In this document: in pieces, positions 1 to 64,000 of the stretch
Numbering within the stretch: position 1 is the stretch's first letter
Layout: the number at the start of each line of letters is the position of its first letter
NCBI GenBank assembly: GCA_963804955.1
Contig: CAWDSQ010000008.1
Coordinates: forward strand, 64,001-128,000
From: an uncultured delta proteobacterium
Lineage (GTDB): Bacteria; Desulfobacterota; WTBG01; CAIYCZ01; CAIRTM01
Direction: 5' to 3'
Length of the DNA stretch: 64,000 nucleotides
The notes under the pieces: model-generated
Told to the model about the DNA's origin: nothing
Databases searched by the model: none
Seen by the model: the letters and a program-made list of their open reading frames with translations, nothing else
Translations under genes and position numbers: made by a program

Positions 1-151
1 CCACGACGTCGAGGCGCGAAGACATTAATGACGTGAGGGCCGAATCATAATTTTCGGCAAGAACGACTTCATAGCCTTCCTCCTCAAGAAAAGTCTGAAA
101 AGCAATGCGCACATGTTCTTCATCATCGACGACTAAAATTCTGTTTTTCAT
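1..151 (-). CDS. Response regulator, N-terminal receiver domain (runs off window edge)
   Basis: Manual translation MKNRILVVDDEEHVRIAFQTFLEEEGYEV...SRLDVV; AGAGGTGG SD upstream of ATG at 151. Confidence 0.85.
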   Translation of the reverse strand, partial: MKNRILVVDDEEHVRIAFQTFLEEEGYEVVLAENYDSALTSLMSSRLDVV

Positions 152-238
152 GATTCCACCTCTTTGTACGTGGTTTTAATGGTGCTGCTTCCGTAAAAGT
201 CAAATATTCCGTTATTGCTAATCCGTCGCGGCGGAAAA

Positions 239-467
239 GGTTCAAATGTTCAAGGTTGTAGGGGCGAATGGCATTCGCCCTCTAGTTAGGAGTTGAGAGT
301 TCGGAGTTCGGAGTATAAAAACACCGTACTGCCGTTTCCATCTTCCCTCCCCTGGTGGGAGGAAAAATAAAGACGAACCCAGGGCAGGTTTGAAACCTGC
401 CCCTACGCACCCAACTCTGAACTCCCAACTCCGAACTTTCCCTGCGCTCCGAACTCCCTACTCCGAA
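239..467. repeat. Composite intergenic repeat: GGTTCAA units, GTAG-REP (259-284), AGTTCGG array, half CCCTCCCC palindrome, REP (381-406), inverted CCGAACT array
   Basis: Read directly; ~250-325 is near-identical to ~23880-23960. Confidence 0.9.
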
Positions 468-2086
468 CAGCCCTTCCTTCCGTTACCCAGCGGCAAATCA
501 ATCATGACTTTTGTAAATTCCCCGGACCTGCTCTCAAACAGGAGCCTGCCGCCGTGCTGCCTGATAATATTGTTGCTGATGCTCAGACCAAGCCCGGTGC
601 CCTGACCGGCGGGCTTGGTTGTGAAAAACGGGCTGCATATTTTTTCAAGAATCTCATCTGGTATGCCGCATCCCCTGTCATAAAACACCACCCGCAGGTA
701 TGAGCGTTCTTCATCTGCAACAGTCAGGCCGTATATCTCAAGAATTTTGTTTTCGCCGGCCGACGGGTACTTCATGTTCAGGGCAAACAAAGCATTGCTC
801 AGAATATTGATACATACCTGCTGGATTTTCTGCGCCTGCACGCATACCTCAGGCAATTCCGGCGGCAGATTTATAATGGTTTTTACGCTGCTTTCCAGAA
901 ACAGCTTCTGCAGCAGTGCGTATGATTCCTCGATGATTGTGTGTATGGCGCATGCTGATGATACTTCGCCTCCGCTGCGGACGAAGGTCAGCAGGCTTTT
1001 CACTATTTTTGCTATACGCTCGCTTTCTTTTATAATTCGCTGCGGCATTTCAATATCGCCGCCCTGCGCCTTGTTTCTGTTTACTATTATCTGGGCATAA
1101 TTGATGACTCCCATAATAGGGTTGTTGATCTCATGGGCCACTCCGGCGGCAATTTCGCCGATAGAGGCCAGCTGCGCAGACACGAGGGCTTCCTCTTCCA
1201 GGAGCTTTTTTTCGGTAATGTCGCTGAAACTTACACGAAGCCCGAGGTACTCGCCTTCATCAGAGTAAATAGGCTGATACGATGCGGTGACCCATTTTAT
1301 TTTGCGGCTTTTTGTTGAGATGCGGAATACGAAATCATCAGCATAGCTTTTTTCTTTAAGCGCTTTGTCAAAAACCGGCCGTATGTGTTCATAATCCTCA
1401 GGATGCACGATCTGCTGAAGATGATCCGGCAGCTTAAGGTACTCATCGGGGGTGTAGCCGGTTATGCGCAGCACCGCCGGGTTGGTCCAGACCATCTTGC
1501 CGTCGGGAGCAACCCAGGACTCCCAGTCATAGGAATAATCAGCAACCAGGCGGAAGCGCTCTTCGCTTTTGCGCAGGGCATTCTCCGCCAGCAGCCGCTC
1601 GTGAATCTCCTCGCGCAACAGGCCGACGGTTTTCTCAAGCTGCTGTGTCCGTTGCGCAACCCGGGCCTCAAGCTCGCTGTTGAGCTGCTCAAGGCGCTCC
1701 CGTATATTGCGCAGCTCGATATGTGTCCGCACCCGTTCCAGAACCTCTTTGGTCTGAAACGGTTTTGTTATATAATCTACGCCTCCGGCTTCAAAAGCCT
1801 TTATCTTCTCAGCTGCTTCCATCATCCCGCTGATGAATATCACCGGGATTGCGCGCGTCTGCTCCCGGGCCTTCAGCCGCCTGCACACTTCGTAGCCGTC
1901 CATCACCGGCATCTTTATGTCAAGCAGGATCAAATCCGGCGGCTCAACATCTATCGTCTTTAATGCGGCGGCCCCGCTTTTCACAGCCCGCACCTGATAC
2001 CCCTGAGCTATCAGCGACTCCGACAGCAGCTCCAGATTTGCCTCAGAGTCATCCACTATCAGTATGCTTTGCTCCGCCGTGTTCAT
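458..2086 (-). CDS. Hybrid sensor kinase REC-PAS-HisKA-HATPase (NtrB-like core)
   Basis: LIVDD/LLDIKMP receiver, PAS, H-box VAHEINNP, N box NILSNA, G2 GTGLGL; start MNTAEQ at 2086. Confidence 0.92.
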   Translation of the reverse strand: MNTAEQSILIVDDSEANLELLSESLIAQGYQVRAVKSGAAALKTIDVEPPDLILLDIKMPVMDGYEVCRRLKAREQTRAIPVIFISGMMEAAEKIKAFEAGGVDYITKPFQTKEVLERVRTHIELRNIRERLEQLNSELEARVAQRTQQLEKTVGLLREEIHERLLAENALRKSEERFRLVADYSYDWESWVAPDGKMVWTNPAVLRITGYTPDEYLKLPDHLQQIVHPEDYEHIRPVFDKALKEKSYADDFVFRISTKSRKIKWVTASYQPIYSDEGEYLGLRVSFSDITEKKLLEEEALVSAQLASIGEIAAGVAHEINNPIMGVINYAQIIVNRNKAQGGDIEMPQRIIKESERIAKIVKSLLTFVRSGGEVSSACAIHTIIEESYALLQKLFLESSVKTIINLPPELPEVCVQAQKIQQVCINILSNALFALNMKYPSAGENKILEIYGLTVADEERSYLRVVFYDRGCGIPDEILEKICSPFFTTKPAGQGTGLGLSISNNIIRQHGGRLLFESRSGEFTKVMIDLPLGNGRKGCSE

Positions 2087-2106
2087 CGATTTCACCTGTA
2101 GAAAAA

Positions 2107-2182
2107 GGTTCAAGGCCAAAGTTCAAGGTTTAAGGTTCAAGGTTTGAGGTTCAAGGTTTAAGGTTCAAGGTTTAAGGTTCAA
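2107..2182. repeat. Tandem heptamer array (GGTTCAA/GGTTTAA)n
   Basis: About 10 consecutive 7-bp units. Confidence 0.95.
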
Positions 2183-2268
2183 AGAAATCCCCCCACTTTA
2201 AATGGACTCGTTTTCAGCTATTTCATAAGTCCTGAAATTTTTCCATCTTGACTCTTTAATCACGAAAC

Positions 2269-2670
2269 CTACATATTTTTACCTGAACTCTTTTTTCCGT
2301 CTTCCCTCCCCTGGTGGGAGGGATTGAGGGAGGGGGCCAATAATCTGTTCCTAATAGCCTCCACTACCCCGTCAATATTTTCAAAGATGTCCGTATTCCA
2401 AAACCGGACAACCTCAAAGCCTTCCGATCTAAGCCAGTCATCCCGCCGTTTATCGCTTTCCATAGCTAGTGCATGCTGGCCGCCGTCAAGTTCTATGATC
2501 AATCCTTTTTCAAAACAGACAAAATCTGCAATATAATTCCCGATTTGCTGCTGCCGTCTGAATTTGAAAGCCTCCATCTGTTGCGCTCGCAGCCTGCTCC
2601 ACAGATACTTCTCTGCTTCAGTTGACTGCTGCCGCAGTTTTTTAGAAACAGATGCTAATCGCTTGATCAA
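2269..2670 (-). CDS. DUF559 (Vsr-like) endonuclease domain protein
   Basis: LR..STEAE..LW..LR, FRRQ..IG.YIADF.C, LIIELDGGQH, D..RD.WL...GF.V.RFWN motifs. Confidence 0.88.
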   Translation of the reverse strand: MIKRLASVSKKLRQQSTEAEKYLWSRLRAQQMEAFKFRRQQQIGNYIADFVCFEKGLIIELDGGQHALAMESDKRRDDWLRSEGFEVVRFWNTDIFENIDGVVEAIRNRLLAPSLNPSHQGREDGKKSSGKNM

Positions 2671-2711
2671 TCAGATCCCCCTCCCTCAATCCCTCCCACC
2701 AGGGGAGGGAA
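2302..2711. repeat. Perfect 35-bp inverted repeats (2302-2336 and 2677-2711) bracketing DUF559
   Basis: TTCCCTCCCCTGGTGGGAGGGATTGAGGGAGGGGG and its exact reverse complement. Confidence 0.95.
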
Positions 2712-2776
2712 AAAGAAAAAAGCCCTATATTAAAAATGTAACCATTTTGAACCTTCAACTTCTTCACTCCTCACTC

Positions 2777-3937
2777 CTATATATTAAAAGCAATGCTGAA
2801 TGCACAACCGCCTTCTTGAGGCCTTTCAACAGCCACCGTGCCGCCCAGCTGAACAGCAAGCGCAGCCAGCAGCTGCATCCCCAGTGACGATGCTTTCTGC
2901 GGGTCGATCTCAGGCGGAAAACCTGCGCCGTCATCACTTACCCGCAGCAGCATTCGGGACGTACTGCCTGTGCCGGAGGTTCCAGCCTCAGCCGCATGTA
3001 AATCAACTGTAATAATGCCCGGCCGTTCATCCGGGAACGCATGTTTAATGGAATTAGAAACCAGCTCATTTATGATAAGTCCGCACGGAACGGATTTTTC
3101 AAGCGGCATTTCCACCCTGCCGATCCTGTTGATAATCCGGATGCGGCCGCCGGCCGGTCCCATTGAAAATATAAGCAGACGGCACAGCTCATCCACATAC
3201 GACGCAAAATCTATGTGGGCCACATCATGAAAGCTGCACAGCATTTCATGCAGCAGCGCCATGGAATTGATGCGGTTGCTGGTGTCCTGCAGCACATTGA
3301 AAGCCGACGGATTGTCTATGCGTTGAGCCTGCAGCGCAAGAAGGCTTTGCACAACCTGCAGATTATTCTTAACGCGGTGATGCACTTCCTTCAGCAGGGC
3401 TTCTTTTTCATTGAGCGAGACCCGCAGGGCATTCTCCGCCAGCAGCCGCTCGTGAATCTCCTCGCGCAGCAGGCCGACGGTTTTCTCAAGCTGCTGTGTC
3501 CGTTCCGCAACCCGGGCCTCAAGCTCGCTGTTGAGCTGCTCAAGGCGCTCCCGTATATTCCGCAGCTCGATATGTGTCCGCACCCGTTCCAGAACCTCTT
3601 TGGTCTGAAACGGTTTTGTTATATAATCTACGCCTCCGGCTTCAAAAGCCTTTATCTTCTCAGCTGCTTCCATCATCCCGCTGATGAATATCACCGGGAT
3701 TGCGCGCGTCTGCTCCCGGGCCTTCAGCCGCCTGCACACTTCGTAGCCGTCCATCACCGGCATCTTTATGTCAAGCAGGATCAAATCCGGCAGCTCAACA
3801 TCTATCGTCTTTAATGCGGCGGCCCCGCTTTTCACAGCCCGCACCTGATACCCCTGCGCTATCAGCGACTCCGACAGCAGCTCCAGATTTGCCTCAGAGT
3901 CATCCACTATCAGTATGCTTTGCTCCGCCGTGTTCAT
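2777..3937 (-). CDS. Hybrid kinase REC-HisKA_2-HATPase
   Basis: Receiver near-identical to that of 458-2086; EVHHRVKNNLQ H-box; NELVSNSIKHAF; SSLGMQL. Confidence 0.92.
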   Translation of the reverse strand: MNTAEQSILIVDDSEANLELLSESLIAQGYQVRAVKSGAAALKTIDVELPDLILLDIKMPVMDGYEVCRRLKAREQTRAIPVIFISGMMEAAEKIKAFEAGGVDYITKPFQTKEVLERVRTHIELRNIRERLEQLNSELEARVAERTQQLEKTVGLLREEIHERLLAENALRVSLNEKEALLKEVHHRVKNNLQVVQSLLALQAQRIDNPSAFNVLQDTSNRINSMALLHEMLCSFHDVAHIDFASYVDELCRLLIFSMGPAGGRIRIINRIGRVEMPLEKSVPCGLIINELVSNSIKHAFPDERPGIITVDLHAAEAGTSGTGSTSRMLLRVSDDGAGFPPEIDPQKASSLGMQLLAALAVQLGGTVAVERPQEGGCAFSIAFNI

Positions 3938-3962
3938 CGTTCTTTTCCTTGAAACAGTTATT

Positions 3963-4390
3963 AGTTCAGAGTTCAAGAAGTTCGGAGTTCAAAGTTCGGA
4001 GTTAAAAACACAACTACCGAAAGCGGGATTTTAACCGTTGAATATGTCTTCATCACTCAACGCTGAACTAGCTCCGAACTGTCTTATGTCTTTACTCCGA
4101 ACACCGAACTCTCTTCGCTTCTTGAGCCGAAACTGTCCCTTTCATATCTTGACTCCGAACTCCGAACTATCTCGTCTTTTCATCTCGAATCCGAACTGAT
4201 TCCTTGTCCATGTCTTCTGAATCGATCCGAATCTTCGAACTCCTTTCTGTTTTCATCTCGAATCTTGAATCCGGAATCTTGAATCTCCTTGTCCCTGCTT
4301 TCATCTTGAATCTTGAATCCACGGAACATCTTGAATCTCCTTGTCCTTGTTTTCATCTTGAATCTTGAATCCGGAATCTTGAATCTCCTT
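3963..4390. repeat. Heptamer arrays AGTTCGG / CCGAACT / TTGAATC with a ~46-bp higher-order repeat
   Basis: Direct reading; TCCTTGTCC..TTTCATCTTGAATCTTGAATCCGGAATCTTGAATC-like unit about 3x in 4240-4390. Confidence 0.9.
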
Positions 4391-4418
4391 ACCTCCTTTC
4401 AACACCTCACCTATCCCG

Positions 4419-7400
4419 TCATAGTCGTAGCCGGCCGGCATACCCGGCCAGCAGCGCCCCAAGCCGCCCGTCAAATTTTTTAACCTCCCCGATCAGCTCG
4501 CGCATCCGGCTCACATCAGCCATGTCCGCAGCCCTGTTTAGTGCCTGTGTCAGTTCATCCGGCAAACCGGCCACCAGGCACGCGCGCTCAGCCTCATTGA
4601 TTTCAGCCTCACTGCATGCAGCCTGATCCGGGCTCTGCAAGGTATACGGCACATACTGCATCGTCTCCCGTATGAGGTCATCGCGGCGCAGCGGCTTGCA
4701 CAGATACCCCTGGCAGAGAGCCCGTATCCGCATCTCTTCCTCTTTCAGCGCATGCGCCGTCACCGCTATGACCGGTATATCCCTCAACGCCGTATCGCTT
4801 TTCAGTATCCGCATGAACTCGTAGCCGTCCATTACCGGCATCTTCATATCCAGAAGCAGCAAGTCCGGCTTCCTCCGCCTCGCCTTCTCCAGGGCTTCCT
4901 GCCCGTTTGCCGCCTCCTCAATCTCCAGGTTGCAGCCATCATAAAAGCCCTTAATCACCTCGCGGTTAGAGTCTATGTCGTCGACCACCAGAATCAGCGC
5001 CGGCTTGAACCTGACTTCATCATATTCTTCCCGGCCGGGCTCTGCTTTCTGTTCAAGCTCCCCTTTCGCCACTTCCGCTACAGGCAGTTCAACTGTAAAC
5101 ATGCTGCCCTTGCCTACACAGCTTTCCAGCCTGATGCGCCCATCCATCGACTCCACCAGGCTTTTGGTTATCGACAACCCCAGCCCCGTGCCGCCGTACC
5201 CCTTCATCGCAAGCCCCTTCAGCTGTTCAAAGGGCTCAAATATCCTCTCAAATTCCTCCTCCGGTATCCCGATTCCCGTATCCTGAACAGAGATACTGAT
5301 CTGTCGCCTGCTGCCCTCATCTTCCTGCATGCTTTGAGCTTTCACGAGCACCTGCACCGTGCCGGCGTCCGTGAACTTTACCGCATTGCCTATCAGGTTC
5401 AACAAAATCTGCCGCAGCCGCACAGGGTCCACAAGAACCAGTCCCGGCACTGCCTGCTCTACTTCAGTGCAAAGCTCTATGTGTTTTTCTTCAATCCGCT
5501 GGCTGAACATCCGGCACACATCCTCCAGCACCTGCCGCAGCGATACCGGCTCCTGATGAAGGTCCATTTTCCCGGCCTCTATTTTTGAAAAATCAAGTAT
5601 GTCGTTGAGCAGCGTCAAAAGAGCGTTGCCGCTTTCGTAAATCCGGTGCACATACTCATGCTGCCTTCCATCCTGCACCAGTTTTTCAAGAATTTCTGAA
5701 AATCCTATTATTGCATTCATAGGGCTGCGGAACTCATGGCTCATATTGGCCAGAAACATGCTTTTGGCCCGGCTTGCCGACTCAGCAGCCTGCTTGGCCA
5801 GCGCAAGCTCATCAGTGCGAATCCGCACCAGCTCCTCAAGATTGTTCTGGTATTCGGCCAGTTTTTCCTGTGCCTGTATTCGTTCGGTACTATCCCGGAT
5901 TGCCGCCAAATGCACTGCCCTGCCGTTCTGCAAAAAGCATCGCGCGGTAATTTCGACGGAAAATTCACCGCCGTCCTTTCTGCGATGCCGGCGATGGGGT
6001 ATTGTTATGATCTGGCCGACAGCAGGCAGCATAGCCTGCATATGCAGCATGCCATTTTCAGGCTGAGCCGCCATGTCGGTGATTTTCAACTGTAATAGTT
6101 CCTTGTGATCATACCCGTACAGTGCAGTTGCGGCTTTATTAGCCTGCAGTATGCGCGAGGAGATATTATCAATCAAAAAAATAGCATCCGATTCAGCATC
6201 GAAAAGCTGACGGTAATTCTCTTCGCTCTGTATCAAGGCCTCTTCGGCCAGCTTGCGCGATGTGATGTCCAGAAACGATAGCAGCACCCGTGATTCATTC
6301 CCGGATTTTATTTGTATCGTTGAACAAAGCAGCGCCACATCCTCCCTCCGTCCCTTGCGAAGCAGTGTCGTACGGTACTCGACATCAATATGCATTCTGC
6401 CGGTGCTCAGGGTATCGGCAATGGCCGCATATACCCCGCATGCTTCGCACTGAGGCCCGTATCCGCAGCCGCGCGGGTCGTCAAAAGAGTTAATGCAGCC
6501 GAAAACACCGCATACCCTCTCATTGGCGATTGCGCTGTTGGGCCATACCGTAAACTCGACAAAGGCGCGATTGGCCTGCACTACGCGGCGCTCGGCATCG
6601 ATCACACACAGCATGACCTGCGTGCCGTCGTAGATGGCTTTGAGTTCATCCATGCTGAGCTGAAGGTTTATCTCCATCTGCTTGCGCTCGGTAATGTCCT
6701 GAATAAATGCAACATAAAGATCGCTGTCGCGTCCCCCGATGGCATCTGTGGATAATTCCGTCGTGATGATCGTGCCGTCTTTTTTTATGAAGCGCTTTTC
6801 AAACGCATATGGCAATTTGTATTCGCCGCTTATAATGCGGGCATGTATATCCGTCTCCCGTTCAATATCCTCTGCGGGAGTCAGATCCGTCCATGACTTT
6901 GTGCGGAGTTCTTCCTCGGTGTAGCCCAGCATCTGGCAGAGCTTGGGATTGATATCAATCCAGCCTTTGGTTATGCTTGTCGTGGCGATGCCGATGATGG
7001 GCAGATAAAAGTAGGCGCGCAGATGCTCGAGCGAAGCCTTCAGGTCCCTTTCGGCTAGACGCTGTTCCGTAATGTTGCGGCTGTAGATGGCCAGCTGGTT
7101 TGCCCTCCCCGTATTGTCGATGATCGGATAGATGCTGTCAGTATAAAATTCCCCGTTAAAGTCTTCTTCAAGCTGGCTCGCTGTACCAGTCTGCATGATG
7201 GGAAACAAAATTGCCTCTGCGTTTTGCGGCTTGCTCCGGGGGGAAGCATTCTAAAATGCATGTGCCCATCAGCTCATCAATTGTTTTTCCCATCCTTTTA
7301 GCCATTTGTTCATTAAGGCAGACGAACTTGTACTCATGATCAAGTATGCACGCCGCATCCACGGTGGCATTGAGAAGGGCCCGGGTCGCCTCTTCGCTTG

Positions 7401-7821
7401 TCCGCAGCGACATTTCTGCCTGCTTGCGCTCCATCAGCAGGCGCCACTCGCGCAGACAGCGCTCGGCTGTGCGCGGCATGCTGGTAAACGCCTCCGGTGA
7501 TTTGACCACATAATCAAAAGCTCCCGCTTTCATGGCCTCAACGGCGACCTTTTCATTGCCGTAGCTGGTCATAACCACGATTGGGAAAAGGCCTGATTCC
7601 GATGGGGACGACAATACGTCAAGAGCGCTGCCGTCGGGCAGCTTCATGTCCATGATGGCAATATCGGGCGGCTGCTGTGCAATAGAAGTTACATACTGCT
7701 GCATCGACTGCGCGACCTGTACCTCATCCCCGGGCCGGGCTGTTTTGAAAGCCCGCCGAATGGCTTCGGCATGCGCCGGCTCGTCTTCTACGATCAGTAT
7801 CAGTTTGCCGCTGGTTTCCAT
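4419..7821 (-). CDS. Multi-domain hybrid kinase REC-PAS(x4)-HisKA-HATPase-REC; frameshift near 7205
   Basis: ORFs 7168-7983 (REC, start METSGK at 7821) and 4419-7208 ([29 protein letters not shown]-terminal REC) overlap out of frame. Confidence 0.85.
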
Positions 7822-7839
7822 GATACGCTCCCTTTGATT

Positions 7840-8040
7840 AAGTTCGGAGTTGGGAGCAATTAGTTCGGAGTTCGGAGTTGGGAGTTCGGAGAAAAAACAA
7901 ACCAAACTCATAACTCCGAACTTTATTAGTCCGAACTCCAAACGCCCACTCGAACTCCCTACTCCGAACTGTCTTATCTCCATGTTCCGAACACCGAACT
8001 CCTCACTCCGAACTAGCGGGCGTGGGCACCGCGCCCCTAC
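7840..8040. repeat. Inverted AGTTCGG/CCGAACT arrays plus GTAG-REP downstream of four-helix-bundle gene
   Basis: Direct reading; REP at 8017-8040 contains the stop codon. Confidence 0.9.
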
Positions 8041-8397
8041 TTCTTCAAAGAACTCATAAGCCCACTGAGCATTTTTGATAGTTCAGCACACCAATTCCTT
8101 GAGTAGTTCTCTGTTTTGACTATCCATAAAATGCTGCCTGTATGCTATCTCGGTTACAGCAACACATTCACGGGCTGAACGCCGTGAAATTTTTAAAAAC
8201 TGGTTGAATTCTGGTTTGCTCCCGCCGGTTCCTTCTGCAATATTTAAACAAATGGATATTGCAGCTCTTCTGAATTGATCCGTTAAAGAAAATGCTTCAG
8301 CCTTTGGAAAACCTTTTGTAATGGCATATACAAAATCAACATACTCCAGAGCCTTTTGATATACCTGCAACTCCTCAAAAGAAAATTTTTCTGCCAT
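8037..8397 (-). CDS. Four helix bundle protein (23S rRNA IVP / TIGR02436-like); 1-nt frameshift near 8090
   Basis: FEELQVYQKA, FPKAEAFSLTDQFRRAAISICLNIAEG, FLKISRRSARE; alternative frame gives the typical tail ELSKMLSGLMSSLKK*. Confidence 0.88.
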
Positions 8398-8419
8398 TTT
8401 TCACCTTTCTAATTTTGTC

Positions 8420-8533
8420 TCCCAACTCCGAACTCCCAACTGTCTTTAGGTCTCTGCTCCGAACTCCCAACTCCGAACTCTAAACTCCCAACTCCCGACT
8501 CCAAACTAGCGGGCGCGGGCACCGCGCCCCTAC
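8420..8533. repeat. CCGAACT/CCCAACT array plus GTAG-REP upstream of four-helix-bundle gene
   Basis: Direct reading; REP at 8509-8533 closely resembles that at 8017-8040. Confidence 0.9.
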
Positions 8534-8975
8534 TCCGGAAACCGGTTCCAGGCCAGCCAGTAGTAGCCGAATGCCTCCAGCAGCTGTGGTGAATTTTTCA
8601 AAATCGACAGGCTTCACCAGATAGCTGCAGGCGCCGTTGCTATAGGAATTGACCATGTCGGATTCCGCTCCTGATGTCGTGAGCACGACCGTCGGTATGT
8701 GTTTCAGATGGTCATCTTTCTTTATGCGGCGCAGCACTTCTAGTCCGTCTACTTTCGGCAGGCGCAAGATCAAGCAGAATAAGGTGCGGCATCGGATTGG
8801 CTGCCTGATCGGCATAGCCGTTCTGCCGGAACAGATAGTCAAGGGCTGCCTGCCCGTCTGTTACATGCACAATGCGGTTTGCTACGCGAAAGTCCTCAAG
8901 ATTTCGTCTGACGATTTCGGCATGCGCCATGTCATCTTCAACCAGCAGAATAATAATGGGGTCGCCTTTAACCAT
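8530..8975 (-). CDS. Single-domain response regulator (frameshifted)
   Basis: ILLVEDD, LILLDL, LPKVDGLEVL, IPTVVLTTS, YLVKP, tail GYYWLAWNRFPE* spread over three frames. Confidence 0.8.
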
Positions 8976-8999
8976 GAGAGGGTCTCCTTTTTGTTAATA

Positions 9000-9200
9000 G
9001 TTATGAGTTCTGAGTTCGGAGTTCAGAGTTAGAAATCAGAGTTCGGAGTTCGGAGTATTAAATCACACTTATCGTAAATCCGGAATTTTAAACCTTGCCT
9101 TATGTCTTCACTCCGAACTCCTTTATGTCTTAACTCCGAACACTCGCTTCGTACAGTCTTCATGTCTTCGAACTCCGAACTCCGAATCATGACTCCGAAC
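9000..9200. repeat. Inverted AGTTCGG / CCGAACT arrays
   Basis: Direct reading. Confidence 0.9.
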
Positions 9201-11537
9201 TCTTCCGCGGTAGCGTGAAGTAGAAGCACGCCCCCTTGCCGGGTCCCTCCGACTCAACCCAGATTGTGCCGCCATGCGCTTCAATGATACGCTTCACCAG
9301 AGCAAGGCCCAGGCCCGAGCCCTCCATGCCGGAATTGAGTTTTTCGAATAATCCGAAGAGCTTATCTGTGTGCCGCGGTTCGATGCCCATGCCATTGTCG
9401 CGCACAAAGCACATGCATATCGCCATTCTTTTTTTCTGCGCCGATCTCAATGAGCGGCGCCTTCTGCTCGCCCATGAACTTAACGGCATTGTCCAGCAGG
9501 TTCTGAAACACCTCCACCAGCCGCACCCGGTCGCCGAAGAGCAGAACGGGTTTTTCCGTTACCGTTACGCGCACGCCCCGCTCGTCGATTCTGCCTGCAA
9601 CCAGGGCAAGGGCCTCCTGCACGATGTCCTGCAGCGGCGCTTCAACAGAGGGGTTGGCCATGCGCCCGATGCGCGATAACTGAAGCAGCTCATCGAGCAA
9701 TGCAACCATTTTTTGAGAGGCCGTGTTGATATAGCCCAGATCCTGCGCCACCTGCTCCTGGTCGCCCTGGCCATATCCTCTGCGAGATGGCCCATAAAAG
9801 TTCTGATCGTCACCAGCGGGCTTCGCAGGTCATGGGATACCGAGTAGGTGAAGCGCTCCAGCTCGTCGTTTTTTGCCTGCAGAGCTTCTTCAGCCTGCTT
9901 GCGCTCGGTAATGTCGCGCATGATGTGAACAAATCCGGTTATTTTTCCGTCTGGCGCTTTGATCGGGTCAGCCACCACAAGAAAAAATTTTTCGCCAGCC
10001 GAAAACTCCAACATTTCGCGCACGCCGCTTGCCCGTGCTTTGACGATCGGGCAATCCGGGATAGGGTTTTCGGCGTGGTGAATAAGCTGGTGGCATTTTC
10101 CTCCCCAGCACAGCCGGGTAATCAAGACCAAAGAAATCAACAAAAGCGCGATTGCACTGCTCGACAGTACCATCAATGCTTAAAAGCGCTACGGGATCAA
10201 GAATGGCGTCGAAGGTGGCGCGCCATTTCTCGCTGGCCTGCCGGAGGCGATTCCTCCATTTTTTTGCGCTCGGTGATATCGCGGGCAGTTGAAATTGCCC
10301 CTGTCCGACGTTTCCCCCGGCGTCCTTGAGTACATGGCACCACCAGGCAAGCAATCGCTTCTGCCCGTCGCGGCGGCGCTGCCAGCTTTCAACATAAACC
10401 GTTTCTTCATTTCCTTGAAAAATATCCGGACCCTGTCATAGGTTGCCTGTTTGCCTTCAAAATAGAAGGCTGCCTCCTGCCGACCACATTATCGCCGAAG
10501 AACTCAATGCCAGCCTTGTTGGCCCAGGCATAGACCTTATTGGCGTCAACTTCCATGATGACATCCGTTATAGCGGCAAGCAGGGCCTCCTGCCGGTTGG
10601 CAAAGGCTTTTAGCTGCTGTTCAGCCTGCCTGCTTCGGGTGATATCGTGCAGGGTGACATATACCTGAAAGGGCGAGTTTTCACCGGGCCGGAACTGGGG
10701 AATAGCATTGACTATCGTCCATGTATACTCTTTGGTGCAGGGGTTCAGGATTCCGACCGTCATGTCCTTAACCGGCAGTCCTGTTCGTAAAGCAGCCATT
10801 GAAGGATGCTCATCGCCGGGCAGCAGGCCGCCGTCGTCCCGTATAACGCTCCAGGCGGGGGTGAGGGAGGTCCGTTCCAGAAACTCCTGCCGCGTCAGCC
10901 CGAAAATCTGCAGGGCCGCCGGGTTCACGTCTGTGAGACGGCCGTCGGCAGCCTGGTAAAAAGCGCCCTGCGACATGCCTTCAAACAGGGTCCGGTATTT
11001 TTCTTCGCTCCACCACAGGGTTTCCTCATCCCGCTTACGCTGGATGATTTCCTGCTCCAGCGCCAGCATTTTGTGCTCCAGCTTTCGAATAAGGGTCTCG
11101 TTGTACATCCGGTAATAGACTGTTTCATCATCAATACGGCATGGGGGCGAAGGGATATGGCCGGCCTGGTCAGCCTCCATAACCTGCCGCACAGAGTCTA
11201 AGAAAACCTCCGGTTCCATCGGCTTGACGATAAAACGGGCAGCTCCCAGACGTAAGGCCAGTTCTTCGTCCCTGGGGTCGGTATAGGTGGCTGTGTAAAT
11301 AATCAGGGGTATGTTTTGCAACAGGCTGTCGTGTTTCCATTCCCGCAGCAGGGCAAAACCATCCATCGTCGGCATCAGAATATCGGAAATTGCAATATCC
11401 GGAGGGTTGCTCCGGGCCAGCTCAAGTGCTTCGGCACCGTTTCTGGCGCTGATGACCTCAAAGCCATCGCCTTCAAGAATGGACCGGAGCAGATATATAT
11501 TCTGCTCGAGATCATCAACGATGAGGGCTTTTTTCAT
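9187..11537 (-). CDS. Hybrid kinase REC-PAS(x3)-HisKA-HATPase, several frameshifts
   Basis: ORFs 10407-11702, 9968-10354, 9565-10176, 9362-9751 and 9187-9489 join into MKKALIVDD...SVSHDLRSP...NLLDNAVKF...GSGLGL...LPRKSSES. Confidence 0.8.
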
Positions 11538-11619
11538 GATGCACCTTCTCGCATTTTTAAAGTTCAAGGTTAAAAGTTTAATCCGCCGCGGCGGAGCATA
11601 CGCCCCTTCCGCTTCCGTC

Positions 11620-11915
11620 TTCCCTCCCCTGGTGGGAGGGACCGAGGGAGGGGGCCTATAATCTTCAATGCTTTTGTCTTTCTTCCTGTATCTGAATACC
11701 ATTCTCCATCTTGAATTGATTTTAGGATTTTAATCCCCCTCCCTTTCATTCCCTCCCACCAGAGACTGTGTCGCAATTAACTTTGCTGTCATCTCGACCG
11801 AAGGGAGAGATCTTTGTAGTAAGTAAAATCAAGGGCTTAAGATTTCTCACCGCCTGCGGCGGATTCGAAATGACATTAATAAATCAATTGTGACACAGCC
11901 TCCCAAGGGGAGGGA
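11620..11915. repeat. Gene-less pair of DUF559-type palindromes; the right copy is interrupted by a MITE
   Basis: Same palindromes as 2302/2677; spacer similar to 18328-18400. Confidence 0.85.
11762..11902. mobile_element. MITE with 17-bp terminal inverted repeats containing an internal TGTCAT...ATGACA palindrome
   Basis: GAGACTGTGTCGCAATT ... AATTGTGACACAGCCTC (15/17 match); CCA on both flanks. Confidence 0.75.
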
Positions 11916-11924
11916 AAAATACAT

Positions 11925-12125
11925 CATGAATCTTGAATCTCTTCACTACCAACTCCGAACTGCCTTTTCGTCTTCACTCCGAACTCCCAACTCAAGGGCG
12001 GGAGAACCCCGCCCCTACGTTTTTAACCTTGAACCTTAAACGTTTTTTTCAACCTTGAACCTTGAACTGTTGAACCTTGAACTTCATTTTTCAACCTTTA
12101 ACTTTTTTCTTAACCATGAACCTCT
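11925..12125. repeat. TTGAATC, CCGAACT, REP (11995-12018) and TTGAACC arrays
   Basis: Direct reading; homologous to 16690-16885. Confidence 0.9.
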
Positions 12126-12151
12126 TTGCTCCCAACCCTTTTTCCCGTCAG

Positions 12152-12519
12152 TTACAAATACTGTGCAACTTCTGAAACAAATGTTTCGGGATTGATGGGC
12201 TTTTCAATGTATCCGGTGCATCCGGCCTTTAAAACCCGCTCGCGGTCTCCGACCATGGCATATGACGTCACGGCCACAATAGGCACTTCGGCCAATGCCG
12301 GATTTTTTCTCAATGCTTCAGCGACAGCATAGCCGTCCATGCCGGGAAGATGGATATCTAAAAGAATGAGCGCAGGGTTAACCTGGCCTGCCAGCGCAAT
12401 GCCGGTCTCCCCATCCCGCGCAGGCAACAAACTCCGGTAGCCGTCTTTTTCTCAAGGATAAACTGTTGGCAAGATAGCAGATTCTGTTCATTGTCCTCAA
12501 TGATAAGAATTGTTTTCAT
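12152..12519 (-). CDS. Single-domain response regulator (DivK-like), frameshifted
   Basis: MKTILIIEDNEQN at 12519, LILLDIHLPGMDG, AVTSYAM, GYIEKP. Confidence 0.8.
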
Positions 12520-14560
12520 GCGCTGCCCCTACGTTTTTAACTTTGAACTTTTGAACCTTGAACTTCTTTACTCCGTAACTCAAGCCCCCAGACCCTGACA
12601 CCTGTTCAATGGGCAGCGTAAATATAAATGTGCTGCCAACGCCCGGCTCGCTTTCAACTCTGATGCTTCCCCCCAGCATCTCCACCAGTTTTTTGCAAAT
12701 CGATAGCCCGAGCCCGGTTCCTTCATGGCTGCGGGTCAGGCCGGTATCGATCTGCCGGAAAGGTTTGAAAAGTTTGTCCATGTCCTGTTGCCCGATGCCG
12801 ATGCCGGTATCGCGGATGCGCGTTTCCAGCCGGCCTTCATTGATCCTGCAATCAATATGCACCTCTCCGTGTTCGGTGAACTTAACAGCATTACTGACAA
12901 GATTGATCAAAATCTGCTTCACCCGGCGGTTGTCGCTCTCTACGATGCCCACCGTCGATGCGATGGCGGCGGAAAGAGACAGCCCTTTTTTTGCCGCCTG
13001 TGGCATAACGGTTTGCAGAACATCCTCGACTGCCAGACGCAGGTCAAAAGGTTGTTTGACGATCTCCAGCTGTCCGGCCTCAATTTTTGAAATATCCAGC
13101 ACATCATTGATCAACGCCAGCAAATGGCGTGCGCTGTCCCGGATCATGGTGAGCTGTTTGGTTTGCTCCTCATTGAGCGGGCCGGCCAGAAGCTGAAGAA
13201 GAATGCCTGTAAATCCAATGATCGAGTTGAGCGGTGTGCGCAGTTCATGAGACATGGTGGCGAGAAACGCCGATTTGAGGTGGTCTGCGTCCTGTGCCCG
13301 TTCCATGGCGACTTTGAGTTCTTCCGTGCGCCTTGCCACGCTTTGTTCCAGTTCGGCGGCATGCTGCTTAATTGTTTCGTGCAAGCGGGTATTCTGTAGA
13401 CCCGCGGTCACCTGGTCGGCAAGGGCCTCCAGAAATATGGCTTGCTGTTCAAAATCGCGCTGCTCGATTGAGGCCAGACCGAGTGCGCCGATGACCTCAT
13501 CTCCGCTGTGCAGGGGCAGGGCTGCAAAGGAACGCACCATTGCGTTCCTGTCTGTTTCACCGGCGCAGCGGGCATCTGTAGGAATGTCGCGAAAGTACAG
13601 GGCGCGGCCTGATTGTACTGCCAGGCCGCACAAGCGCCTGCCCACAGGAAGGCCGGGTACGCAAGTATGATTGATGTGGCTATCTTGAGGGGCTTCGGCC
13701 TGAAGCCTTAAATCGCCTCCTTCGCGCACAAACAGAAACGCTTGATCCGGTGATACTGCCGTAAGCGTTTCCTCCAGCGCAGCCTGCGTGACCAGGGACA
13801 GTTCCAGGCTGGCGTTTACTTTACTACTCAGGGCATTGAGGGCTGCCAGTTGTTGAGTTCTTTGATTGAGCGTTTTCTCGGCCAGCTTGCGCTCGGTGAT
13901 ATCGTGCAGGGTGACATATACCTGAAAGGGCGAGCTTTCACCGGGCCGGAACTGGGGAATAGCATTGACTATCGCCCATGTATACTCTTTGGTGCTGGGG
14001 TTCAGGATTCCGACCGTCATGTCCTTAACCGGCAGTCCTGTGCCTAAAGCAGCCATTGAAGGATGCTCATCACCGGGCAGCAGGCCGCCGTCTTCCCGTA
14101 TGACGCTCCAGGCGGTGGGGAAGGAGGCCCGTTCCAGAAACTCCTGCCGCGTCAGCCCGAACATCCGCAGGGCCGCCGGGTTCACGTCTGTGAAACGGCC
14201 GTCGGCAGCCTGGTAAAAAGCGCCCTGCGACATGCCTTCAAATAATGTCCGGTATTTTTCTTCATTCCGGCGCAGTTCCAGACTGCTGTCTCGAAAATCT
14301 TTAAACATCCGGGTCATAAAAAGGATTGCCAGAAAAAAAAGCAGGGAAATGAGCAGCGTAAGTATCTCTGGAGCGGCAAGCTCTTTGCCGGTGGAAAGAG
14401 ATTCTCCCAGCGTGCCGGTGCGGCGCCCAACGATCAGCAGCGCTGAAATCACGAGAAGCACCCACGGCAGCCTGCGGGGTGCATAACGAATTTGTGCCAA
14501 TGCGATAACAGCCGCCGTGGCCTGCAGCAGGATGCCTAAGATGTAAACAGTTGCGTTCAT
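12497..14560 (-). CDS. Membrane sensor kinase TM-PAS-GAF-HisKA-HATPase
   Basis: Three hydrophobic segments, PAS, GAF (SFAALPL..IGAL), FLATMSHELRTP, NLVSNAVKF, GTGLGL. Confidence 0.92.
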   Translation of the reverse strand: MNATVYILGILLQATAAVIALAQIRYAPRRLPWVLLVISALLIVGRRTGTLGESLSTGKELAAPEILTLLISLLFFLAILFMTRMFKDFRDSSLELRRNEEKYRTLFEGMSQGAFYQAADGRFTDVNPAALRMFGLTRQEFLERASFPTAWSVIREDGGLLPGDEHPSMAALGTGLPVKDMTVGILNPSTKEYTWAIVNAIPQFRPGESSPFQVYVTLHDITERKLAEKTLNQRTQQLAALNALSSKVNASLELSLVTQAALEETLTAVSPDQAFLFVREGGDLRLQAEAPQDSHINHTCVPGLPVGRRLCGLAVQSGRALYFRDIPTDARCAGETDRNAMVRSFAALPLHSGDEVIGALGLASIEQRDFEQQAIFLEALADQVTAGLQNTRLHETIKQHAAELEQSVARRTEELKVAMERAQDADHLKSAFLATMSHELRTPLNSIIGFTGILLQLLAGPLNEEQTKQLTMIRDSARHLLALINDVLDISKIEAGQLEIVKQPFDLRLAVEDVLQTVMPQAAKKGLSLSAAIASTVGIVESDNRRVKQILINLVSNAVKFTEHGEVHIDCRINEGRLETRIRDTGIGIGQQDMDKLFKPFRQIDTGLTRSHEGTGLGLSICKKLVEMLGGSIRVESEPGVGSTFIFTLPIEQVSGSGGLSYGVKKFKVQKFKVKNVGAAHENNSYH

Positions 14561-14615
14561 GGTGCTCACCTTCAAGGTTCAAGAAAAATCAATTCATGAT
14601 TTCTGATTCATGATT

Positions 14616-14684
14616 GATGCCGCCGTAAAAAGTCCCAGCGGTTGTCATGCAATGACAGTTTTTTTAACTTTTTACGACTTCATC
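14616..14684. mobile_element. 69-bp MITE with 18-bp imperfect terminal inverted repeats and a 6-bp target duplication
   Basis: GATGCCGCCGTAAAAAGT ... ACTTTTTACGACTTCATC flanked by ATGATT at 14610-14615 and 14685-14690. Confidence 0.8.
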
Positions 14685-14879
14685 ATGATTGAAAATAAAA
14701 ATAACTGATTTAGAACGTGGAATAGTTTAGCCTCTCTCAATTTTGAATTTTGAATCCGGAATTTTGAATCTTGAATTTTTTCTCCCTACTCCGAACTCAT
14801 GCCTCCGAACTATGGGATGCGGGCACCGCGCCCCTACTTCCCCTTGACATTTGCCGGTCATCTATCATATATAATAACC

Positions 14880-15131
14880 ATGCAGCTAAACATCGAAATC
14901 AAGACATCTCTGAAGCGTGAATACAGCTTGTGCACTCATGCTGTCGCCTTTTATAAAAAATCGCTGAGTGAATTTGAGCAAAAATATCATCTTACCACCT
15001 CGGCGTTTTTGAAGAAATTTGAGGCAGGCCGCATGGGTGATGAATCCGATTTCTTCGACTGGTACGCCTTCGCGAAGCTTCTCACCCGTTGGCAAAAAAC
15101 ACGCTCAACCATCCAGTCGACAGTACGATGA
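14880..15131 (+). CDS. Small protein, putative antitoxin
   Basis: 83 aa, FEQKYHLTTSAF..KFEAG.MGD..DFFDW; ATGA overlap with the next gene. Confidence 0.65.
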   Translation: MQLNIEIKTSLKREYSLCTHAVAFYKKSLSEFEQKYHLTTSAFLKKFEAGRMGDESDFFDWYAFAKLLTRWQKTRSTIQSTVR

Positions 15132-15505
15132 TACAAAGATTTGTTGCGCGTTTCGAACAAAGTATCACCTCACATCCCGTTGCTTTATCCTCAGACATCA
15201 AAAAATATTTCAGCCCGCATGATGATGCTGTATATATTCGTGGCGTCGTGCTTTTTACCGATGCTTCATCCCTTGAACTTTCACTTTTCATTCAAAAAAC
15301 AGGCCGTACGCTTTCTGTCGACAAGTACAGGTTCCATTATATGGATCGCCAGAACCGCATGATTTTCCGCTATGATAATGCCCCGCATCATCCCGATCTG
15401 ACCTCTTTTCCCCATCATAAGCACATAAGCAACCGTACAATTGCGGCCTCTTTTAAAGAACTGCCTGACATTCTTGAAGAAATCAGCGCAATTATTTTGC
15501 AATAA
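15128..15505 (+). CDS. DUF6516 / TumE-like toxin family protein
   Basis: KYRFHY...IFRYDNAPHH..L.SFPHHKH signature. Confidence 0.7.
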   Translation: MIQRFVARFEQSITSHPVALSSDIKKYFSPHDDAVYIRGVVLFTDASSLELSLFIQKTGRTLSVDKYRFHYMDRQNRMIFRYDNAPHHPDLTSFPHHKHISNRTIAASFKELPDILEEISAIILQ

Positions 15506-15509
15506 GACA

Positions 15510-15710
15510 GGTTCAAGTTTTAAAAGTTCAAGGTTTTGTTTTTATTTTTTCAATATTGAACATTGAACCTTCCAACTTTGAACATCTTTTCTGTTTTCAA
15601 CATTGAACCTTAAACGTTTTTTTTAACCTTGAACCTTTGAACTTTGAACCTCTTTTTTGAACCTTGAACGTTTTTGCTTCGAACACCGAACTCATAACTC
15701 CGAACTATAG
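15510..15710. repeat. Inverted GGTTCAA/TTGAACC arrays plus CCGAACT units
   Basis: 15525-15610 is near-identical to 20705-20795. Confidence 0.9.
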
Positions 15711-15737
15711 GCCGTTCAGCCAGACGCCACTACGACC

Positions 15738-16646
15738 TTACTCCTTTCCCGCCAGACAAACGCGGTTGCGCCCCCTGTCTTTCGCTTCATACAGGGCGGC
15801 ATCAGCTTCTGCCAGCAGCTCATTCTCTGTCATATTTCCATGCCACACCGCCACACCGATACTGAGAGTGATCCACAGATTCCCCTGCCTGGTGGGTATC
15901 GGATTGCCGGCAATTGCAGTTCGCAAACGCTCATAGACGAGGCTCACAGCCTGTCCTTTGATGTTTGTTGCTATCACCGCAAACTCTTCTCCGCCGAGGC
16001 GGCCCAGATAGTCGTACTGCCGCAGGCTGCCTTCCAGAAGGCGAACAAGTCCGCACAGCACCTCATCGCCCACCTGATGTCCATATGCATCATTCACCTG
16101 TTTGAAATGATCAACGTCGCACATGCCCACGGTCAAGCCGCTGCTTATCCGCCTTTCTCTGGCAAGCTCACGGGTCAGAGCCTCCAGAATGGCCCTCCGG
16201 TTGAGAACGCCCGTGAGCGAGTCGTGCGCGGCCTGGTGAGCAAGCGCATTTCGTGCATCCAGCAGCTTGTTCTGCATTTCAATCAGGCGCCGCCCCGCGT
16301 TTATTCTGGCCCTCAGTTCGCCGGCGTCAAAGGGTTTAGCAAGATAGTCGACAGCGCCGGCCTCAAGACCGGTAATTATGTCGGCCTTTTCTCCTTTTGA
16401 TGTCAACATGATGATGTGCGGCGGCTGGTCCGTTTCCACCTGCCGGATGCGGCGGCACAACTCCATGCCATCGAGTTCAGGCATCATCCAGTCGAGAATA
16501 ACTATCCGGGGTGCGTCATGCTGCTGCATGGCCTGCCAGGCTTCAGCACCGTTTGCCGCAGTCACCACCTCATAGCCGCACTTTTCCAGAAGTGCTGTGA
16601 GAACGGTACGAGACAGGGGGTCATCATCAGCAATTAAAATTCTCAT
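15738..16646 (-). CDS. REC-GGDEF diguanylate cyclase
   Basis: Receiver, DVDHFKQVND.YGH, I-site RQYD, GGEEF. Confidence 0.93.
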   Translation of the reverse strand: MRILIADDDPLSRTVLTALLEKCGYEVVTAANGAEAWQAMQQHDAPRIVILDWMMPELDGMELCRRIRQVETDQPPHIIMLTSKGEKADIITGLEAGAVDYLAKPFDAGELRARINAGRRLIEMQNKLLDARNALAHQAAHDSLTGVLNRRAILEALTRELARERRISSGLTVGMCDVDHFKQVNDAYGHQVGDEVLCGLVRLLEGSLRQYDYLGRLGGEEFAVIATNIKGQAVSLVYERLRTAIAGNPIPTRQGNLWITLSIGVAVWHGNMTENELLAEADAALYEAKDRGRNRVCLAGKE

Positions 16647-16679
16647 TGCAAAGGCCTGTTAATTATTTTTGCTTTTTAA

Positions 16680-16925
16680 ACCTCGAACTTCTTCACTACC
16701 AACTCCGAACTCATGACTCACAACTTTAGGGCACGGGCACCGTGCTACGCTCCCAACTCCGAACTGTCTTTACGTCTTCGCTCCGAACTCCGAACTCAGG
16801 GGCGGGACGACCCCGCCCCTACGTTTTAACCTTGAACCTTGAACTGTTGAACCTTGAACTTCATTTTTCAACCTTGAACCTTGAACGTTTTTTACTCCCC
16901 ACTCCGAACTCATGACTCCGAACTC
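16680..16925. repeat. CCGAACT and TTGAACC arrays with two REP-like hairpins
   Basis: Direct reading; REPs at ~16728-16748 and 16799-16822. Confidence 0.9.
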
Positions 16926-18190
16926 TTCCGCGGTAGCGTGAAGTAGAAGCACGCCCCTTTGCCGAGGCCCTCCGACTCAACCCAAATCCTGCCGCCATGA
17001 ACTTCCACTATGCGCTTCACCAGGGCAAGGCCCAGGCCCGTGCCCGATGAATCAGGATCGAGTTTTTCGAATATGCCGAACAGTTTATGCTTGTGCCGCG
17101 GATCAATGCCCATGCCGTTATCGCGCACATAGCACACGATTTCACCCGACTTCATTTCCGCGCCGATTTCAATTAGCGGCTTGGTTTGCTCTCCCATGAA
17201 CTTAGCGGCATTATCAATAAGATTTTGGAAAATCTCCACAATTCGAACACGGTCGCCGTACAGCAAAACGGGTTTTTCCGTTATCGTTACCTGCGCGCCC
17301 CGTTTGTCAATGCGTCCTGCGGTCAGGCTAAGCGCCTCCTGCACAATTTCCTGCAGGGGCGCTTCAACGGACGGCGTTATGACGCGCCCGATCTGCGAGA
17401 ATTTCAGAAGTTCATCAAGCAGCGCATCCATTTTCTCCGCCGCAGAATTTATATAGGCAAAATCCTGAACCATACGGCCCGTGTCATTATCAGCCAGGTC
17501 CTCCACAAAATGCCCCAGGAAAGTTCTGATGGTCACCAGGGGGGTTTTCAGGTCATGGGCGACGGAACGGGCGAAGCGCTCCAGGTCGGCATTTTTTTCG
17601 TTCAGTGCGGCCCTGGCCTGACTGTGCTCGGTTATGTCGCTCAGTACGGCACGGCATACGGGTGTGCCGGTTTTTGTATCCTGTGCCACGTTCGCCTCTA
17701 TGCGTGCATGGAAGGGTGCGCCGCCTTGTTTGAGCATCCGTATATCAAATGCCTGGTTCTCCTGCGTTTCAAAAAGTTTTTTGAAGCACAGATAGTAGAG
17801 GTCGACATCCTCGGTAAGCATATAGCGCGACAGGGGGTGCCTGAGCAGTTTGCTTCTGTCAACGCCGAGCAGCGAACATGCCGTGAGATTGGCCTCAAGG
17901 ATCAGGCCTTTTTCACTGAGGGTGAAATACCCTACCGGGGCCAAATCATACAAATCAAAGTACCGCAGCAAGGTGTTTTTCAGCTCCTCCTGAACCCGCC
18001 GCAGCTCATCGTTTTGCATCTCAAGTTCGATCTGGTGCACCTCAAGCTCATGGTTGAGGTGCTGTGCTTCCTCGGGCATGACAGGCCCTTGGTCGATGTG
18101 CTGCCTGCGCAGGGCATCTTCGGCCTTTTGTCGCAGAGCAGCGGCCTGCGAAGTCGGGGTTTCAGTGGGCTTATTTTTCTTTTTCGCCAT
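16910..18190 (-). CDS. Cytoplasmic PAS histidine kinase
   Basis: HELEVHQIELEMQN coil, PAS, SVAHDLKTP, NLIDNAAKF, GTGLGL. Confidence 0.92.
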   Translation of the reverse strand: MAKKKNKPTETPTSQAAALRQKAEDALRRQHIDQGPVMPEEAQHLNHELEVHQIELEMQNDELRRVQEELKNTLLRYFDLYDLAPVGYFTLSEKGLILEANLTACSLLGVDRSKLLRHPLSRYMLTEDVDLYYLCFKKLFETQENQAFDIRMLKQGGAPFHARIEANVAQDTKTGTPVCRAVLSDITEHSQARAALNEKNADLERFARSVAHDLKTPLVTIRTFLGHFVEDLADNDTGRMVQDFAYINSAAEKMDALLDELLKFSQIGRVITPSVEAPLQEIVQEALSLTAGRIDKRGAQVTITEKPVLLYGDRVRIVEIFQNLIDNAAKFMGEQTKPLIEIGAEMKSGEIVCYVRDNGMGIDPRHKHKLFGIFEKLDPDSSGTGLGLALVKRIVEVHGGRIWVESEGLGKGACFYFTLPRKSSES

Positions 18191-18202
18191 GGGTCATGCC
18201 TT

Positions 18203-18605
18203 TAAGTTCCAGGGTTCAAAAAAAAAGATGTTCAAGGTTCAAAAAGTATTCTTAAATTTTGAATCCGTTTACTCCGAAATTTTTTCCGTCTTCCCTCCCC
18301 TTGTGGGAGGGACCGAGGGAGGGGGCCAATAATCTTCAATGCTTTTGTCTTTCTTCTTGTCTCATGAAGCAGCAATCCTGAATTGATTTTAAGATTTAAA
18401 TCCCCCTCCCTGTATCTTTCCAACCAGGGGAGAAAAAAATACATTTTGAATCTAGAATCCGGAATCCTGAATCTCTTCACTCCGAACACCCAACTCCGAA
18501 CCCAGGGCAGGTTTGAAACCTGCCCCAACACTCCGAACTCACAACTTTAGGGCACGGGAACCGTGCCCCTACGCTCCGAACTCCGAACTCATGACTCCGA
18601 ACTCT
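18203..18605. repeat. Composite repeat: GGTTCAA units, DUF559-type palindrome pair, TTGAATC, CCGAACT and two REPs
   Basis: Direct reading. Confidence 0.9.
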
Positions 18606-20661
18606 TCCGCGGTAGCGTGAACCAGAAGCACGCCCCTTTGCCGAGCCCCGCCGACTCAACCCAAATCCTGCCGCCATGGACTTCAATTATACGCTTTGCC
18701 AGAGCAAGCCCCATGCCCGATCCCTCGGAATGAGCATCAAGTTTATCGAACAAGCCAAAGAGCCGATCCTTGTAACGCATGTCTATGCCCATCCCGTTAT
18801 CACGCACAAAAAACAAGATATCCCCGTTCTTTTTTTCTGTGCCGATTTCAATGAACGGCTCCTTCTGCGGACCCATGAATTTCACGGCATTGTCCACCAG
18901 ATTTTGAAACACTTTCACCAGACACGGGCGGTCGCCATAGAGCATACTGGGCTCCTGCCCCACCACAACCTGTACGCAACGCTCGGTTATCCGGCCTGCA
19001 ACCAAATCCAAGGCATCCTGGACAAGCTCCTGAAACGGTACTTCCACTGGTGGATTGACAACGCGCCCGATGCGCGACAAGTCAAGCAGTTCTTCAAGCA
19101 GGGCATTCATCCTGTCGGCTGCCGTATGGATAAAGCCCAGATCCTGCGCTACATGTTCCGTATCAGCCTTTGCCATATCCTGCTCCAGATACCCGAGAAA
19201 TGTTTTGATAGTCACCAGCGGGCTTTTCAGATCATGGGAAACCGTATAGTTGAAATGGACAAGCTCCTCGTTTTTTGCCTGCAGAGCCGCTTCTGCCTGC
19301 CTGCGCTCGGTTATGTCCAGCACCATGCCTGACGAGCGGACAATACTACCGGCGTCATTTTTAAAATGGTGGCATTTTTCGTAAACATAGCGTACCTCAC
19401 CGGTTTTTTTACGGACCACCCGGTGCATTATTTCATAGCCGTCCAAGCCTTTCTGCAGCGATTCCGAATACGCTTTGTCAACCGCTGCGCGATCCTCCGG
19501 GTGCACTGCATCAAGAAAAGCCTCAAAGGAGGCTTTAAATTCCTGTGCCTGCAGGCCAAAAATGCGATAGACCTCGTCCGACCAAATTAACCGTTTGGTT
19601 GAAATATCCAAATCCCAGCTTCCAAGATGAGCAATTTCCTGAGCTTTGCTCAACCGTGCAGTACCTTCACGCAACTCGAGCTCCATCTGTTTGCGCGCAG
19701 TAATATCATTGCCGATGGCTAAAAACCCGGTAAGTTTTCCTTCAGAGTCGAAGATCGCCCTGTTCGTCCAGCTTACCCATACCCGGGAGCCGTCTTTGCG
19801 CATGTTTTCATTTTCATTTTGTGCATACTTATCCGGGTTGCGGACAATATCATCAACCATGGCGCGCAAATCGCGGTTTGTGCTGTCGCGTTCGGGCACG
19901 ATGGTGCCAATCACGGATTTGCCCAGTATTTCCTCTTTTGAAAAGCCGAAAAATTTTTCCGCGAATTCATTAAAGAACGTTATTGAGCCCCCCTGTTCCC
20001 AGCGCAGAATAATACTGTTGGCGCATTCGACCAGTTCCCGGTAGTTCTTTTCGCTTTCCAGGAGCGCTTTTTTGTTTTTTTCACCCTCTTGCAGATTTAT
20101 AAAAAGCCTGCAGATGAGCATGGTGGCTACCGGAAACACGACCAGCACCGGGGGGCCGATGCGCCCCATCACATCAACTGATGATGCAGCCGGCAGCAGC
20201 ATCATCATGCCTACCATGACGGTATGTACCAGGAACCCGAAGCCCAGGAGTATAAAATTTGTCATCAGGGCCGGGTTGTGCAGCCGCAGATAATAAAACA
20301 CCACGCCCAGAGCAGCCGACTCGCCGATAACGCTGACGCCCATCAGGGCTCCGCCGCCGCCGAGCCACAGACGGTATGCCCCGCATATTCCCGCAGCGAT
20401 AGCGGCGATAACAGGCCCGCCGAACAGGCCTGCCACAGCAAGGATGATGGAGCGGCCATCGAAAATAATGCCGGGCGCAAAGTGCAGCGGCGTCATCATG
20501 CCGACAATTCCCACACTGCCGAAAATAAATCCTGACAGAACAGAGGCCATATGCGGGTAGCGATTCAGTCTGCGCATGGTTATATTGCTTGAAAGCAGCT
20601 GCTGCGCAAGGATCAAGGCCATAAGCAGCGCTATGTTTTGAATAAGATTAAGGAGTATCAT
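18589..20661 (-). CDS. LytS/YhcK-type 5TM-PAS-PAS histidine kinase
   Basis: GIIFDGRSIIL..AGLFGGP 5TM-LYT motif, two PAS, TVSHDLKSP, HATPase. Confidence 0.92.
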   Translation of the reverse strand: MILLNLIQNIALLMALILAQQLLSSNITMRRLNRYPHMASVLSGFIFGSVGIVGMMTPLHFAPGIIFDGRSIILAVAGLFGGPVIAAIAAGICGAYRLWLGGGGALMGVSVIGESAALGVVFYYLRLHNPALMTNFILLGFGFLVHTVMVGMMMLLPAASSVDVMGRIGPPVLVVFPVATMLICRLFINLQEGEKNKKALLESEKNYRELVECANSIILRWEQGGSITFFNEFAEKFFGFSKEEILGKSVIGTIVPERDSTNRDLRAMVDDIVRNPDKYAQNENENMRKDGSRVWVSWTNRAIFDSEGKLTGFLAIGNDITARKQMELELREGTARLSKAQEIAHLGSWDLDISTKRLIWSDEVYRIFGLQAQEFKASFEAFLDAVHPEDRAAVDKAYSESLQKGLDGYEIMHRVVRKKTGEVRYVYEKCHHFKNDAGSIVRSSGMVLDITERRQAEAALQAKNEELVHFNYTVSHDLKSPLVTIKTFLGYLEQDMAKADTEHVAQDLGFIHTAADRMNALLEELLDLSRIGRVVNPPVEVPFQELVQDALDLVAGRITERCVQVVVGQEPSMLYGDRPCLVKVFQNLVDNAVKFMGPQKEPFIEIGTEKKNGDILFFVRDNGMGIDMRYKDRLFGLFDKLDAHSEGSGMGLALAKRIIEVHGGRIWVESAGLGKGACFWFTLPRKSSES

Positions 20662-20805
20662 GGCTTTAAAACCTTAAAAAATTGTTCAAGGTTCAAAAGT
20701 TCAAAGTTCAAGGTTTTGTTTTTATTTTTTCAACATTGAACTTTGAACCTTCCAACTTTGAACATCTTTTCTATTTTCAGTATTGAACATTGAACCTTGA
20801 ACCTT

Positions 20806-22791
20806 CTAACCTTGAACCAGTTTGCCCGGCAAACTGAACCAAAAACAAGCCCCTTTGCCGAGGCCCTCCGACTCAACCCAAATCCTGCCGCCGTGCAGTT
20901 CAACAATACGCTTCACCAGCGCAAGACCCATGCCCGAACCTTCGATCTCAGGGTGAAGTTTTTCAAACAGTTCAAACAGCTTGTGCGTATGCTGTGGGTC
21001 GATGCCAATGCCGTTATCGCGCACAAAGCATGCAATCTCGCCATTCCTTATTTCAGCACCTATTTCAATAAGCGGCTCGGTTTGCTCTCCCATGAACTTA
21101 GCGGCATTATCAATAAGATTCTGAAAAACCTCCGCCAGCCGCACCCGGTCGCCATAGAGCAGCACCGCCTCTTGTGTTACCTGTACCCGCACTCCCCGCT
21201 GATCAATGCGTCCAGCCACCAGGGCCAGCGCCTCCCGCACGATTTCCTGCAGCGGCGTTTCAACCGATGGGTTCATTACGCGTCCGAGGCGCGACAAATG
21301 CAGCAGCTCATCCAGCAGCTGACCCATTTTCGCCGTGGCAGTATGTATATACTGCAGGTCCCGGGCTATGTTCTCAGTGTCGCCGCGCGACAGGTCATCG
21401 GCAAGGTGGCCCATAAAAGTCCTGATTGTCACCAGCGGGCTTCTCAAATCATGCGAAACAGTGTAGGTAAAGCGTTCCAGCTCGGCGTTTTTTTCCTGCA
21501 AGGCCTGTTCCGCGAGTTTTCGCTCGGTGATATCCAGCAAAAGGGCTGCGGAGTTTAAGAGCTTGCCGTTTTCGCCGTAGTTAAAAATGCTGCAGTCATG
21601 AATATGGCGTATTTCTCCGCCCGGGCGTATGATCCGGTACTCAAGCTCGACCAGGGATCGCTCGTCGTTGAAGCCGTTCCAGGCCTTGACAAGGGCCGGA
21701 TAATCCTCCGGGTGCACGCAACGGGTAAATTCGGAAAAAAGCATGGGACTGCCGACCGGCAGGCCAAGAATGCGGTAGATTTCATCGGACCACCGGTAGT
21801 GTCCTGTTTCGGGATTATAAGTCCAGGTGCCCAAATGGGCTATCTGCCGGGCTTCGGCCAGAAGGCTTTCGGTTTCAAGCAGGGCCGCTTCCACCCTTTT
21901 GCGCTCGGCAAGCTCCAGCTTCAAAGCCTCCTCTGCACGCTTGCGCTGGGTGATGTCGACCACAGCGCCGATGAGCCCGGCCGTGCGGCCGCCCGGGCCG
22001 GGAAATGCAGCCTTATGGAAAACCACATCGTGAACCGCACCCCGGACGTCCCTGACCTGCGACTCATAAACCTGAAGTCCGGAATGCTGCAGCAGTTCAA
22101 GATCCTTTGCGTGATAGACCCGGGCCAGCTCATCATCTGCGATATCGAACACGCTTTTGCCGATAAGGTCCTGACGGGCGCACCCATAGAATTCTTCAAA
22201 GGCCCTGTTGCATCCCAGGTAGCGCGCGTCAAGGTCCTTGTAGAACACCGGCAGCGGAATGGCATTGAGCAGCGCTTCTATGAAAATACTGCTCTGCCGA
22301 AGCCCATCCTCAGCCTTTTTGCGATCGTAGATTTCCTTCAGCAGCAGCTCATTTGCAAGCCGCAAATCGGCTGCCTGATGTTTGAACCTGTTGCGCAGCC
22401 GGCGCAGCTCCAGATGGGTGTGAACGCGGGCAAGCAATTCCTCTGGCTCAAACGGTTTGACAATATAATCGACAGCTCCCAGCTTAAAACCATCGATTCT
22501 CTTTCCTGTTTCCGTGAAACCGCTGAGGAAAATGACCGCAATGTCCCGGCATTCGGGCCGCGCCTGGAGTTGTCTCAAGACCGAAAACCCGTCCATATCC
22601 GGCAAGTTTATATCAAGCAGAATCAATTCCGGCGACAGGGTTTCTACTGCACCAAGAGCCTGCTTGCCGCTGTCGGCGCAGTGCACATGATAGCCCTGCT
22701 GAGACAGTATATGCTCCAGCATAGCCAGTGACGATTCATCATCGTCGACAACAAGAATAGCGCCGGTATCGTTTGTCGTCTTTTTTTCCAT
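20806..22791 (-). CDS. Hybrid kinase REC-PAS-PAS-HisKA-HATPase
   Basis: ILVVDD/LLDINLP, two PAS, TVSHDLRSP, HATPase. Confidence 0.92.
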   Translation of the reverse strand: MEKKTTNDTGAILVVDDDESSLAMLEHILSQQGYHVHCADSGKQALGAVETLSPELILLDINLPDMDGFSVLRQLQARPECRDIAVIFLSGFTETGKRIDGFKLGAVDYIVKPFEPEELLARVHTHLELRRLRNRFKHQAADLRLANELLLKEIYDRKKAEDGLRQSSIFIEALLNAIPLPVFYKDLDARYLGCNRAFEEFYGCARQDLIGKSVFDIADDELARVYHAKDLELLQHSGLQVYESQVRDVRGAVHDVVFHKAAFPGPGGRTAGLIGAVVDITQRKRAEEALKLELAERKRVEAALLETESLLAEARQIAHLGTWTYNPETGHYRWSDEIYRILGLPVGSPMLFSEFTRCVHPEDYPALVKAWNGFNDERSLVELEYRIIRPGGEIRHIHDCSIFNYGENGKLLNSAALLLDITERKLAEQALQEKNAELERFTYTVSHDLRSPLVTIRTFMGHLADDLSRGDTENIARDLQYIHTATAKMGQLLDELLHLSRLGRVMNPSVETPLQEIVREALALVAGRIDQRGVRVQVTQEAVLLYGDRVRLAEVFQNLIDNAAKFMGEQTEPLIEIGAEIRNGEIACFVRDNGIGIDPQHTHKLFELFEKLHPEIEGSGMGLALVKRIVELHGGRIWVESEGLGKGACFWFSLPGKLVQG

Positions 22792-22961
22792 TTAGCACCT
22801 GCATTCGATACGCTGTGGCGAAACGGATTCAAAATTCCGGATTCAAAACAAAAAAATTCAAAATGAAAAACATAGATTTATAATGTGAAAATAGTTTCTT
22901 CTTTGTGAATTTTGATTCATGCATCTTCTTTCCACTCCCAATTCCATACCCTCGGCCGCAT

Positions 22962-23837
22962 CTACGATCTTTCGGGCGGGACAACCCCGTCCCTACGATC
23001 CGAACTGACTATATTTTTTAACGGCAAAGAAAAAAAGAATGTTGTGCCTTTTCCCTCCGCGGTTTGTACCCATATGTCGCCGCCGTGGGCCACCACGATT
23101 TTTTTTGAAATGGCCAGGCCAAGGCCGGTGCTGGACTCGCCGGCCGTGCTTTGCACGCTGGTTCTGCCAAAGGGCTTAAAAAGCTGGTCGACTTCCTTTT
23201 GGGGTATGCCCTGGCCCTGGTCGCTGACTGACACAACTACACGGGCGCCCTCGCTGGCCACCGCGATATCGACTGCGGTTCCGGATGCGGAAAATTTAAT
23301 AGCGTTTGAAATCAGATTATCCAGCACCTGATCGATTTTCTGCCCGTCAAAGAAAGCCGGTATGCCGGTATGCTCATTCGTAATATGCAGTGCAATCTGT
23401 TTTTTCTGCGCCAGAAAACTGTTAAAGCGCACCGCCTGCTGAACATGCTCCATGAGATTGCCCGGCTGCACAAGCAACTCAAATTTCCCCGATTCAATTT
23501 TTGCAATATCAAGAAAGCTGTTCACAACTTCGAGGGCTGAACGGCCTGTTTTTTCAATGATCGACAAAAATTTCGTTTGGTCTTCATCAAGCAGGGGGCT
23601 GATTTCTTCCGCTAAAATTTCACTATAGTTTATGATAAGAGCAAGGGGCTTGCGGATATCATGGGCCGCCATACCGACAAAGCGGTTTTTTTCTTCATTG
23701 AGCTGCGCCAGCTCGACATTTTTTTTTGCAAGCTCGCGATGCATATCGGCAAGCTCATTGTTCAGTCGCGAAAGCTCCTCGTACAGGTCAACCCCTGTGC
23801 GGCTGTTTTTCGTATCGATAGTTGGTGTGTCTTCCAT
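22962..23837 (-). CDS. Sensor-less histidine kinase (coiled coil-HisKA-HATPase)
   Basis: ELSRLNNELADMHRELAKKN, MAAHDIRKP, NLISNAIKF, STGLGL. Confidence 0.9.
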   Translation of the reverse strand: MEDTPTIDTKNSRTGVDLYEELSRLNNELADMHRELAKKNVELAQLNEEKNRFVGMAAHDIRKPLALIINYSEILAEEISPLLDEDQTKFLSIIEKTGRSALEVVNSFLDIAKIESGKFELLVQPGNLMEHVQQAVRFNSFLAQKKQIALHITNEHTGIPAFFDGQKIDQVLDNLISNAIKFSASGTAVDIAVASEGARVVVSVSDQGQGIPQKEVDQLFKPFGRTSVQSTAGESSTGLGLAISKKIVVAHGGDIWVQTAEGKGTTFFFSLPLKNIVSSDRRDGVVPPERS

Positions 23838-24110
23838 AAGGGCCTTAAAAAAGTTCAGGGTTCAAGGTTCAAGGTTTAAGGTTTAAGGTTGTAGGGGCGA
23901 ATGGCATTCGCCCTCTAGTTCGGAGTTGAGAGTTCGGAGTTCGGAGTATAAAAACACCGAACTTCTCTTTCCGTCTTCCCTCCCCTTGTGGGAGGACCGA
24001 GGGAGGGGGCCAATAAATGATTTCTGATAGTATCCATAACCCCGTCAATATTTAAAACCCAGGGCAGACACGCAGGTCTGCCCTTGCGATTTCGAATCAT
24101 GAATCATGAA

Positions 24111-25163
24111 TTAAATGCCTGCTATGCGCAACGCCTCCCGGGCCGAACCTGCATAAAAGTCAGCGCCGACAAGCTTTGCCAGGCCGGCGTCACGGTTGAA
24201 GCCGAAACCGCCGACAATGATTTTTGTCGGCCGGGTATCCGAGGCCCGCACCTTTTCGATAATTTTTTCTACCTTATTGACGCTTGAGGCCATTGCCGCG
24301 GATATGCCCAGAATATCGGCTTTCTTTTCAAGCAGCGTGTCGACGATGTTATAGGCGGGCATATTGGCGCCCAGATAGCACACATTCCAGCCTTCCATTT
24401 CAAATAAATCAGCCACCATTCGCATGCCGATTTCATGCAGCTCGCCGCTGACGCATATGCCGACCATGGCGCCGCCCTTTTTTTCTGCATTGCAGATATG
24501 CGGGTAGTACAGCTGCGACATGATGAGCTGCGTAACGGCGCTGCAAAAATGCTCCTGCGCAACCGTGATTTTATTTGTCTGCCAGAGGCGGCCTATTTCA
24601 TACTGCACGGGCTGCAGGACATTGATATAGATATCCTGTATGGGCATGCCTGCTTGAAAGCTGTCCATCACCAGCCGGGTCGCGGCGGCGCGATCACCCA
24701 GCAGCACGGCATCGAGATACCGCTGTGCAAGCTCTCCCTGCGGCGACTGCGGGTCGATAAATGAGCAGGGTGCTTCCAGCGGGCCGCTTATTTCAGACCT
24801 GCCCGCCTGCATATAGCTGGAAATTATCTCGTGGGTTTCCGGGGGAAGCGCCGCCAGCAGCCCCGCCCTGACAAGCTCGACATTTTTTTCAAGCACGTCA
24901 AGCGCAATGCCATTGCTGCTGAACATTGATTTTGTCCAGTCGATATATTCGGTAAACAGGCCCGGGTTTTTTTCCGCAATCGCATTGGCAAGATAGGAAA
25001 GCTCATAATGGGTGTATTCCAGCAGCTTTTCCGGCTCTACGCCGAACCGGTCAAACATCCCCTGCAGTGCGCCGTATCTGCTCCGGGCGATTTCCCGGGA
25101 AAGGGCGTCCTGCGAGGCAAGTATCAGGGAGCTGACTTTCTGCTCGTCAATGTGTGCGGCCAT
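24111..25163 (-). CDS. Cobalamin-binding protein (CarH-type B12 module) with an N-terminal helical domain
   Basis: W-x9-EH (WQTNKITVAQEH), ExH (ELHEIG), YLGANMP, IIVGG. Confidence 0.88.
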   Translation of the reverse strand: MAAHIDEQKVSSLILASQDALSREIARSRYGALQGMFDRFGVEPEKLLEYTHYELSYLANAIAEKNPGLFTEYIDWTKSMFSSNGIALDVLEKNVELVRAGLLAALPPETHEIISSYMQAGRSEISGPLEAPCSFIDPQSPQGELAQRYLDAVLLGDRAAATRLVMDSFQAGMPIQDIYINVLQPVQYEIGRLWQTNKITVAQEHFCSAVTQLIMSQLYYPHICNAEKKGGAMVGICVSGELHEIGMRMVADLFEMEGWNVCYLGANMPAYNIVDTLLEKKADILGISAAMASSVNKVEKIIEKVRASDTRPTKIIVGGFGFNRDAGLAKLVGADFYAGSAREALRIAGI

Positions 25164-25187
25164 GAAACCTCCGTGTCATTAAAAGGT

Positions 25188-25560
25188 TGATTCAAAATTC
25201 CGGATTCAAGATTCAAGATAAAAGTCAAGATTCAAAATGTTGAACATGTTTGCCATCCCCAGTGTTGAGGGTTCGACCCTTCTTGATCTTCATCTTGAAT
25301 CTTGAATCAGCAATCTTGAATTAGATTTTTTAGGATTTAAATCCCCCTCCCTTTCATTCCTCCCACCAGGGGAGGGTAAAATTAACTTTGCTGCACCTCG
25401 GGCCGGCGGTAGAGATCCTGCCCGTAATTAAAATTAAGAATCGTTTTCAACTCGGGATTTGAATCATCAATAACCTTGAACACAGTTTCCAGGGAACGTT
25501 ACATTTTGAATCTTCACTCCGAAAGTCTTGAATCTCTCACTCCGAACTCTGAACTCATGC
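25188..25560. repeat. Inverted GATTCAA/TTGAATC arrays, DUF559-type palindrome, CCGAACT units
   Basis: Direct reading. Confidence 0.85.
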
Positions 25561-28130
25561 AATCTCCTGCCCCAGGCAGCTGGAGAACCAAACGCACGCT
25601 CCCTTGCCCAACCCTTCAGACTCAATCCATATCCTGCCGCCATGAACCTCCACGATTCGTTTCGCCAGCGCGAGGCCCATGCCCGTACCCTCCATCTCCG
25701 GATCAAACTTCTCAAAAAGGTCGAACACTTTGTCTATATGCCGCGGGTCTATGCCCACGCCGTTATCGAGCACGAACAAAAGATTCTCGCCATTTTTTGT
25801 TTTCAGGCCGATTTCAATCTTCGGCTCCTTTTGATCGCCCATGAATTTGACGGCATTGTCTATAAGGTTCTGAAACAACTCGACCAGCCGCACGCGGTCG
25901 CCGCGCAGCAGCAGGGGTTGCTGCGTGATTTCAACCCGAACGCCCCGCCGGGCAATCTGGCCTGCCACAATGGTCAGCGCCTCGTTCACGATATCCTGCA
26001 GCGGCGCTTCAACCTCCGGGTTCAAGACGCGACCGATGCGCGTCAGCTCCAGCAGTTCATCCAGCAGCCTGCCCATCTTGTCGGCAGCTCCGCGGATATA
26101 GGTAAAATCTTTTTCTATGCGCCCGGCATCCTGCTTCTGCAAGTCTTTCTCCAGGTACCCAAGAAAGGTTTTCACCGTCACGAGCGGGCTTTTTAAATCG
26201 TGAGACATGGTGTAGGTAAAGCGCGTCAGCTCGGCATTTGTTTCCAGCAATTGCTTTTTCATAGCGCTCGCGGCTCGAGGCGTGCGATTAAGTATTGGCG
26301 CCACATGATCGGCTATGCTTTGCAGCTTCTGCATATCGGCCCCGGTGTAATCGGTTGTTTTATTGGCCACCTGGAAAAGGCCGATAACCTCACCCCCCAG
26401 CATAATGGGCAGTGATATATGCCGTTCGAGAACGACATGCCCCTCGGGGGTTTTTGAGGAGCGCTCATTGGTGTAATTTGCTTTTTTTTCACGTATGGCC
26501 CGGGGCCAGCTGCTGCGCCCCAGGTCTCACGGGGAAATCGTATGGTTTTATCGGGCATCTGGCATCGGTCCCAGATCTGACGGGTCATGGTTGGCACAAC
26601 CAGCGAGCCATCAGTATCGAGATAGCCGAAAACGCCAAACTGGCTTTGCATGACCTCAAGAATAACCAGCAGTACTTCATTATACATTTCCTCATCTGAG
26701 GCGGTAATAAAGATAGTCGCAATTTTGGCCTGCAGGGCCAGCGTCCGCTCTGCCTGCTTGCGTTCGGTGATGTCGCGGATATTGCACTGGATCACTTTCT
26801 TGCCGTTCACGAGATAAACATTGCTGACGAATTCGACTTCAATACGCTGCCCGGCGGCGGTTTCCAGAGGCAAATTCTCATAGCGGATGTATTCATTGTC
26901 CTGCAATTCCGTAAAGTTTTCTTTGCTGGTGATGATATCCCTGAAAAAGCCCAGCTCCCAGATTTCCTTTTCGAGAAAAGCCTCGTGTGCAAAACCCAGC
27001 AACTCGATCAGAAAAGGGTTCACATCCACGACCATTCCGGTCTTGGCATCAAGTATCAAAATACCGTCTTTGGCAGTCTCGAAAAGCCTGCGATACCGTA
27101 TCTCCGAAGCGCGCAGCGCCTCTGCAGCCTGCAATTGTTCCCGGTAGAACAGCATCCGCTGCTGCCGCCACAGGCCGAACAACATCGCTGCCAGGCCGCA
27201 GAATATGCTTATAACCACAATAATCGTGGTCCAGAACCGCGCCTGCAGCGGCGCAAATATTTCAGTAGTGTCCATGCGCGCCACCAGAAACCACGGCGAA
27301 TCAGGCACCCGGCGCAGGGCGGCAATGACAGGTTGTGTACGGTAATCTCTACCTTCAAAAATCCCTTCCCTGCCCAGTGCCGCCCTCGCGGCAGGCAATA
27401 GAAGATTGGTCAGGGGAAAGCGCAGGTTAAGGGCGGTATTTTTTTGAAACTTCAGTTCATTCAAAAAAAGCACACTGGCGCCGTCGCGGCGCACGAGAAG
27501 CGTTTCGGCCGTACTGCTTGACGTGGGCCAGCGTTTGAGAATCGGGTAGAGGTACTATCCGGATTAATGCGAAGGACTATTATGCCCAAGGGCCGGCGGC
27601 CGGTCTGGGTATCGTAGAAGGGTACCACAGGGCTATATGCGGGGTATCTCTGTATTGCGGTGGAGATCCTGAAAACGATCTGTTTCGAGCTAGCGCTTCT
27701 GGATAAGCTGCGAAGAGTAGCGGATACTGGCGGCTGCATGTCATCCGGTGTCAGGCGGCGAACTCCCTGTGCATCAAAGAGGCTGATCCGGTTATAGCTG
27801 AAATTCTCCTTCACCCGGCCTAACCAGGAGCTGTTTTTGTGCATCGGTATCCTGCGGATTATTCAAATAGCGCTGCACCAGAGCTGAAAAAACGGTGTTT
27901 TTGAAGAATAGTTTGAGCCGTCACCCAGCCGTTCCTTCCTCCACTGCACCAGCTCGTCCACCTTCAAATCGGCTATGGCTGAGAGCTGATACTCCACTTG
28001 CATGCGGAAATGCCGTGAATACGTGCGATAGGAAGTATAGCCGATAGCGATTATGCCCGCGGCAAAGATAAGGAAAATGATGACGAGCGCATACGGGAAA
28101 TGGCTGCCGTGTTTAGTGCGGGTTGCATGC
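25555..28130 (-). CDS. Membrane sensor kinase (TM-Cache-like-TM-PAS-GAF-HisKA-HATPase), heavily frameshifted; start approximate
   Basis: Fragments YALVIIFLIFAAGII...QLSAIADLKV, ORFs 27461-27844, 26313-27494 and 25555-26403 (TMSHDLKSP). Confidence 0.7.
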
Positions 28131-28223
28131 TTGCCTTCCCCTGAAGGGGTTATTGATTGGGAGTTGGGATTGGGAGTTCAGAGTTCGAATAGGGTAAAAA
28201 CATTTCCGTTAAATTAGTGATTT

Positions 28224-28940
28224 TTATCTGAATCCGAAATGTTGAATCTTCTTTCTTAAACATTTCCGGATAGAGTTTCCGCGCGCATTCGGGGCAGATG
28301 CCGTGCCTGAATTCAGCCTCGAGTGCTCGACTATGTATTTCTCGATTCTGTTCCAGTAGCCGTCATCATCCCTGATTTTTTTGCAGTTGCTGCAAATAGG
28401 GATCATGCCCTTCAGTGTCCGTATGTTTTCCAGTGCCCCTTGCAATTCCAGAATCAGATTTTCCCTGTCCTGCTCGGCTTGTTTGCGCTCAGTAATTTCA
28501 TGCTGGAGTTGTTGATTGGCAAGCCGTAAATCAGCAGCCTGCTGTTCAAAACTATCACGCAGCCGGCTGAGCGACAGGTGTGTCTGCACCCGTGCCAGCA
28601 ATTCTTCACGCTGAAACGGTTTGGTGATAAAGTCAACGGCGCCAAGCTTCAAGCCCTTGACCCGCTGCGCCATTTCCGTAAGCCCACTGAGGAAAATAAC
28701 GGGGATGTCCCGGGTTGCCTGCTCCGCTTTGAGCCGCTGCAAAACCTCAAACCCATCCATATCCGGCATGCAGATGTCCAGCAGTATCAATTCCGGGGAG
28801 AGGCAGCTGCACAGACCAGCGCCAGTTGCCCCGTTGTCTACGGGGCGCACCTGATAGCCTTCGCTCAACAGGATATGCGTCAACAGATCCAGTGACTCCC
28901 TTGTGTCGTCAACAACCAGAATGCTGCCTTTGCCGATCAT
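28224..28940 (-). CDS. Response regulator with C-terminal Cys/His domain (IPICSNCKKIRDD...HGICPEC); frameshifts, end approximate
   Basis: Receiver motifs; GGAGG SD before MIGKG; HGICPECARKLYPE in the shifted frame near 28300. Confidence 0.8.
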   Translation of the reverse strand: MIGKGSILVVDDTRESLDLLTHILLSEGYQVRPVDNGATGAGLCSCLSPELILLDICMPDMDGFEVLQRLKAEQATRDIPVIFLSGLTEMAQRVKGLKLGAVDFITKPFQREELLARVQTHLSLSRLRDSFEQQAADLRLANQQLQHEITERKQAEQDRENLILELQGALENIRTLKGMIPICSNCKKIRDDDGYWNRIEKYIVEHSRLNSGTASAPNARGNSIRKCLRKKIQHFGFR

Positions 28941-29149
28941 ATCGTTTTCCTCCGGAAACTCATTAGCATGCAGGATTCCTGCAATTGACAAGAAGACGAG
29001 GGCTGACTTTTTAATCTGTCTCATACACCAGCCCATGCTATCTATATAGATTATATTGAAAACCAAACTTTTAATAAGGCATATACTTTTATTTTTTCAT
29101 ATTTTTAATGGAGCCATACAGAATGAACAACATTCTCTTGATTTAACAT

Positions 29150-29296
29150 TACAAAAATCAGGCCACATGAACCATGTTTGGCATAAGTATAAATACATAT
29201 TTTATTTAGTAAAAAAATAAATAAAATAAAAAAATGTTTCAATTTTTTTTAAACGTAATACTGTATGGCACAAACCGTGTCGGCACAAACTGTGTC
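29150..29296 (-). promoter_or_regulatory. Putative sigma-54 promoter (29150-29165) with 30-bp upstream site (29267-29296)
   Basis: TGGCCTGATTTTTGTA on minus strand; GGCACA-N18-TGTGTC 102 bp upstream. Confidence 0.55.
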
Positions 29297-29322
29297 AAAG
29301 TGTGTCATGGTGCCGCAAGGAA

Positions 29323-29945
29323 AGTTCAGAGTCCTGTGTTCGGAGTTCAGAGCGTAGGGGCACGGTGCCCGCCCCTGAGTTCGGTGTTCGGAGTATGAAA
29401 TTCAAGATTTCCGGATTCAAGATTCAAAATAATTTTCCCCCCTCGTGGGAGGGAATGAAAGGGAGGGGGATTGAATTTAAAATCAATTCAGGATTGCACT
29501 CTCAACAAAAAACGGCATTCAGTAATCTGTGGTTTTTACAAATCTTCGCTTAACCTTGGAGCGCAGCCCGTTCTTGTTTGGGTGGGACGCAGCGCATTTG
29601 TTTAGCACTTTAGATTGCTGATTCATGCTACATGAAGAAAAAAAAAGCATGAAGATTATTGGCCCAGGCAGGCTCGGGAGAGATCTTTGTAGTAAGTAAA
29701 ATCAATGGCTTAAGATTGATGCGCGGGAACCTAGAATTAAATATAGATTCATGATTCAAAATTTAAGTTAAATGGGGGAGGAGTGAAGAGATTCAAAATT
29801 CAACATTGAGGATGGCAAACATATTCCACGGTTTAAATCAGTGAATTTTATCCTGAATCCATCCGGAATCAATTTATTCATCTTGAATCAGCAATCTTGA
29901 ATTGATTAAAAAATTGTAGGGGCAAACCTGTGTTGGTTTGCCCCA
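29323..29945. repeat. Large composite repeat block (heptamers, REPs, DUF559-type palindrome, MITE-internal fragment)
   Basis: Direct reading; 29677-29717 matches 11803-11843. Confidence 0.85.
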
Positions 29946-30064
29946 GGGGGCGGTTGAGGTGGAGGGAGCAGAAAGGGCTCCGAGAGCATATCCGTCGCAT
30001 AAGGGGAGGAATGTGCCGGACATGCTCCGCATTGCCCTGTTTGTTTTAAGTTTTTTTCTGCATG

Positions 30065-31024
30065 TTAGTTATCGCAGACATTACCAATGCCATCGTGGTC
30101 CCGATCTTTTTGCGACATCCTGCAAAAGTTCCACCAGGCGCCCGCGCACTCACTTTTGCCTGTGCATGGTCCGCCCGAAACACAGGTTCCCAGCAGTGGT
30201 CCATTCGGCGTATCCGGGCAATTGTCTTCTGCATCATCAATGCCGTCCTGGTCTGCATCAGCATATGCACTATCAGTAAACACCGCAGTAGGATATTCAC
30301 GCTTCAGAGCGTTAAATCCTTTTCTGCCGGCTATATAGTACACGGTAAAACCGCTTGCGCCGCCTGCGAAAACGAATTCTCCCATCTTCGGCGCATTTCC
30401 GTAAAAATACGCGCCTTCCAGGACGGCGCAATCAGCAAATGCCTCATCCCACATGCGGGTAACGCTGGCAGGAAGGGTAACTCTGGCCAGACCGGAGCAC
30501 TTCGCAAACGCAAACTCCCCAATTGTTTTAATGCTGGCAGGGAAGGTCACGCCGGTTAAGCCGGCAGAGCCATAAAACGCCCATAGAGCAATGTTCGAAA
30601 CGCTGTCAGGTATGGTGAATTCACCGGATTTTCCGGCAGGATAGGTAATAAGCGTTGTTTTATTTTTATTGTAAAGAACGCCCGTCAAGCTGCTATAGGC
30701 AGTGTTGTCAGGGGCAACAGCTATGCTGGTCAAACCGGTGCAATTCGAAAATGCATAATCCCCGATTTTTGAAACGCTGCCAGGGATGACAACGCTCGTT
30801 ATACCGGTGTCTGCAAATGCTGCAAAACCAATGCTCTCAACCGGCATACCGTCTATAGCAGGTGGAATAACAACAGCCCCGCCGACGCCGTCATAGCACA
30901 TGATTTTGATAGCGCCGTTAAATTCTTCATAATAAAAATCCCCATCCTGCTGTGCAAAAGCAGACGAGCACAAAAACACAAACCCGATTAATGACACAAT
31001 ATATGTTGCTTTTCTTATCTTCAT
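30065..31024 (-). CDS. BspA-like LRR_5 surface protein with signal peptide and thrombospondin type-3-like repeats
   Basis: IG..AF..C..L..V.IP repeats; DADQDGIDDAEDNCP; AGGAGG SD. Confidence 0.88.
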   Translation of the reverse strand: MKIRKATYIVSLIGFVFLCSSAFAQQDGDFYYEEFNGAIKIMCYDGVGGAVVIPPAIDGMPVESIGFAAFADTGITSVVIPGSVSKIGDYAFSNCTGLTSIAVAPDNTAYSSLTGVLYNKNKTTLITYPAGKSGEFTIPDSVSNIALWAFYGSAGLTGVTFPASIKTIGEFAFAKCSGLARVTLPASVTRMWDEAFADCAVLEGAYFYGNAPKMGEFVFAGGASGFTVYYIAGRKGFNALKREYPTAVFTDSAYADADQDGIDDAEDNCPDTPNGPLLGTCVSGGPCTGKSECAGAWWNFCRMSQKDRDHDGIGNVCDN

Positions 31025-31336
31025 ATACCCTCCTGAAAAAATATTTTTTACGCTTTTCCGAAAACTGATCAACAAGCTCTGCCCGCGTTACAATGGGGTG
31101 CAAGCCTGGCGCCGCTCCTGTGCATGTATCTGTTTGCTGTGCTGTCACGTTGGTTCCATAACTACCCCTGTTTGAAGGTTTTCGTCACTGTGTACCGCTC
31201 ATGTACTGCAGCTAATCCATTTCAAGAACGATGCCATGCGATAAAAAATTATTCCGGAATAAAAACCCCCATGAATTCAGCAGATTACACGGTTGCCCGT
31301 ATACAGAATTCTGAAATGACGCTGAACGGCTCTGTG

Positions 31337-34448
<3,112 letters not shown>

Positions 34449-34454
34449 TACGAG

Positions 34455-34775
34455 GTTAGAGGTTCAAAAGTTCAAGGTGCAAGTGGTCACCGGCGGATGC
34501 TCCGGCATCTCCGCCTTCCTCGCCTGATGGGAGGACCCGAGGGAGAGGGAATTAAATTTTTCAATGATTCAAGATTGCTGATTCAAGAAGAATAATTTAA
34601 GATTCCGGATTCAGATTTCAAGATAAGATTCACTGATTTAACGGTGGATATGTTTGCCACCTCAATGTTGAATTTTGAACTTTCTTGTCTTCGTCTTGAA
34701 TCTAGATTATGAATTTTGAATCTTACTGCTTTCCATCTTCAATCTTGAATCTTGAATCAGCAATCTGGAATCTCA
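34455..34775. repeat. Inverted GATTCAA/TTGAATC arrays with conserved loop; degenerate DUF559-type palindrome
   Basis: Direct reading. Confidence 0.85.
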
Positions 34776-37700
34776 TTAACCGAACTGACGGGCGCCGGCA
34801 CCGCGACCCTGTGGCCCGCAAATTTGAGAACGGCAGTTAAAAATGTCCGTTTTTTTAAACGGTTTTGTCAAATGAGCATCGCAGCCCGCATCAAGGCTTT
34901 TTTGCACATGCTCCCCGAGCGCATGGGCTGTCAAAGCGATGATGGGCGTGGGCGCTCGTCCCAGCTCACTCTCCCATCGGCGTATCTCTCTGGTTGCGCT
35001 GTAGCCGTCCATGACCGGCATCTCCATATCCATAAATACGATGTCATATTTGCCCGTTTTGAATTTATCAACGGCAATGAGTCCGTTTTCTGCCATGTCA
35101 ATATGACATGCAGTATTTTTAAAATACACCCTGATCAACATGCGGTTATCTTCATTATCATCGACAAGCAGAATTCTGGCACTCAGCGGCGCCATGGTCG
35201 CCTCATCAGGTCTTGAGCGCAATCGACTGTTGTGCCGGCCGATGCAATGATGCCTGCCCAGCACTGCCTGCACAGCCTCCCGCAGTTCAGCCCGTTTAAT
35301 CGGTTTGACGAGATATCCCTGGATACCCAGCTCCTTGACTCTGGCAATATCGCCGCGTCGATTATCCGGAAGTCAGCACCATAACCGCTACGGCCTGCAT
35401 GACGGATCTTTCTGGATTTCAGCGGCCACGGTAAACCCGTCCATACCGGGCATACGCACATCCAGCAGCACGAGGTTAAACGGCGCTCTGGTCTTCTTCT
35501 GCTTTTTTGAGAAGCCTGAGAGCAGTGGCCCCGTCTTCTGCTTCAACGACCTCAAAGCGCTCCAGTGCTGTCATTAACTTACGCAGAATAAGCCTGTTGG
35601 TTGCCGTATCATCGACGATAAGAGTTTTTAACCCTTTGATATCCGCCCGGCCACGGCAGTCACCGCGTCGTCACAGGGCTGTTTTTCAAACGTGGCGGTA
35701 AAGCAGAATGTGCTGCCGCTGTGCTCAACGCTCTCAACCCAGATGCGGCCGCCCATCAAATCGACAAGCTGCCGGGATATGGCAAGCCCCAGACCCGTGC
35801 CGCCAAAACGCCGCGTGGTGGTTGAATCGGCCTGCGTGAAGCGGTCGAAAATCAGATCGAGTTTGTCCGGGCGGTATGCCGATGCCCGTATCGTGAACAG
35901 TGAACAGCAATTTCTGTTCTTCCGGAACTCCGCCGACTGAATCAGCTGGCGCTGCTTTTTCAACTTTCACGAAAATTTCGCCTGTTTCGGTGAATTTTAC
36001 CGCATTGCCGATCAGATTGATTATAATCTGCCGCAGGCGGGTTGGGTCGCCGATAAGGTTTGCCTCTACATCTTCAGCAACAAAACCATTCAGTTCGAGC
36101 CCTTTTTTATGCGCTCGCATGGCCATGACTTCGCAGGTTTTTTCAATAAGGTCGGTCAGGTTGAAATCGGTTTTTTCAAGCTCAATCTGCCCGGCCTCAA
36201 CCTTTGAAAGGTCAAGGATGTCATTAATAAGCGTCAGCAGATTTTCTCCGGCGTTCTTGAAAACCTGCACGTACTGCTGCTGCTCGCTGTCAAGCTGCGT
36301 GTCAGACAGCAGCTCGGCCATGCCGATAATGGCGTTCATGGGCGTGCGGATTTCATGGCTCATGCTGGCAAGAAATTCGCTCTTGGCGATATTGGCGGCC
36401 TCAGCTGCCTCACCGCGCCAGGCGCATTTGCTCTTCGTGCTGTTTGCTCTCGGTAATGTCAAGCAGAATACTGGCAACCTGCCGCCGGTTTCGTTTTCGT
36501 CAAATTTATTACGTGACACTCCCGAACATGGCGTATTTCTCCGCCGGGGCGAATGATCCGGAACTCCATATCAATTGAAGAGGGGTCCGCTTCGTTTATA
36601 CTGTTCCATGCAGTCAGTGAAAGATCGAAATATCGTCGGGGTGAAGTACCGGACAAATTCGGAAAAACCCAGAGGACTGCCCATCGGCAGGCCCAGAATG
36701 CGGTAGATTTCATCGGACCAGCGCATTTCCTGCGTGGCGATCATAAAAATCCCGGTGCCCATATGGGCTATCTGCTGGGCTTCGGTCAGAAGACTTTCGG
36801 TTTCGTGCAGCGCCGCTTCCACTCGCCTGCGCTCGGCAAGCTCAACCTTCAGAGCTTCTTCGGCAACCTTGCGCTTCGTGATATCAACAATGGCAACAAC
36901 GAGATGGCTGCGGCCATTAACAAACGCAGGCTCGACACTCACCAGCAGCCACGGCTGATGTTCCATGCCGTTCAGCAGCAGGTGGGTTGTATTTCAGCCC
37001 CATGCACCGACCTGTCGGTTGTTAAGACCGCCATGATCGCACTTCTCAGCGAACAAAGCCGGCAGGCGGGTGAAAAACCGCATCCCCTTGCATCCTCAGC
37101 ACTATGGATGCATCCCAGTCCGGCGCCGATGGGCTGCTGCAAAAGATCAGCGGGCTCTTTGCCTATCATTCGGGCGATTACGGCATTGGCATTCGTAATA
37201 ACCAGGTTTTCGTCAAGCAGCAGCATGCCCACGGGTGATGATGCAGAAAATGGCTTTGAGATTATCCTTTTCCGTTTGCAGCGATTTTTGCGCAATTTTG
37301 CTCTCGGTGATGTTCTGAAATACCGTGGCAAACTGGCCCGGCCCCACCTGAAAAGCATTGATGGTGTAATAGCAGCTGCTGCTGTTCGACAAACTGCTCG
37401 AAGGCAACAGGCTCGCCGGTGAGGGCTACTTTACCGTATGTTTCTATCAGCTGTCGAGCCCTTGACATGGGGATAGACGTCCGTAACGCGTTTGCCCAGC
37501 ACATCGGCTATGCGCAGCCCGGTGTGCGTTTCAAAGGCAGCGTTAGCCTGCAGAAAAACATAGTCGATTGGTTTGCCCTGCTCATCGACTATTATTTTAT
37601 GAATGGCAACGCCGGACAGGGCATTGTCAAACAGGCCGCGAAACAGCGTTTCGCTTTCATGCACACGAGCAAACGCCGCGCCGAGTTGCTGCTCTGCCGT

Positions 37701-39359
37701 GCCGGTGAGCGACCAGAGCAGCATCAGCGCACCGCTGAGCAGCCCCGCGGCAAGCGCCAAGATTCAGACAACAGCCGCGCTGCGGGTGGCTCGGCTTCTG
37801 CGGTTATATCCCGCATGATGATGAGCGATGCGACCTGCGCGGCCTGCGGCATCAGGCAGATGAATGATGCCGCAGGTAAACCATTTGCCTCCCTGCCGGG
37901 CGGAAAAACTGTTGCTAGAGGGAACCGCGCTAAAATCTTGCGCCAGCAAGCGGCCCACCTCATCGGGCAGGCCGCGTCTGTCTGGTAGGGTGCTACTACA
38001 AGGGGATAGTCGTTCCAGCGGCCGGAGAAGCCGAAAGTCTTCCGGGCAGGCCTCGAAGTGCTTCGCGGTTGTAAAAGTCTTTCCGAACGACAGGTAGCAA
38101 TTCGTTGTTCATATCGCGCGGCCAGCTGCTCCGTCATATGCTCGATTTCCATGCCCAGTTCAAGGTAGCCTGATAAGCTTGCCCTGAAGGCGGACGGGCG
38201 AACATACCGCAGCGTAAAAGATCCCAGTGGCCCCGCTCAGATTCCCCAGGCATCAGCGTCCGTTGCTGCGCCGTTACCAGGGTGAAACGCTCGATACGGT
38301 CGCCTCGCCGGTCGGGCTGATGGGCTCGCAGGAAGCAGGTTCGATCGGGCTCTATGAAGTAACAGTGGTGTTATCGTATGATTTTCCTTAAGGAGCAAAT
38401 GCCGGCTGCGCCAGGCGTAAGGGCTGTCAGATCGCGGGTCTGAAAGCCTTCAGCAAATCAGCGTTGCTTTCATAGGTCGATCTGTCGCTTTCAGAAGCTG
38501 ACATTTGAGTCGATGCTGCGGTTCAGTCTGCTTCTGGCCTGGTCCAGCATGGCGATCATGTTGCGATGTGGCATCTGCTTGAATTCGCGGTGGCCATAGA
38601 ATGAGATAAGCAGTACTGCCGCCAGTATAACCAGAGCAGCGGGCATGATGATCCAGCGCCTGAGCTTGAGCCTGTCGGGAGTAATGTTCCGGTTGCGGCG
38701 GTGTATGATAAAAGCCCCGGAGGCAAGCAACAAGCAGCAGCGCTACGAGTCATCAGGACGGGATTGCGGCGTACGGCGGTCAGTCGGGCGTGCCAGTCTG
38801 CGGCCGGCACATCAATACCGACTACCATCAACACGCTGCCGCTATTCGGGGATCAAGCACCGGGGTCAAGGCTGAAATAAAGACGCCGTATTTATCAGTG
38901 TAGGGCCGACCGCGGCAGGTTTTCCGGTTTGCAGCACCTGCCAGCTTTCAGGGGTGGGCTTATCGTACACCGCTCCGGGCGGGCTGGCCATGGGGTCGCT
39001 TTCGGGATAGCTTTCCGGGCCGAACACTATTTTGCCATTGCGCACCGCCATGCTGTAAATACCGCGCTGCGAGCCGGTTTTGCCTGCAGCGATCATCTGT
39101 TGGCGGATATGTTCAAAAGCAGGAGGCCTTTGTCGGCTGCGGTGAAGGTAAGCTTGCGGGCAAGCTCCGGGTTGATGGTTCGGCTGATGTCGTCAACCTG
39201 CCTGAGCAAGTGCTCACGCATTTCGGCGTCAAGGCGTCTGGCAGCGGTTTCACCTGCCCACCAGCCAAAGGCAAGCAGCAGCCCAAGCAGCGCCGACATG
39301 AGCAGAGCATAGAGTACGTTTCTGCCGGCGAACCATTTTTTTGTCTGCGTGTCGGGCAT
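34776..39359 (-). CDS. Large membrane hybrid kinase (TM/periplasmic-PAS x3-HisKA-HATPase-REC-REC), heavily frameshifted
   Basis: Fragments include [12 protein letters not shown] (35734-36519), GGTGLGL (35628-35963) and REC (34776-35273). Confidence 0.7.
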
Positions 39360-39597
39360 GAGGATGCTCTTTAAACAAATTCAAAATTCAGGATTCAATA
39401 ATGTATTTTCATTGTTCATGGTTTTTAATTAATGGTTAATGCCTGATTAACCCTCCTGATCCCTCCCACCGGAGGATCAGAACAAATTCTAGGCATACTC
39501 CGGTGAACCCCAACGTTTTTAACCTTGAACTTTTAACCTGAACTGCTCCTAACTCCGAACTCCACGGGGCATGACGCGCCTCTCCAACTTCCGCCCG

Positions 39598-42248
39598 TCA
39601 TGCCGCACCAAGCTGCCTGCGATGCGCACCCAGGGCTTTTCTAACTTTAAACAGCAGCACTTCTTTGTTAAGGGGCTTGTGCATATAGTCTTCCGCGCCC
39701 AGCTCCAGCCCCTTGATTTCGTCCTCCGGCCCCGTGCTGCCGGTTACCAGGATTACGGGGGCATGCAGACCTTTCTGGCTGAGCATCTCCAGCAGTTTGT
39801 ATCCGTCGAGATTGGGCATATTAATGTCTGAGATAATCAGATCATAAGACTTCTGACCGAGAGCAAGCAGGGCATCAATGCCGTCGCCTGCGCAGGTGAC
39901 TTTGTACCCTGCCTGCGTGAGAAAATGCTCCATCAGAGTCTGTGAGCCCTCATCGTCATCAACCAGCAGTATTGATTGTGACGTATCGCCGGCATCACGG
40001 ACAATATGCAATGCAGGCGCCTCTGGGTTCTGGTTTTTTCGCGGGGGCTGCCTTGACGTTTGATTCTTCCAGAAGAACTTTTTCATAGACATCGCTCAGC
40101 GCAAATGTGTGATTGCACACTTTTTCAAGGGCATGCGTGCTTATCAGATAATCGCCCCGGCTGCGCATAAACTGCCTGATATCGTCAATCGATGCACCCT
40201 CACGCACCATGTCTGCGATCTGGGGATCGAATTTTATTATTTCATATACTCCTTCCCGGCCGGAATACCCGGTATTGCGGCAGGCATCACAGCCTTTGGG
40301 ACGGGCGAGCATATCCGGAGGGGCGTCGGTCAACCCGGATAAGAGCTGGCGCTCCTCCGGAGAAACAGGGGTTATGACTTTGCAGTGGTCGCACAGTTTT
40401 TTAATAAGCTGCTGGGCAACGATACCGGTAATGGAATCGGCCATGGCTCCCCGGCTGACGCCCAGCCTCTCAAGCCTGAAAATGGTTGTGGTGGCATTTG
40501 ATGAATGAATAGTTGATATGGCAAGATGGCCTGTGCTGGCAAAATCCATGGACATCCTGGCTGAAAAGGAATCGCGCACTTCTCCCAGATACAGAATATC
40601 AGGGTCCTGGCGCACGCATGACTTCAAAACCGCCTCAAAGGTCACGCCGGCCTTTTCATTTACCTGCTGCTGGTTGGCAAACGGTATCTTGTATTCAACG
40701 GGATCCTCAACCGTCATGAGGCTTCGCGTCCGGCAGTCGATATGCGCAAGCAGGCTGTAAATGGTCGTGGTCTTGCCCGATCCTGTCGGCCCGACGATGA
40801 GAATCAAACCGCTGTGGCGCTGCGCAAGCTCTATCAGCGTAGCGGTCTGCAGCTGGGTCATGCCGAGTTCAGTCAGCGACCGTGCCTGCGCCTCGGGGTC
40901 AAGCAGCCGCATCACCAGGCTTTCTCCATGGGGTGTTGATGTCGTGGCCAGCCGCAGTTTAAACGTCCGGTTGTCAATTTGTATCTCAACAGCGCCGTCC
41001 TGCGGCTTTCTCCTTTCGGCAATATCAAGCCTCCCCAAAACCTTCAGCCGCGACAGAAGCCTGACGCCCGTTTCGCTGTCAATGTCTATATAGTCACGCA
41101 TATCGCCATCGACACGGAAACGAACAACGGTTTTATTATCTTTGGGCTCTATATGTATATCGCTTGCCCGCCCATAGGCGGCCGCGCTGAAAATTCCGGT
41201 TGCAAGATCGGCGATCATAGTATCATCTTCAGCTTTTCCGGCCTGCAGCAGCTCCGTTTCGGGCAGCGATGCGGCATTACCGGAAGAGTCGTTGTATGAC
41301 TGCATGACAGGATTATTTTTTCCGGCCTCCGCCTGTTGCAGGAGCGGGCCCGGGGAGGAGGGGGCGCTGCTTTGCTGCTGCGCCGTTCTCATGACGGGAA
41401 TTTTTTTCCGCTTCGACCTGTCGAAAATTCCGATAATCGTATCCGGCTCGGTCACGGCAAACCGGGTCAGCTGATCAACGCCCTTAACCTTTTTCATTGT
41501 GTCTTGCAGCGTCCAGTCGAAGGGATTGCTGAGAATAAAGTTCACCCCGCAAACGGATTCGTCTACCGCCAGTATGAGGTTTGATTTTGAAAATGCCGCC
41601 GGAATGACACCGATGCGGATAATCTGGGTTCTGACATACGGGACATAGGGGACATTCAAAAATTCGGCAAACAGCTTTGCCATGTCTTCATGCTCAAATT
41701 CGAAGTCATGGGCTGCTTGATACAGCTGCAGAGCCGGAACCTGCATCCAGCGGATTTTTTTTTCAGGTGAAAACTGAAATTTTTTTGCAACAAACTCCTT
41801 GAACTCAAGAAACTCCGAGGGCTGTGCTTCCTTCTTGATATGCGGCTCCCTGAGCTGCTGCCATTTTACGTTTCTTTCCAGCTGGAGCCGGATTTTGTGC
41901 AGCAGCGGGTTCAGATGAAACGGCTTGGTTAAAAAATCAGCTCCACCGGCTGCAAAGGCCTTTTTTTTGTCCTGCTCGCTGTTTTTTGATGTCACGAACA
42001 CAACGGGAATATATGCCGTTAGCAGGATCTTTCTGCAGCTGCAGGCACACCTCATAGCCGTTCAACCCGGGCATTTCAACATCAAGCACGATTACATCCG
42101 GCTGATTGGCCGTTGCCAGCTGGATGCCCCGCCGGCCCTCGCTGGCGGTCATTACCTCGTAATTGCCGTGCTTCAGAAGGTATTGCAGCAGACTGAGCGT
42201 ATCGGCATCATCATCAATACACAGAATCAATGGTGTTTTATTTTCCAT
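39598..42248 (-). CDS. GspE/PilB-family ATPase with N- and C-terminal receiver domains (two apparent frameshifts)
   Basis: ASDIHIEP, Walker A GPTGSGKTT, TVEDPVE, RQDPD..YLGEVRD, GHL..STIH, CDHC/CDAC; REC in ORFs 41937-42254 and 39598-40092. Confidence 0.8.
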
Positions 42249-42570
42249 AGACAACCGTCACCCTCTGCAGGTATTCGACAAAATCTTTAACAGCTGTGCG
42301 AATTCCCTGCAGATTCAAAGCTTTTGCAGACTCCTCCAGAGCGCTTCCGATAAAGGTAAGCCGCTCGAATCCATAGCTTCCGCCGGAGCCTTTGAGACTG
42401 TGGCCGATAATGCGGATCGGCTCATAATGCTCCTGCTGTAATTCCTCAGTAATAATTTTCACATCCTTTTCCCGGTTTTCAAGATAGTGCGGGATCAGAA
42501 ATTCCAGATCAGGATCAATGATCACAGGGATAGGCTCCTCACCGCTTTTTCCCTCTTTATAGCTTGCCAT
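42238..42570 (-). CDS. Stand-alone Hpt domain protein
   Basis: IGHSLKGSGGSYGF motif; GGAGG SD. Confidence 0.88.
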   Translation of the reverse strand: MASYKEGKSGEEPIPVIIDPDLEFLIPHYLENREKDVKIITEELQQEHYEPIRIIGHSLKGSGGSYGFERLTFIGSALEESAKALNLQGIRTAVKDFVEYLQRVTVVYGK

Positions 42571-42623
42571 AAGCACCTCCATGTTTTTTTACTGATGTTG
42601 CGCACTGCTTTGCTTCTACTGAT

Positions 42624-42773
42624 TTCAAGTATGATGCCATAGCAAACAGATACTGAAAAAAAACAAAAAGTAAAAAAAATCAGGCGGTTACAATAATCTG
42701 TCGAGGAGTTCCCTGCTCAAGGTGCTTATTGGAAGTGTGCTTTGGCACAAAATGGTACGGCACAGGTTGCGCC
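42624..42773 (-). promoter_or_regulatory. Putative sigma-54 promoter (42624-42639), IHF-like site (42678-42690) and upstream site (42744-42773)
   Basis: TGGCATCATACTTGAA; AATCAGGCGGTTA; GGCACA-N18-TGCGCC. Confidence 0.65.
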
Positions 42774-42949
42774 ATAACGTGACAGAGCAAAGCCTGAGGA
42801 ATTATAGGTCTTCGGGCTTTTTATATCCCGCAACAGGCTTGAGTTTCTGGAGAAACATCCTGCCATGATCGTGCTGCACGGGGGGGGGTAGGGGCAGCTT
42901 CTGCCAACCAGACAGCAAAGCAGCAGCTGTTTTTATAGAAGACTTGAAT

Positions 42950-43128
42950 GATGCCGCCGTAAAAAGCCCCAGCGGTTGTCAATGACAGTACCTTGCTGAT
43001 TTTAAAGTGCTTTGCCTTTGCGGACACCACACTGTGTCATTGCGGGCCGCAGGCCGTGGCAATCTCACTAAGCCGGATTGCTTCACTTCGTTCGCAATGA
43101 CAGTTTTTTGACTTTTTACGACTTCATC
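42950..43128. mobile_element. Longer copy of the 14616 MITE carrying a TGTCATTGCG...CGCAATGACA palindrome
   Basis: Same termini GATGCCGCCGTAAAAAG / ACTTTTTACGACTTCATC. Confidence 0.75.
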
Positions 43129-43536
43129 CTGAACAGTTCTTGAAAGAAGAAATTTTTAAAGCAGGTTGGATTAATCCGCTCCGGCGGAACAACCAAATCT
43201 AAGCCGACCCCGGAACAGGTATGCTTGAAGGTTTCCCTGCAACCACTGCACCGTAAAATTCGCCTGAACCAGCCTCATGTCTATGAAGTTAAAGATCAAG
43301 GGGAGCCAGGTCTTTGATTCTTTCCTTTAGGAGCATTGAGCAGCCTAGGCGTGCGGTAAAAATCCCCACAAGTATAAGGCAAGCAACAAACACACGCCAA
43401 AAGGTGCGATATCATTGAGAAGTACAATAAAGAAATCCGGGTCTCGAAATTGATGGAGCATTTTCATGATTGTCAGGCCTCCTTGTCCTTTTTAAAACTA
43501 TCCGCAAGCATATCGGTTGTTTTTGTTACGGGCATT

Positions 43537-43869
43537 TTATTTTCCATAGACAACCGTCACCCTCTGCAGGTATTCGACAAAATCTTTCACAGCTGTGCGA
43601 ATTCCCTGCAGATTCAAAGCTTTTGCAGACTCCTCCAGAGCGCTTCCGATAAAGGTAAGCCGCTCGAATCCATAGCTTCCGCCGGAGCCTTTGAGACTGT
43701 GGCCGATAATGCGGATCGGCTCATAATGCTCCTGCTGTAATTCCTCAGTGATAATTTTCACATCCTTTTCCCGGTTTTCAAGATATTGCGGGATCAGAAA
43801 TTCCAGATCAGGATCAATGACCACACGGATAGGCTCCTCACCACTTTTTTCCTCTTTATAGTTTGCCAT
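43537..43869 (-). CDS. Second, near-identical Hpt protein (duplication 42236-42795 / 43535-44087)
   Basis: Near-identical protein plus shared upstream region. Confidence 0.88.
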   Translation of the reverse strand: MANYKEEKSGEEPIRVVIDPDLEFLIPQYLENREKDVKIITEELQQEHYEPIRIIGHSLKGSGGSYGFERLTFIGSALEESAKALNLQGIRTAVKDFVEYLQRVTVVYGK

Positions 43870-43917
43870 AAGCACCTCCATGTTTACTGATGTTCGAACT
43901 GTTTTGCTTCTACTTAT

Positions 43918-44066
43918 TTCAAATATGATGCCATAGTAAAAAAAATATCGAAAAAAATAATAACAACAAAAATCAAATGGTTACAATAATCTATCGCAAG
44001 GTTCCCTCCTCAAGGTGCTTATTGGAAGTGTGCATTGGCACAAAAGGGTACAACACAGTTTGTGCC
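43918..44066 (-). promoter_or_regulatory. Putative sigma-54 promoter (43918-43933), IHF site (43971-43983) and upstream site (44037-44066)
   Basis: TGGCATCATATTTGAA; AATCAAATGGTTA matches WATCAANNNNTTR; GGCACA-N18-TGTGCC. Confidence 0.65.
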
Positions 44067-44088
44067 ATAACGTGAAAGAGCAAGCCTT

Positions 44089-46305
44089 CTAACAGGCTGG
44101 CTGCCCGCAGCCGCCGCAGCCGGGTGCTGGGTCGCATGCATCGCCTATGCCGTCGCCATCGGCATCAAGCTGGTTGGTATTGTATACATTCTGGCAGTTA
44201 TCACTTGCATCGAGAATACCGTCATTGTCTGCATCACCAGGAGTCTCACAGGCTGGCTGCCCGCAGCCGCCGCAGCCGGGTGACGGGTCGCATACATCGC
44301 CTATGCCGTCGCCATCGGCATCACGCTGCAGGGGATTGGCAATGCTCGGGCAGTTATCAACAGCGTCACCCGCGCCATCTGCATCTGTATCAATCACCTG
44401 AGCAACTGTTGTTGTGGTTGTTGTCGGCTCCACAGACGTAGTCGTTGAGGTCGGTACACTGCTGGTCGTAGTCGCAGGCGGAGCCAGCACCGCAGTCGGA
44501 TAGCCATGCCACGGGTTTGTAAACCCGGTGCTTCCTGCCATATAGTAAACGGTAAAGCCGCTTGCACAGTTTAAAAAAACATTGGTTCCCATCGTTGGGG
44601 CATTACCATAAAAATATGCGGCGCTTAAGCCGGCGCAACCATCAAAAACCCACCACCCGATGCTTGTAACACTGGCGGGAATGGTCACGCTGGTCAAGCC
44701 GGTGCAATAGAGAAACGCATAGTGTCCAATGCTTGTAACACTGTCAGGAATGCTCACACTGGCCAAACCGGTGCAGCCATAAAACGCCCAGCGCCCAATG
44801 TTCAGCGTACCGTCCAGGATGGTCACGCTGGTCAAGCCGGTGCAGCTGTTAAAAGCATTTTCACCAATGCTCGCAACGCTGCCCGGTATGGTCACGCTGG
44901 TCAAGCCGGTGCAATAGAGAAACGCATACTCTTGAATGCTGGTAACACTGCCAGGTAGTATGAATCCGCCAGCCTTGCCGCCGGGATATGCAATAAGCGT
45001 TGCCTTCGTCTTGTTGTAGAGCACGCCATCTTGACTGCTATACACTGTGTTGCCTGCGTCTACATGAATACCGGTCAAGCCTCCACAATCATAAAAATTA
45101 ACCCCGACAGTTATAACACTGCCCGGTATGGTAACACTTGTTAAAGCAGGGCAACTCTCAAACGCATAATCATTTATGCTCGTAACATTATCGGGAATGG
45201 TAAATCCGCCAGCCTTGCCGCCGGGAAATTTAATAAGCAGATCCTTGTTTTTGTCGTACAGCACGCCATCCTGACTGCTATAGGCTGTATTGCCTGCGTT
45301 TACGTCTATGCCGGCCAGGCTGATACAGTATTCAAAAGCGCCAATTCCAATACTCGTAACGCCGGCAGGAATGGCCACGCTGATCAAACTCGCGCAGCCA
45401 TAGAACGCATAATCCCCAATGCTCTCTACGCTGCTGCCCATGGTCACGGCGGTCAAACCTCTGCTGTCTTCAAACGCGGACGGCTCTATGGTTGTCACGC
45501 TGCCGGGAACAGCAAACCCGCCAGCCTTCCCGGCGGGATATGCACAAAGCATTGTTTTAGCCTTGTTGTAGAGCACGCCATCCTGACTGCTGTAATTTGG
45601 ATTACTTGCCTCAACATCCAGACTGGTCAAGCTGCTGCAATATTGAAAGGCTCCAAACCCGATGCTTGTAACGCCGGCAGGTATGGCCACGCTGATCAAT
45701 CCCGTGCAGCCATAAAACGCATAATCCCCGATGCTCTCTACGCTGCTGCCCATGGTCACGGCGGTCAAACCCCGGCTGTCTTCAAATGCGGACGACTCTA
45801 TGGTTGTCACGCTGCCGGGAACAGCAAATCCGCCAGCCTTGCCGCCGGGATATTGAATAATTGCTGTTTTGTCTTTATCATACAGCACGCCATCCTGGCT
45901 GCTGTAGGCGGGATTATTCGCATCAACATCTATGCTGGCCAAAACAGGACAATAAATAAACACATACCACCCGATGCTCGTAACACTGGCGGGAATGGTC
46001 ACGCTGGTCAAACCTTTGCAACCTTGAAACGCTGCATCCTCGATGAAGGTAACGCTGCCCGGTATGATTATTCTAATCAAACCGGGGCAATCATAAAACG
46101 CAGCCTCTCCAATTCGTACAACCGGCATATCTTCGATGACCGAGGGTATAGTCACAACCCCTCCTGCGCCTGTATACCCGGTGATTGTAATAGTGCCGCC
46201 AGATTCCGTATACTGATAATCACCCCATTGCGCAGCTAAGGCCGACGTGCAGAAAAACACACACCCGATAAAGGATAAAATGAAAGTTGATTTCACAATC
46301 CGCAT
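44089..46305 (-). CDS. BspA-like LRR_5 surface protein with Thr-rich linker and TSP3-like repeats
   Basis: Signal peptide, many LRR_5 units with [10 protein letters not shown] inserts, TTTTTT linker, DADGDG.GD.CD. Confidence 0.92.
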
Positions 46306-46346
46306 ATAAACCTCCTTTTAAAAACCAGGTAGCTGCTTCCCGAAAA

Positions 46347-46497
46347 TGCACCATTCATGCCAGAAGCCGGCATCGAAGGAGAAATAAATTTTATCAAGCG
46401 GTTTAGAGTAGTTAGAAAATTACGGCATGCGTATGTACCTGCAACGCAGGGCTGTGCGGTCTATAAAGGCACATGTCGTGCCAGCGCAAACTGTGTC
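46347..46497 (-). promoter_or_regulatory. Sigma-54 promoter (46347-46362), IHF-like site (46392-46404) and upstream site (46468-46497)
   Basis: TGGCATGAATGGTGCA with exact GG-N10-GC spacing; TATCAAGCGGTTT; GGCACA-N18-TGTGTC. Confidence 0.72.
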
Positions 46498-46737
46498 AGC
46501 TGCACCGGTGGAGGATGAAAGGAGTTTCGGGTTCTTTATGTGTGGAGCAAGGAGTAAAACCGTGAGGGGCAGCCTGTGCCCGCGTGCTAGCCGGGGACCG
46601 GTAAAACCGCAGGACGACAGGCCGGCATGAATACCTTCTGCCGTTTTGCGATACACAGCTTCAAATGGACCACCCCGCCGCACACAGCATGCACGTTTAT
46701 ACAAGCGAATTGGCAACCGCCTCTTTCAGTCAGCCCT

Positions 46738-48475
46738 TTATACTGCTGCACAGGAAGGCTGACCGCAGCCGCCACAGCCGGGGGCCGGGTCGCAGACATT
46801 GCCGATGCCGTCATCATCAGCATCAAGCTGGTCAGGGTTAAACATGTTCGGGCAGTTATCAAAGGCATCAAGCACCCCATCACCATCCGTATCAATCGAG
46901 GGTGCTGTTGTTGTTGTTGTAGAAGGAGGTGTAAATACCGCTGTAGGATAACCATACCACGGGTTTGTAAATCCAGTGCTTCCTGCAGCATAGTAAACGG
47001 TAAAGCCGGATGCGCAGCCATTAAAAACCCTGCTTCCCATTGCCGGAGCATTCCCGTAAAAATATGCACCGGTCAAACGGGTACACGACAAAAACGCAGA
47101 AGACCCAATGTGCGTAACACTGCCGGGTATGTTAATGCCGGTCAATCCGGTACAACCATAAAATGCTGCATTCCCAATGTCTGTTACGCCTTCCATTATG
47201 GTCAGGCTGGCCAATCCGGTGCACCCATAAAACGCCCAACTCCCGATGCTCGTTACGCTGCCCGGTATGGTCAACCCGGTCAACCCGGCGCACATAAAAA
47301 ACGCTGCTGTCCCAATGCCCGTAATGCTGCCAGGTATCATAAATCCGCCAGCCTTGCCGCCCGGATATGCAATAAGCATGGTCTTAACCCTGTTGTAGAG
47401 TACCCCATCCTGACTGCTGTAGTTAGGATTATTTGCCTGCACATCTATGCTGGTGAGCCTGATGCAATATTGAAACGCACCTCCGCCGATACTCGTAACA
47501 CTGGCAGGAATTTCCAGGCTGATCAATTTCGTGCAGCCATAAAATGCGTAAATTCCGATGTCCACAACGCTGCTTCCTAAAGTTATGGCGGCCAAACCCG
47601 TGCAGTCTTCAAAAGCAAAAGCCTCAATAGTTGTAACGCTGTCAGGAACAGCAAACCTATCACGTCGTTCTGCTTGCGCTATCCAACTCACCAGACTTGC
47701 CTGCAGGATATTTAATAAGCGTTGTTTTGTTTTTGTCGTACAGCACGCCATACCGACTGCTGTAAACAATATTGTCTTCGTGTACATCTATGTTTGTTAA
47801 GCTGATGCAGTTTTCAACTACTCCCTCCCCAATACTCGTAACGCCGGCAGGAATGACTACGCTGATCAATCCCGTGCAGCCATAAAACGCATAATCCCCG
47901 ATACTCTCTACGCTGCTGCCCATGGTCACGGCGGTCAAACCCCGGCTGTCTTCAAATGCGGACGACTCTATGGTTGTCACGCTGCCGGGAACAGCAAATC
48001 CGCCAGCCTTGCCGCTGGGATATTTAATAATTGCTGTTTTGTCTTTATCATACAGCACGCCATCCTGGCTGCTGTAGGTGGGATTATTCGCATCAACATC
48101 TATGCTGGCCAAAACAGGACAAAAACTAAACACATAAAGCCCAATGCTCGTAACACTTGCGGGAATGGTCACGCTGGTCAAACCTTCGCAACCTTGAATA
48201 GCAGCTTCCTCGATGAAGGTAACGCTGCCCGGTATGATTATTCTAATCAAACCGGGGCAATCATAAAACGCAGCCTCTCCAATTCGTACAACCGGCTTAT
48301 TTTCGATGACCGAGGGTATAGTCACAACCCCTCCGGCGCCTGTATACCCGGTGATTGTAATAGTGCCGCCAGATTCCGTATACTGATAATCACCCCATTG
48401 CGCAGCTAAGGCCGACGTGCAGAAAAACACACACCCGATAAAGTATAAAATGAATGTTGATTTCACAATCCGCAT
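46738..48475 (-). CDS. Paralogous BspA-like LRR_5 protein, frameshift near 47660-47700
   Basis: ORFs 47660-48475 and 46738-47787; 5' region and promoter near-identical to the 44089-46305 gene. Confidence 0.85.
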
Positions 48476-48516
48476 ATAAACCTCCTTTTAAAAACCAGGT
48501 AGCTGCTTCCCGAAAA

Positions 48517-48667
48517 TGCACCATTCATGCCAGAAGCCGGCATCGAAGGAGAAATAAATTTTATCAAGCGGTTTAGAGTAGTTAGAAAATTACGGCATGC
48601 GTATTTACCTGCAACGCAGGGCTGTGCGGTCTATAAAGGCACATGTCGTGCCAGCGCAAACTGTGTC
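48517..48667 (-). promoter_or_regulatory. Duplicate sigma-54 promoter (48517-48532) and upstream site (48638-48667)
   Basis: Copy of 46347-46497. Confidence 0.72.
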
Positions 48668-48923
48668 AGCTGCACCGGTGGAGGATGAAAGGAGTTTGGG
48701 TTCTTTATGTGTGGAGGAAGGAGTAAAACCGTGAGGGGCAGCCTTGCCCGCGTGCTAGCCGGGGACCGGTTGCCTGTGCATGCTCAAGCGGTCTGCAAGA
48801 CATGAAACACTGATATGTTTCCCTTCAGCTGTGCGCTAAGCGGTCCTCGGGCGTGGAGCCTTATGTAGCCGGCACTGAAAAAATACTTTTATCCAACAGC
48901 CAGTCCGGAAGCACTGTCGGATA

Positions 48924-49862
48924 CTACTCAGGCTGTTTTAAAAAATCTGCGCCTGCGCTGTAGGCGGTTGCGAGAATATGCGGATGATTTTTAACAACCC
49001 CCCTGCCATGCCGTTTTCCTCTCGTGCCTGACAGGGTAAGCACGTCTGTTGTTTCAACGCCGTGAAGCCTGAGCAGGATAACCATCTGTTCAACAACATT
49101 GTCATAGGCTGCAGGGTTTGGCCACATCCAGGTGGAAACGACCAGCCCCTTTTTCCCGGCGGGCATTTTGCGCGAAAGGTCAGGGTTTGAGAGGCAGTCC
49201 CACCGGTCCATGAAATTTGCCATGATGGCGTTTTCACGCGCCGTATAAATCGGGAAGCCGATGATGAGACCATCCATTGCATACAGCTTGTCATACATCA
49301 GAGAGGTCATATCATCCTTAAGCGAGCATATGGTTTTTACATCGCCTTTCCGGCAAGCCCTGCAGCCGGTGCAGGGCTTGATAGCGAGATCGCCCAGATA
49401 CAGCTTCTCAACGCTGCAGCCGCCGTCGGCGCAGGCTCGCAGAACCTCGTCAATGAGCAGGTCGGTATTGCCACCCTTGCGCATGCTCGAGTTAACAGCA
49501 AGTATGTTCATGCCCGGGGTAACTGCTGCAGCCTGGCCGGGTCTTTGCGCCCAGCGGTTAATGATCAGGGGCTCCTTTCCCGGCTCGATATCCTCCTGGG
49601 ATTTTGATGCAACAACCTCTGCGCGCATTCGCGCCGGGTCTTTTTTGCTGAGAATGAGAGGCTCATATCCGCCAGGGAACACTTCATAAACCGCGCGCCA
49701 GAATATATCATCGGTCACCGCAGGCGCCTCTTCATAGGCGGCTATTTTTTCAGCGTTATAAAAAAGGCGATTCTTCCACCGGTCTTTGATAACAGCAGGG
49801 AAAACCGCACAGAGCTTTTCAACCATATCCCTCTGGCCGTCCTGCCACTCAATCTGTTTCAT
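48924..49862 (-). CDS. Flavodoxin-family / iron-sulfur flavoprotein-like protein with N-terminal extension
   Basis: NSSMRKGGNT FMN loop, CTGCRAC-x7-C, DGLIIGFPIY. Confidence 0.8.
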   Translation of the reverse strand: MKQIEWQDGQRDMVEKLCAVFPAVIKDRWKNRLFYNAEKIAAYEEAPAVTDDIFWRAVYEVFPGGYEPLILSKKDPARMRAEVVASKSQEDIEPGKEPLIINRWAQRPGQAAAVTPGMNILAVNSSMRKGGNTDLLIDEVLRACADGGCSVEKLYLGDLAIKPCTGCRACRKGDVKTICSLKDDMTSLMYDKLYAMDGLIIGFPIYTARENAIMANFMDRWDCLSNPDLSRKMPAGKKGLVVSTWMWPNPAAYDNVVEQMVILLRLHGVETTDVLTLSGTRGKRHGRGVVKNHPHILATAYSAGADFLKQPE

Positions 49863-49908
49863 GGTGCTCTCCCTGAAAAATGCGGTTTTACCGGATCAGC
49901 AGAACATA

Positions 49909-50388
49909 TTATTCAGCCCGGGTAATTTTGAAACAGCACTCACTGTCGCCGGAAGGCATATGCTTTACCCTCTGCCACTTTGCCACCTTGTATTTTTCAC
50001 CCAAAACACAGTCCATGTCACAGACGATCGGGCAGGGATCGGGAAGGTTGCGCTTTCTGGTCGCTTCCAGATGCGGGCAGCGCTCCAGGTGCTCATACCA
50101 GACCGGCTCTCCGTTTTCTTCACCCTTTTCCACCCACAGCTGCCAGCCGTTGGCCGGAAACATGTCTATCTCATACATGATAATATCTCCGAAATCCCTG
50201 CCCGCAAACATACCTGTTCGCTTTTTGAAATTGGCCTCAAAAATATCATTGTAAACATCCCTGCCTTTTTTTTCGCCGTATATCTCAATAAGGGTTTGAT
50301 ACAGCAGGGGAAGCTTTAAGGCTGTCTGCGCGAGAAGCAAATCGCGCTGCTTTTCTATCGGCATTTCTTTTCCAATTATTTTTTCCAT
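49909..50388 (-). CDS. ATC-hydrolase-like (L-2-amino-thiazoline-4-carboxylate hydrolase family) protein
   Basis: RCPHLE..., CPIVCDMD, R...MPSGDSECCF pattern. Confidence 0.55.
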   Translation of the reverse strand: MEKIIGKEMPIEKQRDLLLAQTALKLPLLYQTLIEIYGEKKGRDVYNDIFEANFKKRTGMFAGRDFGDIIMYEIDMFPANGWQLWVEKGEENGEPVWYEHLERCPHLEATRKRNLPDPCPIVCDMDCVLGEKYKVAKWQRVKHMPSGDSECCFKITRAE

Positions 50389-50678
50389 TGAGATACTTCC
50401 TTTCTGTGCGGAAATGTTTTAAGGCGCATATTCTGCTGAAAAACCGGCCACGTCAAGCCGGGCAATATCTGTAAACGGTCTTAACTGCCGGCATGCGGAA
50501 AGAAGACTGGTGAAGGAGCAATGAGCGCTGCGCGTGCCGCCCTTTGAGATGCAATGAATTTTGCACACTGGTTCACCTTTTTCCCGTTGTGCAGGGCTGA
50601 ACTCCCGGCAATGGAACTGCCATACTATTTCTACAGTCAAGCAGAGCAGGTACCGCTAAGAAATGCGATTCGAGTATT

Positions 50679-50694
50679 TGCAAATATATTGCCA
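50679..50694 (-). promoter_or_regulatory. Possible sigma-54 promoter for the 50388-48924 operon
   Basis: TGGCAATATATTTGCA matches TGGCA-N6-TTGCA-type spacing; about 290 bp from the ATG. Confidence 0.45.
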
Positions 50695-51217
50695 GCAAAG
50701 CTTAAATTCAAGTACTTTTTTCCCCAAATAGTTTTATTTTCATACTATTTGAAAATCGTAGCTGGTTTCGAGAAAGATCAGTTTAACCCCAATGAAAAAT
50801 TGTTGCGTCTCTTGTCTCTACATTCATTCCTCTCCGAAACGACTGAACAGACCGGGTGCTGCCCCGGCCTAAGCGTACAGTACCCTCCCCGGGCCCTGTT
50901 GCGGCAGCTCCGGTGAGCCCAGAAGCAGAAGGCCCGATCCGGCAAGGAGACGGATTTTTTTGTATGACGATGCCCTGGAGATGCCTCTAAGAATAAGCGC
51001 CCGGACTAAACGTGCAGAGGCCCGGGATGAGTACGCGAACCTGTTGAGAATACGCGCCTTTCAGCGAGTGCCAACCGTAAACCAATTAATTTCCTGCAGT
51101 TTGTCTGCCTGAATTGTTCGCTTGTCTAAACTAGTCGTGCCCGGTACGGAAATAATAGTTTACCCGAGTCTTCACAAAATACTATAGCCGGAGAAAAACT
51201 GTCCGATAGATATACTC

Positions 51218-51577
51218 GTGAAGCCTATATCGATTCAAGTACGCATACGCATAGTCGCGGCCTGCGATGCGGGTGAAGGCACCCGTAAGGAGATAGCAGA
51301 GCGCTACGGTGTATCTCTGGGCATGGTTAAAAAATTACTGGCCCAGCGCAAAAAGCTGGGTATTCTTGATCCGCAGAACCACCGCTGCGGGAGAAAAAGC
51401 ATACTGTCGGAACAGGATCTGGCCTGGCTGCGCAAAACCGTTGAGCAGCGGCAGGATTTAACCCTGGAGAAACTGTGCCGGGCATACAAAAAGCCCTGCA
51501 GCGTTATGACCATAAGCCGGGGGCTTCAAAAGCTCAGGGCTTTGCAGGATACGTATGAGCAGGTCATTGCGCCGTAA
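51218..51577 (+). CDS. IS630-like transposase N-terminal HTH protein without catalytic domain
   Basis: S...R.RIV.A...G....EIAERYGVS...V, PxxxxxGR, DLTL..L, TISRGL pattern; no DDE ORF follows. Confidence 0.6.
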   Translation: MKPISIQVRIRIVAACDAGEGTRKEIAERYGVSLGMVKKLLAQRKKLGILDPQNHRCGRKSILSEQDLAWLRKTVEQRQDLTLEKLCRAYKKPCSVMTISRGLQKLRALQDTYEQVIAP

Positions 51578-51670
51578 TTTTCCGCAGGGCGCGTGAATCT
51601 GCTGAAGGCTTTTCTAAGCCGAAAAATCTTATGCGGTAATGTCTTTTTGAAGAAAAGGGAGTAAGCTTAT

Positions 51671-53737
51671 ATGCAGGCCTCGAGTGCAGAAATAGATTTC
51701 CAATCTTCCAAATCTTTTTTATCCAGCGTGTTCGACAAGGTTGAAACCGGCATCATACTGTCGGACCTGAAAGGCCATGTGCTTGAGGCAAATCCGTTTT
51801 TCCTGAATATTATCGGATTTGAAAGAAATGAAATCGTGGGTAAAAAGCCCAATGAATTCATGCCGACCCAGGGAGTCTATACCTCAAGACTGGGCCAGGT
51901 ATTCGAAATTGGTAATGATTATTTTACCGAGACCCTCAATAAACTCTCCGTTTTAGACAAAACAGGGGAAATAAAAGATTGGGCGACATTTTACGTCGAT
52001 AAAGCAGGAAAACTGGTGCCGGTTCAGCAGACTGTCTGTCTGCTGAAAGATTCACGGGGCAACAGTCTTGCTTCAATGTGCCTTGTCAAGGATGTTTCAG
52101 ATAAACAGAACCTGGAAGCTGAGCTTGAAAAGGCTAAAAAGCTGGCTGAGTCGGCAAAAGAGCTCAAGGAGTTTTTTCTGTCAAAAATCTCCAATGAAGT
52201 AAGAATACCAATGAACGGCATTTGCGGTTTTACGGAGCTGCTGATTGAGAATGAGCAAATTACGGAAGAATATAAAGAGCATCTGCATGTCATCAAACAG
52301 AGCAGCGAAGATCTGCTCAGCATGATCAATAATGTCATTGACTATGCGAAGCTCGAGAACGGCAAAACTGAAATTGCCGATATCGGGTTCGATGTCGAGC
52401 TTCTTTTTTACAATGTTATAATGGACACAAAGGCCAAGCTTGCCGGCAGAAGCATAGAACTGCATCATGAAATAACCAATCAGGTTCCCTTTCTGCTGAA
52501 GGGCGACCCCAGCAGGATCAGGCAGATTGTGCTGAAGCTTCTTGACAATGCAATAAAGTTTACCAAATCCGGCAGCATAAAAGTAATGCTCGACGTTGAG
52601 GATGAGCATGAACATGATATTAAAATACGGCTTCAGGTACAGGATACCGGCATCGGCATAGCGCAGGACAGCATAGAGTCTATTTTTGAAATGGCTGACA
52701 GGGGGGCGGGGGCATTAACAAAACAGGGCAAAAGCCTCGGCCTGGGGCTGCATGTATGCCGCAGCATTGCCCGCCTCATGCGCGGGGATTTAAATGCTAC
52801 CAGCGAGCTCGGCAAGGGAAGCTGCTTTTACTTCACGATAACGCTGAACAAGGCTGAAAAATGGCAGACGGTGAAGTCTGACGTCAATGTCAATCTTGAA
52901 GGCAAAACGGTTTTTATTCTCGATTTTGAGAAAATACATCTGGGCATTTTATCAAAACTGTGCCAGCAGGCGAACATGCAGGTCATTACCTGCGGAAAAA
53001 TTCATACTGTCTCCGCTAAATTCGAAGATTTAATTATCAGCAAGACCAGGGTTGATCTTTTTGTGATAGATGTATCCACTTCATTTGAGGATATTGCAGA
53101 TATTATTGAGCTGATACGCGAGAATTTCGGCCTGCATGTTCCGCTTTTGGCGTTTACGTCTCCCAACAGGGGGTCGGCAAAAGCATGCCAAAACATGGGG
53201 TTTAACGGCTGCCTGTCAAAGCCCGGCTCAAAACTTTCTTTTTACGAGATTATCAAGCACCTGCTAACGGAAAATTTTGATGCAACGGGCCCCCGGGAAA
53301 TCCTCACGCGATACTCTCTGTCGGAAAAGATAAAACACAACTTAAACATTCTTGTTGTTGATGATAACCGCGTCAACCAGATGGTTGCCATGAAAATACT
53401 CACCCAGTCCGGCTATGCCGTCGACTCAGCAAATGACGGGCTGGAGGCGACAAATAAAGTGCTGGCCGACCCGCATAAGTATGATGTCATACTCATGGAT
53501 ATTCAAATGCCCATTATGAACGGCGTTGATGCAACGATTATGCTCCGGCAAAACCATGTGATGACCCCCATCATTGCGTATACGGCCAATGCTCTGCAGG
53601 AAGACTATGAAAGATACATGAAAGCCGGCATGAATGACAGCATTCCAAAGCCTCTCAACAGAGAAATAATACTGGAAAAGTTTTACAATCTCTGTTTTAG
53701 GCCCGAATCCAGGGCGATTTTGGAACTGCCCAATTGA
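51671..53737 (+). CDS. Hybrid kinase-like protein PAS-HisKA-HATPase-REC-REC with degenerate H-box
   Basis: SKISNEVRIP instead of SHEIRTP; LLDNAIKF, DTGIG, LGLGL; intact final REC. Confidence 0.88.
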   Translation: MQASSAEIDFQSSKSFLSSVFDKVETGIILSDLKGHVLEANPFFLNIIGFERNEIVGKKPNEFMPTQGVYTSRLGQVFEIGNDYFTETLNKLSVLDKTGEIKDWATFYVDKAGKLVPVQQTVCLLKDSRGNSLASMCLVKDVSDKQNLEAELEKAKKLAESAKELKEFFLSKISNEVRIPMNGICGFTELLIENEQITEEYKEHLHVIKQSSEDLLSMINNVIDYAKLENGKTEIADIGFDVELLFYNVIMDTKAKLAGRSIELHHEITNQVPFLLKGDPSRIRQIVLKLLDNAIKFTKSGSIKVMLDVEDEHEHDIKIRLQVQDTGIGIAQDSIESIFEMADRGAGALTKQGKSLGLGLHVCRSIARLMRGDLNATSELGKGSCFYFTITLNKAEKWQTVKSDVNVNLEGKTVFILDFEKIHLGILSKLCQQANMQVITCGKIHTVSAKFEDLIISKTRVDLFVIDVSTSFEDIADIIELIRENFGLHVPLLAFTSPNRGSAKACQNMGFNGCLSKPGSKLSFYEIIKHLLTENFDATGPREILTRYSLSEKIKHNLNILVVDDNRVNQMVAMKILTQSGYAVDSANDGLEATNKVLADPHKYDVILMDIQMPIMNGVDATIMLRQNHVMTPIIAYTANALQEDYERYMKAGMNDSIPKPLNREIILEKFYNLCFRPESRAILELPN

Positions 53738-54083
53738 TCGAGAGCCGGCACAGGGGATATCTGCGATGCAGGCCCCGACTGCGGCAGCGATGGCCAGCCC
53801 GTGCGTGAGGCTGTTTGCAGGCTGCACGGTGAAGGTAGTTGTTTTATCAGATAAAGTGTTATGCATGCCCGGCCGCTATCTGCAGCGGCCGGGCATTTGA
53901 TTATATAAAAGTGCAGATACAGTATCATTCTATTGAAAGAGCAGAAAGGCCATACTTTTTGCCCCCATGTTCTCATATGTAATTTGGTAAAACAGGCCCA
54001 GGTAACTGCGGGCTCGCCAATACGGTCGCTGCCGGTTGTTTGCTCTGTGCCGGTTCCGGGTGTTTTCTCGCAGGATAACGCCA

Positions 54084-55049
54084 TCAGGAGTCTTTAGGGG
54101 GCGGGGGCAGTTCAAGCTTCTTGAAGTCCGGCAGCTGCTCTTCCATATACGTCCTGATTTTACCGACAAGACGGGATTCGATCTGCCGCACGCGCTCTTT
54201 GGTAATGCCGTATCTGTCGCCGATGGACTGCAGCGTGACAGGTTCTTCGGAAAGGATGCGCTGTTCCAGAATCTCAAGCTCCTTGGCATCGATGGTTTCC
54301 TTGAAATCGAGCAGCTTGCTGCTGAATATCTGCTGAAGTTCGGCGTTTGCGATCCGGGTATCGAACAGTTCGGTCATGTCTGAAATCATATCGCCGCGGG
54401 TTTCGCGCCAGTCATCTCCCACGGGGTGATCAAGCGACGGCTCCCAGTCACCGAGGCGCTGCTCCATTTCGATCACCTTATCCTCCCCGGTTTCAAACGC
54501 TTCGGCCAGGCGCGCCGGGCCCGGATAGAACCCCATTTTTTCAAGCCGGTTTTTTTCCTTCTGCAGGTTGAAGAAAAGCTTGCGCTGCACCTGCGTGGTG
54601 CCGATTTTCACCAGCCGCCAGTTGTCCATGACGAATTTCAGAATATAGGCCTTAATCCAGTATGAGGCATAATAGGAAAGCTTGGCGCCGCGGTAGGGGT
54701 CGAAGTTTTTCACGGCCTGCATGAGACCGAGATTACCCTCCTGAATGAGATCCATGAGATTGAGCATCCACTGGCGCTGATAGTCCAGGGCAATCTTGAC
54801 GACAAGGCGCAGGTTTGCCGTCACAAGGTGATAGGCGATTGCCCTGTCTCCCGTTTCGCGGTAACGTACGGCAAGGGCTTTTTCCTCCTCGGGAGTCAGC
54901 AGCGGTATGCGCCGCACTTCGGCAAGATAGGCCTGCAGCGGGTCGGCGGAAACAGGCACGGGCGGCAGCGGCAATCCCTCCTGCCCGTTCTTTTCGTCAT
55001 CACTTTCCAGTTCGTGGCCGTCTAAAGGCTCAAGAAGTTCATCGTTCAT
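54084..55049 (-). CDS. rpoH: RNA polymerase sigma-32 factor
   Basis: [18 protein letters not shown], RpoH box [17 protein letters not shown]. Confidence 0.88.
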
Positions 55050-55509
55050 GAAATTCGACCAGAAAAAATTAGCTTAGTAGTCCTATTATTCCTATGATTG
55101 GCGGGTATTTGTCAATTGCGAAATACGGCAGCAGCCGGCGCCGCCTGGGCATGCTGCTGCTCAACTGTGTTCCGAAAGCGGCAAGGCTGCACCACAACTT
55201 CATTTTGTTTCCCGCAGAAACAGACCGGCTTGCGCGGTTCTTTTGAAAGGATGTGTTTTAATGCGAAGATGAACTGTCTCAATAACCACGCAGTACGTAT
55301 TTTGAAAACGGAAAACAACGCGTTTGGCGGTAAAATCCACCGCAGCAGGGTGCCCGCCACACACACTTTAAAAAAACGCTCAAAGAGCCTATCGTACTAT
55401 TAATAATCGAATATCTAAAATAAAGTGAAGTATTATTGATTCTAATGTATTAATACATTATACTTACTTCAGAAAACGAACTTAAATCCGGGTACAGAAA
55501 GGGGCTGCC

Positions 55510-56068
55510 ATGATACGAGAAAGCGTTGCAGGGGATGTTCCAAGAATTGACAACACGGCTTTTGTGGATCCGGCGGCTGTCATTATCGGCAGAGTCAGCA
55601 TAGGCCCCAACTGTTATATCGGGCCGGGGGTGGTCATCAGGGCCGACAGGTTTTCAAGCGACGATGACATTGCACGCATCACCATCGGCAGCGGCTGCTG
55701 CATTCAGGATCTTGCGATATTGCATGTGCATGCTGAAAACTCCATAGTCCGTGGGCGACGATACGGTCATCAATCACGGCGCCATTATTCACGGCACGAC
55801 CGCCATCGGCCGGAACTGCTTTATCGGCGCCAAAAGCGTCATAACCCATGCATTCCTTGGCGACAATGTCTTTACCCGGGTCATGTCGGTGATTGAAACC
55901 GTTAATATAGCATCAGATCGCTATATAGAAATAAACGCCGTCATCAATACGCAGGATGCCTCAGACCGCCTGCGGCAGATTACGGCCAAGGAACTGGACT
56001 TTATGAAACGCGCCGTGCTGGAAAACAGGGAATATGCCGTGCGGTACAAGTATTCTCTGGAAAAATAG
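55510..56068 (+). CDS. Gamma-carbonic-anhydrase-like hexapeptide repeat protein, frameshift near 55750
   Basis: IGRVSIG, IRAD, IQD..ILH, then V.NHGAIIHG in the second frame. Confidence 0.8.
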
Positions 56069-56193
56069 AGATCTGCCGTCAGGGTTCAGACAGGCGCGAG
56101 GTCGACTTTCTTGCGCCCGGCAAAAAAAGACAAACAGAGACTCTTCTTTACCGCAGCGCCATAAGGCAGGGCTCTGTTATTTTGGAAATTGAG

Positions 56194-56619
56194 CTACAGG
56201 GCTTTTCCCGCCTTGCGCCACCGGTGCAGAAAATACTCTTCCACGTATTTTTTTTTATACGGCCTCCCGAGAAAGGTATTTTTGCAGCCCATATAGGCGC
56301 TGCACTCAAAAGGCTTTGCCCCCTGTATGGTGCAGCTGCCTTGCTCATCAAGAAACACGCATACCCCGCGCTCCTGGGCATAGTAATCAGGAGCAACCGT
56401 GCCCGGCTCTGCGACGAAGCGCTTGCCCTTGCGCTTGGCAGGCGCCAGGGCATAAATCGCGTCTTTGGGGCAGAGAAGAATTTTTATCAGATACTGCTCC
56501 CGCAGCCCGGCTTCTGTCAGGCCGAGCAGGCGGGCAAGTTTCTGCAGATCTTCTGGAACGAGCCTTCCCGGGTCATTGCGGCAGGCGCTGATGCATACCG
56601 GGCAGTTGCAGCTTTCCAT
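56194..56619 (-). CDS. YkgJ-like cysteine cluster protein
   Basis: CNC..C..AC, CVFL....CTI..AKPFEC. Confidence 0.7.
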   Translation of the reverse strand: MESCNCPVCISACRNDPGRLVPEDLQKLARLLGLTEAGLREQYLIKILLCPKDAIYALAPAKRKGKRFVAEPGTVAPDYYAQERGVCVFLDEQGSCTIQGAKPFECSAYMGCKNTFLGRPYKKKYVEEYFLHRWRKAGKAL

Positions 56620-56830
56620 GCCTTGCGTCCTTTCGTAACTTGATGCATTTTTTATACAGCATGTTTGTATCAGCAACCTGCTGTGCTGTCACGTGCTTTC
56701 TCCGGAGCTGCCACTGCAGCCTTTGCCATTGACATCTTTATGAACCGGGTGTATGTGCTCACGGTGATCAGGGCCTGGCCCCGCCGGCAGCCCCTTGATT
56801 TACACTACTATCAAGCTTATTATACACTGC

Positions 56831-57646
56831 ATGCTTTCCAAAAAACTCCATGCCTATCTTGAATCCCTGTACGTCACCTACAACCGACGCGAGTTCGTAG
56901 CTCCCGATCCGCTGCAGTTTTTGTATGCGTATGCCGACCCCGGCGACCGGGAAATTGCAGCCCTTGTCTGCTCAACGCTTGCCTATGGCCGGGTGGTGCA
57001 GATACTGCGCAGTCTCGAAACGGTGCTGGCCCGGCTCGGACCTCACCCTGCCGACTTTATTGTGAAGGCCACACGCGGTGAACTGAGGCTTGCACTGTCC
57101 GGCATCAAGCACCGGTTCACGTCAGGCGAAGAGCTCGCGCACCTGCTGTCCGGCGCGAAGAAGATACTGCGCAAACACGGCTCCCTCGGGCAGTGCCTGA
57201 GAAGCCATATCTCTCCTGGCGATACAACCATTCTTCCCGCCCTTGAACGGTTTACAATCGATCTGCAGGAAGCTTCAGGCGGGCTTGATCTCTATACGCT
57301 GCCATCGCCCGCCCGCGGCAGCGCCTGCAAGCGGCTGAATCTCATGCTTCGGTGGATGGTCCGCCGCGACGATGTAGATCCGGGCGGATGGCCGGGCATT
57401 TCGCCTTCGCTGCTTGTCATTCCGCTTGATACGCATATGGATGCCATCGGCCGGTCGCTCGGATTCACCTGCCGCAAACAGGCGGATTTGAAGGCAGCCC
57501 TTGAAATTACTGACGGGTTCAGAAATCTCTGCCCCCATGACCCTGTGCGCTATGATTTCGCCCTCACGCGCTTCGGCATACGAAGCGATCTTGAAATCAA
57601 GCATGTCACCGGAGCCATTAAAGATCTGTGCAAGCCTCTGCCATGA
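56831..57646 (+). CDS. TIGR02757 / DUF2400 family protein
   Basis: DPLQF, LAYGRV..I, SACKRLNLMLRWMVR, IPLDTH, DPVRYDFAL. Confidence 0.85.
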   Translation: MLSKKLHAYLESLYVTYNRREFVAPDPLQFLYAYADPGDREIAALVCSTLAYGRVVQILRSLETVLARLGPHPADFIVKATRGELRLALSGIKHRFTSGEELAHLLSGAKKILRKHGSLGQCLRSHISPGDTTILPALERFTIDLQEASGGLDLYTLPSPARGSACKRLNLMLRWMVRRDDVDPGGWPGISPSLLVIPLDTHMDAIGRSLGFTCRKQADLKAALEITDGFRNLCPHDPVRYDFALTRFGIRSDLEIKHVTGAIKDLCKPLP

Positions 57647-57783
57647 GGGTATGACGCACCGCTCTGCACATGTGCTGAAACCCGCAGGCCGATTGAGTCC
57701 GCCTGCTGCTTCTTCTGCAATTGTATAGTGGGCCGGGCTGCAGGGCTCTAGAAATCTCATGGGGCAGGCACACCGGTTTGCCC

Positions 57784-60273
57784 CTACTCCGGATTGTCCA
57801 CAAGGGGAATATCAATGCTGCCCACATCCCATATATCGCGGGCATACTCGGCAATGGTGCGGTCGCTTGAAAACTTGCCGCATCGGGCCACATTGAGAAT
57901 GGACATGCGCGTCCAGCGCTTTTTCTCAAGATAGGCCTTTTCCGCCTGGTCCTGAGCGGCAACATAGGCGTCGAAGTCGGCCATCAGGCAGAATTCGTCA
58001 TGGTGCAAAAGCTCATCGTAAATAGGGCGAAACAGGCCCGGTTCATGAGGCAGAAAAAAATCTGTTCCGATCAGCCGCATTACCTGCTGCAGCATGGCCG
58101 ATCCGGCCACATACTGGCCGGGATCATATTTCCCGCGTTTGAGATCGACAACCTGATCGTTATTGAGGCCGAAAATAAAAATATTTTCAGGCCCGACTTC
58201 CTCAAGAATTTCCACATTGGCGCCATCGAGCGTTCCGATGGTGACTGCACCGTTCAGGGCGAACTTCATATTACCCGTTCCTGATGCCTCCTTGCCGGCC
58301 GTTGAAATCTGCTCGGAAAGGTCGGCGGCCGGTATCAGGCGCTCGGCAAGAGACACCCGGTAGTTGGGCAGGAACACCACGCGCAGGAAATCGTTTACAT
58401 CGGGGTCATTATTGATGACCTGGCCGATGGCATTGATGAATCGAATAATGAGCTTTGCCTTGTGGTAGCCGGGCGCTGCCTTGCCGCCTATAATGCAGGT
58501 GCGGGGAAGGCGACGCGCGGAGGGTATGTCCTTCAGCTCCAGGTACTTTGCGGTAATGTACAGCGCGAAGAGCAGCTGCCGCTTGTACTCGTGCATGCGC
58601 TTGACCTGCACATCGATAAATGAATCCGAATGAATCTCTATCCACTCCTCGTCCCAGATCGATTCGGCAAGGCGGCGCTTGCAGGCAAGCTTCACCGCGC
58701 GCCAGCGGTCCTGGAAACCGCCGTCATCGGCAAAATTCTCAAGCTCCCGCAAACGGGTAAGGTCCTTGACCCACCCATCGCCGATGGCCTCGGTAATGAG
58801 CTCGGAAAGGCCCGGATTGGCCACTCGCATCCAGCGCCGCGGGGTAACGCCGTTGGTCTTGTTGTTGAACTTGTCGGGCCAGAATTCGTGAAAGTCCCGC
58901 AGCAGCGTTTCCCGCAGCAGCCGCGAGTGCAGCTCGGCCACGCCGTTCACCGAGTGGCTGCCGACAACGGCAAGGTGGGCCATGCGTACGCGCTTTTCAG
59001 AGCCTTCGGCCACGATGGACATGCGGCCGATGCGCGCCTCGTCGCCGGAAAAGCGCGCGGCGACAGCCTCCAGAAATTTATGGTTGATGAGATAGATGAT
59101 CTCCAGATGCCGCGGCAGCACGCGCTGAACAAGAGACACGGGCCACTCTTCGAGCGCTTCGGGCAGCACAGTGTGGTTGGTGTACCCGAAGGTCCGGACA
59201 GTTATATCCCAGGCTTCGTCCCAGCCCATGTTCTCTTCGTCGGTCAGGAGCCGCATGAGCTCGGGAATTGCCATGGCAGGATGCGTGTCATTGAGCTGGA
59301 TTGCGACCTTTTCAGGCAGAGCTTTCAGATCGCTGTTTTCGCTTTTAAACCGCCGCAGAATATCCTGGAGAGCGGCCGACACGAGAAAGTATTCCTGCCT
59401 GAGGCGCAGTTCCCTGCCCTCGAAAAAATTATCATTCGGATAGAGCACCTTGGTGATATTTTCGCTTTTGACCTTGGTCTGGCAGGCAGCCATATAGTCG
59501 CCGGCATTGAAGTCATTGAGTGAAAATTCCTCCGTGGCTTTCGATGACCACAGGCGAAGGGTGTTGACATTGTTGATGTCATAGCCCGGTACGGGTGTGT
59601 CATAGGGCATGGCGATTACCTCTTCGCCGCCCCACCACACGGTCTTTGACCTCCCGAACACGTCGGGCTTGTGGTCGACGGCGCCGCCGAAGCGCACCTT
59701 GAAGGTATACTCGGGCCGGGGCACCTCCCAGGGATTGGTGCGGGCAAGCCAGTTGTCGGGCGTCTCTATTTGAGCGCCATGCACAATCCGCTGGTTGAAA
59801 AGGCCATACTCATAGCGCAGTCCGTAGCCGTGGGCAGGAATTCCCATTGTTGCCATGGAGTCGATAAAGCATGCCGCCAGCCGCCCCAGCCCGCCATTGC
59901 CCAGGCCGGCGTCAACTTCATAGCTGCGGATGGTCTCAAGGTCCATACCGAGCTCTTTCAGCGCTTCGCGGCAGGCATCATGGAGGCCGAGATTCGTCAG
60001 GCTGTCTTCCAGGGAGCGCCCGAGCAGAAACTCCATGGACAGATAATAGACGCGCTTGACATTGCGGTTGTGGTAGGTCTGCTGCGTCGAGATCCAGCGC
60101 TCAACCAGGCGCTCCAGCACGGCATAGGCCGTGCTCAGGAAGCGGTCATAGGCTGTGGCGCTGTACTGGTCTTTGGCCAGGCGGTATTCAAGGTTTGAGA
60201 GAATAGATGCCTTGAATGCCTCAATATCATTGCCCTTGTGGTGGATGTGCCAATTGAATGATGCTGCTGTCAT
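57784..60273 (-). CDS. glgP: Glycogen/starch phosphorylase
   Basis: LGNGGLGRLAAC, QLNDTHP, KRMHEYKRQ, PLP motif EASGTGNMK. Confidence 0.96.
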   Translation of the reverse strand: MTAASFNWHIHHKGNDIEAFKASILSNLEYRLAKDQYSATAYDRFLSTAYAVLERLVERWISTQQTYHNRNVKRVYYLSMEFLLGRSLEDSLTNLGLHDACREALKELGMDLETIRSYEVDAGLGNGGLGRLAACFIDSMATMGIPAHGYGLRYEYGLFNQRIVHGAQIETPDNWLARTNPWEVPRPEYTFKVRFGGAVDHKPDVFGRSKTVWWGGEEVIAMPYDTPVPGYDINNVNTLRLWSSKATEEFSLNDFNAGDYMAACQTKVKSENITKVLYPNDNFFEGRELRLRQEYFLVSAALQDILRRFKSENSDLKALPEKVAIQLNDTHPAMAIPELMRLLTDEENMGWDEAWDITVRTFGYTNHTVLPEALEEWPVSLVQRVLPRHLEIIYLINHKFLEAVAARFSGDEARIGRMSIVAEGSEKRVRMAHLAVVGSHSVNGVAELHSRLLRETLLRDFHEFWPDKFNNKTNGVTPRRWMRVANPGLSELITEAIGDGWVKDLTRLRELENFADDGGFQDRWRAVKLACKRRLAESIWDEEWIEIHSDSFIDVQVKRMHEYKRQLLFALYITAKYLELKDIPSARRLPRTCIIGGKAAPGYHKAKLIIRFINAIGQVINNDPDVNDFLRVVFLPNYRVSLAERLIPAADLSEQISTAGKEASGTGNMKFALNGAVTIGTLDGANVEILEEVGPENIFIFGLNNDQVVDLKRGKYDPGQYVAGSAMLQQVMRLIGTDFFLPHEPGLFRPIYDELLHHDEFCLMADFDAYVAAQDQAEKAYLEKKRWTRMSILNVARCGKFSSDRTIAEYARDIWDVGSIDIPLVDNPE

Positions 60274-60439
60274 GACGGTCTCCCCCGCGATACCGGTCAA
60301 ATATTTGTCGGGTTATGTCCGCCTCGGCGGATCAATCCGGCCTGCGAGCCGGACAGGATGGGTTTCAAACAGATCTCTGCAAATCAATGTCCAGTGTGTA
60401 TACAGCGTAGCATACCCCGCCGGTTCGCTCAAGGCAGGT

Positions 60440-61816
60440 TTAATCTTCATAGACTATGCCGTACTCGGCAATCTTACTCAGCAGCGCGGGATAGCTCAGC
60501 TCGAGCAGCCTGGCTGCCTGGCTTTTATTGCCATGGGTGCGCTTGAGGGCCTTGCGGATGAACTGCTCCTCGATTATCCGGCTCATGACTTTTATTGAAA
60601 AAATGTCATCGGTGAAACGCTTGCCGCCCTGCTTCTGGAACTGGGCAACGGGCGCGGGGATGTCATCGGCGTCGATGCGGTCTTTTTCCGAGAGTATCAT
60701 GGCGCGCTCGACCATATTTTCAAGCTCCCGGATATTGCCGGGCCACGGGTAGGCAAGCAGCAGCCGCATGGCCGCGGGCGTCGCACCCGTGCAGGCAAGG
60801 CCATGGCTTTTATTGTATTTTGCTATGAAATGATCGACCAGCAGATGGATGTCTTCCAGCCGTTCGCGCAGCGGCGGCAGATGAACAGGCAGCACATTCA
60901 GGCGGTAGTACAGGTCTTCGCGAAAAGAGCCTTTTTCAACCTCGACCAGCAGGTCCTTGGCCGTTGCCGCGATCACGCGCACGTCAACCGAAACAGCCCG
61001 CTCTTCGCCAACCCGCCTGACCTCGCCTTCCTGCAGCGCCCGAATAAGCTTCACCTGCAGGTTAATCGGTATATCGCCGATTTCATCCAGGAAAAGCGTG
61101 CCGCCGTCAGCCTCTTCAAAAAAGCCCTTGCGGTCCTGAATGGCGCCGGTAAACGAGCCCTTTTTGTGGCCGAACAGTTCGCTTTCCAGCAGGCTGTCTG
61201 GTATGGCGCCGCAGTTGATGCCCAGAAACATACGGTCTTTGCGGGGGCTGGTTTCGTGGATGGCCCGGGCCACAAGCTCCTTGCCCGTGCCCGATTCGCC
61301 CGTGATGAGAACCGAGCTTTTGAATGCCGCCACTTTTCCAATAAGCTCGCATATGCCCTGCATCTGCGGGCTTTTGCCAATGAGATTCTCAAACCCGTAC
61401 AGCTGCTTGAGCTGGCCGCGCAGCTGCCGGTTTTCTTTTTTCAGCCGCTCCCGCTCTTCCGCCTTTTTCAGCACCAGAAGAATTTCAGCCGGCTTGAACG
61501 GCTTTGAAATAAAGTCGTAGGCTCCGAGCTGCATGGTCTCGATGGCAAGATCCATGGTTCCATAGGCCGACATGGTGATAATGGTGGCGGTGCTGGTGCG
61601 GCCGGCGGCCTGCTTCAAAAATTCAATGCCGTCCATGCGCGGCATGCGCAGGTCGCAGAGAATGATGTCGAAGTCCTGCTGTTCAAGAAAGGCAAGGGCC
61701 TCCTGGCCGTCTGCGGCAAGGCAGACTTCAAAGCCTTCCTTTTCAAGCATCGACCGGAGCAGATGCCGCAAATTTTCTTCGTCATCAATGACGAGCAGTC
61801 GTTTTTGCTGTGTCAT
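60440..61816 (-). CDS. NtrC-family sigma-54-dependent response regulator
   Basis: [39 protein letters not shown]-terminal HTH. Confidence 0.95.
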
Positions 61817-61855
61817 TATCTCCCCGTTCTTAAAAGCGTCAAGGGTTGACGCGGG

Positions 61856-63362
61856 CTACTGCGGCGCCGCGGCAGGAAAGTGTATTGTAAAGGTTGTGCC
61901 CTGGCCGGGCTGGCTTGCAAAGGCAATGGAGCCTTCCATCACCTCGACAATGCGGTGCACATTTGCAAGCCCGAGCCCTGTGCCTTTAGCTCTGGTTGTG
62001 AAAAAGGGATCAAAAATTTTTCCCTGATGCTCGGGCGCAATGCCGTGGCCCGTATCTGCCACCGCAAGACAAATGCTGTTCCGGCCGGCGTCAGGCGTCG
62101 TTGTTATCGTCAGAGTGCCGCCGGAGCCTGCCATGGCATCGCAGGCATTGAGCGCCAGATTTAAAAGCAGTTGCCGCAGCAGCCGGTCATTGCCCCGAAC
62201 GGCAGGCAGCTCGCCTGCCGGATTCTGCAGGATCCGGATATTTTTGAATTCATTGTGGCAGGCAATCATGGCGCAGGTGTCATGAACGATATCATTAAGC
62301 TGCAGCTCGGTGATTTCCTGGGATGAAGGCTGGGCGAAATCCAGCAAATCGCCGATAGTGTTTTTCATCCGCTCGGTTTCATGCTCCATACGATTAAGGT
62401 AATCGGCGCGTTCAACATCGGTAACATCGGGAGAGCGCAAAAGGTGGATATACCCGAGTATGATGCCCGAGCGGATTTCCCACCTCATGGGCGATGCCCG
62501 CAGCCAGGCGGCCAACGGAGGCAAGCTTTTCCGTCTGGATTATTTCCCGCTGGGCCTGGTGCAGCTGAACGTTTTTCTCCTCAAGGGCCTGCATCTGTCC
62601 CCGCAGCCGCCCGCGCTCTGTTTTGAGATTATCAGCAAGGGATTTCAGGGCTGAGGAAAGCTTCTGCAGTTCATTGCCGCCGGACAGGAATAAAGGCAGA
62701 CCGCTTACGTTTTCCCGGGCAATATTTTCGGTCTGCCCGATGAGGCGCTGCATGGGGCTCACCAGGTAACGGCTGAACAGCAGAAACCCGACGATGAGCA
62801 GAATAACGGCGCTGGTGATGATATAGAGAAAAATAATGGCATATGCTTTTTTCATGCTGCGATGAATATCCTGCAGCGGCAGCAGGGCCTTCAGTACCCC
62901 GACGGGCTTTCCGGCAATGCGCAGGGGAGCGGCTGCAATAAGGCGGGGCCCGCTTGCAGCAAAGCGGTTTTCAATGCGTGTGGAGAGAGCTCCGGTTTCC
63001 AGCGCCCGGACGATATCGCCGTCAAACAGCAGGCGGCCGACCCGGCCCTGCGATGCCGCCAGCACCCTGTTGTCCCTGTCAACCAGAACAAGCTCAAGGC
63101 AGGTTCCGGAATCTATATAACGCCTGAACAGGGCCTGCAGCTCAGACCCTTCGAAAGGCGATTCCAGAAGCCCTGAATCCTTTTCAAGCATATGGGCCGC
63201 ACCTGTCTCAACTGCGGCAAAAATAGCTCCGCCTGAAAGCGCGCCCTCTCTGAGCAGCTCTTTCTCCATGACGCGGTACACCACAAAACTTATAAGTGCT
63301 GCTGCAAGCACCATAAGCAGTGAGAGATTCCAGAAAACGGTTGTGCGCAGGCTAACGTACAT
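61856..63362 (-). CDS. Membrane HAMP sensor kinase, likely cognate of the NtrC regulator; frameshift near 62470
   Basis: Two TMs, IAHEVGNP, NLALNA, PFFTT, GTGLGL across two ORFs. Confidence 0.85.
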
Positions 63363-63581
63363 GATTATGATTTCGGAGTTTGGATTTTGGATTTTTCAAA
63401 ATAGTGCCTGCTGCACAGTTTATTTTTTTGCGCATACCTGTTTCTCCCTGCGGTTTAAACGGCTGCGTGCCGAGCCAGCTGAAGGCCGGTATAAAAACCG
63501 TATGTCACCGGCATTATTTCAAAAGGCGCTGTCCGTATCGGTATCTGTTCCGCAATCGGCAATCCAAAACCCGCAATACTA

Positions 63582-64000
63582 TTACCCTTTTCCAAGCGTC
63601 AGGTACCAGTGCAGCAGTTCCGCGCCGTACAGCAGCGAGCAGAGCGCGCCCAGAGACAAAAACGGCCCGAAGGGAACGGCGTATTTCATGTCTTTGCCCT
63701 TGAGCATCATGACCGTAACGCCGATGATGCTTCCGGCAAAAGCTCCCACAACCAGCGCGACGAGCGCTCCTTTCCAGCCTAAAAATGCGCCGATCATGGC
63801 AAGCAGCTTGATGTCTCCACCGCCCATACCCTCTTTTTTTCTGAGATAATAATACCCTGCCGCCACGCCGTACAGCACGCCGCCGCCTACGAGAATACCG
63901 ATGGCGGACTCAAGCGGCGTTGTCCAGGGTACGACAAAGGAGCACAAAAAACACAGGGGTATGCCCGGCAGGCTTATCACATCAGGAATAATCTGCAGCT
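63582..64000 (-). CDS. pilD: Prepilin peptidase, C-terminal part
   Basis: EGMGGGDIKLLAMIGAFLG and VPFGPFL motifs. Confidence 0.9.
   Translation of the reverse strand, partial: LQIIPDVISLPGIPLCFLCSFVVPWTTPLESAIGILVGGGVLYGVAAGYYYLRKKEGMGGGDIKLLAMIGAFLGWKGALVALVVGAFAGSIIGVTVMMLKGKDMKYAVPFGPFLSLGALCSLLYGAELLHWYLTLGKG

What the first reader, a model, noticed from the sequence alone, without database searches (positions are those of the whole stretch)
239..39565. Modular intergenic repeat system: heptamer-armed cassettes between nearly every gene of a 40-kb operon-like array
Seen: almost every gap (~240, 2100, 3960, 7840, 8420, 9000, 11560-12125, 14575, 15510, 16680, 18200, 20680, 22830, 23850, 25190, 28160, 29320, 34455, 39380) is built from the same parts. 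Where both arms are present, G-rich heptamer arrays come first and their reverse complements second. GTAG-REP hairpins, CCCTCCCC palindromes and MITEs are interleaved. Three gaps carry a small cargo gene. These families were not seen in gaps from 44 to 63 kb. Inference: a community of non-autonomous elements and their small helper genes colonises gene junctions, folds into long mRNA stems, and may segment, stabilise or process the transcript or seed recombination. I do not know a description of this as one system.
Basis: partly seen in the sequence, partly recalled or inferred. Interest (0 to 1): 0.85.

Follow-up and report, generated by a model that had tools for sequence, protein, structure and literature searches.

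The report
Heptamer-armed hairpin cassettes between signalling genes
Most gaps in a 40-kb row of bacterial signalling genes are filled with hairpin-forming DNA built from 7-base repeats, with other tiny mobile elements nested inside, and these hairpins look like gene-less relatives of the intervening sequences that interrupt ribosomal RNA genes.

Summary
39 of the genome's 318 period-7 tandem arrays lie in window 1-40 kb (3 expected), and 18 of 27 gaps carry them.

It is not one system. It is a layered community of four parts:
- **Heptamer-armed hairpins.** Units are GGAGTTC, AAGGTTC and AAGATTC. The purine-rich arm always comes first (16 of 16 pairs genome-wide).
- **A DUF559 gene between 45-nt inverted repeats**, plus its gene-less derivatives.
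- **A 138-nt MITE.**
- **GTAG-headed REP-like hairpins.**

One hairpin carries a PF05635 ("23S rRNA intervening-sequence protein") gene. In relatives, 13 of 30 PF05635 loci have the same purine-arm / gene / pyrimidine-arm layout. This scan has noted that gene-plus-arms cassette before on other DNA (145 notes).

This window adds several points:
- Gene-less hairpins sit at consecutive junctions of the signalling array.
- Another genus carries them at orthologous junctions.
- The heptamer can change at a fixed site between species.
- Purine-rich arrays follow stop codons and pyrimidine-rich arrays precede start codons.
- Some gene ends are overwritten by repeat units.

RNase III cutting of the stems, as shown for rRNA intervening sequences, is my inferred mechanism. 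It is untested because no RNA data were found.

The parts
239..470 (.). Full mirrored cassette. AAGGTTC-type purine run 245-258; GTAG-headed hairpin from 258; GGAGTTC-type purine run 289-315; half of a DUF559-element inverted repeat 344-362; hairpin ending CCCCTAC at 400-406; pyrimidine runs (CCGAACT type) 410-465.
   Evidence: RNA fold of 153-457 gives z = -6.4. Bases 237-363 are 91% identical to 23871-23996.
2105..2184 (.). AAGGTTC array of 9-11 units. In mRNA sense it reads (GAACCTT)n and ends ~20 nt before the start codon of the kinase gene 458-2086.
   Evidence: This single-arm gap does not fold above shuffles (z = +2.5).
2270..2735 (-). DUF559 element. Gene 2269-2670(-) lies between ~45-nt inverted repeats (2292-2336 and 2677-2721, 93% complementary).
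   Evidence: Pfam PF04480, E = 2e-39. Inverted repeat. Second copy at C31:1151-1571, 90% over 421 nt in another context.
3963..4389 (.). Purine run 3977-3998. CCGAACT runs 4093-4169. TTGAATC runs 4255-4387 arranged with 27/52-nt super-periods.
   Evidence: Fold z = -1.5.
7840..8041 (.). GGAGTTC-type purine arm 7840-7892. Pyrimidine runs 7928-8010. GC hairpin ending CCCCTAC at 8034-8040.
   Evidence: 7835-7975 folds at -63.7 kcal/mol, z = -7.9.
8083..8397 (-). PF05635 / TIGR02436 four-helix-bundle gene ('23S rRNA intervening-sequence protein'). It lies between the purine arm at 7840-7892 and the pyrimidine arm at 8419-8496.
   Evidence: Pfam E = 2.4e-28. NCBIfam TIGR02436 E = 1.4e-25. The flanks 7930-8041 and 8420-8534 are 73.5% identical direct repeats.
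8419..8534 (.). Pyrimidine arm (CTCCCAA/CTCCGAA units) 8419-8496, plus a GC hairpin ending CCCCTAC at 8527-8533.
   Evidence: A related strain's contig has this array 59 nt shorter (joint 8430 to 8490).
8999..9187 (.). Simple hairpin cassette. Purine runs 9004-9057, pyrimidine runs 9109-9187.
   Evidence: Fold of 8976-9186 gives z = -5.0.
11559..12125 (.). Most complex gap.
- AAGGTTC run 11559-11574.
- Gene-less DUF559-element derivative 11613-11760.
- 138-nt MITE 11763-11900, nested in that derivative's repeat.
- TTGAATC run 11923-11941.
- CCGAACT runs 11949-11993.
- GC hairpin ending CCCCTAC at 12012-12018.
- GAACCTT runs 12022-12084.
   Evidence: Fold z = -13.3. A related strain has one extra AAAGTTT unit behind 11572.
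14570..14779 (.). AAGGTTC run 14570-14585, a palindromic core, and TTGAATT/TTGAATC runs 14739-14779.
   Evidence: Fold z = -2.3.
14799..15505 (+). TumA-like antitoxin (14799-15131) and TumE toxin (15089-15505), on the strand opposite to the array. They count as 'cargo' only in the sense of lying between two repeat-filled gaps.
   Evidence: Pfam PF20126 E = 3e-23. NCBIfam TumE and TumA, both below the curated cut-offs. 90% identical DNA in G004.
15523..15701 (.). AAGGTTC run, then several GAACCTT runs, then CCGAACT runs. 86% identical to 20689-20818 although the flanking genes differ.
   Evidence: Fold z = -3.3.
16699..16889 (.). Pyrimidine half only: CCGAACT runs, two GC hairpins (CCCCTAC at 16816) and GAACCTT runs.
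   Evidence: Fold z = -1.5.
18228..18591 (.). AAGGTTC run; gene-less DUF559-element derivative 18284-18411; TTGAATC and CCGAACT runs; two GC hairpins (CCCCTAC at 18566).
   Evidence: Fold z = -5.0.
20683..20806 (.). Cleanest hairpin. Purine arm 20683-20716, A-rich loop in mRNA sense, pyrimidine arms 20732-20806. In mRNA sense a U6 run follows, then the start codon.
   Evidence: ~35-bp stem, -42.1 kcal/mol, z = -6.0.
23850..24111 (.). AAGGTTC array of 6 units; GTAG hairpin from 23891; GGAGTTC run 23922-23948; remnant of the DUF559 element including ~45 nt of its coding end 23959-24053; GC hairpin; GAATCAT run.
   Evidence: Fold z = -4.3.
25189..25557 (.). GATTCAA purine runs 25202-25238; TTGAATC runs; part of a DUF559-element repeat 25313-25369; TTGAATC and CCGAACT runs to 25557.
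   Evidence: Fold z = -4.3.
28155..28251 (.). Short purine run (GGAGTTC type) followed by a TTGAATC run.
29336..29922 (.). Purine-half modules only: GGAGTTC runs, two GTAG hairpins (29354, 29916), GATTCAA runs, and inverted pieces of the DUF559-element repeat and of the 138-nt MITE.
34467..34759 (.). AAGGTTC and GATTCAA purine runs, then TTGAATC pyrimidine runs.
   Evidence: Fold z = -4.5.
39377..39564 (.). AAATTCA/GGATTCA purine run, then GAACCTT and CCGAACT runs. This is the last cassette of the region.
   Evidence: Fold z = -0.4.

Best explanation
The gaps of this co-oriented histidine-kinase / response-regulator array are occupied by hairpin cassettes whose two arms are inverted arrays of 7-nt units. 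All units here have the form RRRRTTC: GGAGTTC, AAGGTTC, AAGATTC. These are the same kind of cassette that elsewhere, and once here, encloses a PF05635 gene. That makes them the mRNA-junction counterpart of ORF-bearing 23S rRNA intervening sequences. Most copies here are gene-less.

Other small elements have lodged in these hairpins: a DUF559-nuclease gene between 45-nt inverted repeats with its deletion derivatives, a 138-nt MITE, and GTAG-headed REP-like hairpins. Insertion into the middle of an existing hairpin pushes older arms outward. That would give the mirrored layering: AAGGTTC array, GTAG hairpin, GGAGTTC array, core, CCGAACT array, CTAC hairpin, GAACCTT array.

Arrays change by unit slippage. 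The local excess comes partly from duplication of the paralogous kinase genes together with their flanks, and partly from later spread or conversion between junctions.

In the transcript each cassette spans the whole intercistronic space. The purine arm starts at or inside the upstream stop codon. The pyrimidine arm ends 10-40 nt before the next start codon. The cassette should fold into a 20-35-bp stem.

Inferred, not shown: RNase III cuts these stems, as it does in rRNA intervening sequences, so the array's transcripts are segmented at every junction. Some stems with a following U-run may also terminate transcription.
For: Structure and excess. 39 of 318 genome period-7 arrays lie in 40 kb. 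Module map.

Polarity.
- 16 purine-first against 0 pyrimidine-first inverted array pairs, 8 of them outside the window and with other heptamers.
- All 6 of the 124 cross-phylum AGTTCGG loci that also hold at least 2 CCGAACT units have them downstream.
- Outside the window, arrays nearest a stop codon are purine-rich in mRNA sense 41:16. Arrays nearest a start codon are pyrimidine-rich 29:13. Fisher p = 8.5e-5, using crude ORF calls.

Link to PF05635.
- 3 of 4 copies in this genome have arrays within 100 bp on both sides, each with a different heptamer.
- In 30 loci from relatives, 15 have arrays on both sides. 13 are purine-left and pyrimidine-right, 0 reversed. 10 are complementary within 1 mismatch.
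- Array density is 4.6/kb within 160 bp of the gene against 0.55/kb further out.

Persistence.
- Genome G010, of another genus, has a B12-domain protein 70% identical. It carries purine-then-pyrimidine runs of the same three unit types at six consecutive junctions of its kinase/regulator array. The B12-gene/kinase junction is shared with the window.

Turnover at a fixed site.
- At junction C14:52616, G000 and G003 carry a 182-nt GGAGTTC/AAGGTTC hairpin. G001 (47 nt) and G002 (90 nt) carry hairpins of a different heptamer at the same place.
- At C25 the older CTTCTGAC units remain outside the newer arms.

Slippage. A 7-nt unit gain and a 59-nt array difference appear in related strains.

Overwritten gene ends. 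Three kinase paralogs end ...PRKSSES*, encoded by AGTTCGG units.

Folding..

DUF559 element and its derivatives..

MITE. 26 copies of at least 110 nt, several 98-100% identical.

Precedent for the mechanism. In the Coxiella 23S intervening sequence, tandem heptamers precede the S23p ORF, their number varies between strains, and RNase III cuts in the stem at the first repeat (PMC4990558, abstract and passages). An RNase III gene is present in this genome.
Against: - No RNA data, so processing, termination and co-transcription are all untested.
- The simple terminator scan found no excess: 26 sites against 22.9 +/- 5.5 in shuffles.
- AAGGTTC and AAGATTC arms have no PF05635 partner in this 87%-complete assembly.
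- One of the 4 PF05635 copies (C6:12946) has no arrays. 15 of 30 loci in relatives lack arrays on both sides.
- G015 has many GGAGTTC arrays, but its only PF05635 match above Pfam's cut-off is truncated and holds a stop.
- PF05635 copy number does not track RRRRTTC array number across 31 genomes. So the gene is not shown to be a helper.
- No target-site duplications or empty sites were found. Every orthologous junction examined already held some hairpin, so insertion is inferred, not seen.
- Paralogous kinases at 68-76% nucleotide identity share the first repeat units after the stop codon. Part of the local excess is therefore plain co-duplication.
- Gaps with one arm only do not fold above shuffles.
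Confidence: 0.55

Rival explanations
1. Passive by-product. Heptanucleotide simple-sequence repeats arise by polymerase slippage in intergenic DNA. They were multiplied here only because the kinase/regulator genes were tandemly duplicated with their flanks. The hairpin arrangement is maintained by quasi-palindrome correction. There is no mobility and no function.
For: - Heptamer repeats are the over-represented long repeat class in many bacteria (passages in PMC4679880 and PMC4692102).
- Unit gain and loss occur between strains.
- Paralogous kinase genes share their repeat-encoded tails.
- Unit types form a single-step mutational network, and arrays are mixed.
Against: - Slippage alone does not predict the strict purine-first polarity (16:0; 13:0 around PF05635 genes).
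- It does not predict gap-to-gap identities of 86-91% that exceed those of the flanking paralogous genes at 68-76%, in some cases between non-paralogous flanks.
- It does not predict the replacement of one heptamer by another at a fixed junction between species.
- It does not predict the 8-fold array density next to PF05635 genes.
Confidence: 0.2
2. Host-selected regulatory device. The hairpins are intercistronic control elements of the signalling array: terminators or attenuators, mRNA stabilisers like REP/BIME, or translational controls. In the last case, purine units (GGAG, AAGG) mimic Shine-Dalgarno sites and pyrimidine units (CUCC, CCUU) mimic the anti-Shine-Dalgarno sequence. Selection on gene expression, not selfish spread, keeps them.
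For: - Positional conservation across genera at six consecutive junctions.
- Pyrimidine arm ends 10-40 nt before start codons, with U-runs after the stem at about 5 of 9 junctions read by eye.
- Genome-wide rule of purine-rich after stops and pyrimidine-rich before starts.
- A translational role was proposed for TAACTGA repeats just upstream of start codons in Beggiatoaceae (PMC4679880 abstract).
Against: - The same hairpins flank unrelated housekeeping genes in convergent, divergent and co-directional pairs.
- Unit identity and length are not conserved at orthologous sites.
- Many gaps keep only one arm.
- The terminator scan is not enriched.
- The polarity rule follows automatically from the purine-first build of the element in any gene context, so it does not by itself show selection on mRNA.
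Confidence: 0.15
3. One integrated system. Heptamer arms, GTAG hairpins, CCCTCCCC palindromes, MITEs and the small genes (PF05635, DUF559, RAYT, GIY-YIG) are parts of a single cooperating machinery.
For: - They co-occur in the same gaps.
- GTAG hairpins are polar with the arms (12 of 12).
- A cyanobacterial locus (L028) also shows GGAGTTC arrays with GTAGGGGCGGGG hairpins.
Against: - The families have separate genome-wide distributions and separate gene-bearing counterparts.
- Most heptamer hairpins elsewhere lack the other parts.
- RAYT and GIY-YIG genes lie on other contigs and are not near the window's repeats.
Confidence: 0.05
4. Assembly artefact of a repeat-rich, long-read or binned assembly.
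For: The window has probable 1-nt indel errors. Positions 8583 and 8768 differ by one base in contigs of all 4 runs laid, inside a response-regulator gene that reads as frameshifted.
Against: - Independent metagenome contigs contain the arrays and bridge gene, array and gene.
- The same architecture is present in separately assembled genomes G003, G004, G010 and G015.
Confidence: 0.02

Closest known systems
ORF-bearing intervening sequences (IVS) of 23S rRNA, such as the Coxiella burnetii helix-45 IVS with its S23p/PF05635 ORF (PMC4990558; abstract and passages read)
   Same: - A PF05635 gene sits in the loop of a long stem formed by terminal inverted repeats.
- Tandem heptamers lie at the 5' side of the ORF.
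- Heptamer copy number varies between strains.
- The stem is an RNase III substrate in that system.
   Different: - Here the cassettes lie between protein-coding genes, not in rRNA.
- Most are gene-less.
- Both arms are long heptamer arrays.
- Several unit types are layered in one gap.
- RNase III cutting is not shown here.
Intergenic heptanucleotide repeats: TAACTGA repeats of Beggiatoaceae, Cyanobacteria and Bacteroidetes (PMC4679880; abstract and passages); GGGAATC / GGGGAYT repeats of Xanthomonas and Nostoc (PMC4692102; passages); STRR heptamers of Calothrix (recalled; also mentioned in PMC4692102)
   Same: - 7-nt tandem units.
- Almost exclusively intergenic.
- Close to gene ends.
- Variable in length between relatives.
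- The same unit is found in distant phyla. Exact (AGTTCGG)x3 occurs in at least 124 loci of many phyla.
- Units are likewise purine-run plus pyrimidine-run.
   Different: - Those papers describe direct repeats. MacGregor reports one inverted set among 170.
- Here the arrays come as inverted arms with a fixed purine-first polarity, layered unit types and nested elements.
- A link to PF05635 genes is not made in the passages I read.
REP / BIME mosaics and REPIN-RAYT pairs of Proteobacteria (BIME recalled; REPIN paper PMC3116915 seen only as a search listing)
   Same: - Intergenic mosaics of short palindromes in defined relative orientation.
- GTAG-headed GC-rich hairpins.
- A Y1 (HUH) transposase gene is present in the genome.
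- The classical proposed roles are mRNA stabilisation and termination.
   Different: - The dominant module here is a heptamer array, not a REP.
- The GTAG hairpins have variable stems.
- A REP-flanked RAYT gene was not demonstrated.
MITEs derived from gene-bearing parents, and nested small repeats in cyanobacteria (Elhai et al. 2008, Genome Research; recalled only, not held in the library)
   Same: - Gene-less derivatives keep the terminal inverted repeats of a gene-bearing element.
- Small elements are inserted into heptamer arrays and into each other.
   Different: - The parent here carries a DUF559 (PD-(D/E)XK-type) nuclease gene rather than a known transposase.
- Its derivatives are almost confined to one 40-kb region.

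Membership tests
IVS-type PF05635 cassette | Encodes a PF05635 / TIGR02436 four-helix-bundle protein | tested here: met
   Met for one cassette: 8083-8397(-), E = 2.4e-28 and TIGR02436 E = 1.4e-25. The other cassettes in the window are gene-less.
IVS-type PF05635 cassette | Gene enclosed by complementary inverted arms able to form a long stem | tested here: met
   Purine arm 7840-7892 and pyrimidine arm 8419-8496. An extra copy of the pyrimidine arm plus hairpin lies at 7930-8041. The same layout is seen at C1 and C6 and in 13 of 30 loci of relatives.
IVS-type PF05635 cassette | Located inside a 23S rRNA gene | tested here: not met
   Rfam finds no rRNA or any other family in the window. The cassettes lie between protein-coding genes.
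IVS-type PF05635 cassette | Excised from the transcript by RNase III | not testable with these tools
   No RNA run was listed. An RNase III gene is present. Stems of 20-35 bp are predicted.
Heptanucleotide simple-sequence repeats (STRR-like) | Head-to-tail 7-nt units, mainly intergenic | tested here: met
   39 period-7 arrays in 1-40 kb, 34 of them outside gene models.
Heptanucleotide simple-sequence repeats (STRR-like) | Copy number varies between close relatives | tested here: met
   A 7-nt unit gain at 11572 and a 59-nt difference at 8430-8490 in related strains' contigs. Arrays differ at orthologous junctions.
REP / REPIN with RAYT | Conserved 5' GTAG followed by a GC-rich palindrome, in many copies | tested here: inconclusive
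   GTAGGGGC occurs 178 times in the genome, 12 in the window. The hairpins are visible, but their stems vary. My strict census found only 52 genome-wide and missed most window copies.
REP / REPIN with RAYT | A RAYT gene flanked by its REPs | tested here: inconclusive
   A Y1_Tnp gene at C30:145770-146471 has an HUH-like HVHLV motif. One GTAG hairpin lies ~0.5 kb upstream and none was seen downstream.
MITE | Short, terminal inverted repeats, multi-copy, no coding capacity | tested here: met
   The 138-nt element at 11763-11900 has 26 copies of at least 110 nt, several 98-100% identical. DUF559-element derivatives are at 11613-11760 and 18284-18411, plus fragments.
MITE | Target-site duplication, and a parent that encodes a transposase | tested here: not met
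   No duplication is evident at the two full DUF559 elements. The parent encodes a DUF559 nuclease-fold protein, not a known transposase.
Intrinsic terminators | GC-rich stem followed by a U-run, in excess over chance | tested here: inconclusive
   The consensus scan gives 26 sites against 22.9 +/- 5.5 in shuffles, but it only allows loops of 3-8 nt. U-runs follow the pyrimidine arm at about 5 of 9 junctions read by eye.

The most novel reading that the evidence does not exclude
Heptamer-armed hairpins are a widespread, undescribed class of RNA-level 'punctuation' elements. They would be relatives of rRNA intervening sequences that settle at cistron boundaries and are cut out or cut open by RNase III. 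On this reading they propagate with a fixed purine-arm / pyrimidine-arm polarity, and the pentameric PF05635 protein recognises or copies its own heptamer. In lineages like this one they would come to define every junction of a gene array and overwrite gene ends. This would tie together three old puzzles: bacterial heptamer repeats, rRNA intervening sequences and the PF05635 family.
Probability: 0.17. Interest if true: 0.85.

Novelty: new variant of a known kind. Interest (0 to 1): 0.6.

Why it matters
Heptanucleotide repeats have been reported as the over-represented long repeat class in bacterial genomes. Their phyletic scatter has had no mechanism; MacGregor 2015 says so explicitly in the abstract.

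This region shows them in a defined architecture:
- inverted arms with a fixed polarity;
- occupying whole intercistronic spaces;
- conserved in position but not in sequence across genera;
- of the same build as the stems around PF05635 genes and rRNA intervening sequences.

That turns a descriptive oddity into testable claims: RNase III cutting at junction stems, heptamer binding by PF05635 protein, and insertion into existing hairpins. It also matters for annotation. Gene ends and spurious ORFs in such regions are made of repeat units, and short-read assemblies of relatives appear to break at these junctions.

Tried and rejected
- **Rfam.** The gathering-threshold search on the whole window and the E <= 1 search on 1-40 kb gave no match.
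- **Promoter/terminator scan on 1-20 kb.** No excess over shuffles. The scan cannot see long-loop stems.
- **RNA evidence.** No RNA holder was listed for 7000-12500. The four runs laid are DNA contigs of related strains.
- **First folding script.** I repeated it with fewer shuffles and only gaps up to 600 nt, so the 998-nt gap 29067-30064 and the 940-nt gap 37989-38928 were not folded.
- **PF05635 count against RRRRTTC arrays.** No relation in 31 genomes. Other lineages use other units.
- **Strict GTAG-hairpin census** (perfect 7-nt complement). Too strict to be useful: 52 genome-wide, 2 in the window.
- **Empty sites.** At the three orthologous junctions compared (C14, C25, C7), every species held some hairpin, so no insertion boundary or target duplication could be defined.
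- **Association with two-component genes in general.** Rejected. Elsewhere the hairpins flank Fe-S, radical-SAM, phosphorylase, tRNA-ligase, carbamoyl-phosphate-synthase and dehydrogenase genes.
- **Literature.** Searches found no description of heptamer-armed cassettes at gene junctions, and no PF05635-heptamer link beyond the Coxiella intervening sequence. The library holds open-access papers only. Elhai et al. 2008 could not be read.
- **Taxonomy.** Not established. Earlier notes call the genome Desulfobacterota-type, and I did not check this.

Full report
**Setting.** The window is contig C8:64001-128000 of a 4.26-Mb, 36-contig, 87%-complete genome. Bases 1 to about 29,000 hold a co-oriented (minus-strand) row of histidine kinases, hybrid kinases, response regulators, a GGDEF regulator and a B12-binding-domain protein. 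More PAS/kinase genes follow to about 40 kb (Pfam). Three small genes interrupt the row: DUF559 (2269-2670), PF05635 (8083-8397) and a TumA/TumE pair on the opposite strand (14799-15505).

- Tandem Repeats Finder gives 318 period-7 arrays in the genome. 39 lie in window 1-40 kb (3.0 expected) and 1 in 40-64 kb. 34 of the 39 lie outside my rough gene models.
- Diagnostic 8-mers are 7- to 35-fold enriched.
- A unit-level map finds runs in 18 of 27 gaps.
- The units are GGAGTTC, AAGGTTC and AAGATTC, all of the form RRRRTTC. In the 31 related genomes searched, this vocabulary occurs mainly in this genus and one other.

**A grammar.**
- In every gap with both arm types, the purine-rich arrays come first and their complements second. 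Genome-wide the count is 16:0, half of it outside the window and with other heptamers.
- Because the arrangement reads the same on both strands, it has one consequence in any gene context. In mRNA sense, purine arrays follow stop codons and pyrimidine arrays precede start codons. With crude ORF calls outside the window this holds 41:16 and 29:13 (p = 8.5e-5).
- GTAG hairpins share the polarity: 12 of 12.
- The full layout is mirrored: AAGGTTC array, GTAG hairpin, GGAGTTC array, core, CCGAACT array, CTAC hairpin, GAACCTT array. Many gaps keep only part of it.
- The purine arm can begin inside the upstream gene. Three kinase paralogs end ...PRKSSES*, and others end ...VQG* or ...CSE*, all encoded by repeat units.
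- The pyrimidine arm ends 10-40 nt before the next start codon.

**Folding.** As RNA in gene sense, 10 of 16 module-bearing gaps fold with z <= -4 and 12 of 16 with z <= -2. None of 10 control gaps reaches -2. Gaps with one arm only do not stand out. The cleanest junction, 20655-20800, forms a ~35-bp stem with an A-rich loop and a U6 tail.

**What the parts are.**
- *CCCTCCCC palindromes.* They are the ~45-nt inverted repeats of a ~440-nt element that carries the DUF559 gene. A second full copy lies on contig C31, 90% identical in an unrelated context. Five or six gene-less derivatives all lie in the window. One still keeps ~45 nt of the coding end.
- *138-nt MITE (11763-11900).* It has 26 copies of at least 110 nt, several 98-100% identical, and here it sits inside a DUF559-element repeat.
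- *PF05635 gene.* It lies between a purine arm and a pyrimidine arm. The same is true at two of the three other copies in this genome, each with its own heptamer. In relatives, 15 of 30 loci have arrays on both sides, 13 in the purine-left / pyrimidine-right order and none reversed, and 10 are complementary within one mismatch. Array density is 8-fold higher next to the gene. I reached this before consulting the scan's notes. The notes show the same cassette was reported 145 times on other genomes.

**History.**
- Genome G010, of another genus, has a B12-domain protein 70% identical. It carries purine-then-pyrimidine runs of the same three unit types at six consecutive junctions of its array, including the orthologous B12-gene/kinase junction.
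- G004, of the same genus, has several such arrays on short contigs that tend to end at the repeats.
- At three junctions elsewhere in the genome, every species compared has some hairpin, but unit type and length differ. At C14, two species have a 182-nt GGAGTTC/AAGGTTC hairpin. Two others have 47- and 90-nt hairpins of CAGAATT/GCTTCTG units at the same place. At C25, older CTTCTGAC units remain outside newer arms. That fits insertion into, or conversion of, existing hairpins, and it would produce the mirrored layers.
- Related strains differ by one 7-nt unit and by a 59-nt array stretch.
- The kinase genes are paralogs at 68-76% nucleotide identity that share their first flanking units. Several gap-to-gap matches are 86-91%, between junctions whose genes are not the matching paralogs. 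So both co-duplication and later spread contribute to the local excess.

**Mechanism.**
- *Shown:* the architecture, the polarity, the predicted stems, the variability, and the kinship of the arms with PF05635 cassettes.
- *From the literature:* in the Coxiella 23S intervening sequence, a PF05635-family ORF sits in a stem-loop. Tandem heptamers precede it and vary in number between strains. RNase III cuts in the stem at the first repeat (PMC4990558).
- *Inferred:* the junction stems here are RNase III substrates, so the array's transcripts are cut at each junction. An RNase III gene is present. Some stems with U-runs may also terminate.
- *Untested:* whether PF05635 protein acts on the arms. 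G015 has many arrays, but its only PF05635 match above Pfam's cut-off is truncated and holds a stop. Across 31 genomes, PF05635 copy number does not track RRRRTTC array number.

**Comparison and verdict.** The closest known things are four:
- ORF-bearing rRNA intervening sequences;
- intergenic heptamer repeats (TAACTGA, GGGAATC, STRR);
- REP/BIME mosaics;
- MITEs.

None of the papers I could search describes inverted heptamer arms at gene junctions, their polarity, or their layering (searches; open-access library only). I rate it a new variant of known kinds, of fairly high interest. The functional claim remains open.

Noticed in passing
window 9187-9210, 16910-16935, 18589-18610; also 20806-20830 and 458-480: The last 3-5 codons and the stop codon of several kinase genes are made of heptamer units. 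Three paralogs end with the identical ...FTLPRKSSES*. The repeat has overwritten or supplied the gene end.
   Followed up: partly
window 8480-8975 and 9187-10176: A response-regulator gene and a kinase gene read as frameshifted fragments. Contigs of all four metagenome runs laid lack one base at 8583 and at 8768. So these may be assembly indels or a strain-specific pseudogene.
   Followed up: partly
window 1572-2088 vs 3423-3939, and 10638-11006 vs 13895-14263: Recent internal duplications or conversions between neighbouring signalling genes: 99% over 517 nt and 95% over 369 nt. Two hybrid kinases share an identical receiver-domain start.
   Followed up: no
G000 C30:144800-145290: A ~140-nt composite unit (TTGAATC runs plus CCGAACT runs plus a spacer) is itself tandemly repeated three times. 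It lies ~0.5 kb upstream of a Y1 (HUH) transposase gene at C30:145770-146471, and a GTAG hairpin follows it.
   Followed up: partly
G000 C30:16750-17900: A small GIY-YIG gene is flanked on both sides by tandem 21-nt TCGGTCGAGATGAC-type repeats and hairpins. These share a ~25-nt module with the window's 138-nt MITE.
   Followed up: partly
L028 (Calothrix MAG), L018 and L078 (Thermoanaerobaculia MAG), L080 (Gemmataceae MAG): The exact unit AGTTCGG recurs in distant phyla. In Calothrix it is interleaved with GTAGGGGCGGGG hairpins. In the Acidobacteria loci it forms long inverted arms. In the planctomycete it is a compact stem plus T-run between what I read by eye as a kinase gene end and a regulator gene start.
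   Followed up: partly
window 29267-29307: Direct 15-nt repeats (GGCACAAACCGTGTC type) lie beside a very AT-rich stretch at 29200-29260, upstream of the regulator gene 28224-29066. This may be a regulator-binding or promoter region at the head of the array.
   Followed up: no
window 44089-47787: Large minus-strand ORFs contain 69-nt and 312-nt tandem repeats (TRF scores up to 915). These are repeat-domain proteins unrelated to the finding.
   Followed up: no
window 18232-18531 and 390-605: ORFs of 99 and 71 aa lie wholly inside repeat-filled gaps and have no Pfam match. They are likely spurious reading frames created by the repeats.
   Followed up: no
relatives G001-G030: PF05635 genes are multi-copy across this class, up to 15 matches per genome. 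Many sit within a few hundred bases of contig ends, which suggests the cassettes break short-read assemblies.
   Followed up: no

Follow-up and report, generated by a model that had tools for sequence, protein, structure and literature searches.

Structure of the locus

Why a small four-helix-bundle gene should lie enclosed by complementary arrays of a heptamer is the question raised by a locus in the window, the stretch of 64,000 nucleotides from an uncultured delta proteobacterium that was analysed here. The locus occupies a gap between two co-directional signalling genes, and its features are described in the order in which they are read on the minus strand, which is the mRNA sense.

The upstream host gene (8530..8975), recognised from the ORF list and its translation, encodes a single-domain response-regulator receiver. 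It is followed by REP1 (8506..8533), made up of a GTAG head and an 8-bp G+C stem with a 3-nt loop, and by the 5' arm (8419..8507), a tandem array of AGTTSGG-type heptamers with seven units, a 15-nt spacer and three further units. A Shine-Dalgarno-like site then precedes the ATG (8397-8395) of a gene of the PF05635/TIGR02436 four-helix-bundle family (8037/8083..8397, the two ends depending on the reading frame), assigned by Pfam, TIGR02436 and PDB matches. Beyond it lie REP2 (8013..8040; GTAG head, 8-bp stem, 3-nt loop), a stretch with five dispersed copies of AGTTCGG in the mRNA sense separated by non-repeat spacers (7916..8014), a 26-nt spacer, and the 3' arm (7841..7889), which on the mRNA is a tandem CCSAACT array of seven units, one of them degenerate. 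The 3' arm ends 19 nt before the ATG (7819-7821) of the downstream host gene (7168..7821), which encodes a response-regulator receiver and a PAS region. The initial annotation, made from the sequence alone, had described heptamer arrays upstream of and just after the gene, followed by a complementary array, and all of these were found where it had placed them.

The near-identity of the REPs at the two ends, also part of that annotation, amounts to 27 of 28 bases. REP elements have a GTAG head and an imperfect palindrome, occur in many intergenic copies and are accompanied by a RAYT gene in the genome. Within five mismatches, only six copies of this REP are present genome-wide, and two homologues of Y1_Tnp (IS200/RAYT-type transposase) are encoded. 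Other GTAG hairpins with different stems occur at positions 260-290 and 380-407 of the window.

The window contains 72 occurrences of AGTTSGG where 13.7 would be expected, and none of 100 shuffles reached 72. Many intergenic gaps of the window are filled by heptamer arrays, and those adjoining the PF05635 gene are therefore not special in themselves. Moreover, the immediate flanks of this gene are direct repeats (26 direct versus 2 inverted 6-mers; arm-duplex z +1.3), and hence pairing of the arms requires the distal array. The window's cassette, as the gene with its arms is called here, is slightly rearranged, with a duplicated REP and a second array between the ORF and the 3' arm. The segments 7916-8014 and 7841-7889 together have the anatomy of gene-less hairpin modules in nearby gaps (window positions 3963-4200 and 8999-9201).

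The CGG and GGG variants had been said to be mirrored in the opposite arm. In the three units nearest the loop, counted outwards, CGG/GGG/CGG stands opposite CCG/CCC/CCG, and the variant order is thus mirrored in register there; among the outer units it matches only in part. The length of the 5' arm is polymorphic, 8431-8489 being absent from public contigs of runs X1 and X3. Three short-sided junctions (7821>7995, 8043>8459 and 7890>8456; sides of 21-49 nt, low depth) may derive from other loci or organisms and were set aside.

The four-helix-bundle protein and its reading frame

The window's protein matches PF05635 with an E value of 2.4e-28 (98.9 bits, cut-off 33.8) and TIGR02436 with 89.6 bits (cut-off 24). 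Residues 7-98 match PDB entry 2gsc (E 1.6e-14), a solved homologue with five chains that form a pentameric toroid (Lin 2006, as cited in PMC4990558). The fold is homologous to that of Avd, the accessory protein of diversity-generating retroelements (DGRs), which is a pentamer associated with nucleic acid and whose structure 4DWL aligns with 2GSC (PMC10053308). The Avd model NF033474 scored 20.6 bits, below its cut-off of 80, and the neighbours of the window's gene are response-regulator genes, unlike those of avd, which are a reverse transcriptase and a template/variable repeat pair.

As assembled, the ORF encodes 104 aa (8083-8397) and stops at a TGA (8083-8085) ahead of REP2; relative to its homologues, the C-terminus is missing and the last helix is cut off. 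When one base near 8105 is omitted, as in the public contig of run X1, the last helix is restored and the protein would be 119 aa long, full-length four-helix folds of the family having ~115-125 aa, with its stop TAG (8037-8039) in the head of REP2. The upstream receiver gene is split into two frames as assembled. Omission of bases 8583 and 8768, at each of which one base is omitted in the public contigs of three runs, renders it intact (147 aa), with its stop TAG (8530-8532) in the GTAG head of REP1. Further downstream, one base at 7214 is omitted in the contig of run X2, and the downstream gene probably continues across a one-base indel into a 929-aa sensor kinase ORF (4419-7208). A further single-base indel lies at 9186. 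The apparent frameshifts at the locus are probably assembly errors. The claim that each REP holds a stop codon is correct insofar as both TAGs are present; they end the two genes only if the indel bases are omitted, and not in the sequence as assembled.

Predicted RNA fold and transcription

Folding of a 731-nt RNA covering the locus gave a minimum free energy of -255.8 kcal/mol (z = -8.7 relative to 20 shuffles). In both the MFE and the centroid structures, the 5' array (8507-8440) is predicted to pair with the distal array (7889-7841) across the ORF, as the initial annotation had suggested it could. A search of the sense strand between 7700 and 9100 revealed neither promoter-like nor terminator-like sites. 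Given that no promoter or terminator of its own is apparent, the cassette is most likely transcribed within the mRNA of its host genes. A gene for RNase III is present in the genome. An Rfam search of the window returned no family at the gathering score and no rRNA.

A difference in stability between the sense and antisense arm duplexes was considered as a sign that the stem acts at the RNA level. The sense duplex was the more stable in 55 of 88 relatives (p 0.012), but this was not reproduced in an independent wide set (41 versus 34, p 0.85), nor did counts of G-U pairs in the arm duplexes differ, and the argument was dropped. As strand asymmetry is not reproducible, the arms could equally act as DNA.

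Packaging of related genes and turnover at gene junctions

The host genome has four PF05635 genes on three contigs, every one of them enclosed by short tandem arrays whose unit differs from gene to gene. The comparison was extended to 89 related cassettes with both flanks available, a wide set of 76 from other phyla including archaea, retrieved with an alignment of four sequences as the query, and 19 from viral contigs. Among the 89 relatives, the two arms of a cassette share a median of 15 inverted 6-mers, as against 3 for non-cognate arm pairs; 52 lie above the 95th percentile of the non-cognate pairs and 35 above the 99th, and in 49 the arm duplex has a z of at most -2. The 95th percentile is likewise exceeded by 46 of the 76 cassettes from other phyla and by 10 of the 19 from viral contigs, where the medians are 16 and 3. 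By these crude measures, about one third of cassettes do not surpass non-cognate pairs, and a few (L030, L087 and L095) have no arrays at all. Absence of flanking arrays from homologues had been named in advance as one observation that would speak against a connection between gene and arrays; arrays were found in most copies of all three sets.

The repeat unit of the arms is 7-9 nt long and varies between cassettes. Above ~60% protein identity, arms and protein stay linked; proteins 63-74% identical with unrelated heptamers also occur. Flanking genes are predominantly co-oriented with the cassette gene, both upstream (58 versus 7) and downstream (63 versus 3). About half of the flanking genes had no assignable strand; where both neighbours could be called, both were co-oriented in 24 of 25 loci. 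Many cassette copies lie at contig ends.

Within the genus, corresponding gene junctions were found filled, empty, or with the same arms lacking the gene, an observation new to this analysis. The L001 junction is filled in genomes G000 and G004 and empty in G001 and G002. At the L002 junction, G000 and G003 carry the cassette; the same arms recur in G001 around ~120 nt with a REP in place of the gene, and in G004 the junction is occupied by another heptamer family. No regular target duplication was seen at the empty sites, G002 retaining one unit-like motif and G001 unrelated sequence. The best same-genus match, contig C362 of G004, was considered as an empty site for the window's locus and rejected, being a paralogous junction that carries different arrays along with REP-like hairpins.

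Relationship to rRNA intervening sequences

The closest parallel is provided by the ORF-bearing intervening sequences (IVSs) of 23S rRNA, which are named in Leptospira, Brucella and Xanthomonas as well as in Coxiella burnetii (PMC4990558). The C. burnetii IVS in helix 45 carries an S23p ORF with tandem heptameric repeats before the start codon, the number of which varies by strain; its terminal stem is cut by RNase III in vitro, the S23p protein is probably not even made, and the authors regard the IVS as a selfish element (PMC4990558). The window's cassette resembles ORF-bearing IVSs in having a gene of the same protein family in a loop and, by prediction, complementary termini that form a long stem, and the Coxiella IVS in particular in having tandem heptamers of strain-variable copy number directly before the start codon. 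An IVS has no promoter of its own and is transcribed inside its host RNA, as is predicted for the window's cassette. Unlike the IVSs, which reside in helix 25 or 45 of 23S rRNA, this cassette lies between response-regulator genes, both of its arms are whole repeat arrays, and it includes extra REP copies.

On balance, the evidence leans towards regarding the window's unit as a free-standing member of a widespread cassette family with the anatomy of an ORF-bearing 23S rRNA IVS, insertable, co-transcribed with its host genes, with arms that would serve as an RNase III stem, and spreading selfishly. Such a cassette has one PF05635 gene in the loop of a long hairpin whose arms are inverted arrays of a cassette-specific 7-9 nt unit. 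By analogy with the Coxiella IVS, the arms would form an imperfect double-stranded stem in the transcript that is cut by RNase III, and this would free the insert from the host cistrons, so that the element would do little harm wherever it is transcribed. As a selfish insert it may spread and decay, with gene-less hairpins as its remnants. The initial annotation had proposed an mRNA intervening sequence or a mobile cassette, and the comparison bears this out well through the shared packaging, the co-orientation with neighbours, the lack of own signals, the turnover at junctions and the Coxiella IVS.

Gene-less arrays and a possible role of the protein

A reading compatible with an IVS-like cassette, possible but clearly less probable, is that protein and repeats form a cognate pair. 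A pentameric ring protein would recognise its own heptamer in RNA or single-stranded DNA, and the flanking arrays would be autoregulatory sites. Gene-less arrays before other genes would then be targets or products, as in a TRAP-like translational regulon or a REP/RAYT-like pair whose gene keeps up or disseminates its repeats. Binding of the protein to its repeats is plausible. The solved homologue 2gsc is a pentameric toroid and another homologue, Avd, works with nucleic acid in DGRs (PMC10053308), both in keeping with such a role, as is the linkage of arms to protein above ~60% identity.

Evidence for a cognate pair also comes from arrays outside cassettes. Tandem arrays called with TRF number 379 in the genome, 36 of them in the first 32 kb of the window. 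In G000, 196 gene-less period-7 arrays lie outside cassettes, and 89 of these can be assigned to the families formed by the arms of its own cassettes (56, 24 and 9), compared with an average of 0.69 matching arrays for 169 decoy cassettes from other genomes, the top decoys being orthologues. To a large extent, the heptamer arrays of a genome fall in the repeat families of its cassettes. Similar matches were seen elsewhere: GTAGCTS double units number 50 in the cassette host G012 and no more than one in any of 40 other genomes; triple units of GTGRAA occur chiefly in G018, G019, G020 and G037; and Calothrix has 255 AGTCAAT triple units together with a cassette with an AGTCAAT arm. TAACTGA was examined for the cyanobacteria and for the order to which G041 belongs. 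The three TAACTGA-richest of 201 cyanobacteria (925, 467 and 336 triple units) each have a TAACTGA-armed cassette, and among 151 genomes sampled from G041's order, the richest has a cassette with TYAGTTA/NNACTGA arms.

The placement of arrays is also biased. Those within 45 nt after a stop codon are mostly G-rich (41 versus 10 C-rich), and those within 45 nt before a start codon are more often C-rich (53 versus 32 G-rich), which favours the cognate pairing. Among 23 pairs forming orphan hairpins, 5 were unclassifiable and the G-rich arm came first in 17 of the remaining 18. This polarity was considered as a clue to the direction of transcription and dropped, because it reads alike from either strand and is therefore uninformative.

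A recognised counterpart of these arrays is the TAACTGA repeat, described as an intergenic direct repeat in Beggiatoaceae, Cyanobacteria and Bacteroidetes and proposed to be the site of an unknown post-transcriptional regulator (MacGregor 2015, PMC4679880), a proposal that suits a cognate protein. In both cases tandem heptamers fill intergenic gaps, often before start codons and in fixed orientation, and the lineage-specific, patchy distribution suggests horizontal transfer. The arrays here differ from the published TAACTGA repeats in forming inverted pairs and in having units that are also the arms of a gene cassette. In the 2015 paper, four-helix-bundle, S23 and intervening-sequence proteins receive no mention (PMC4679880).

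The cyanobacterial STRR repeats are further intergenic heptanucleotide direct repeats. In the REP/RAYT (REPIN) system, a lone gene has its own repeat on either side, gene-less copies are dispersed intergenically, and repeat and gene match in a genome-specific manner. The cassettes share the gene flanked by its own repeat, the dispersed gene-less copies and the genome-specific correspondence. They differ in that the protein is a 120-aa helical bundle without a known catalytic motif and not a Y1 transposase, in that the repeats are tandem 7-9 nt arrays and not single palindromes, and in that some array-rich genomes are without the gene.

Several observations stand against a cognate pair. G015, a genome 100% complete with 53 AGTTSGG double units, yielded no relative of the window's protein, its only PF05635 match having other arms, and no orthologue was found in G004, which has 13 such units. 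A TAACTGA cassette was likewise not found in G206 and G131 (29 and 21 TAACTGA triple units, respectively). In G116, a CACTGGT-armed cassette in two copies is accompanied by only one other CACTGGT locus, the orphan hairpin at the L002 site of G001 persists without the gene, and proteins 63-74% identical can be flanked by unrelated heptamers. The earlier assignment of the protein as the arrays' cognate factor is circumstantial, with the match of gene-less arrays to a genome's own cassettes on its side and G015, the orphan hairpin and the unrelated heptamers against it.

In its broadest form, which is put forward tentatively and with more doubt than conviction, this reading would make PF05635 proteins the missing partners of bacterial heptanucleotide arrays, including the TAACTGA and STRR types. 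A ring protein would read its own 7-nt unit, the cassette would carry a repeat family between lineages and source or manage the dozens to hundreds of gene-less arrays that precede genes, and the arrays would be a protein-addressed post-transcriptional network, not slippage debris.

Possible mobility at the DNA level

A somewhat less likely explanation is that the cassette is a DNA-level mobile element, its inverted arrays serving either as terminal repeats or, in single-stranded DNA, as a hairpin or cruciform, with any RNA structure incidental. Insertion and removal would be due to a host or trans-acting enzyme or to replication slippage. Such an element would leave filled and empty sites as precise as those seen within the genus, cassettes do occur in viral contigs and across phyla including archaea, and many copies lie at contig ends. 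Arm length differs among near-identical strains, the stems show no strand asymmetry, the direct REP duplication (27/28) brackets the window's copy, and the two Y1 (IS200/RAYT-type) transposase homologues of the genome could be invoked. However, no transposase or recombinase lies within the cassette, the arms vary among cassettes of one genome, as the ends of a single transposon family would not, the empty sites lack a regular target duplication, and strict co-orientation with host genes would not be required of a DNA element. An insertion sequence or MITE was rejected, given the lack of a transposase in the cassette, the different arms of the four copies and the absence of a regular duplication at empty sites.

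It is very improbable that the gene merely sits by coincidence in a repeat-rich intergenic hot spot with unrelated arrays since, although 36 of the 379 genome arrays fall within the window's initial 32 kb, nearby gaps hold AGTTCGG modules without a gene and the immediate flanks of this copy are direct and not inverted, that reading is contradicted by the arrays with different units at four of four genome copies on three contigs, by the arrays of most of the 89, 76 and 19 copies elsewhere, many in genomes without hot spots, and by the far greater number of inverted words shared by cognate than by non-cognate arms.

Significance

The intervening sequences of rRNA have posed a puzzle for over 30 years. 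PF05635/TIGR02436 is a very large family whose function is not known, and heptamer arrays are among the commonest unexplained bacterial repeats. A full-text search of articles found no report linking PF05635/S23p genes outside rRNA to flanking inverted arrays, and in the Coxiella paper heptameric repeats are noted only within its IVS (PMC4990558). The membership of 89 of 196 gene-less arrays in the families of a genome's own cassettes, and the TAACTGA-armed cassettes in the three TAACTGA-richest cyanobacteria, emerged from the present analysis.

The locus and its relatives connect the PF05635 family, the heptamer arrays and the rRNA IVSs. Such cassettes are candidates for the means by which TAACTGA repeats spread horizontally, the 2015 paper having seen no mechanism (PMC4679880). 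The rRNA IVS would represent one setting of a general cassette that is also at home in ordinary operons.

Structure of the cassette

The protein encoded between the heptamer arrays matched PF05635 at 98.9 bits (cut-off 33.8) and TIGR02436 at 89.6 bits (cut-off 24), and its match to the solved pentamer 2gsc had an E value of 1.6e-14. Identity as Avd itself was rejected, as the equivalog model gave 20.6 bits against a cut-off of 80. The gene unit lies on the minus strand and runs in mRNA sense from 8545 down to 7815, with the end of an upstream response-regulator receiver gene leading into it. REP1 (8533-8506), which consists of a GTAG head and an 8-bp G+C stem, is followed by the 5' array of tandem AGTTSGG-type heptamers (8507-8419; seven units, a 15-nt spacer and three units), then by a Shine-Dalgarno-like site and the ATG (8397-8395) of the PF05635 ORF. 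REP2 (8040-8013), identical to REP1 at 27 of 28 bases, lies 3' of the ORF, and beyond it are five dispersed AGTTCGG copies (8014-7916), a 26-nt spacer, the 3' array of tandem CCSAACT (7889-7841) and the ATG (7821-7819) of a downstream receiver-PAS gene, all on the same strand. The window contains 72 copies of AGTTSGG where 13.7 would be expected; none of 100 shuffles reached 72. Other GTAG-headed hairpins with different stems are found at 260-290 and 380-407 (e.g. GGGCAGGTTTGAAACCTGCCC). A consensus scan of the sense strand over 7700-9100 detected no promoter-like or terminator-like site.

The initial annotation proposed that the complementary arms could pair across the ORF. In both the MFE and centroid predictions for the 731-nt RNA (-255.8 kcal/mol, z = -8.7 against 20 shuffles), the 5' tandem array is paired with the distal 3' tandem array, spanning the ORF, REP2 and the dispersed copies. 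The mirroring of CGG/GGG variants holds, in register, for the three loop-nearest units (CGG/GGG/CGG against CCG/CCC/CCG).

As assembled, the PF05635 ORF ends at a TGA (8083-8085) without the last helix of the family, and two genes upstream, that of the receiver and, further out, that of a histidine kinase, are spread over several frames (at least four for the kinase). Metagenome contigs spanning the locus at 90-99% identity, from public runs X1, X2, X3 and X6, lack base 8105 (X1), bases 8583 and 8768 (X1, X2 and X3) and base 7214 (X2), and carry an extra C after 9186 (X1, X3 and X6). These single-base differences coincide with the frame breaks in the receiver, four-helix-bundle and kinase genes (ORFs 8480-8975 and 9187-10410 among them), which are probably assembly indel errors and not pseudogenes. 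Omission of 8105 gives a 119-aa PF05635 protein that includes the C-terminal helix of the family and stops at TAG 8037-8039 in the GTAG head of REP2, and once 8583 and 8768 are omitted the receiver is intact at 147 aa, stopping at TAG 8530-8532 in the head of REP1. The earlier statement that there is a stop codon in each REP is therefore right for the corrected frames. Positions 8431-8489 are missing from the X1 and X3 contigs, and thus the length of the 5' arm differs among near-identical strains.

Distribution of the cassette design

Four PF05635 genes, distributed over three contigs, are present in the genome that includes the window (G000; 4.26 Mb in 36 contigs, 87% complete). Each of the four is enclosed by short tandem arrays with a unit of its own: AGTTSGG, AGTCAGR/CTGAATY, CTGTAGG/CCTACAG, and a 9-mer of the GTTTCAR type. 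PF05635 was found in 36 of 41 genomes, made up of G000 and 40 relatives within its class. Flanks were read for 93 of ~150 matches (the best from each genome and 60 more full-length ones); the statistics are based on the 89 of these whose flanks each reached 60 nt. For 6-nt words occurring in inverted orientation in the 120-nt flanks on either side of the ORF, the median was 15 for cognate and 3 for non-cognate pairs, with 52/89 cognate pairs above the non-cognate 95th percentile and 35/89 above the 99th. Inverted pairing exceeded direct pairing in 67/89; the arm-duplex energy had z <= -2 in 49/89 and z > 0 in 8/89. Arm units are mostly of 7 nt, some of 8 or 9. Among the relatives examined, arrays were absent at three loci (L030, L087 and L095) and one-sided at three others (L050, L085 and L102).

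Scanning one genome per species by pattern yielded 585 relatives. Of these, 80 were kept, representing many phyla, archaea and candidate phyla among them; 46 of the 76 copies with flanks exceeded the 95th percentile. On viral contigs, 19 relatives have the cassette design (median 16 against 3; 10/19 above the 95th percentile). Inverted arrays are common around PF05635 homologues, and the cassette in the window is a member of a general kind. It is itself an atypical one: in its immediate flanks 26 words are shared directly and only 2 in inverted orientation (arm-duplex z +1.3), because REP2 and the second G-type array separate the ORF from the complementary arm.

Many PF05635 matches in many genomes are cut by a contig end or lie within a few hundred bases of one. 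The arrays probably break short-read assemblies, and copy numbers in draft genomes would therefore be underestimates. In one relative, at least seven matches form a cassette cluster within 17 kb (G037:C23:61262-78528). Telomere-like G-rich arms (TTAGGG and TTTAGGG types), with the C-rich complement downstream, occur at L006, L016 and L022. In unrelated Bacteroidota, a seemingly identical cassette junction (L122, L133, L136, L137, L160, L167 and L176) lies directly upstream of a gene with a MNAYIVAGYRTAVGKA-like start, which we read as thiolase-like; it may be a recurrent insertion site.

Cassette arms and gene-less arrays

TRF analysis of G000 identified 379 loci of period 7, 14 or 21, 36 of them in the first 32 kb of the window. 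This hot spot (1-32000; C8:64001-96000) contains the families AGTTCGG, AAGGTTC, ATCTTGA, TTTGAAC and AATTTTG, mostly in gaps between two-component signalling genes; G004, a relative of the same genus, has many paralogous receiver-kinase modules with similar gaps. Long tandem repeats at 44660-47288 (period 69 and 312, TRF scores up to 915) are probably inside a large repetitive protein gene. A 233-aa homologue of Y1 (IS200/RAYT-type) transposases (71 bits) is encoded on C30 (144800-146470); ~500 nt away, a 140-nt module made of ATCTTGA and CCGAACT arrays occurs as three tandem copies.

G000 has 35 inverted array pairs. In 25 the gap is below 150 nt, and these are gene-less hairpins; the pairs of like unit separated by 400-600 nt correspond to three of the four cassettes. 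Where gene-less hairpins of G000 could be classified, the G-rich arm came first in 17 of 18. Outside the cassettes lie 196 period-7 arrays, and 89 of these fall into the repeat families that form the arms of the G000 cassettes (56, 24, 9 and 0). Decoy cassettes from other genomes (n = 169) matched a mean of 0.69 arrays (median 0), and the top-scoring decoys were orthologues of the G000 cassettes.

Similar matches were seen elsewhere. GTAGCTS double units number 50 in the cassette host G012 and at most one in each of 40 other genomes, GTGRAA triple units are concentrated in G018, G019, G020 and G037, and a Calothrix genome has 255 AGTCAAT triple units and a cassette with an AGTCAAT arm. Abundant TAACTGA direct repeats before start codons have been described in Beggiatoaceae, 15 cyanobacteria and 5 Bacteroidetes (MacGregor 2015, PMC4679880); the mechanism of spread was not seen, an unknown post-transcriptional regulator was proposed, and the PF05635 family is not mentioned. 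TAACTGA triple units were found in 18 of 201 cyanobacterial genomes, and the three richest (925, 467 and 336) all have a PF05635 cassette with TAACTGA-type arms, the proteins forming one subfamily. In another order, from which 151 genomes were sampled, the richest (37 double units) has a cassette with TYAGTTA/NNACTGA arms. Proteins of the same subfamily, 63-74% identical, carry other heptamers; hence the arms, not the protein clade, predict the arrays of a genome.

The match is not universal. No TAACTGA-armed cassette was found in two cyanobacterial genomes that have 29 and 21 triple units. For AGTTSGG, the counts of double units are 45 in G000 but also 53 in G015 and 13 in G004; G015 yielded no relative of the protein encoded in the window, and the nearest relative in G004 has at most 39% identity. 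Beyond the cassette, AAGGTRT occurs at only three loci in the host genome, and CACTGGT, in G116, one besides the two cassette copies.

Turnover at fixed junctions

Two junctions of G000 were compared within the genus. That at C6:12946 is filled in G000 and G004 and empty in G002, where ~20 nt including one unit-like motif are left, and in G001, where 43 unrelated nt are left. That at C1:156301 (L002) is filled in G000 and G003. In G001 both arms and the downstream junction are kept there, and ~120 nt holding a GTAG-REP hairpin replace the gene; in G004 the site has a single AGTCAG unit and then an array of the AGTTCGG family. Given these filled, empty and arms-only junctions, the cassette and the gene-less hairpin are interconvertible states of one site. 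The hairpin in the loop of the orthologous gene-less site (L187, G001:C294) is of the same GTAG-headed type as those at 260-290 and 380-407 of the window, and REP-like elements seem to lodge within or next to array hairpins.

Proposed mode of action

A coding strand could be assigned to about half of the flanks. Among these, 58 upstream neighbours pointed the same way as the cassette gene and 7 the opposite way; downstream the figures were 63 and 3, and at 24 of the 25 loci with both sides assigned, both agreed with it. The closest documented system is Coxiella burnetii's 23S rRNA intervening sequence (IVS), which has an S23p ORF, tandem heptameric repeats of strain-variable copy number before the start codon, and a terminal inverted-repeat stem cut by RNase III in vitro; its protein is probably not made (PMC4990558). 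Given this analogy, the co-orientation, the lack of own signals in the scan, the predicted pairing and the presence of an RNase III gene in G000, it is most likely that the cassette would be co-transcribed with its two signalling genes and that its arms would form an RNase III substrate isolating it from both. A test of strand-specific G-U pairing, which would favour RNA over DNA, gave a result that was not reproducible.

The PF05635 family and its homology to Avd (PMC10053308), rRNA IVS with heptameric repeats, and heptamer arrays as such are already known. A full-text literature search returned no general hairpin-of-arrays cassette outside rRNA, no cassette turnover at fixed junctions and no correspondence between cassettes and the gene-less heptamer arrays of a genome.

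The anatomy of the cassette resembles that of RAYT/REPIN systems. The proposal that the protein is the cognate factor of the heptamers agrees with the correlation between arms and arrays of the same genome, but not with the counter-examples. Given the RAYT/REPIN-like anatomy and the match to a ring-pentamer protein, recognition by the protein of its own heptamer would be an attractive second layer.
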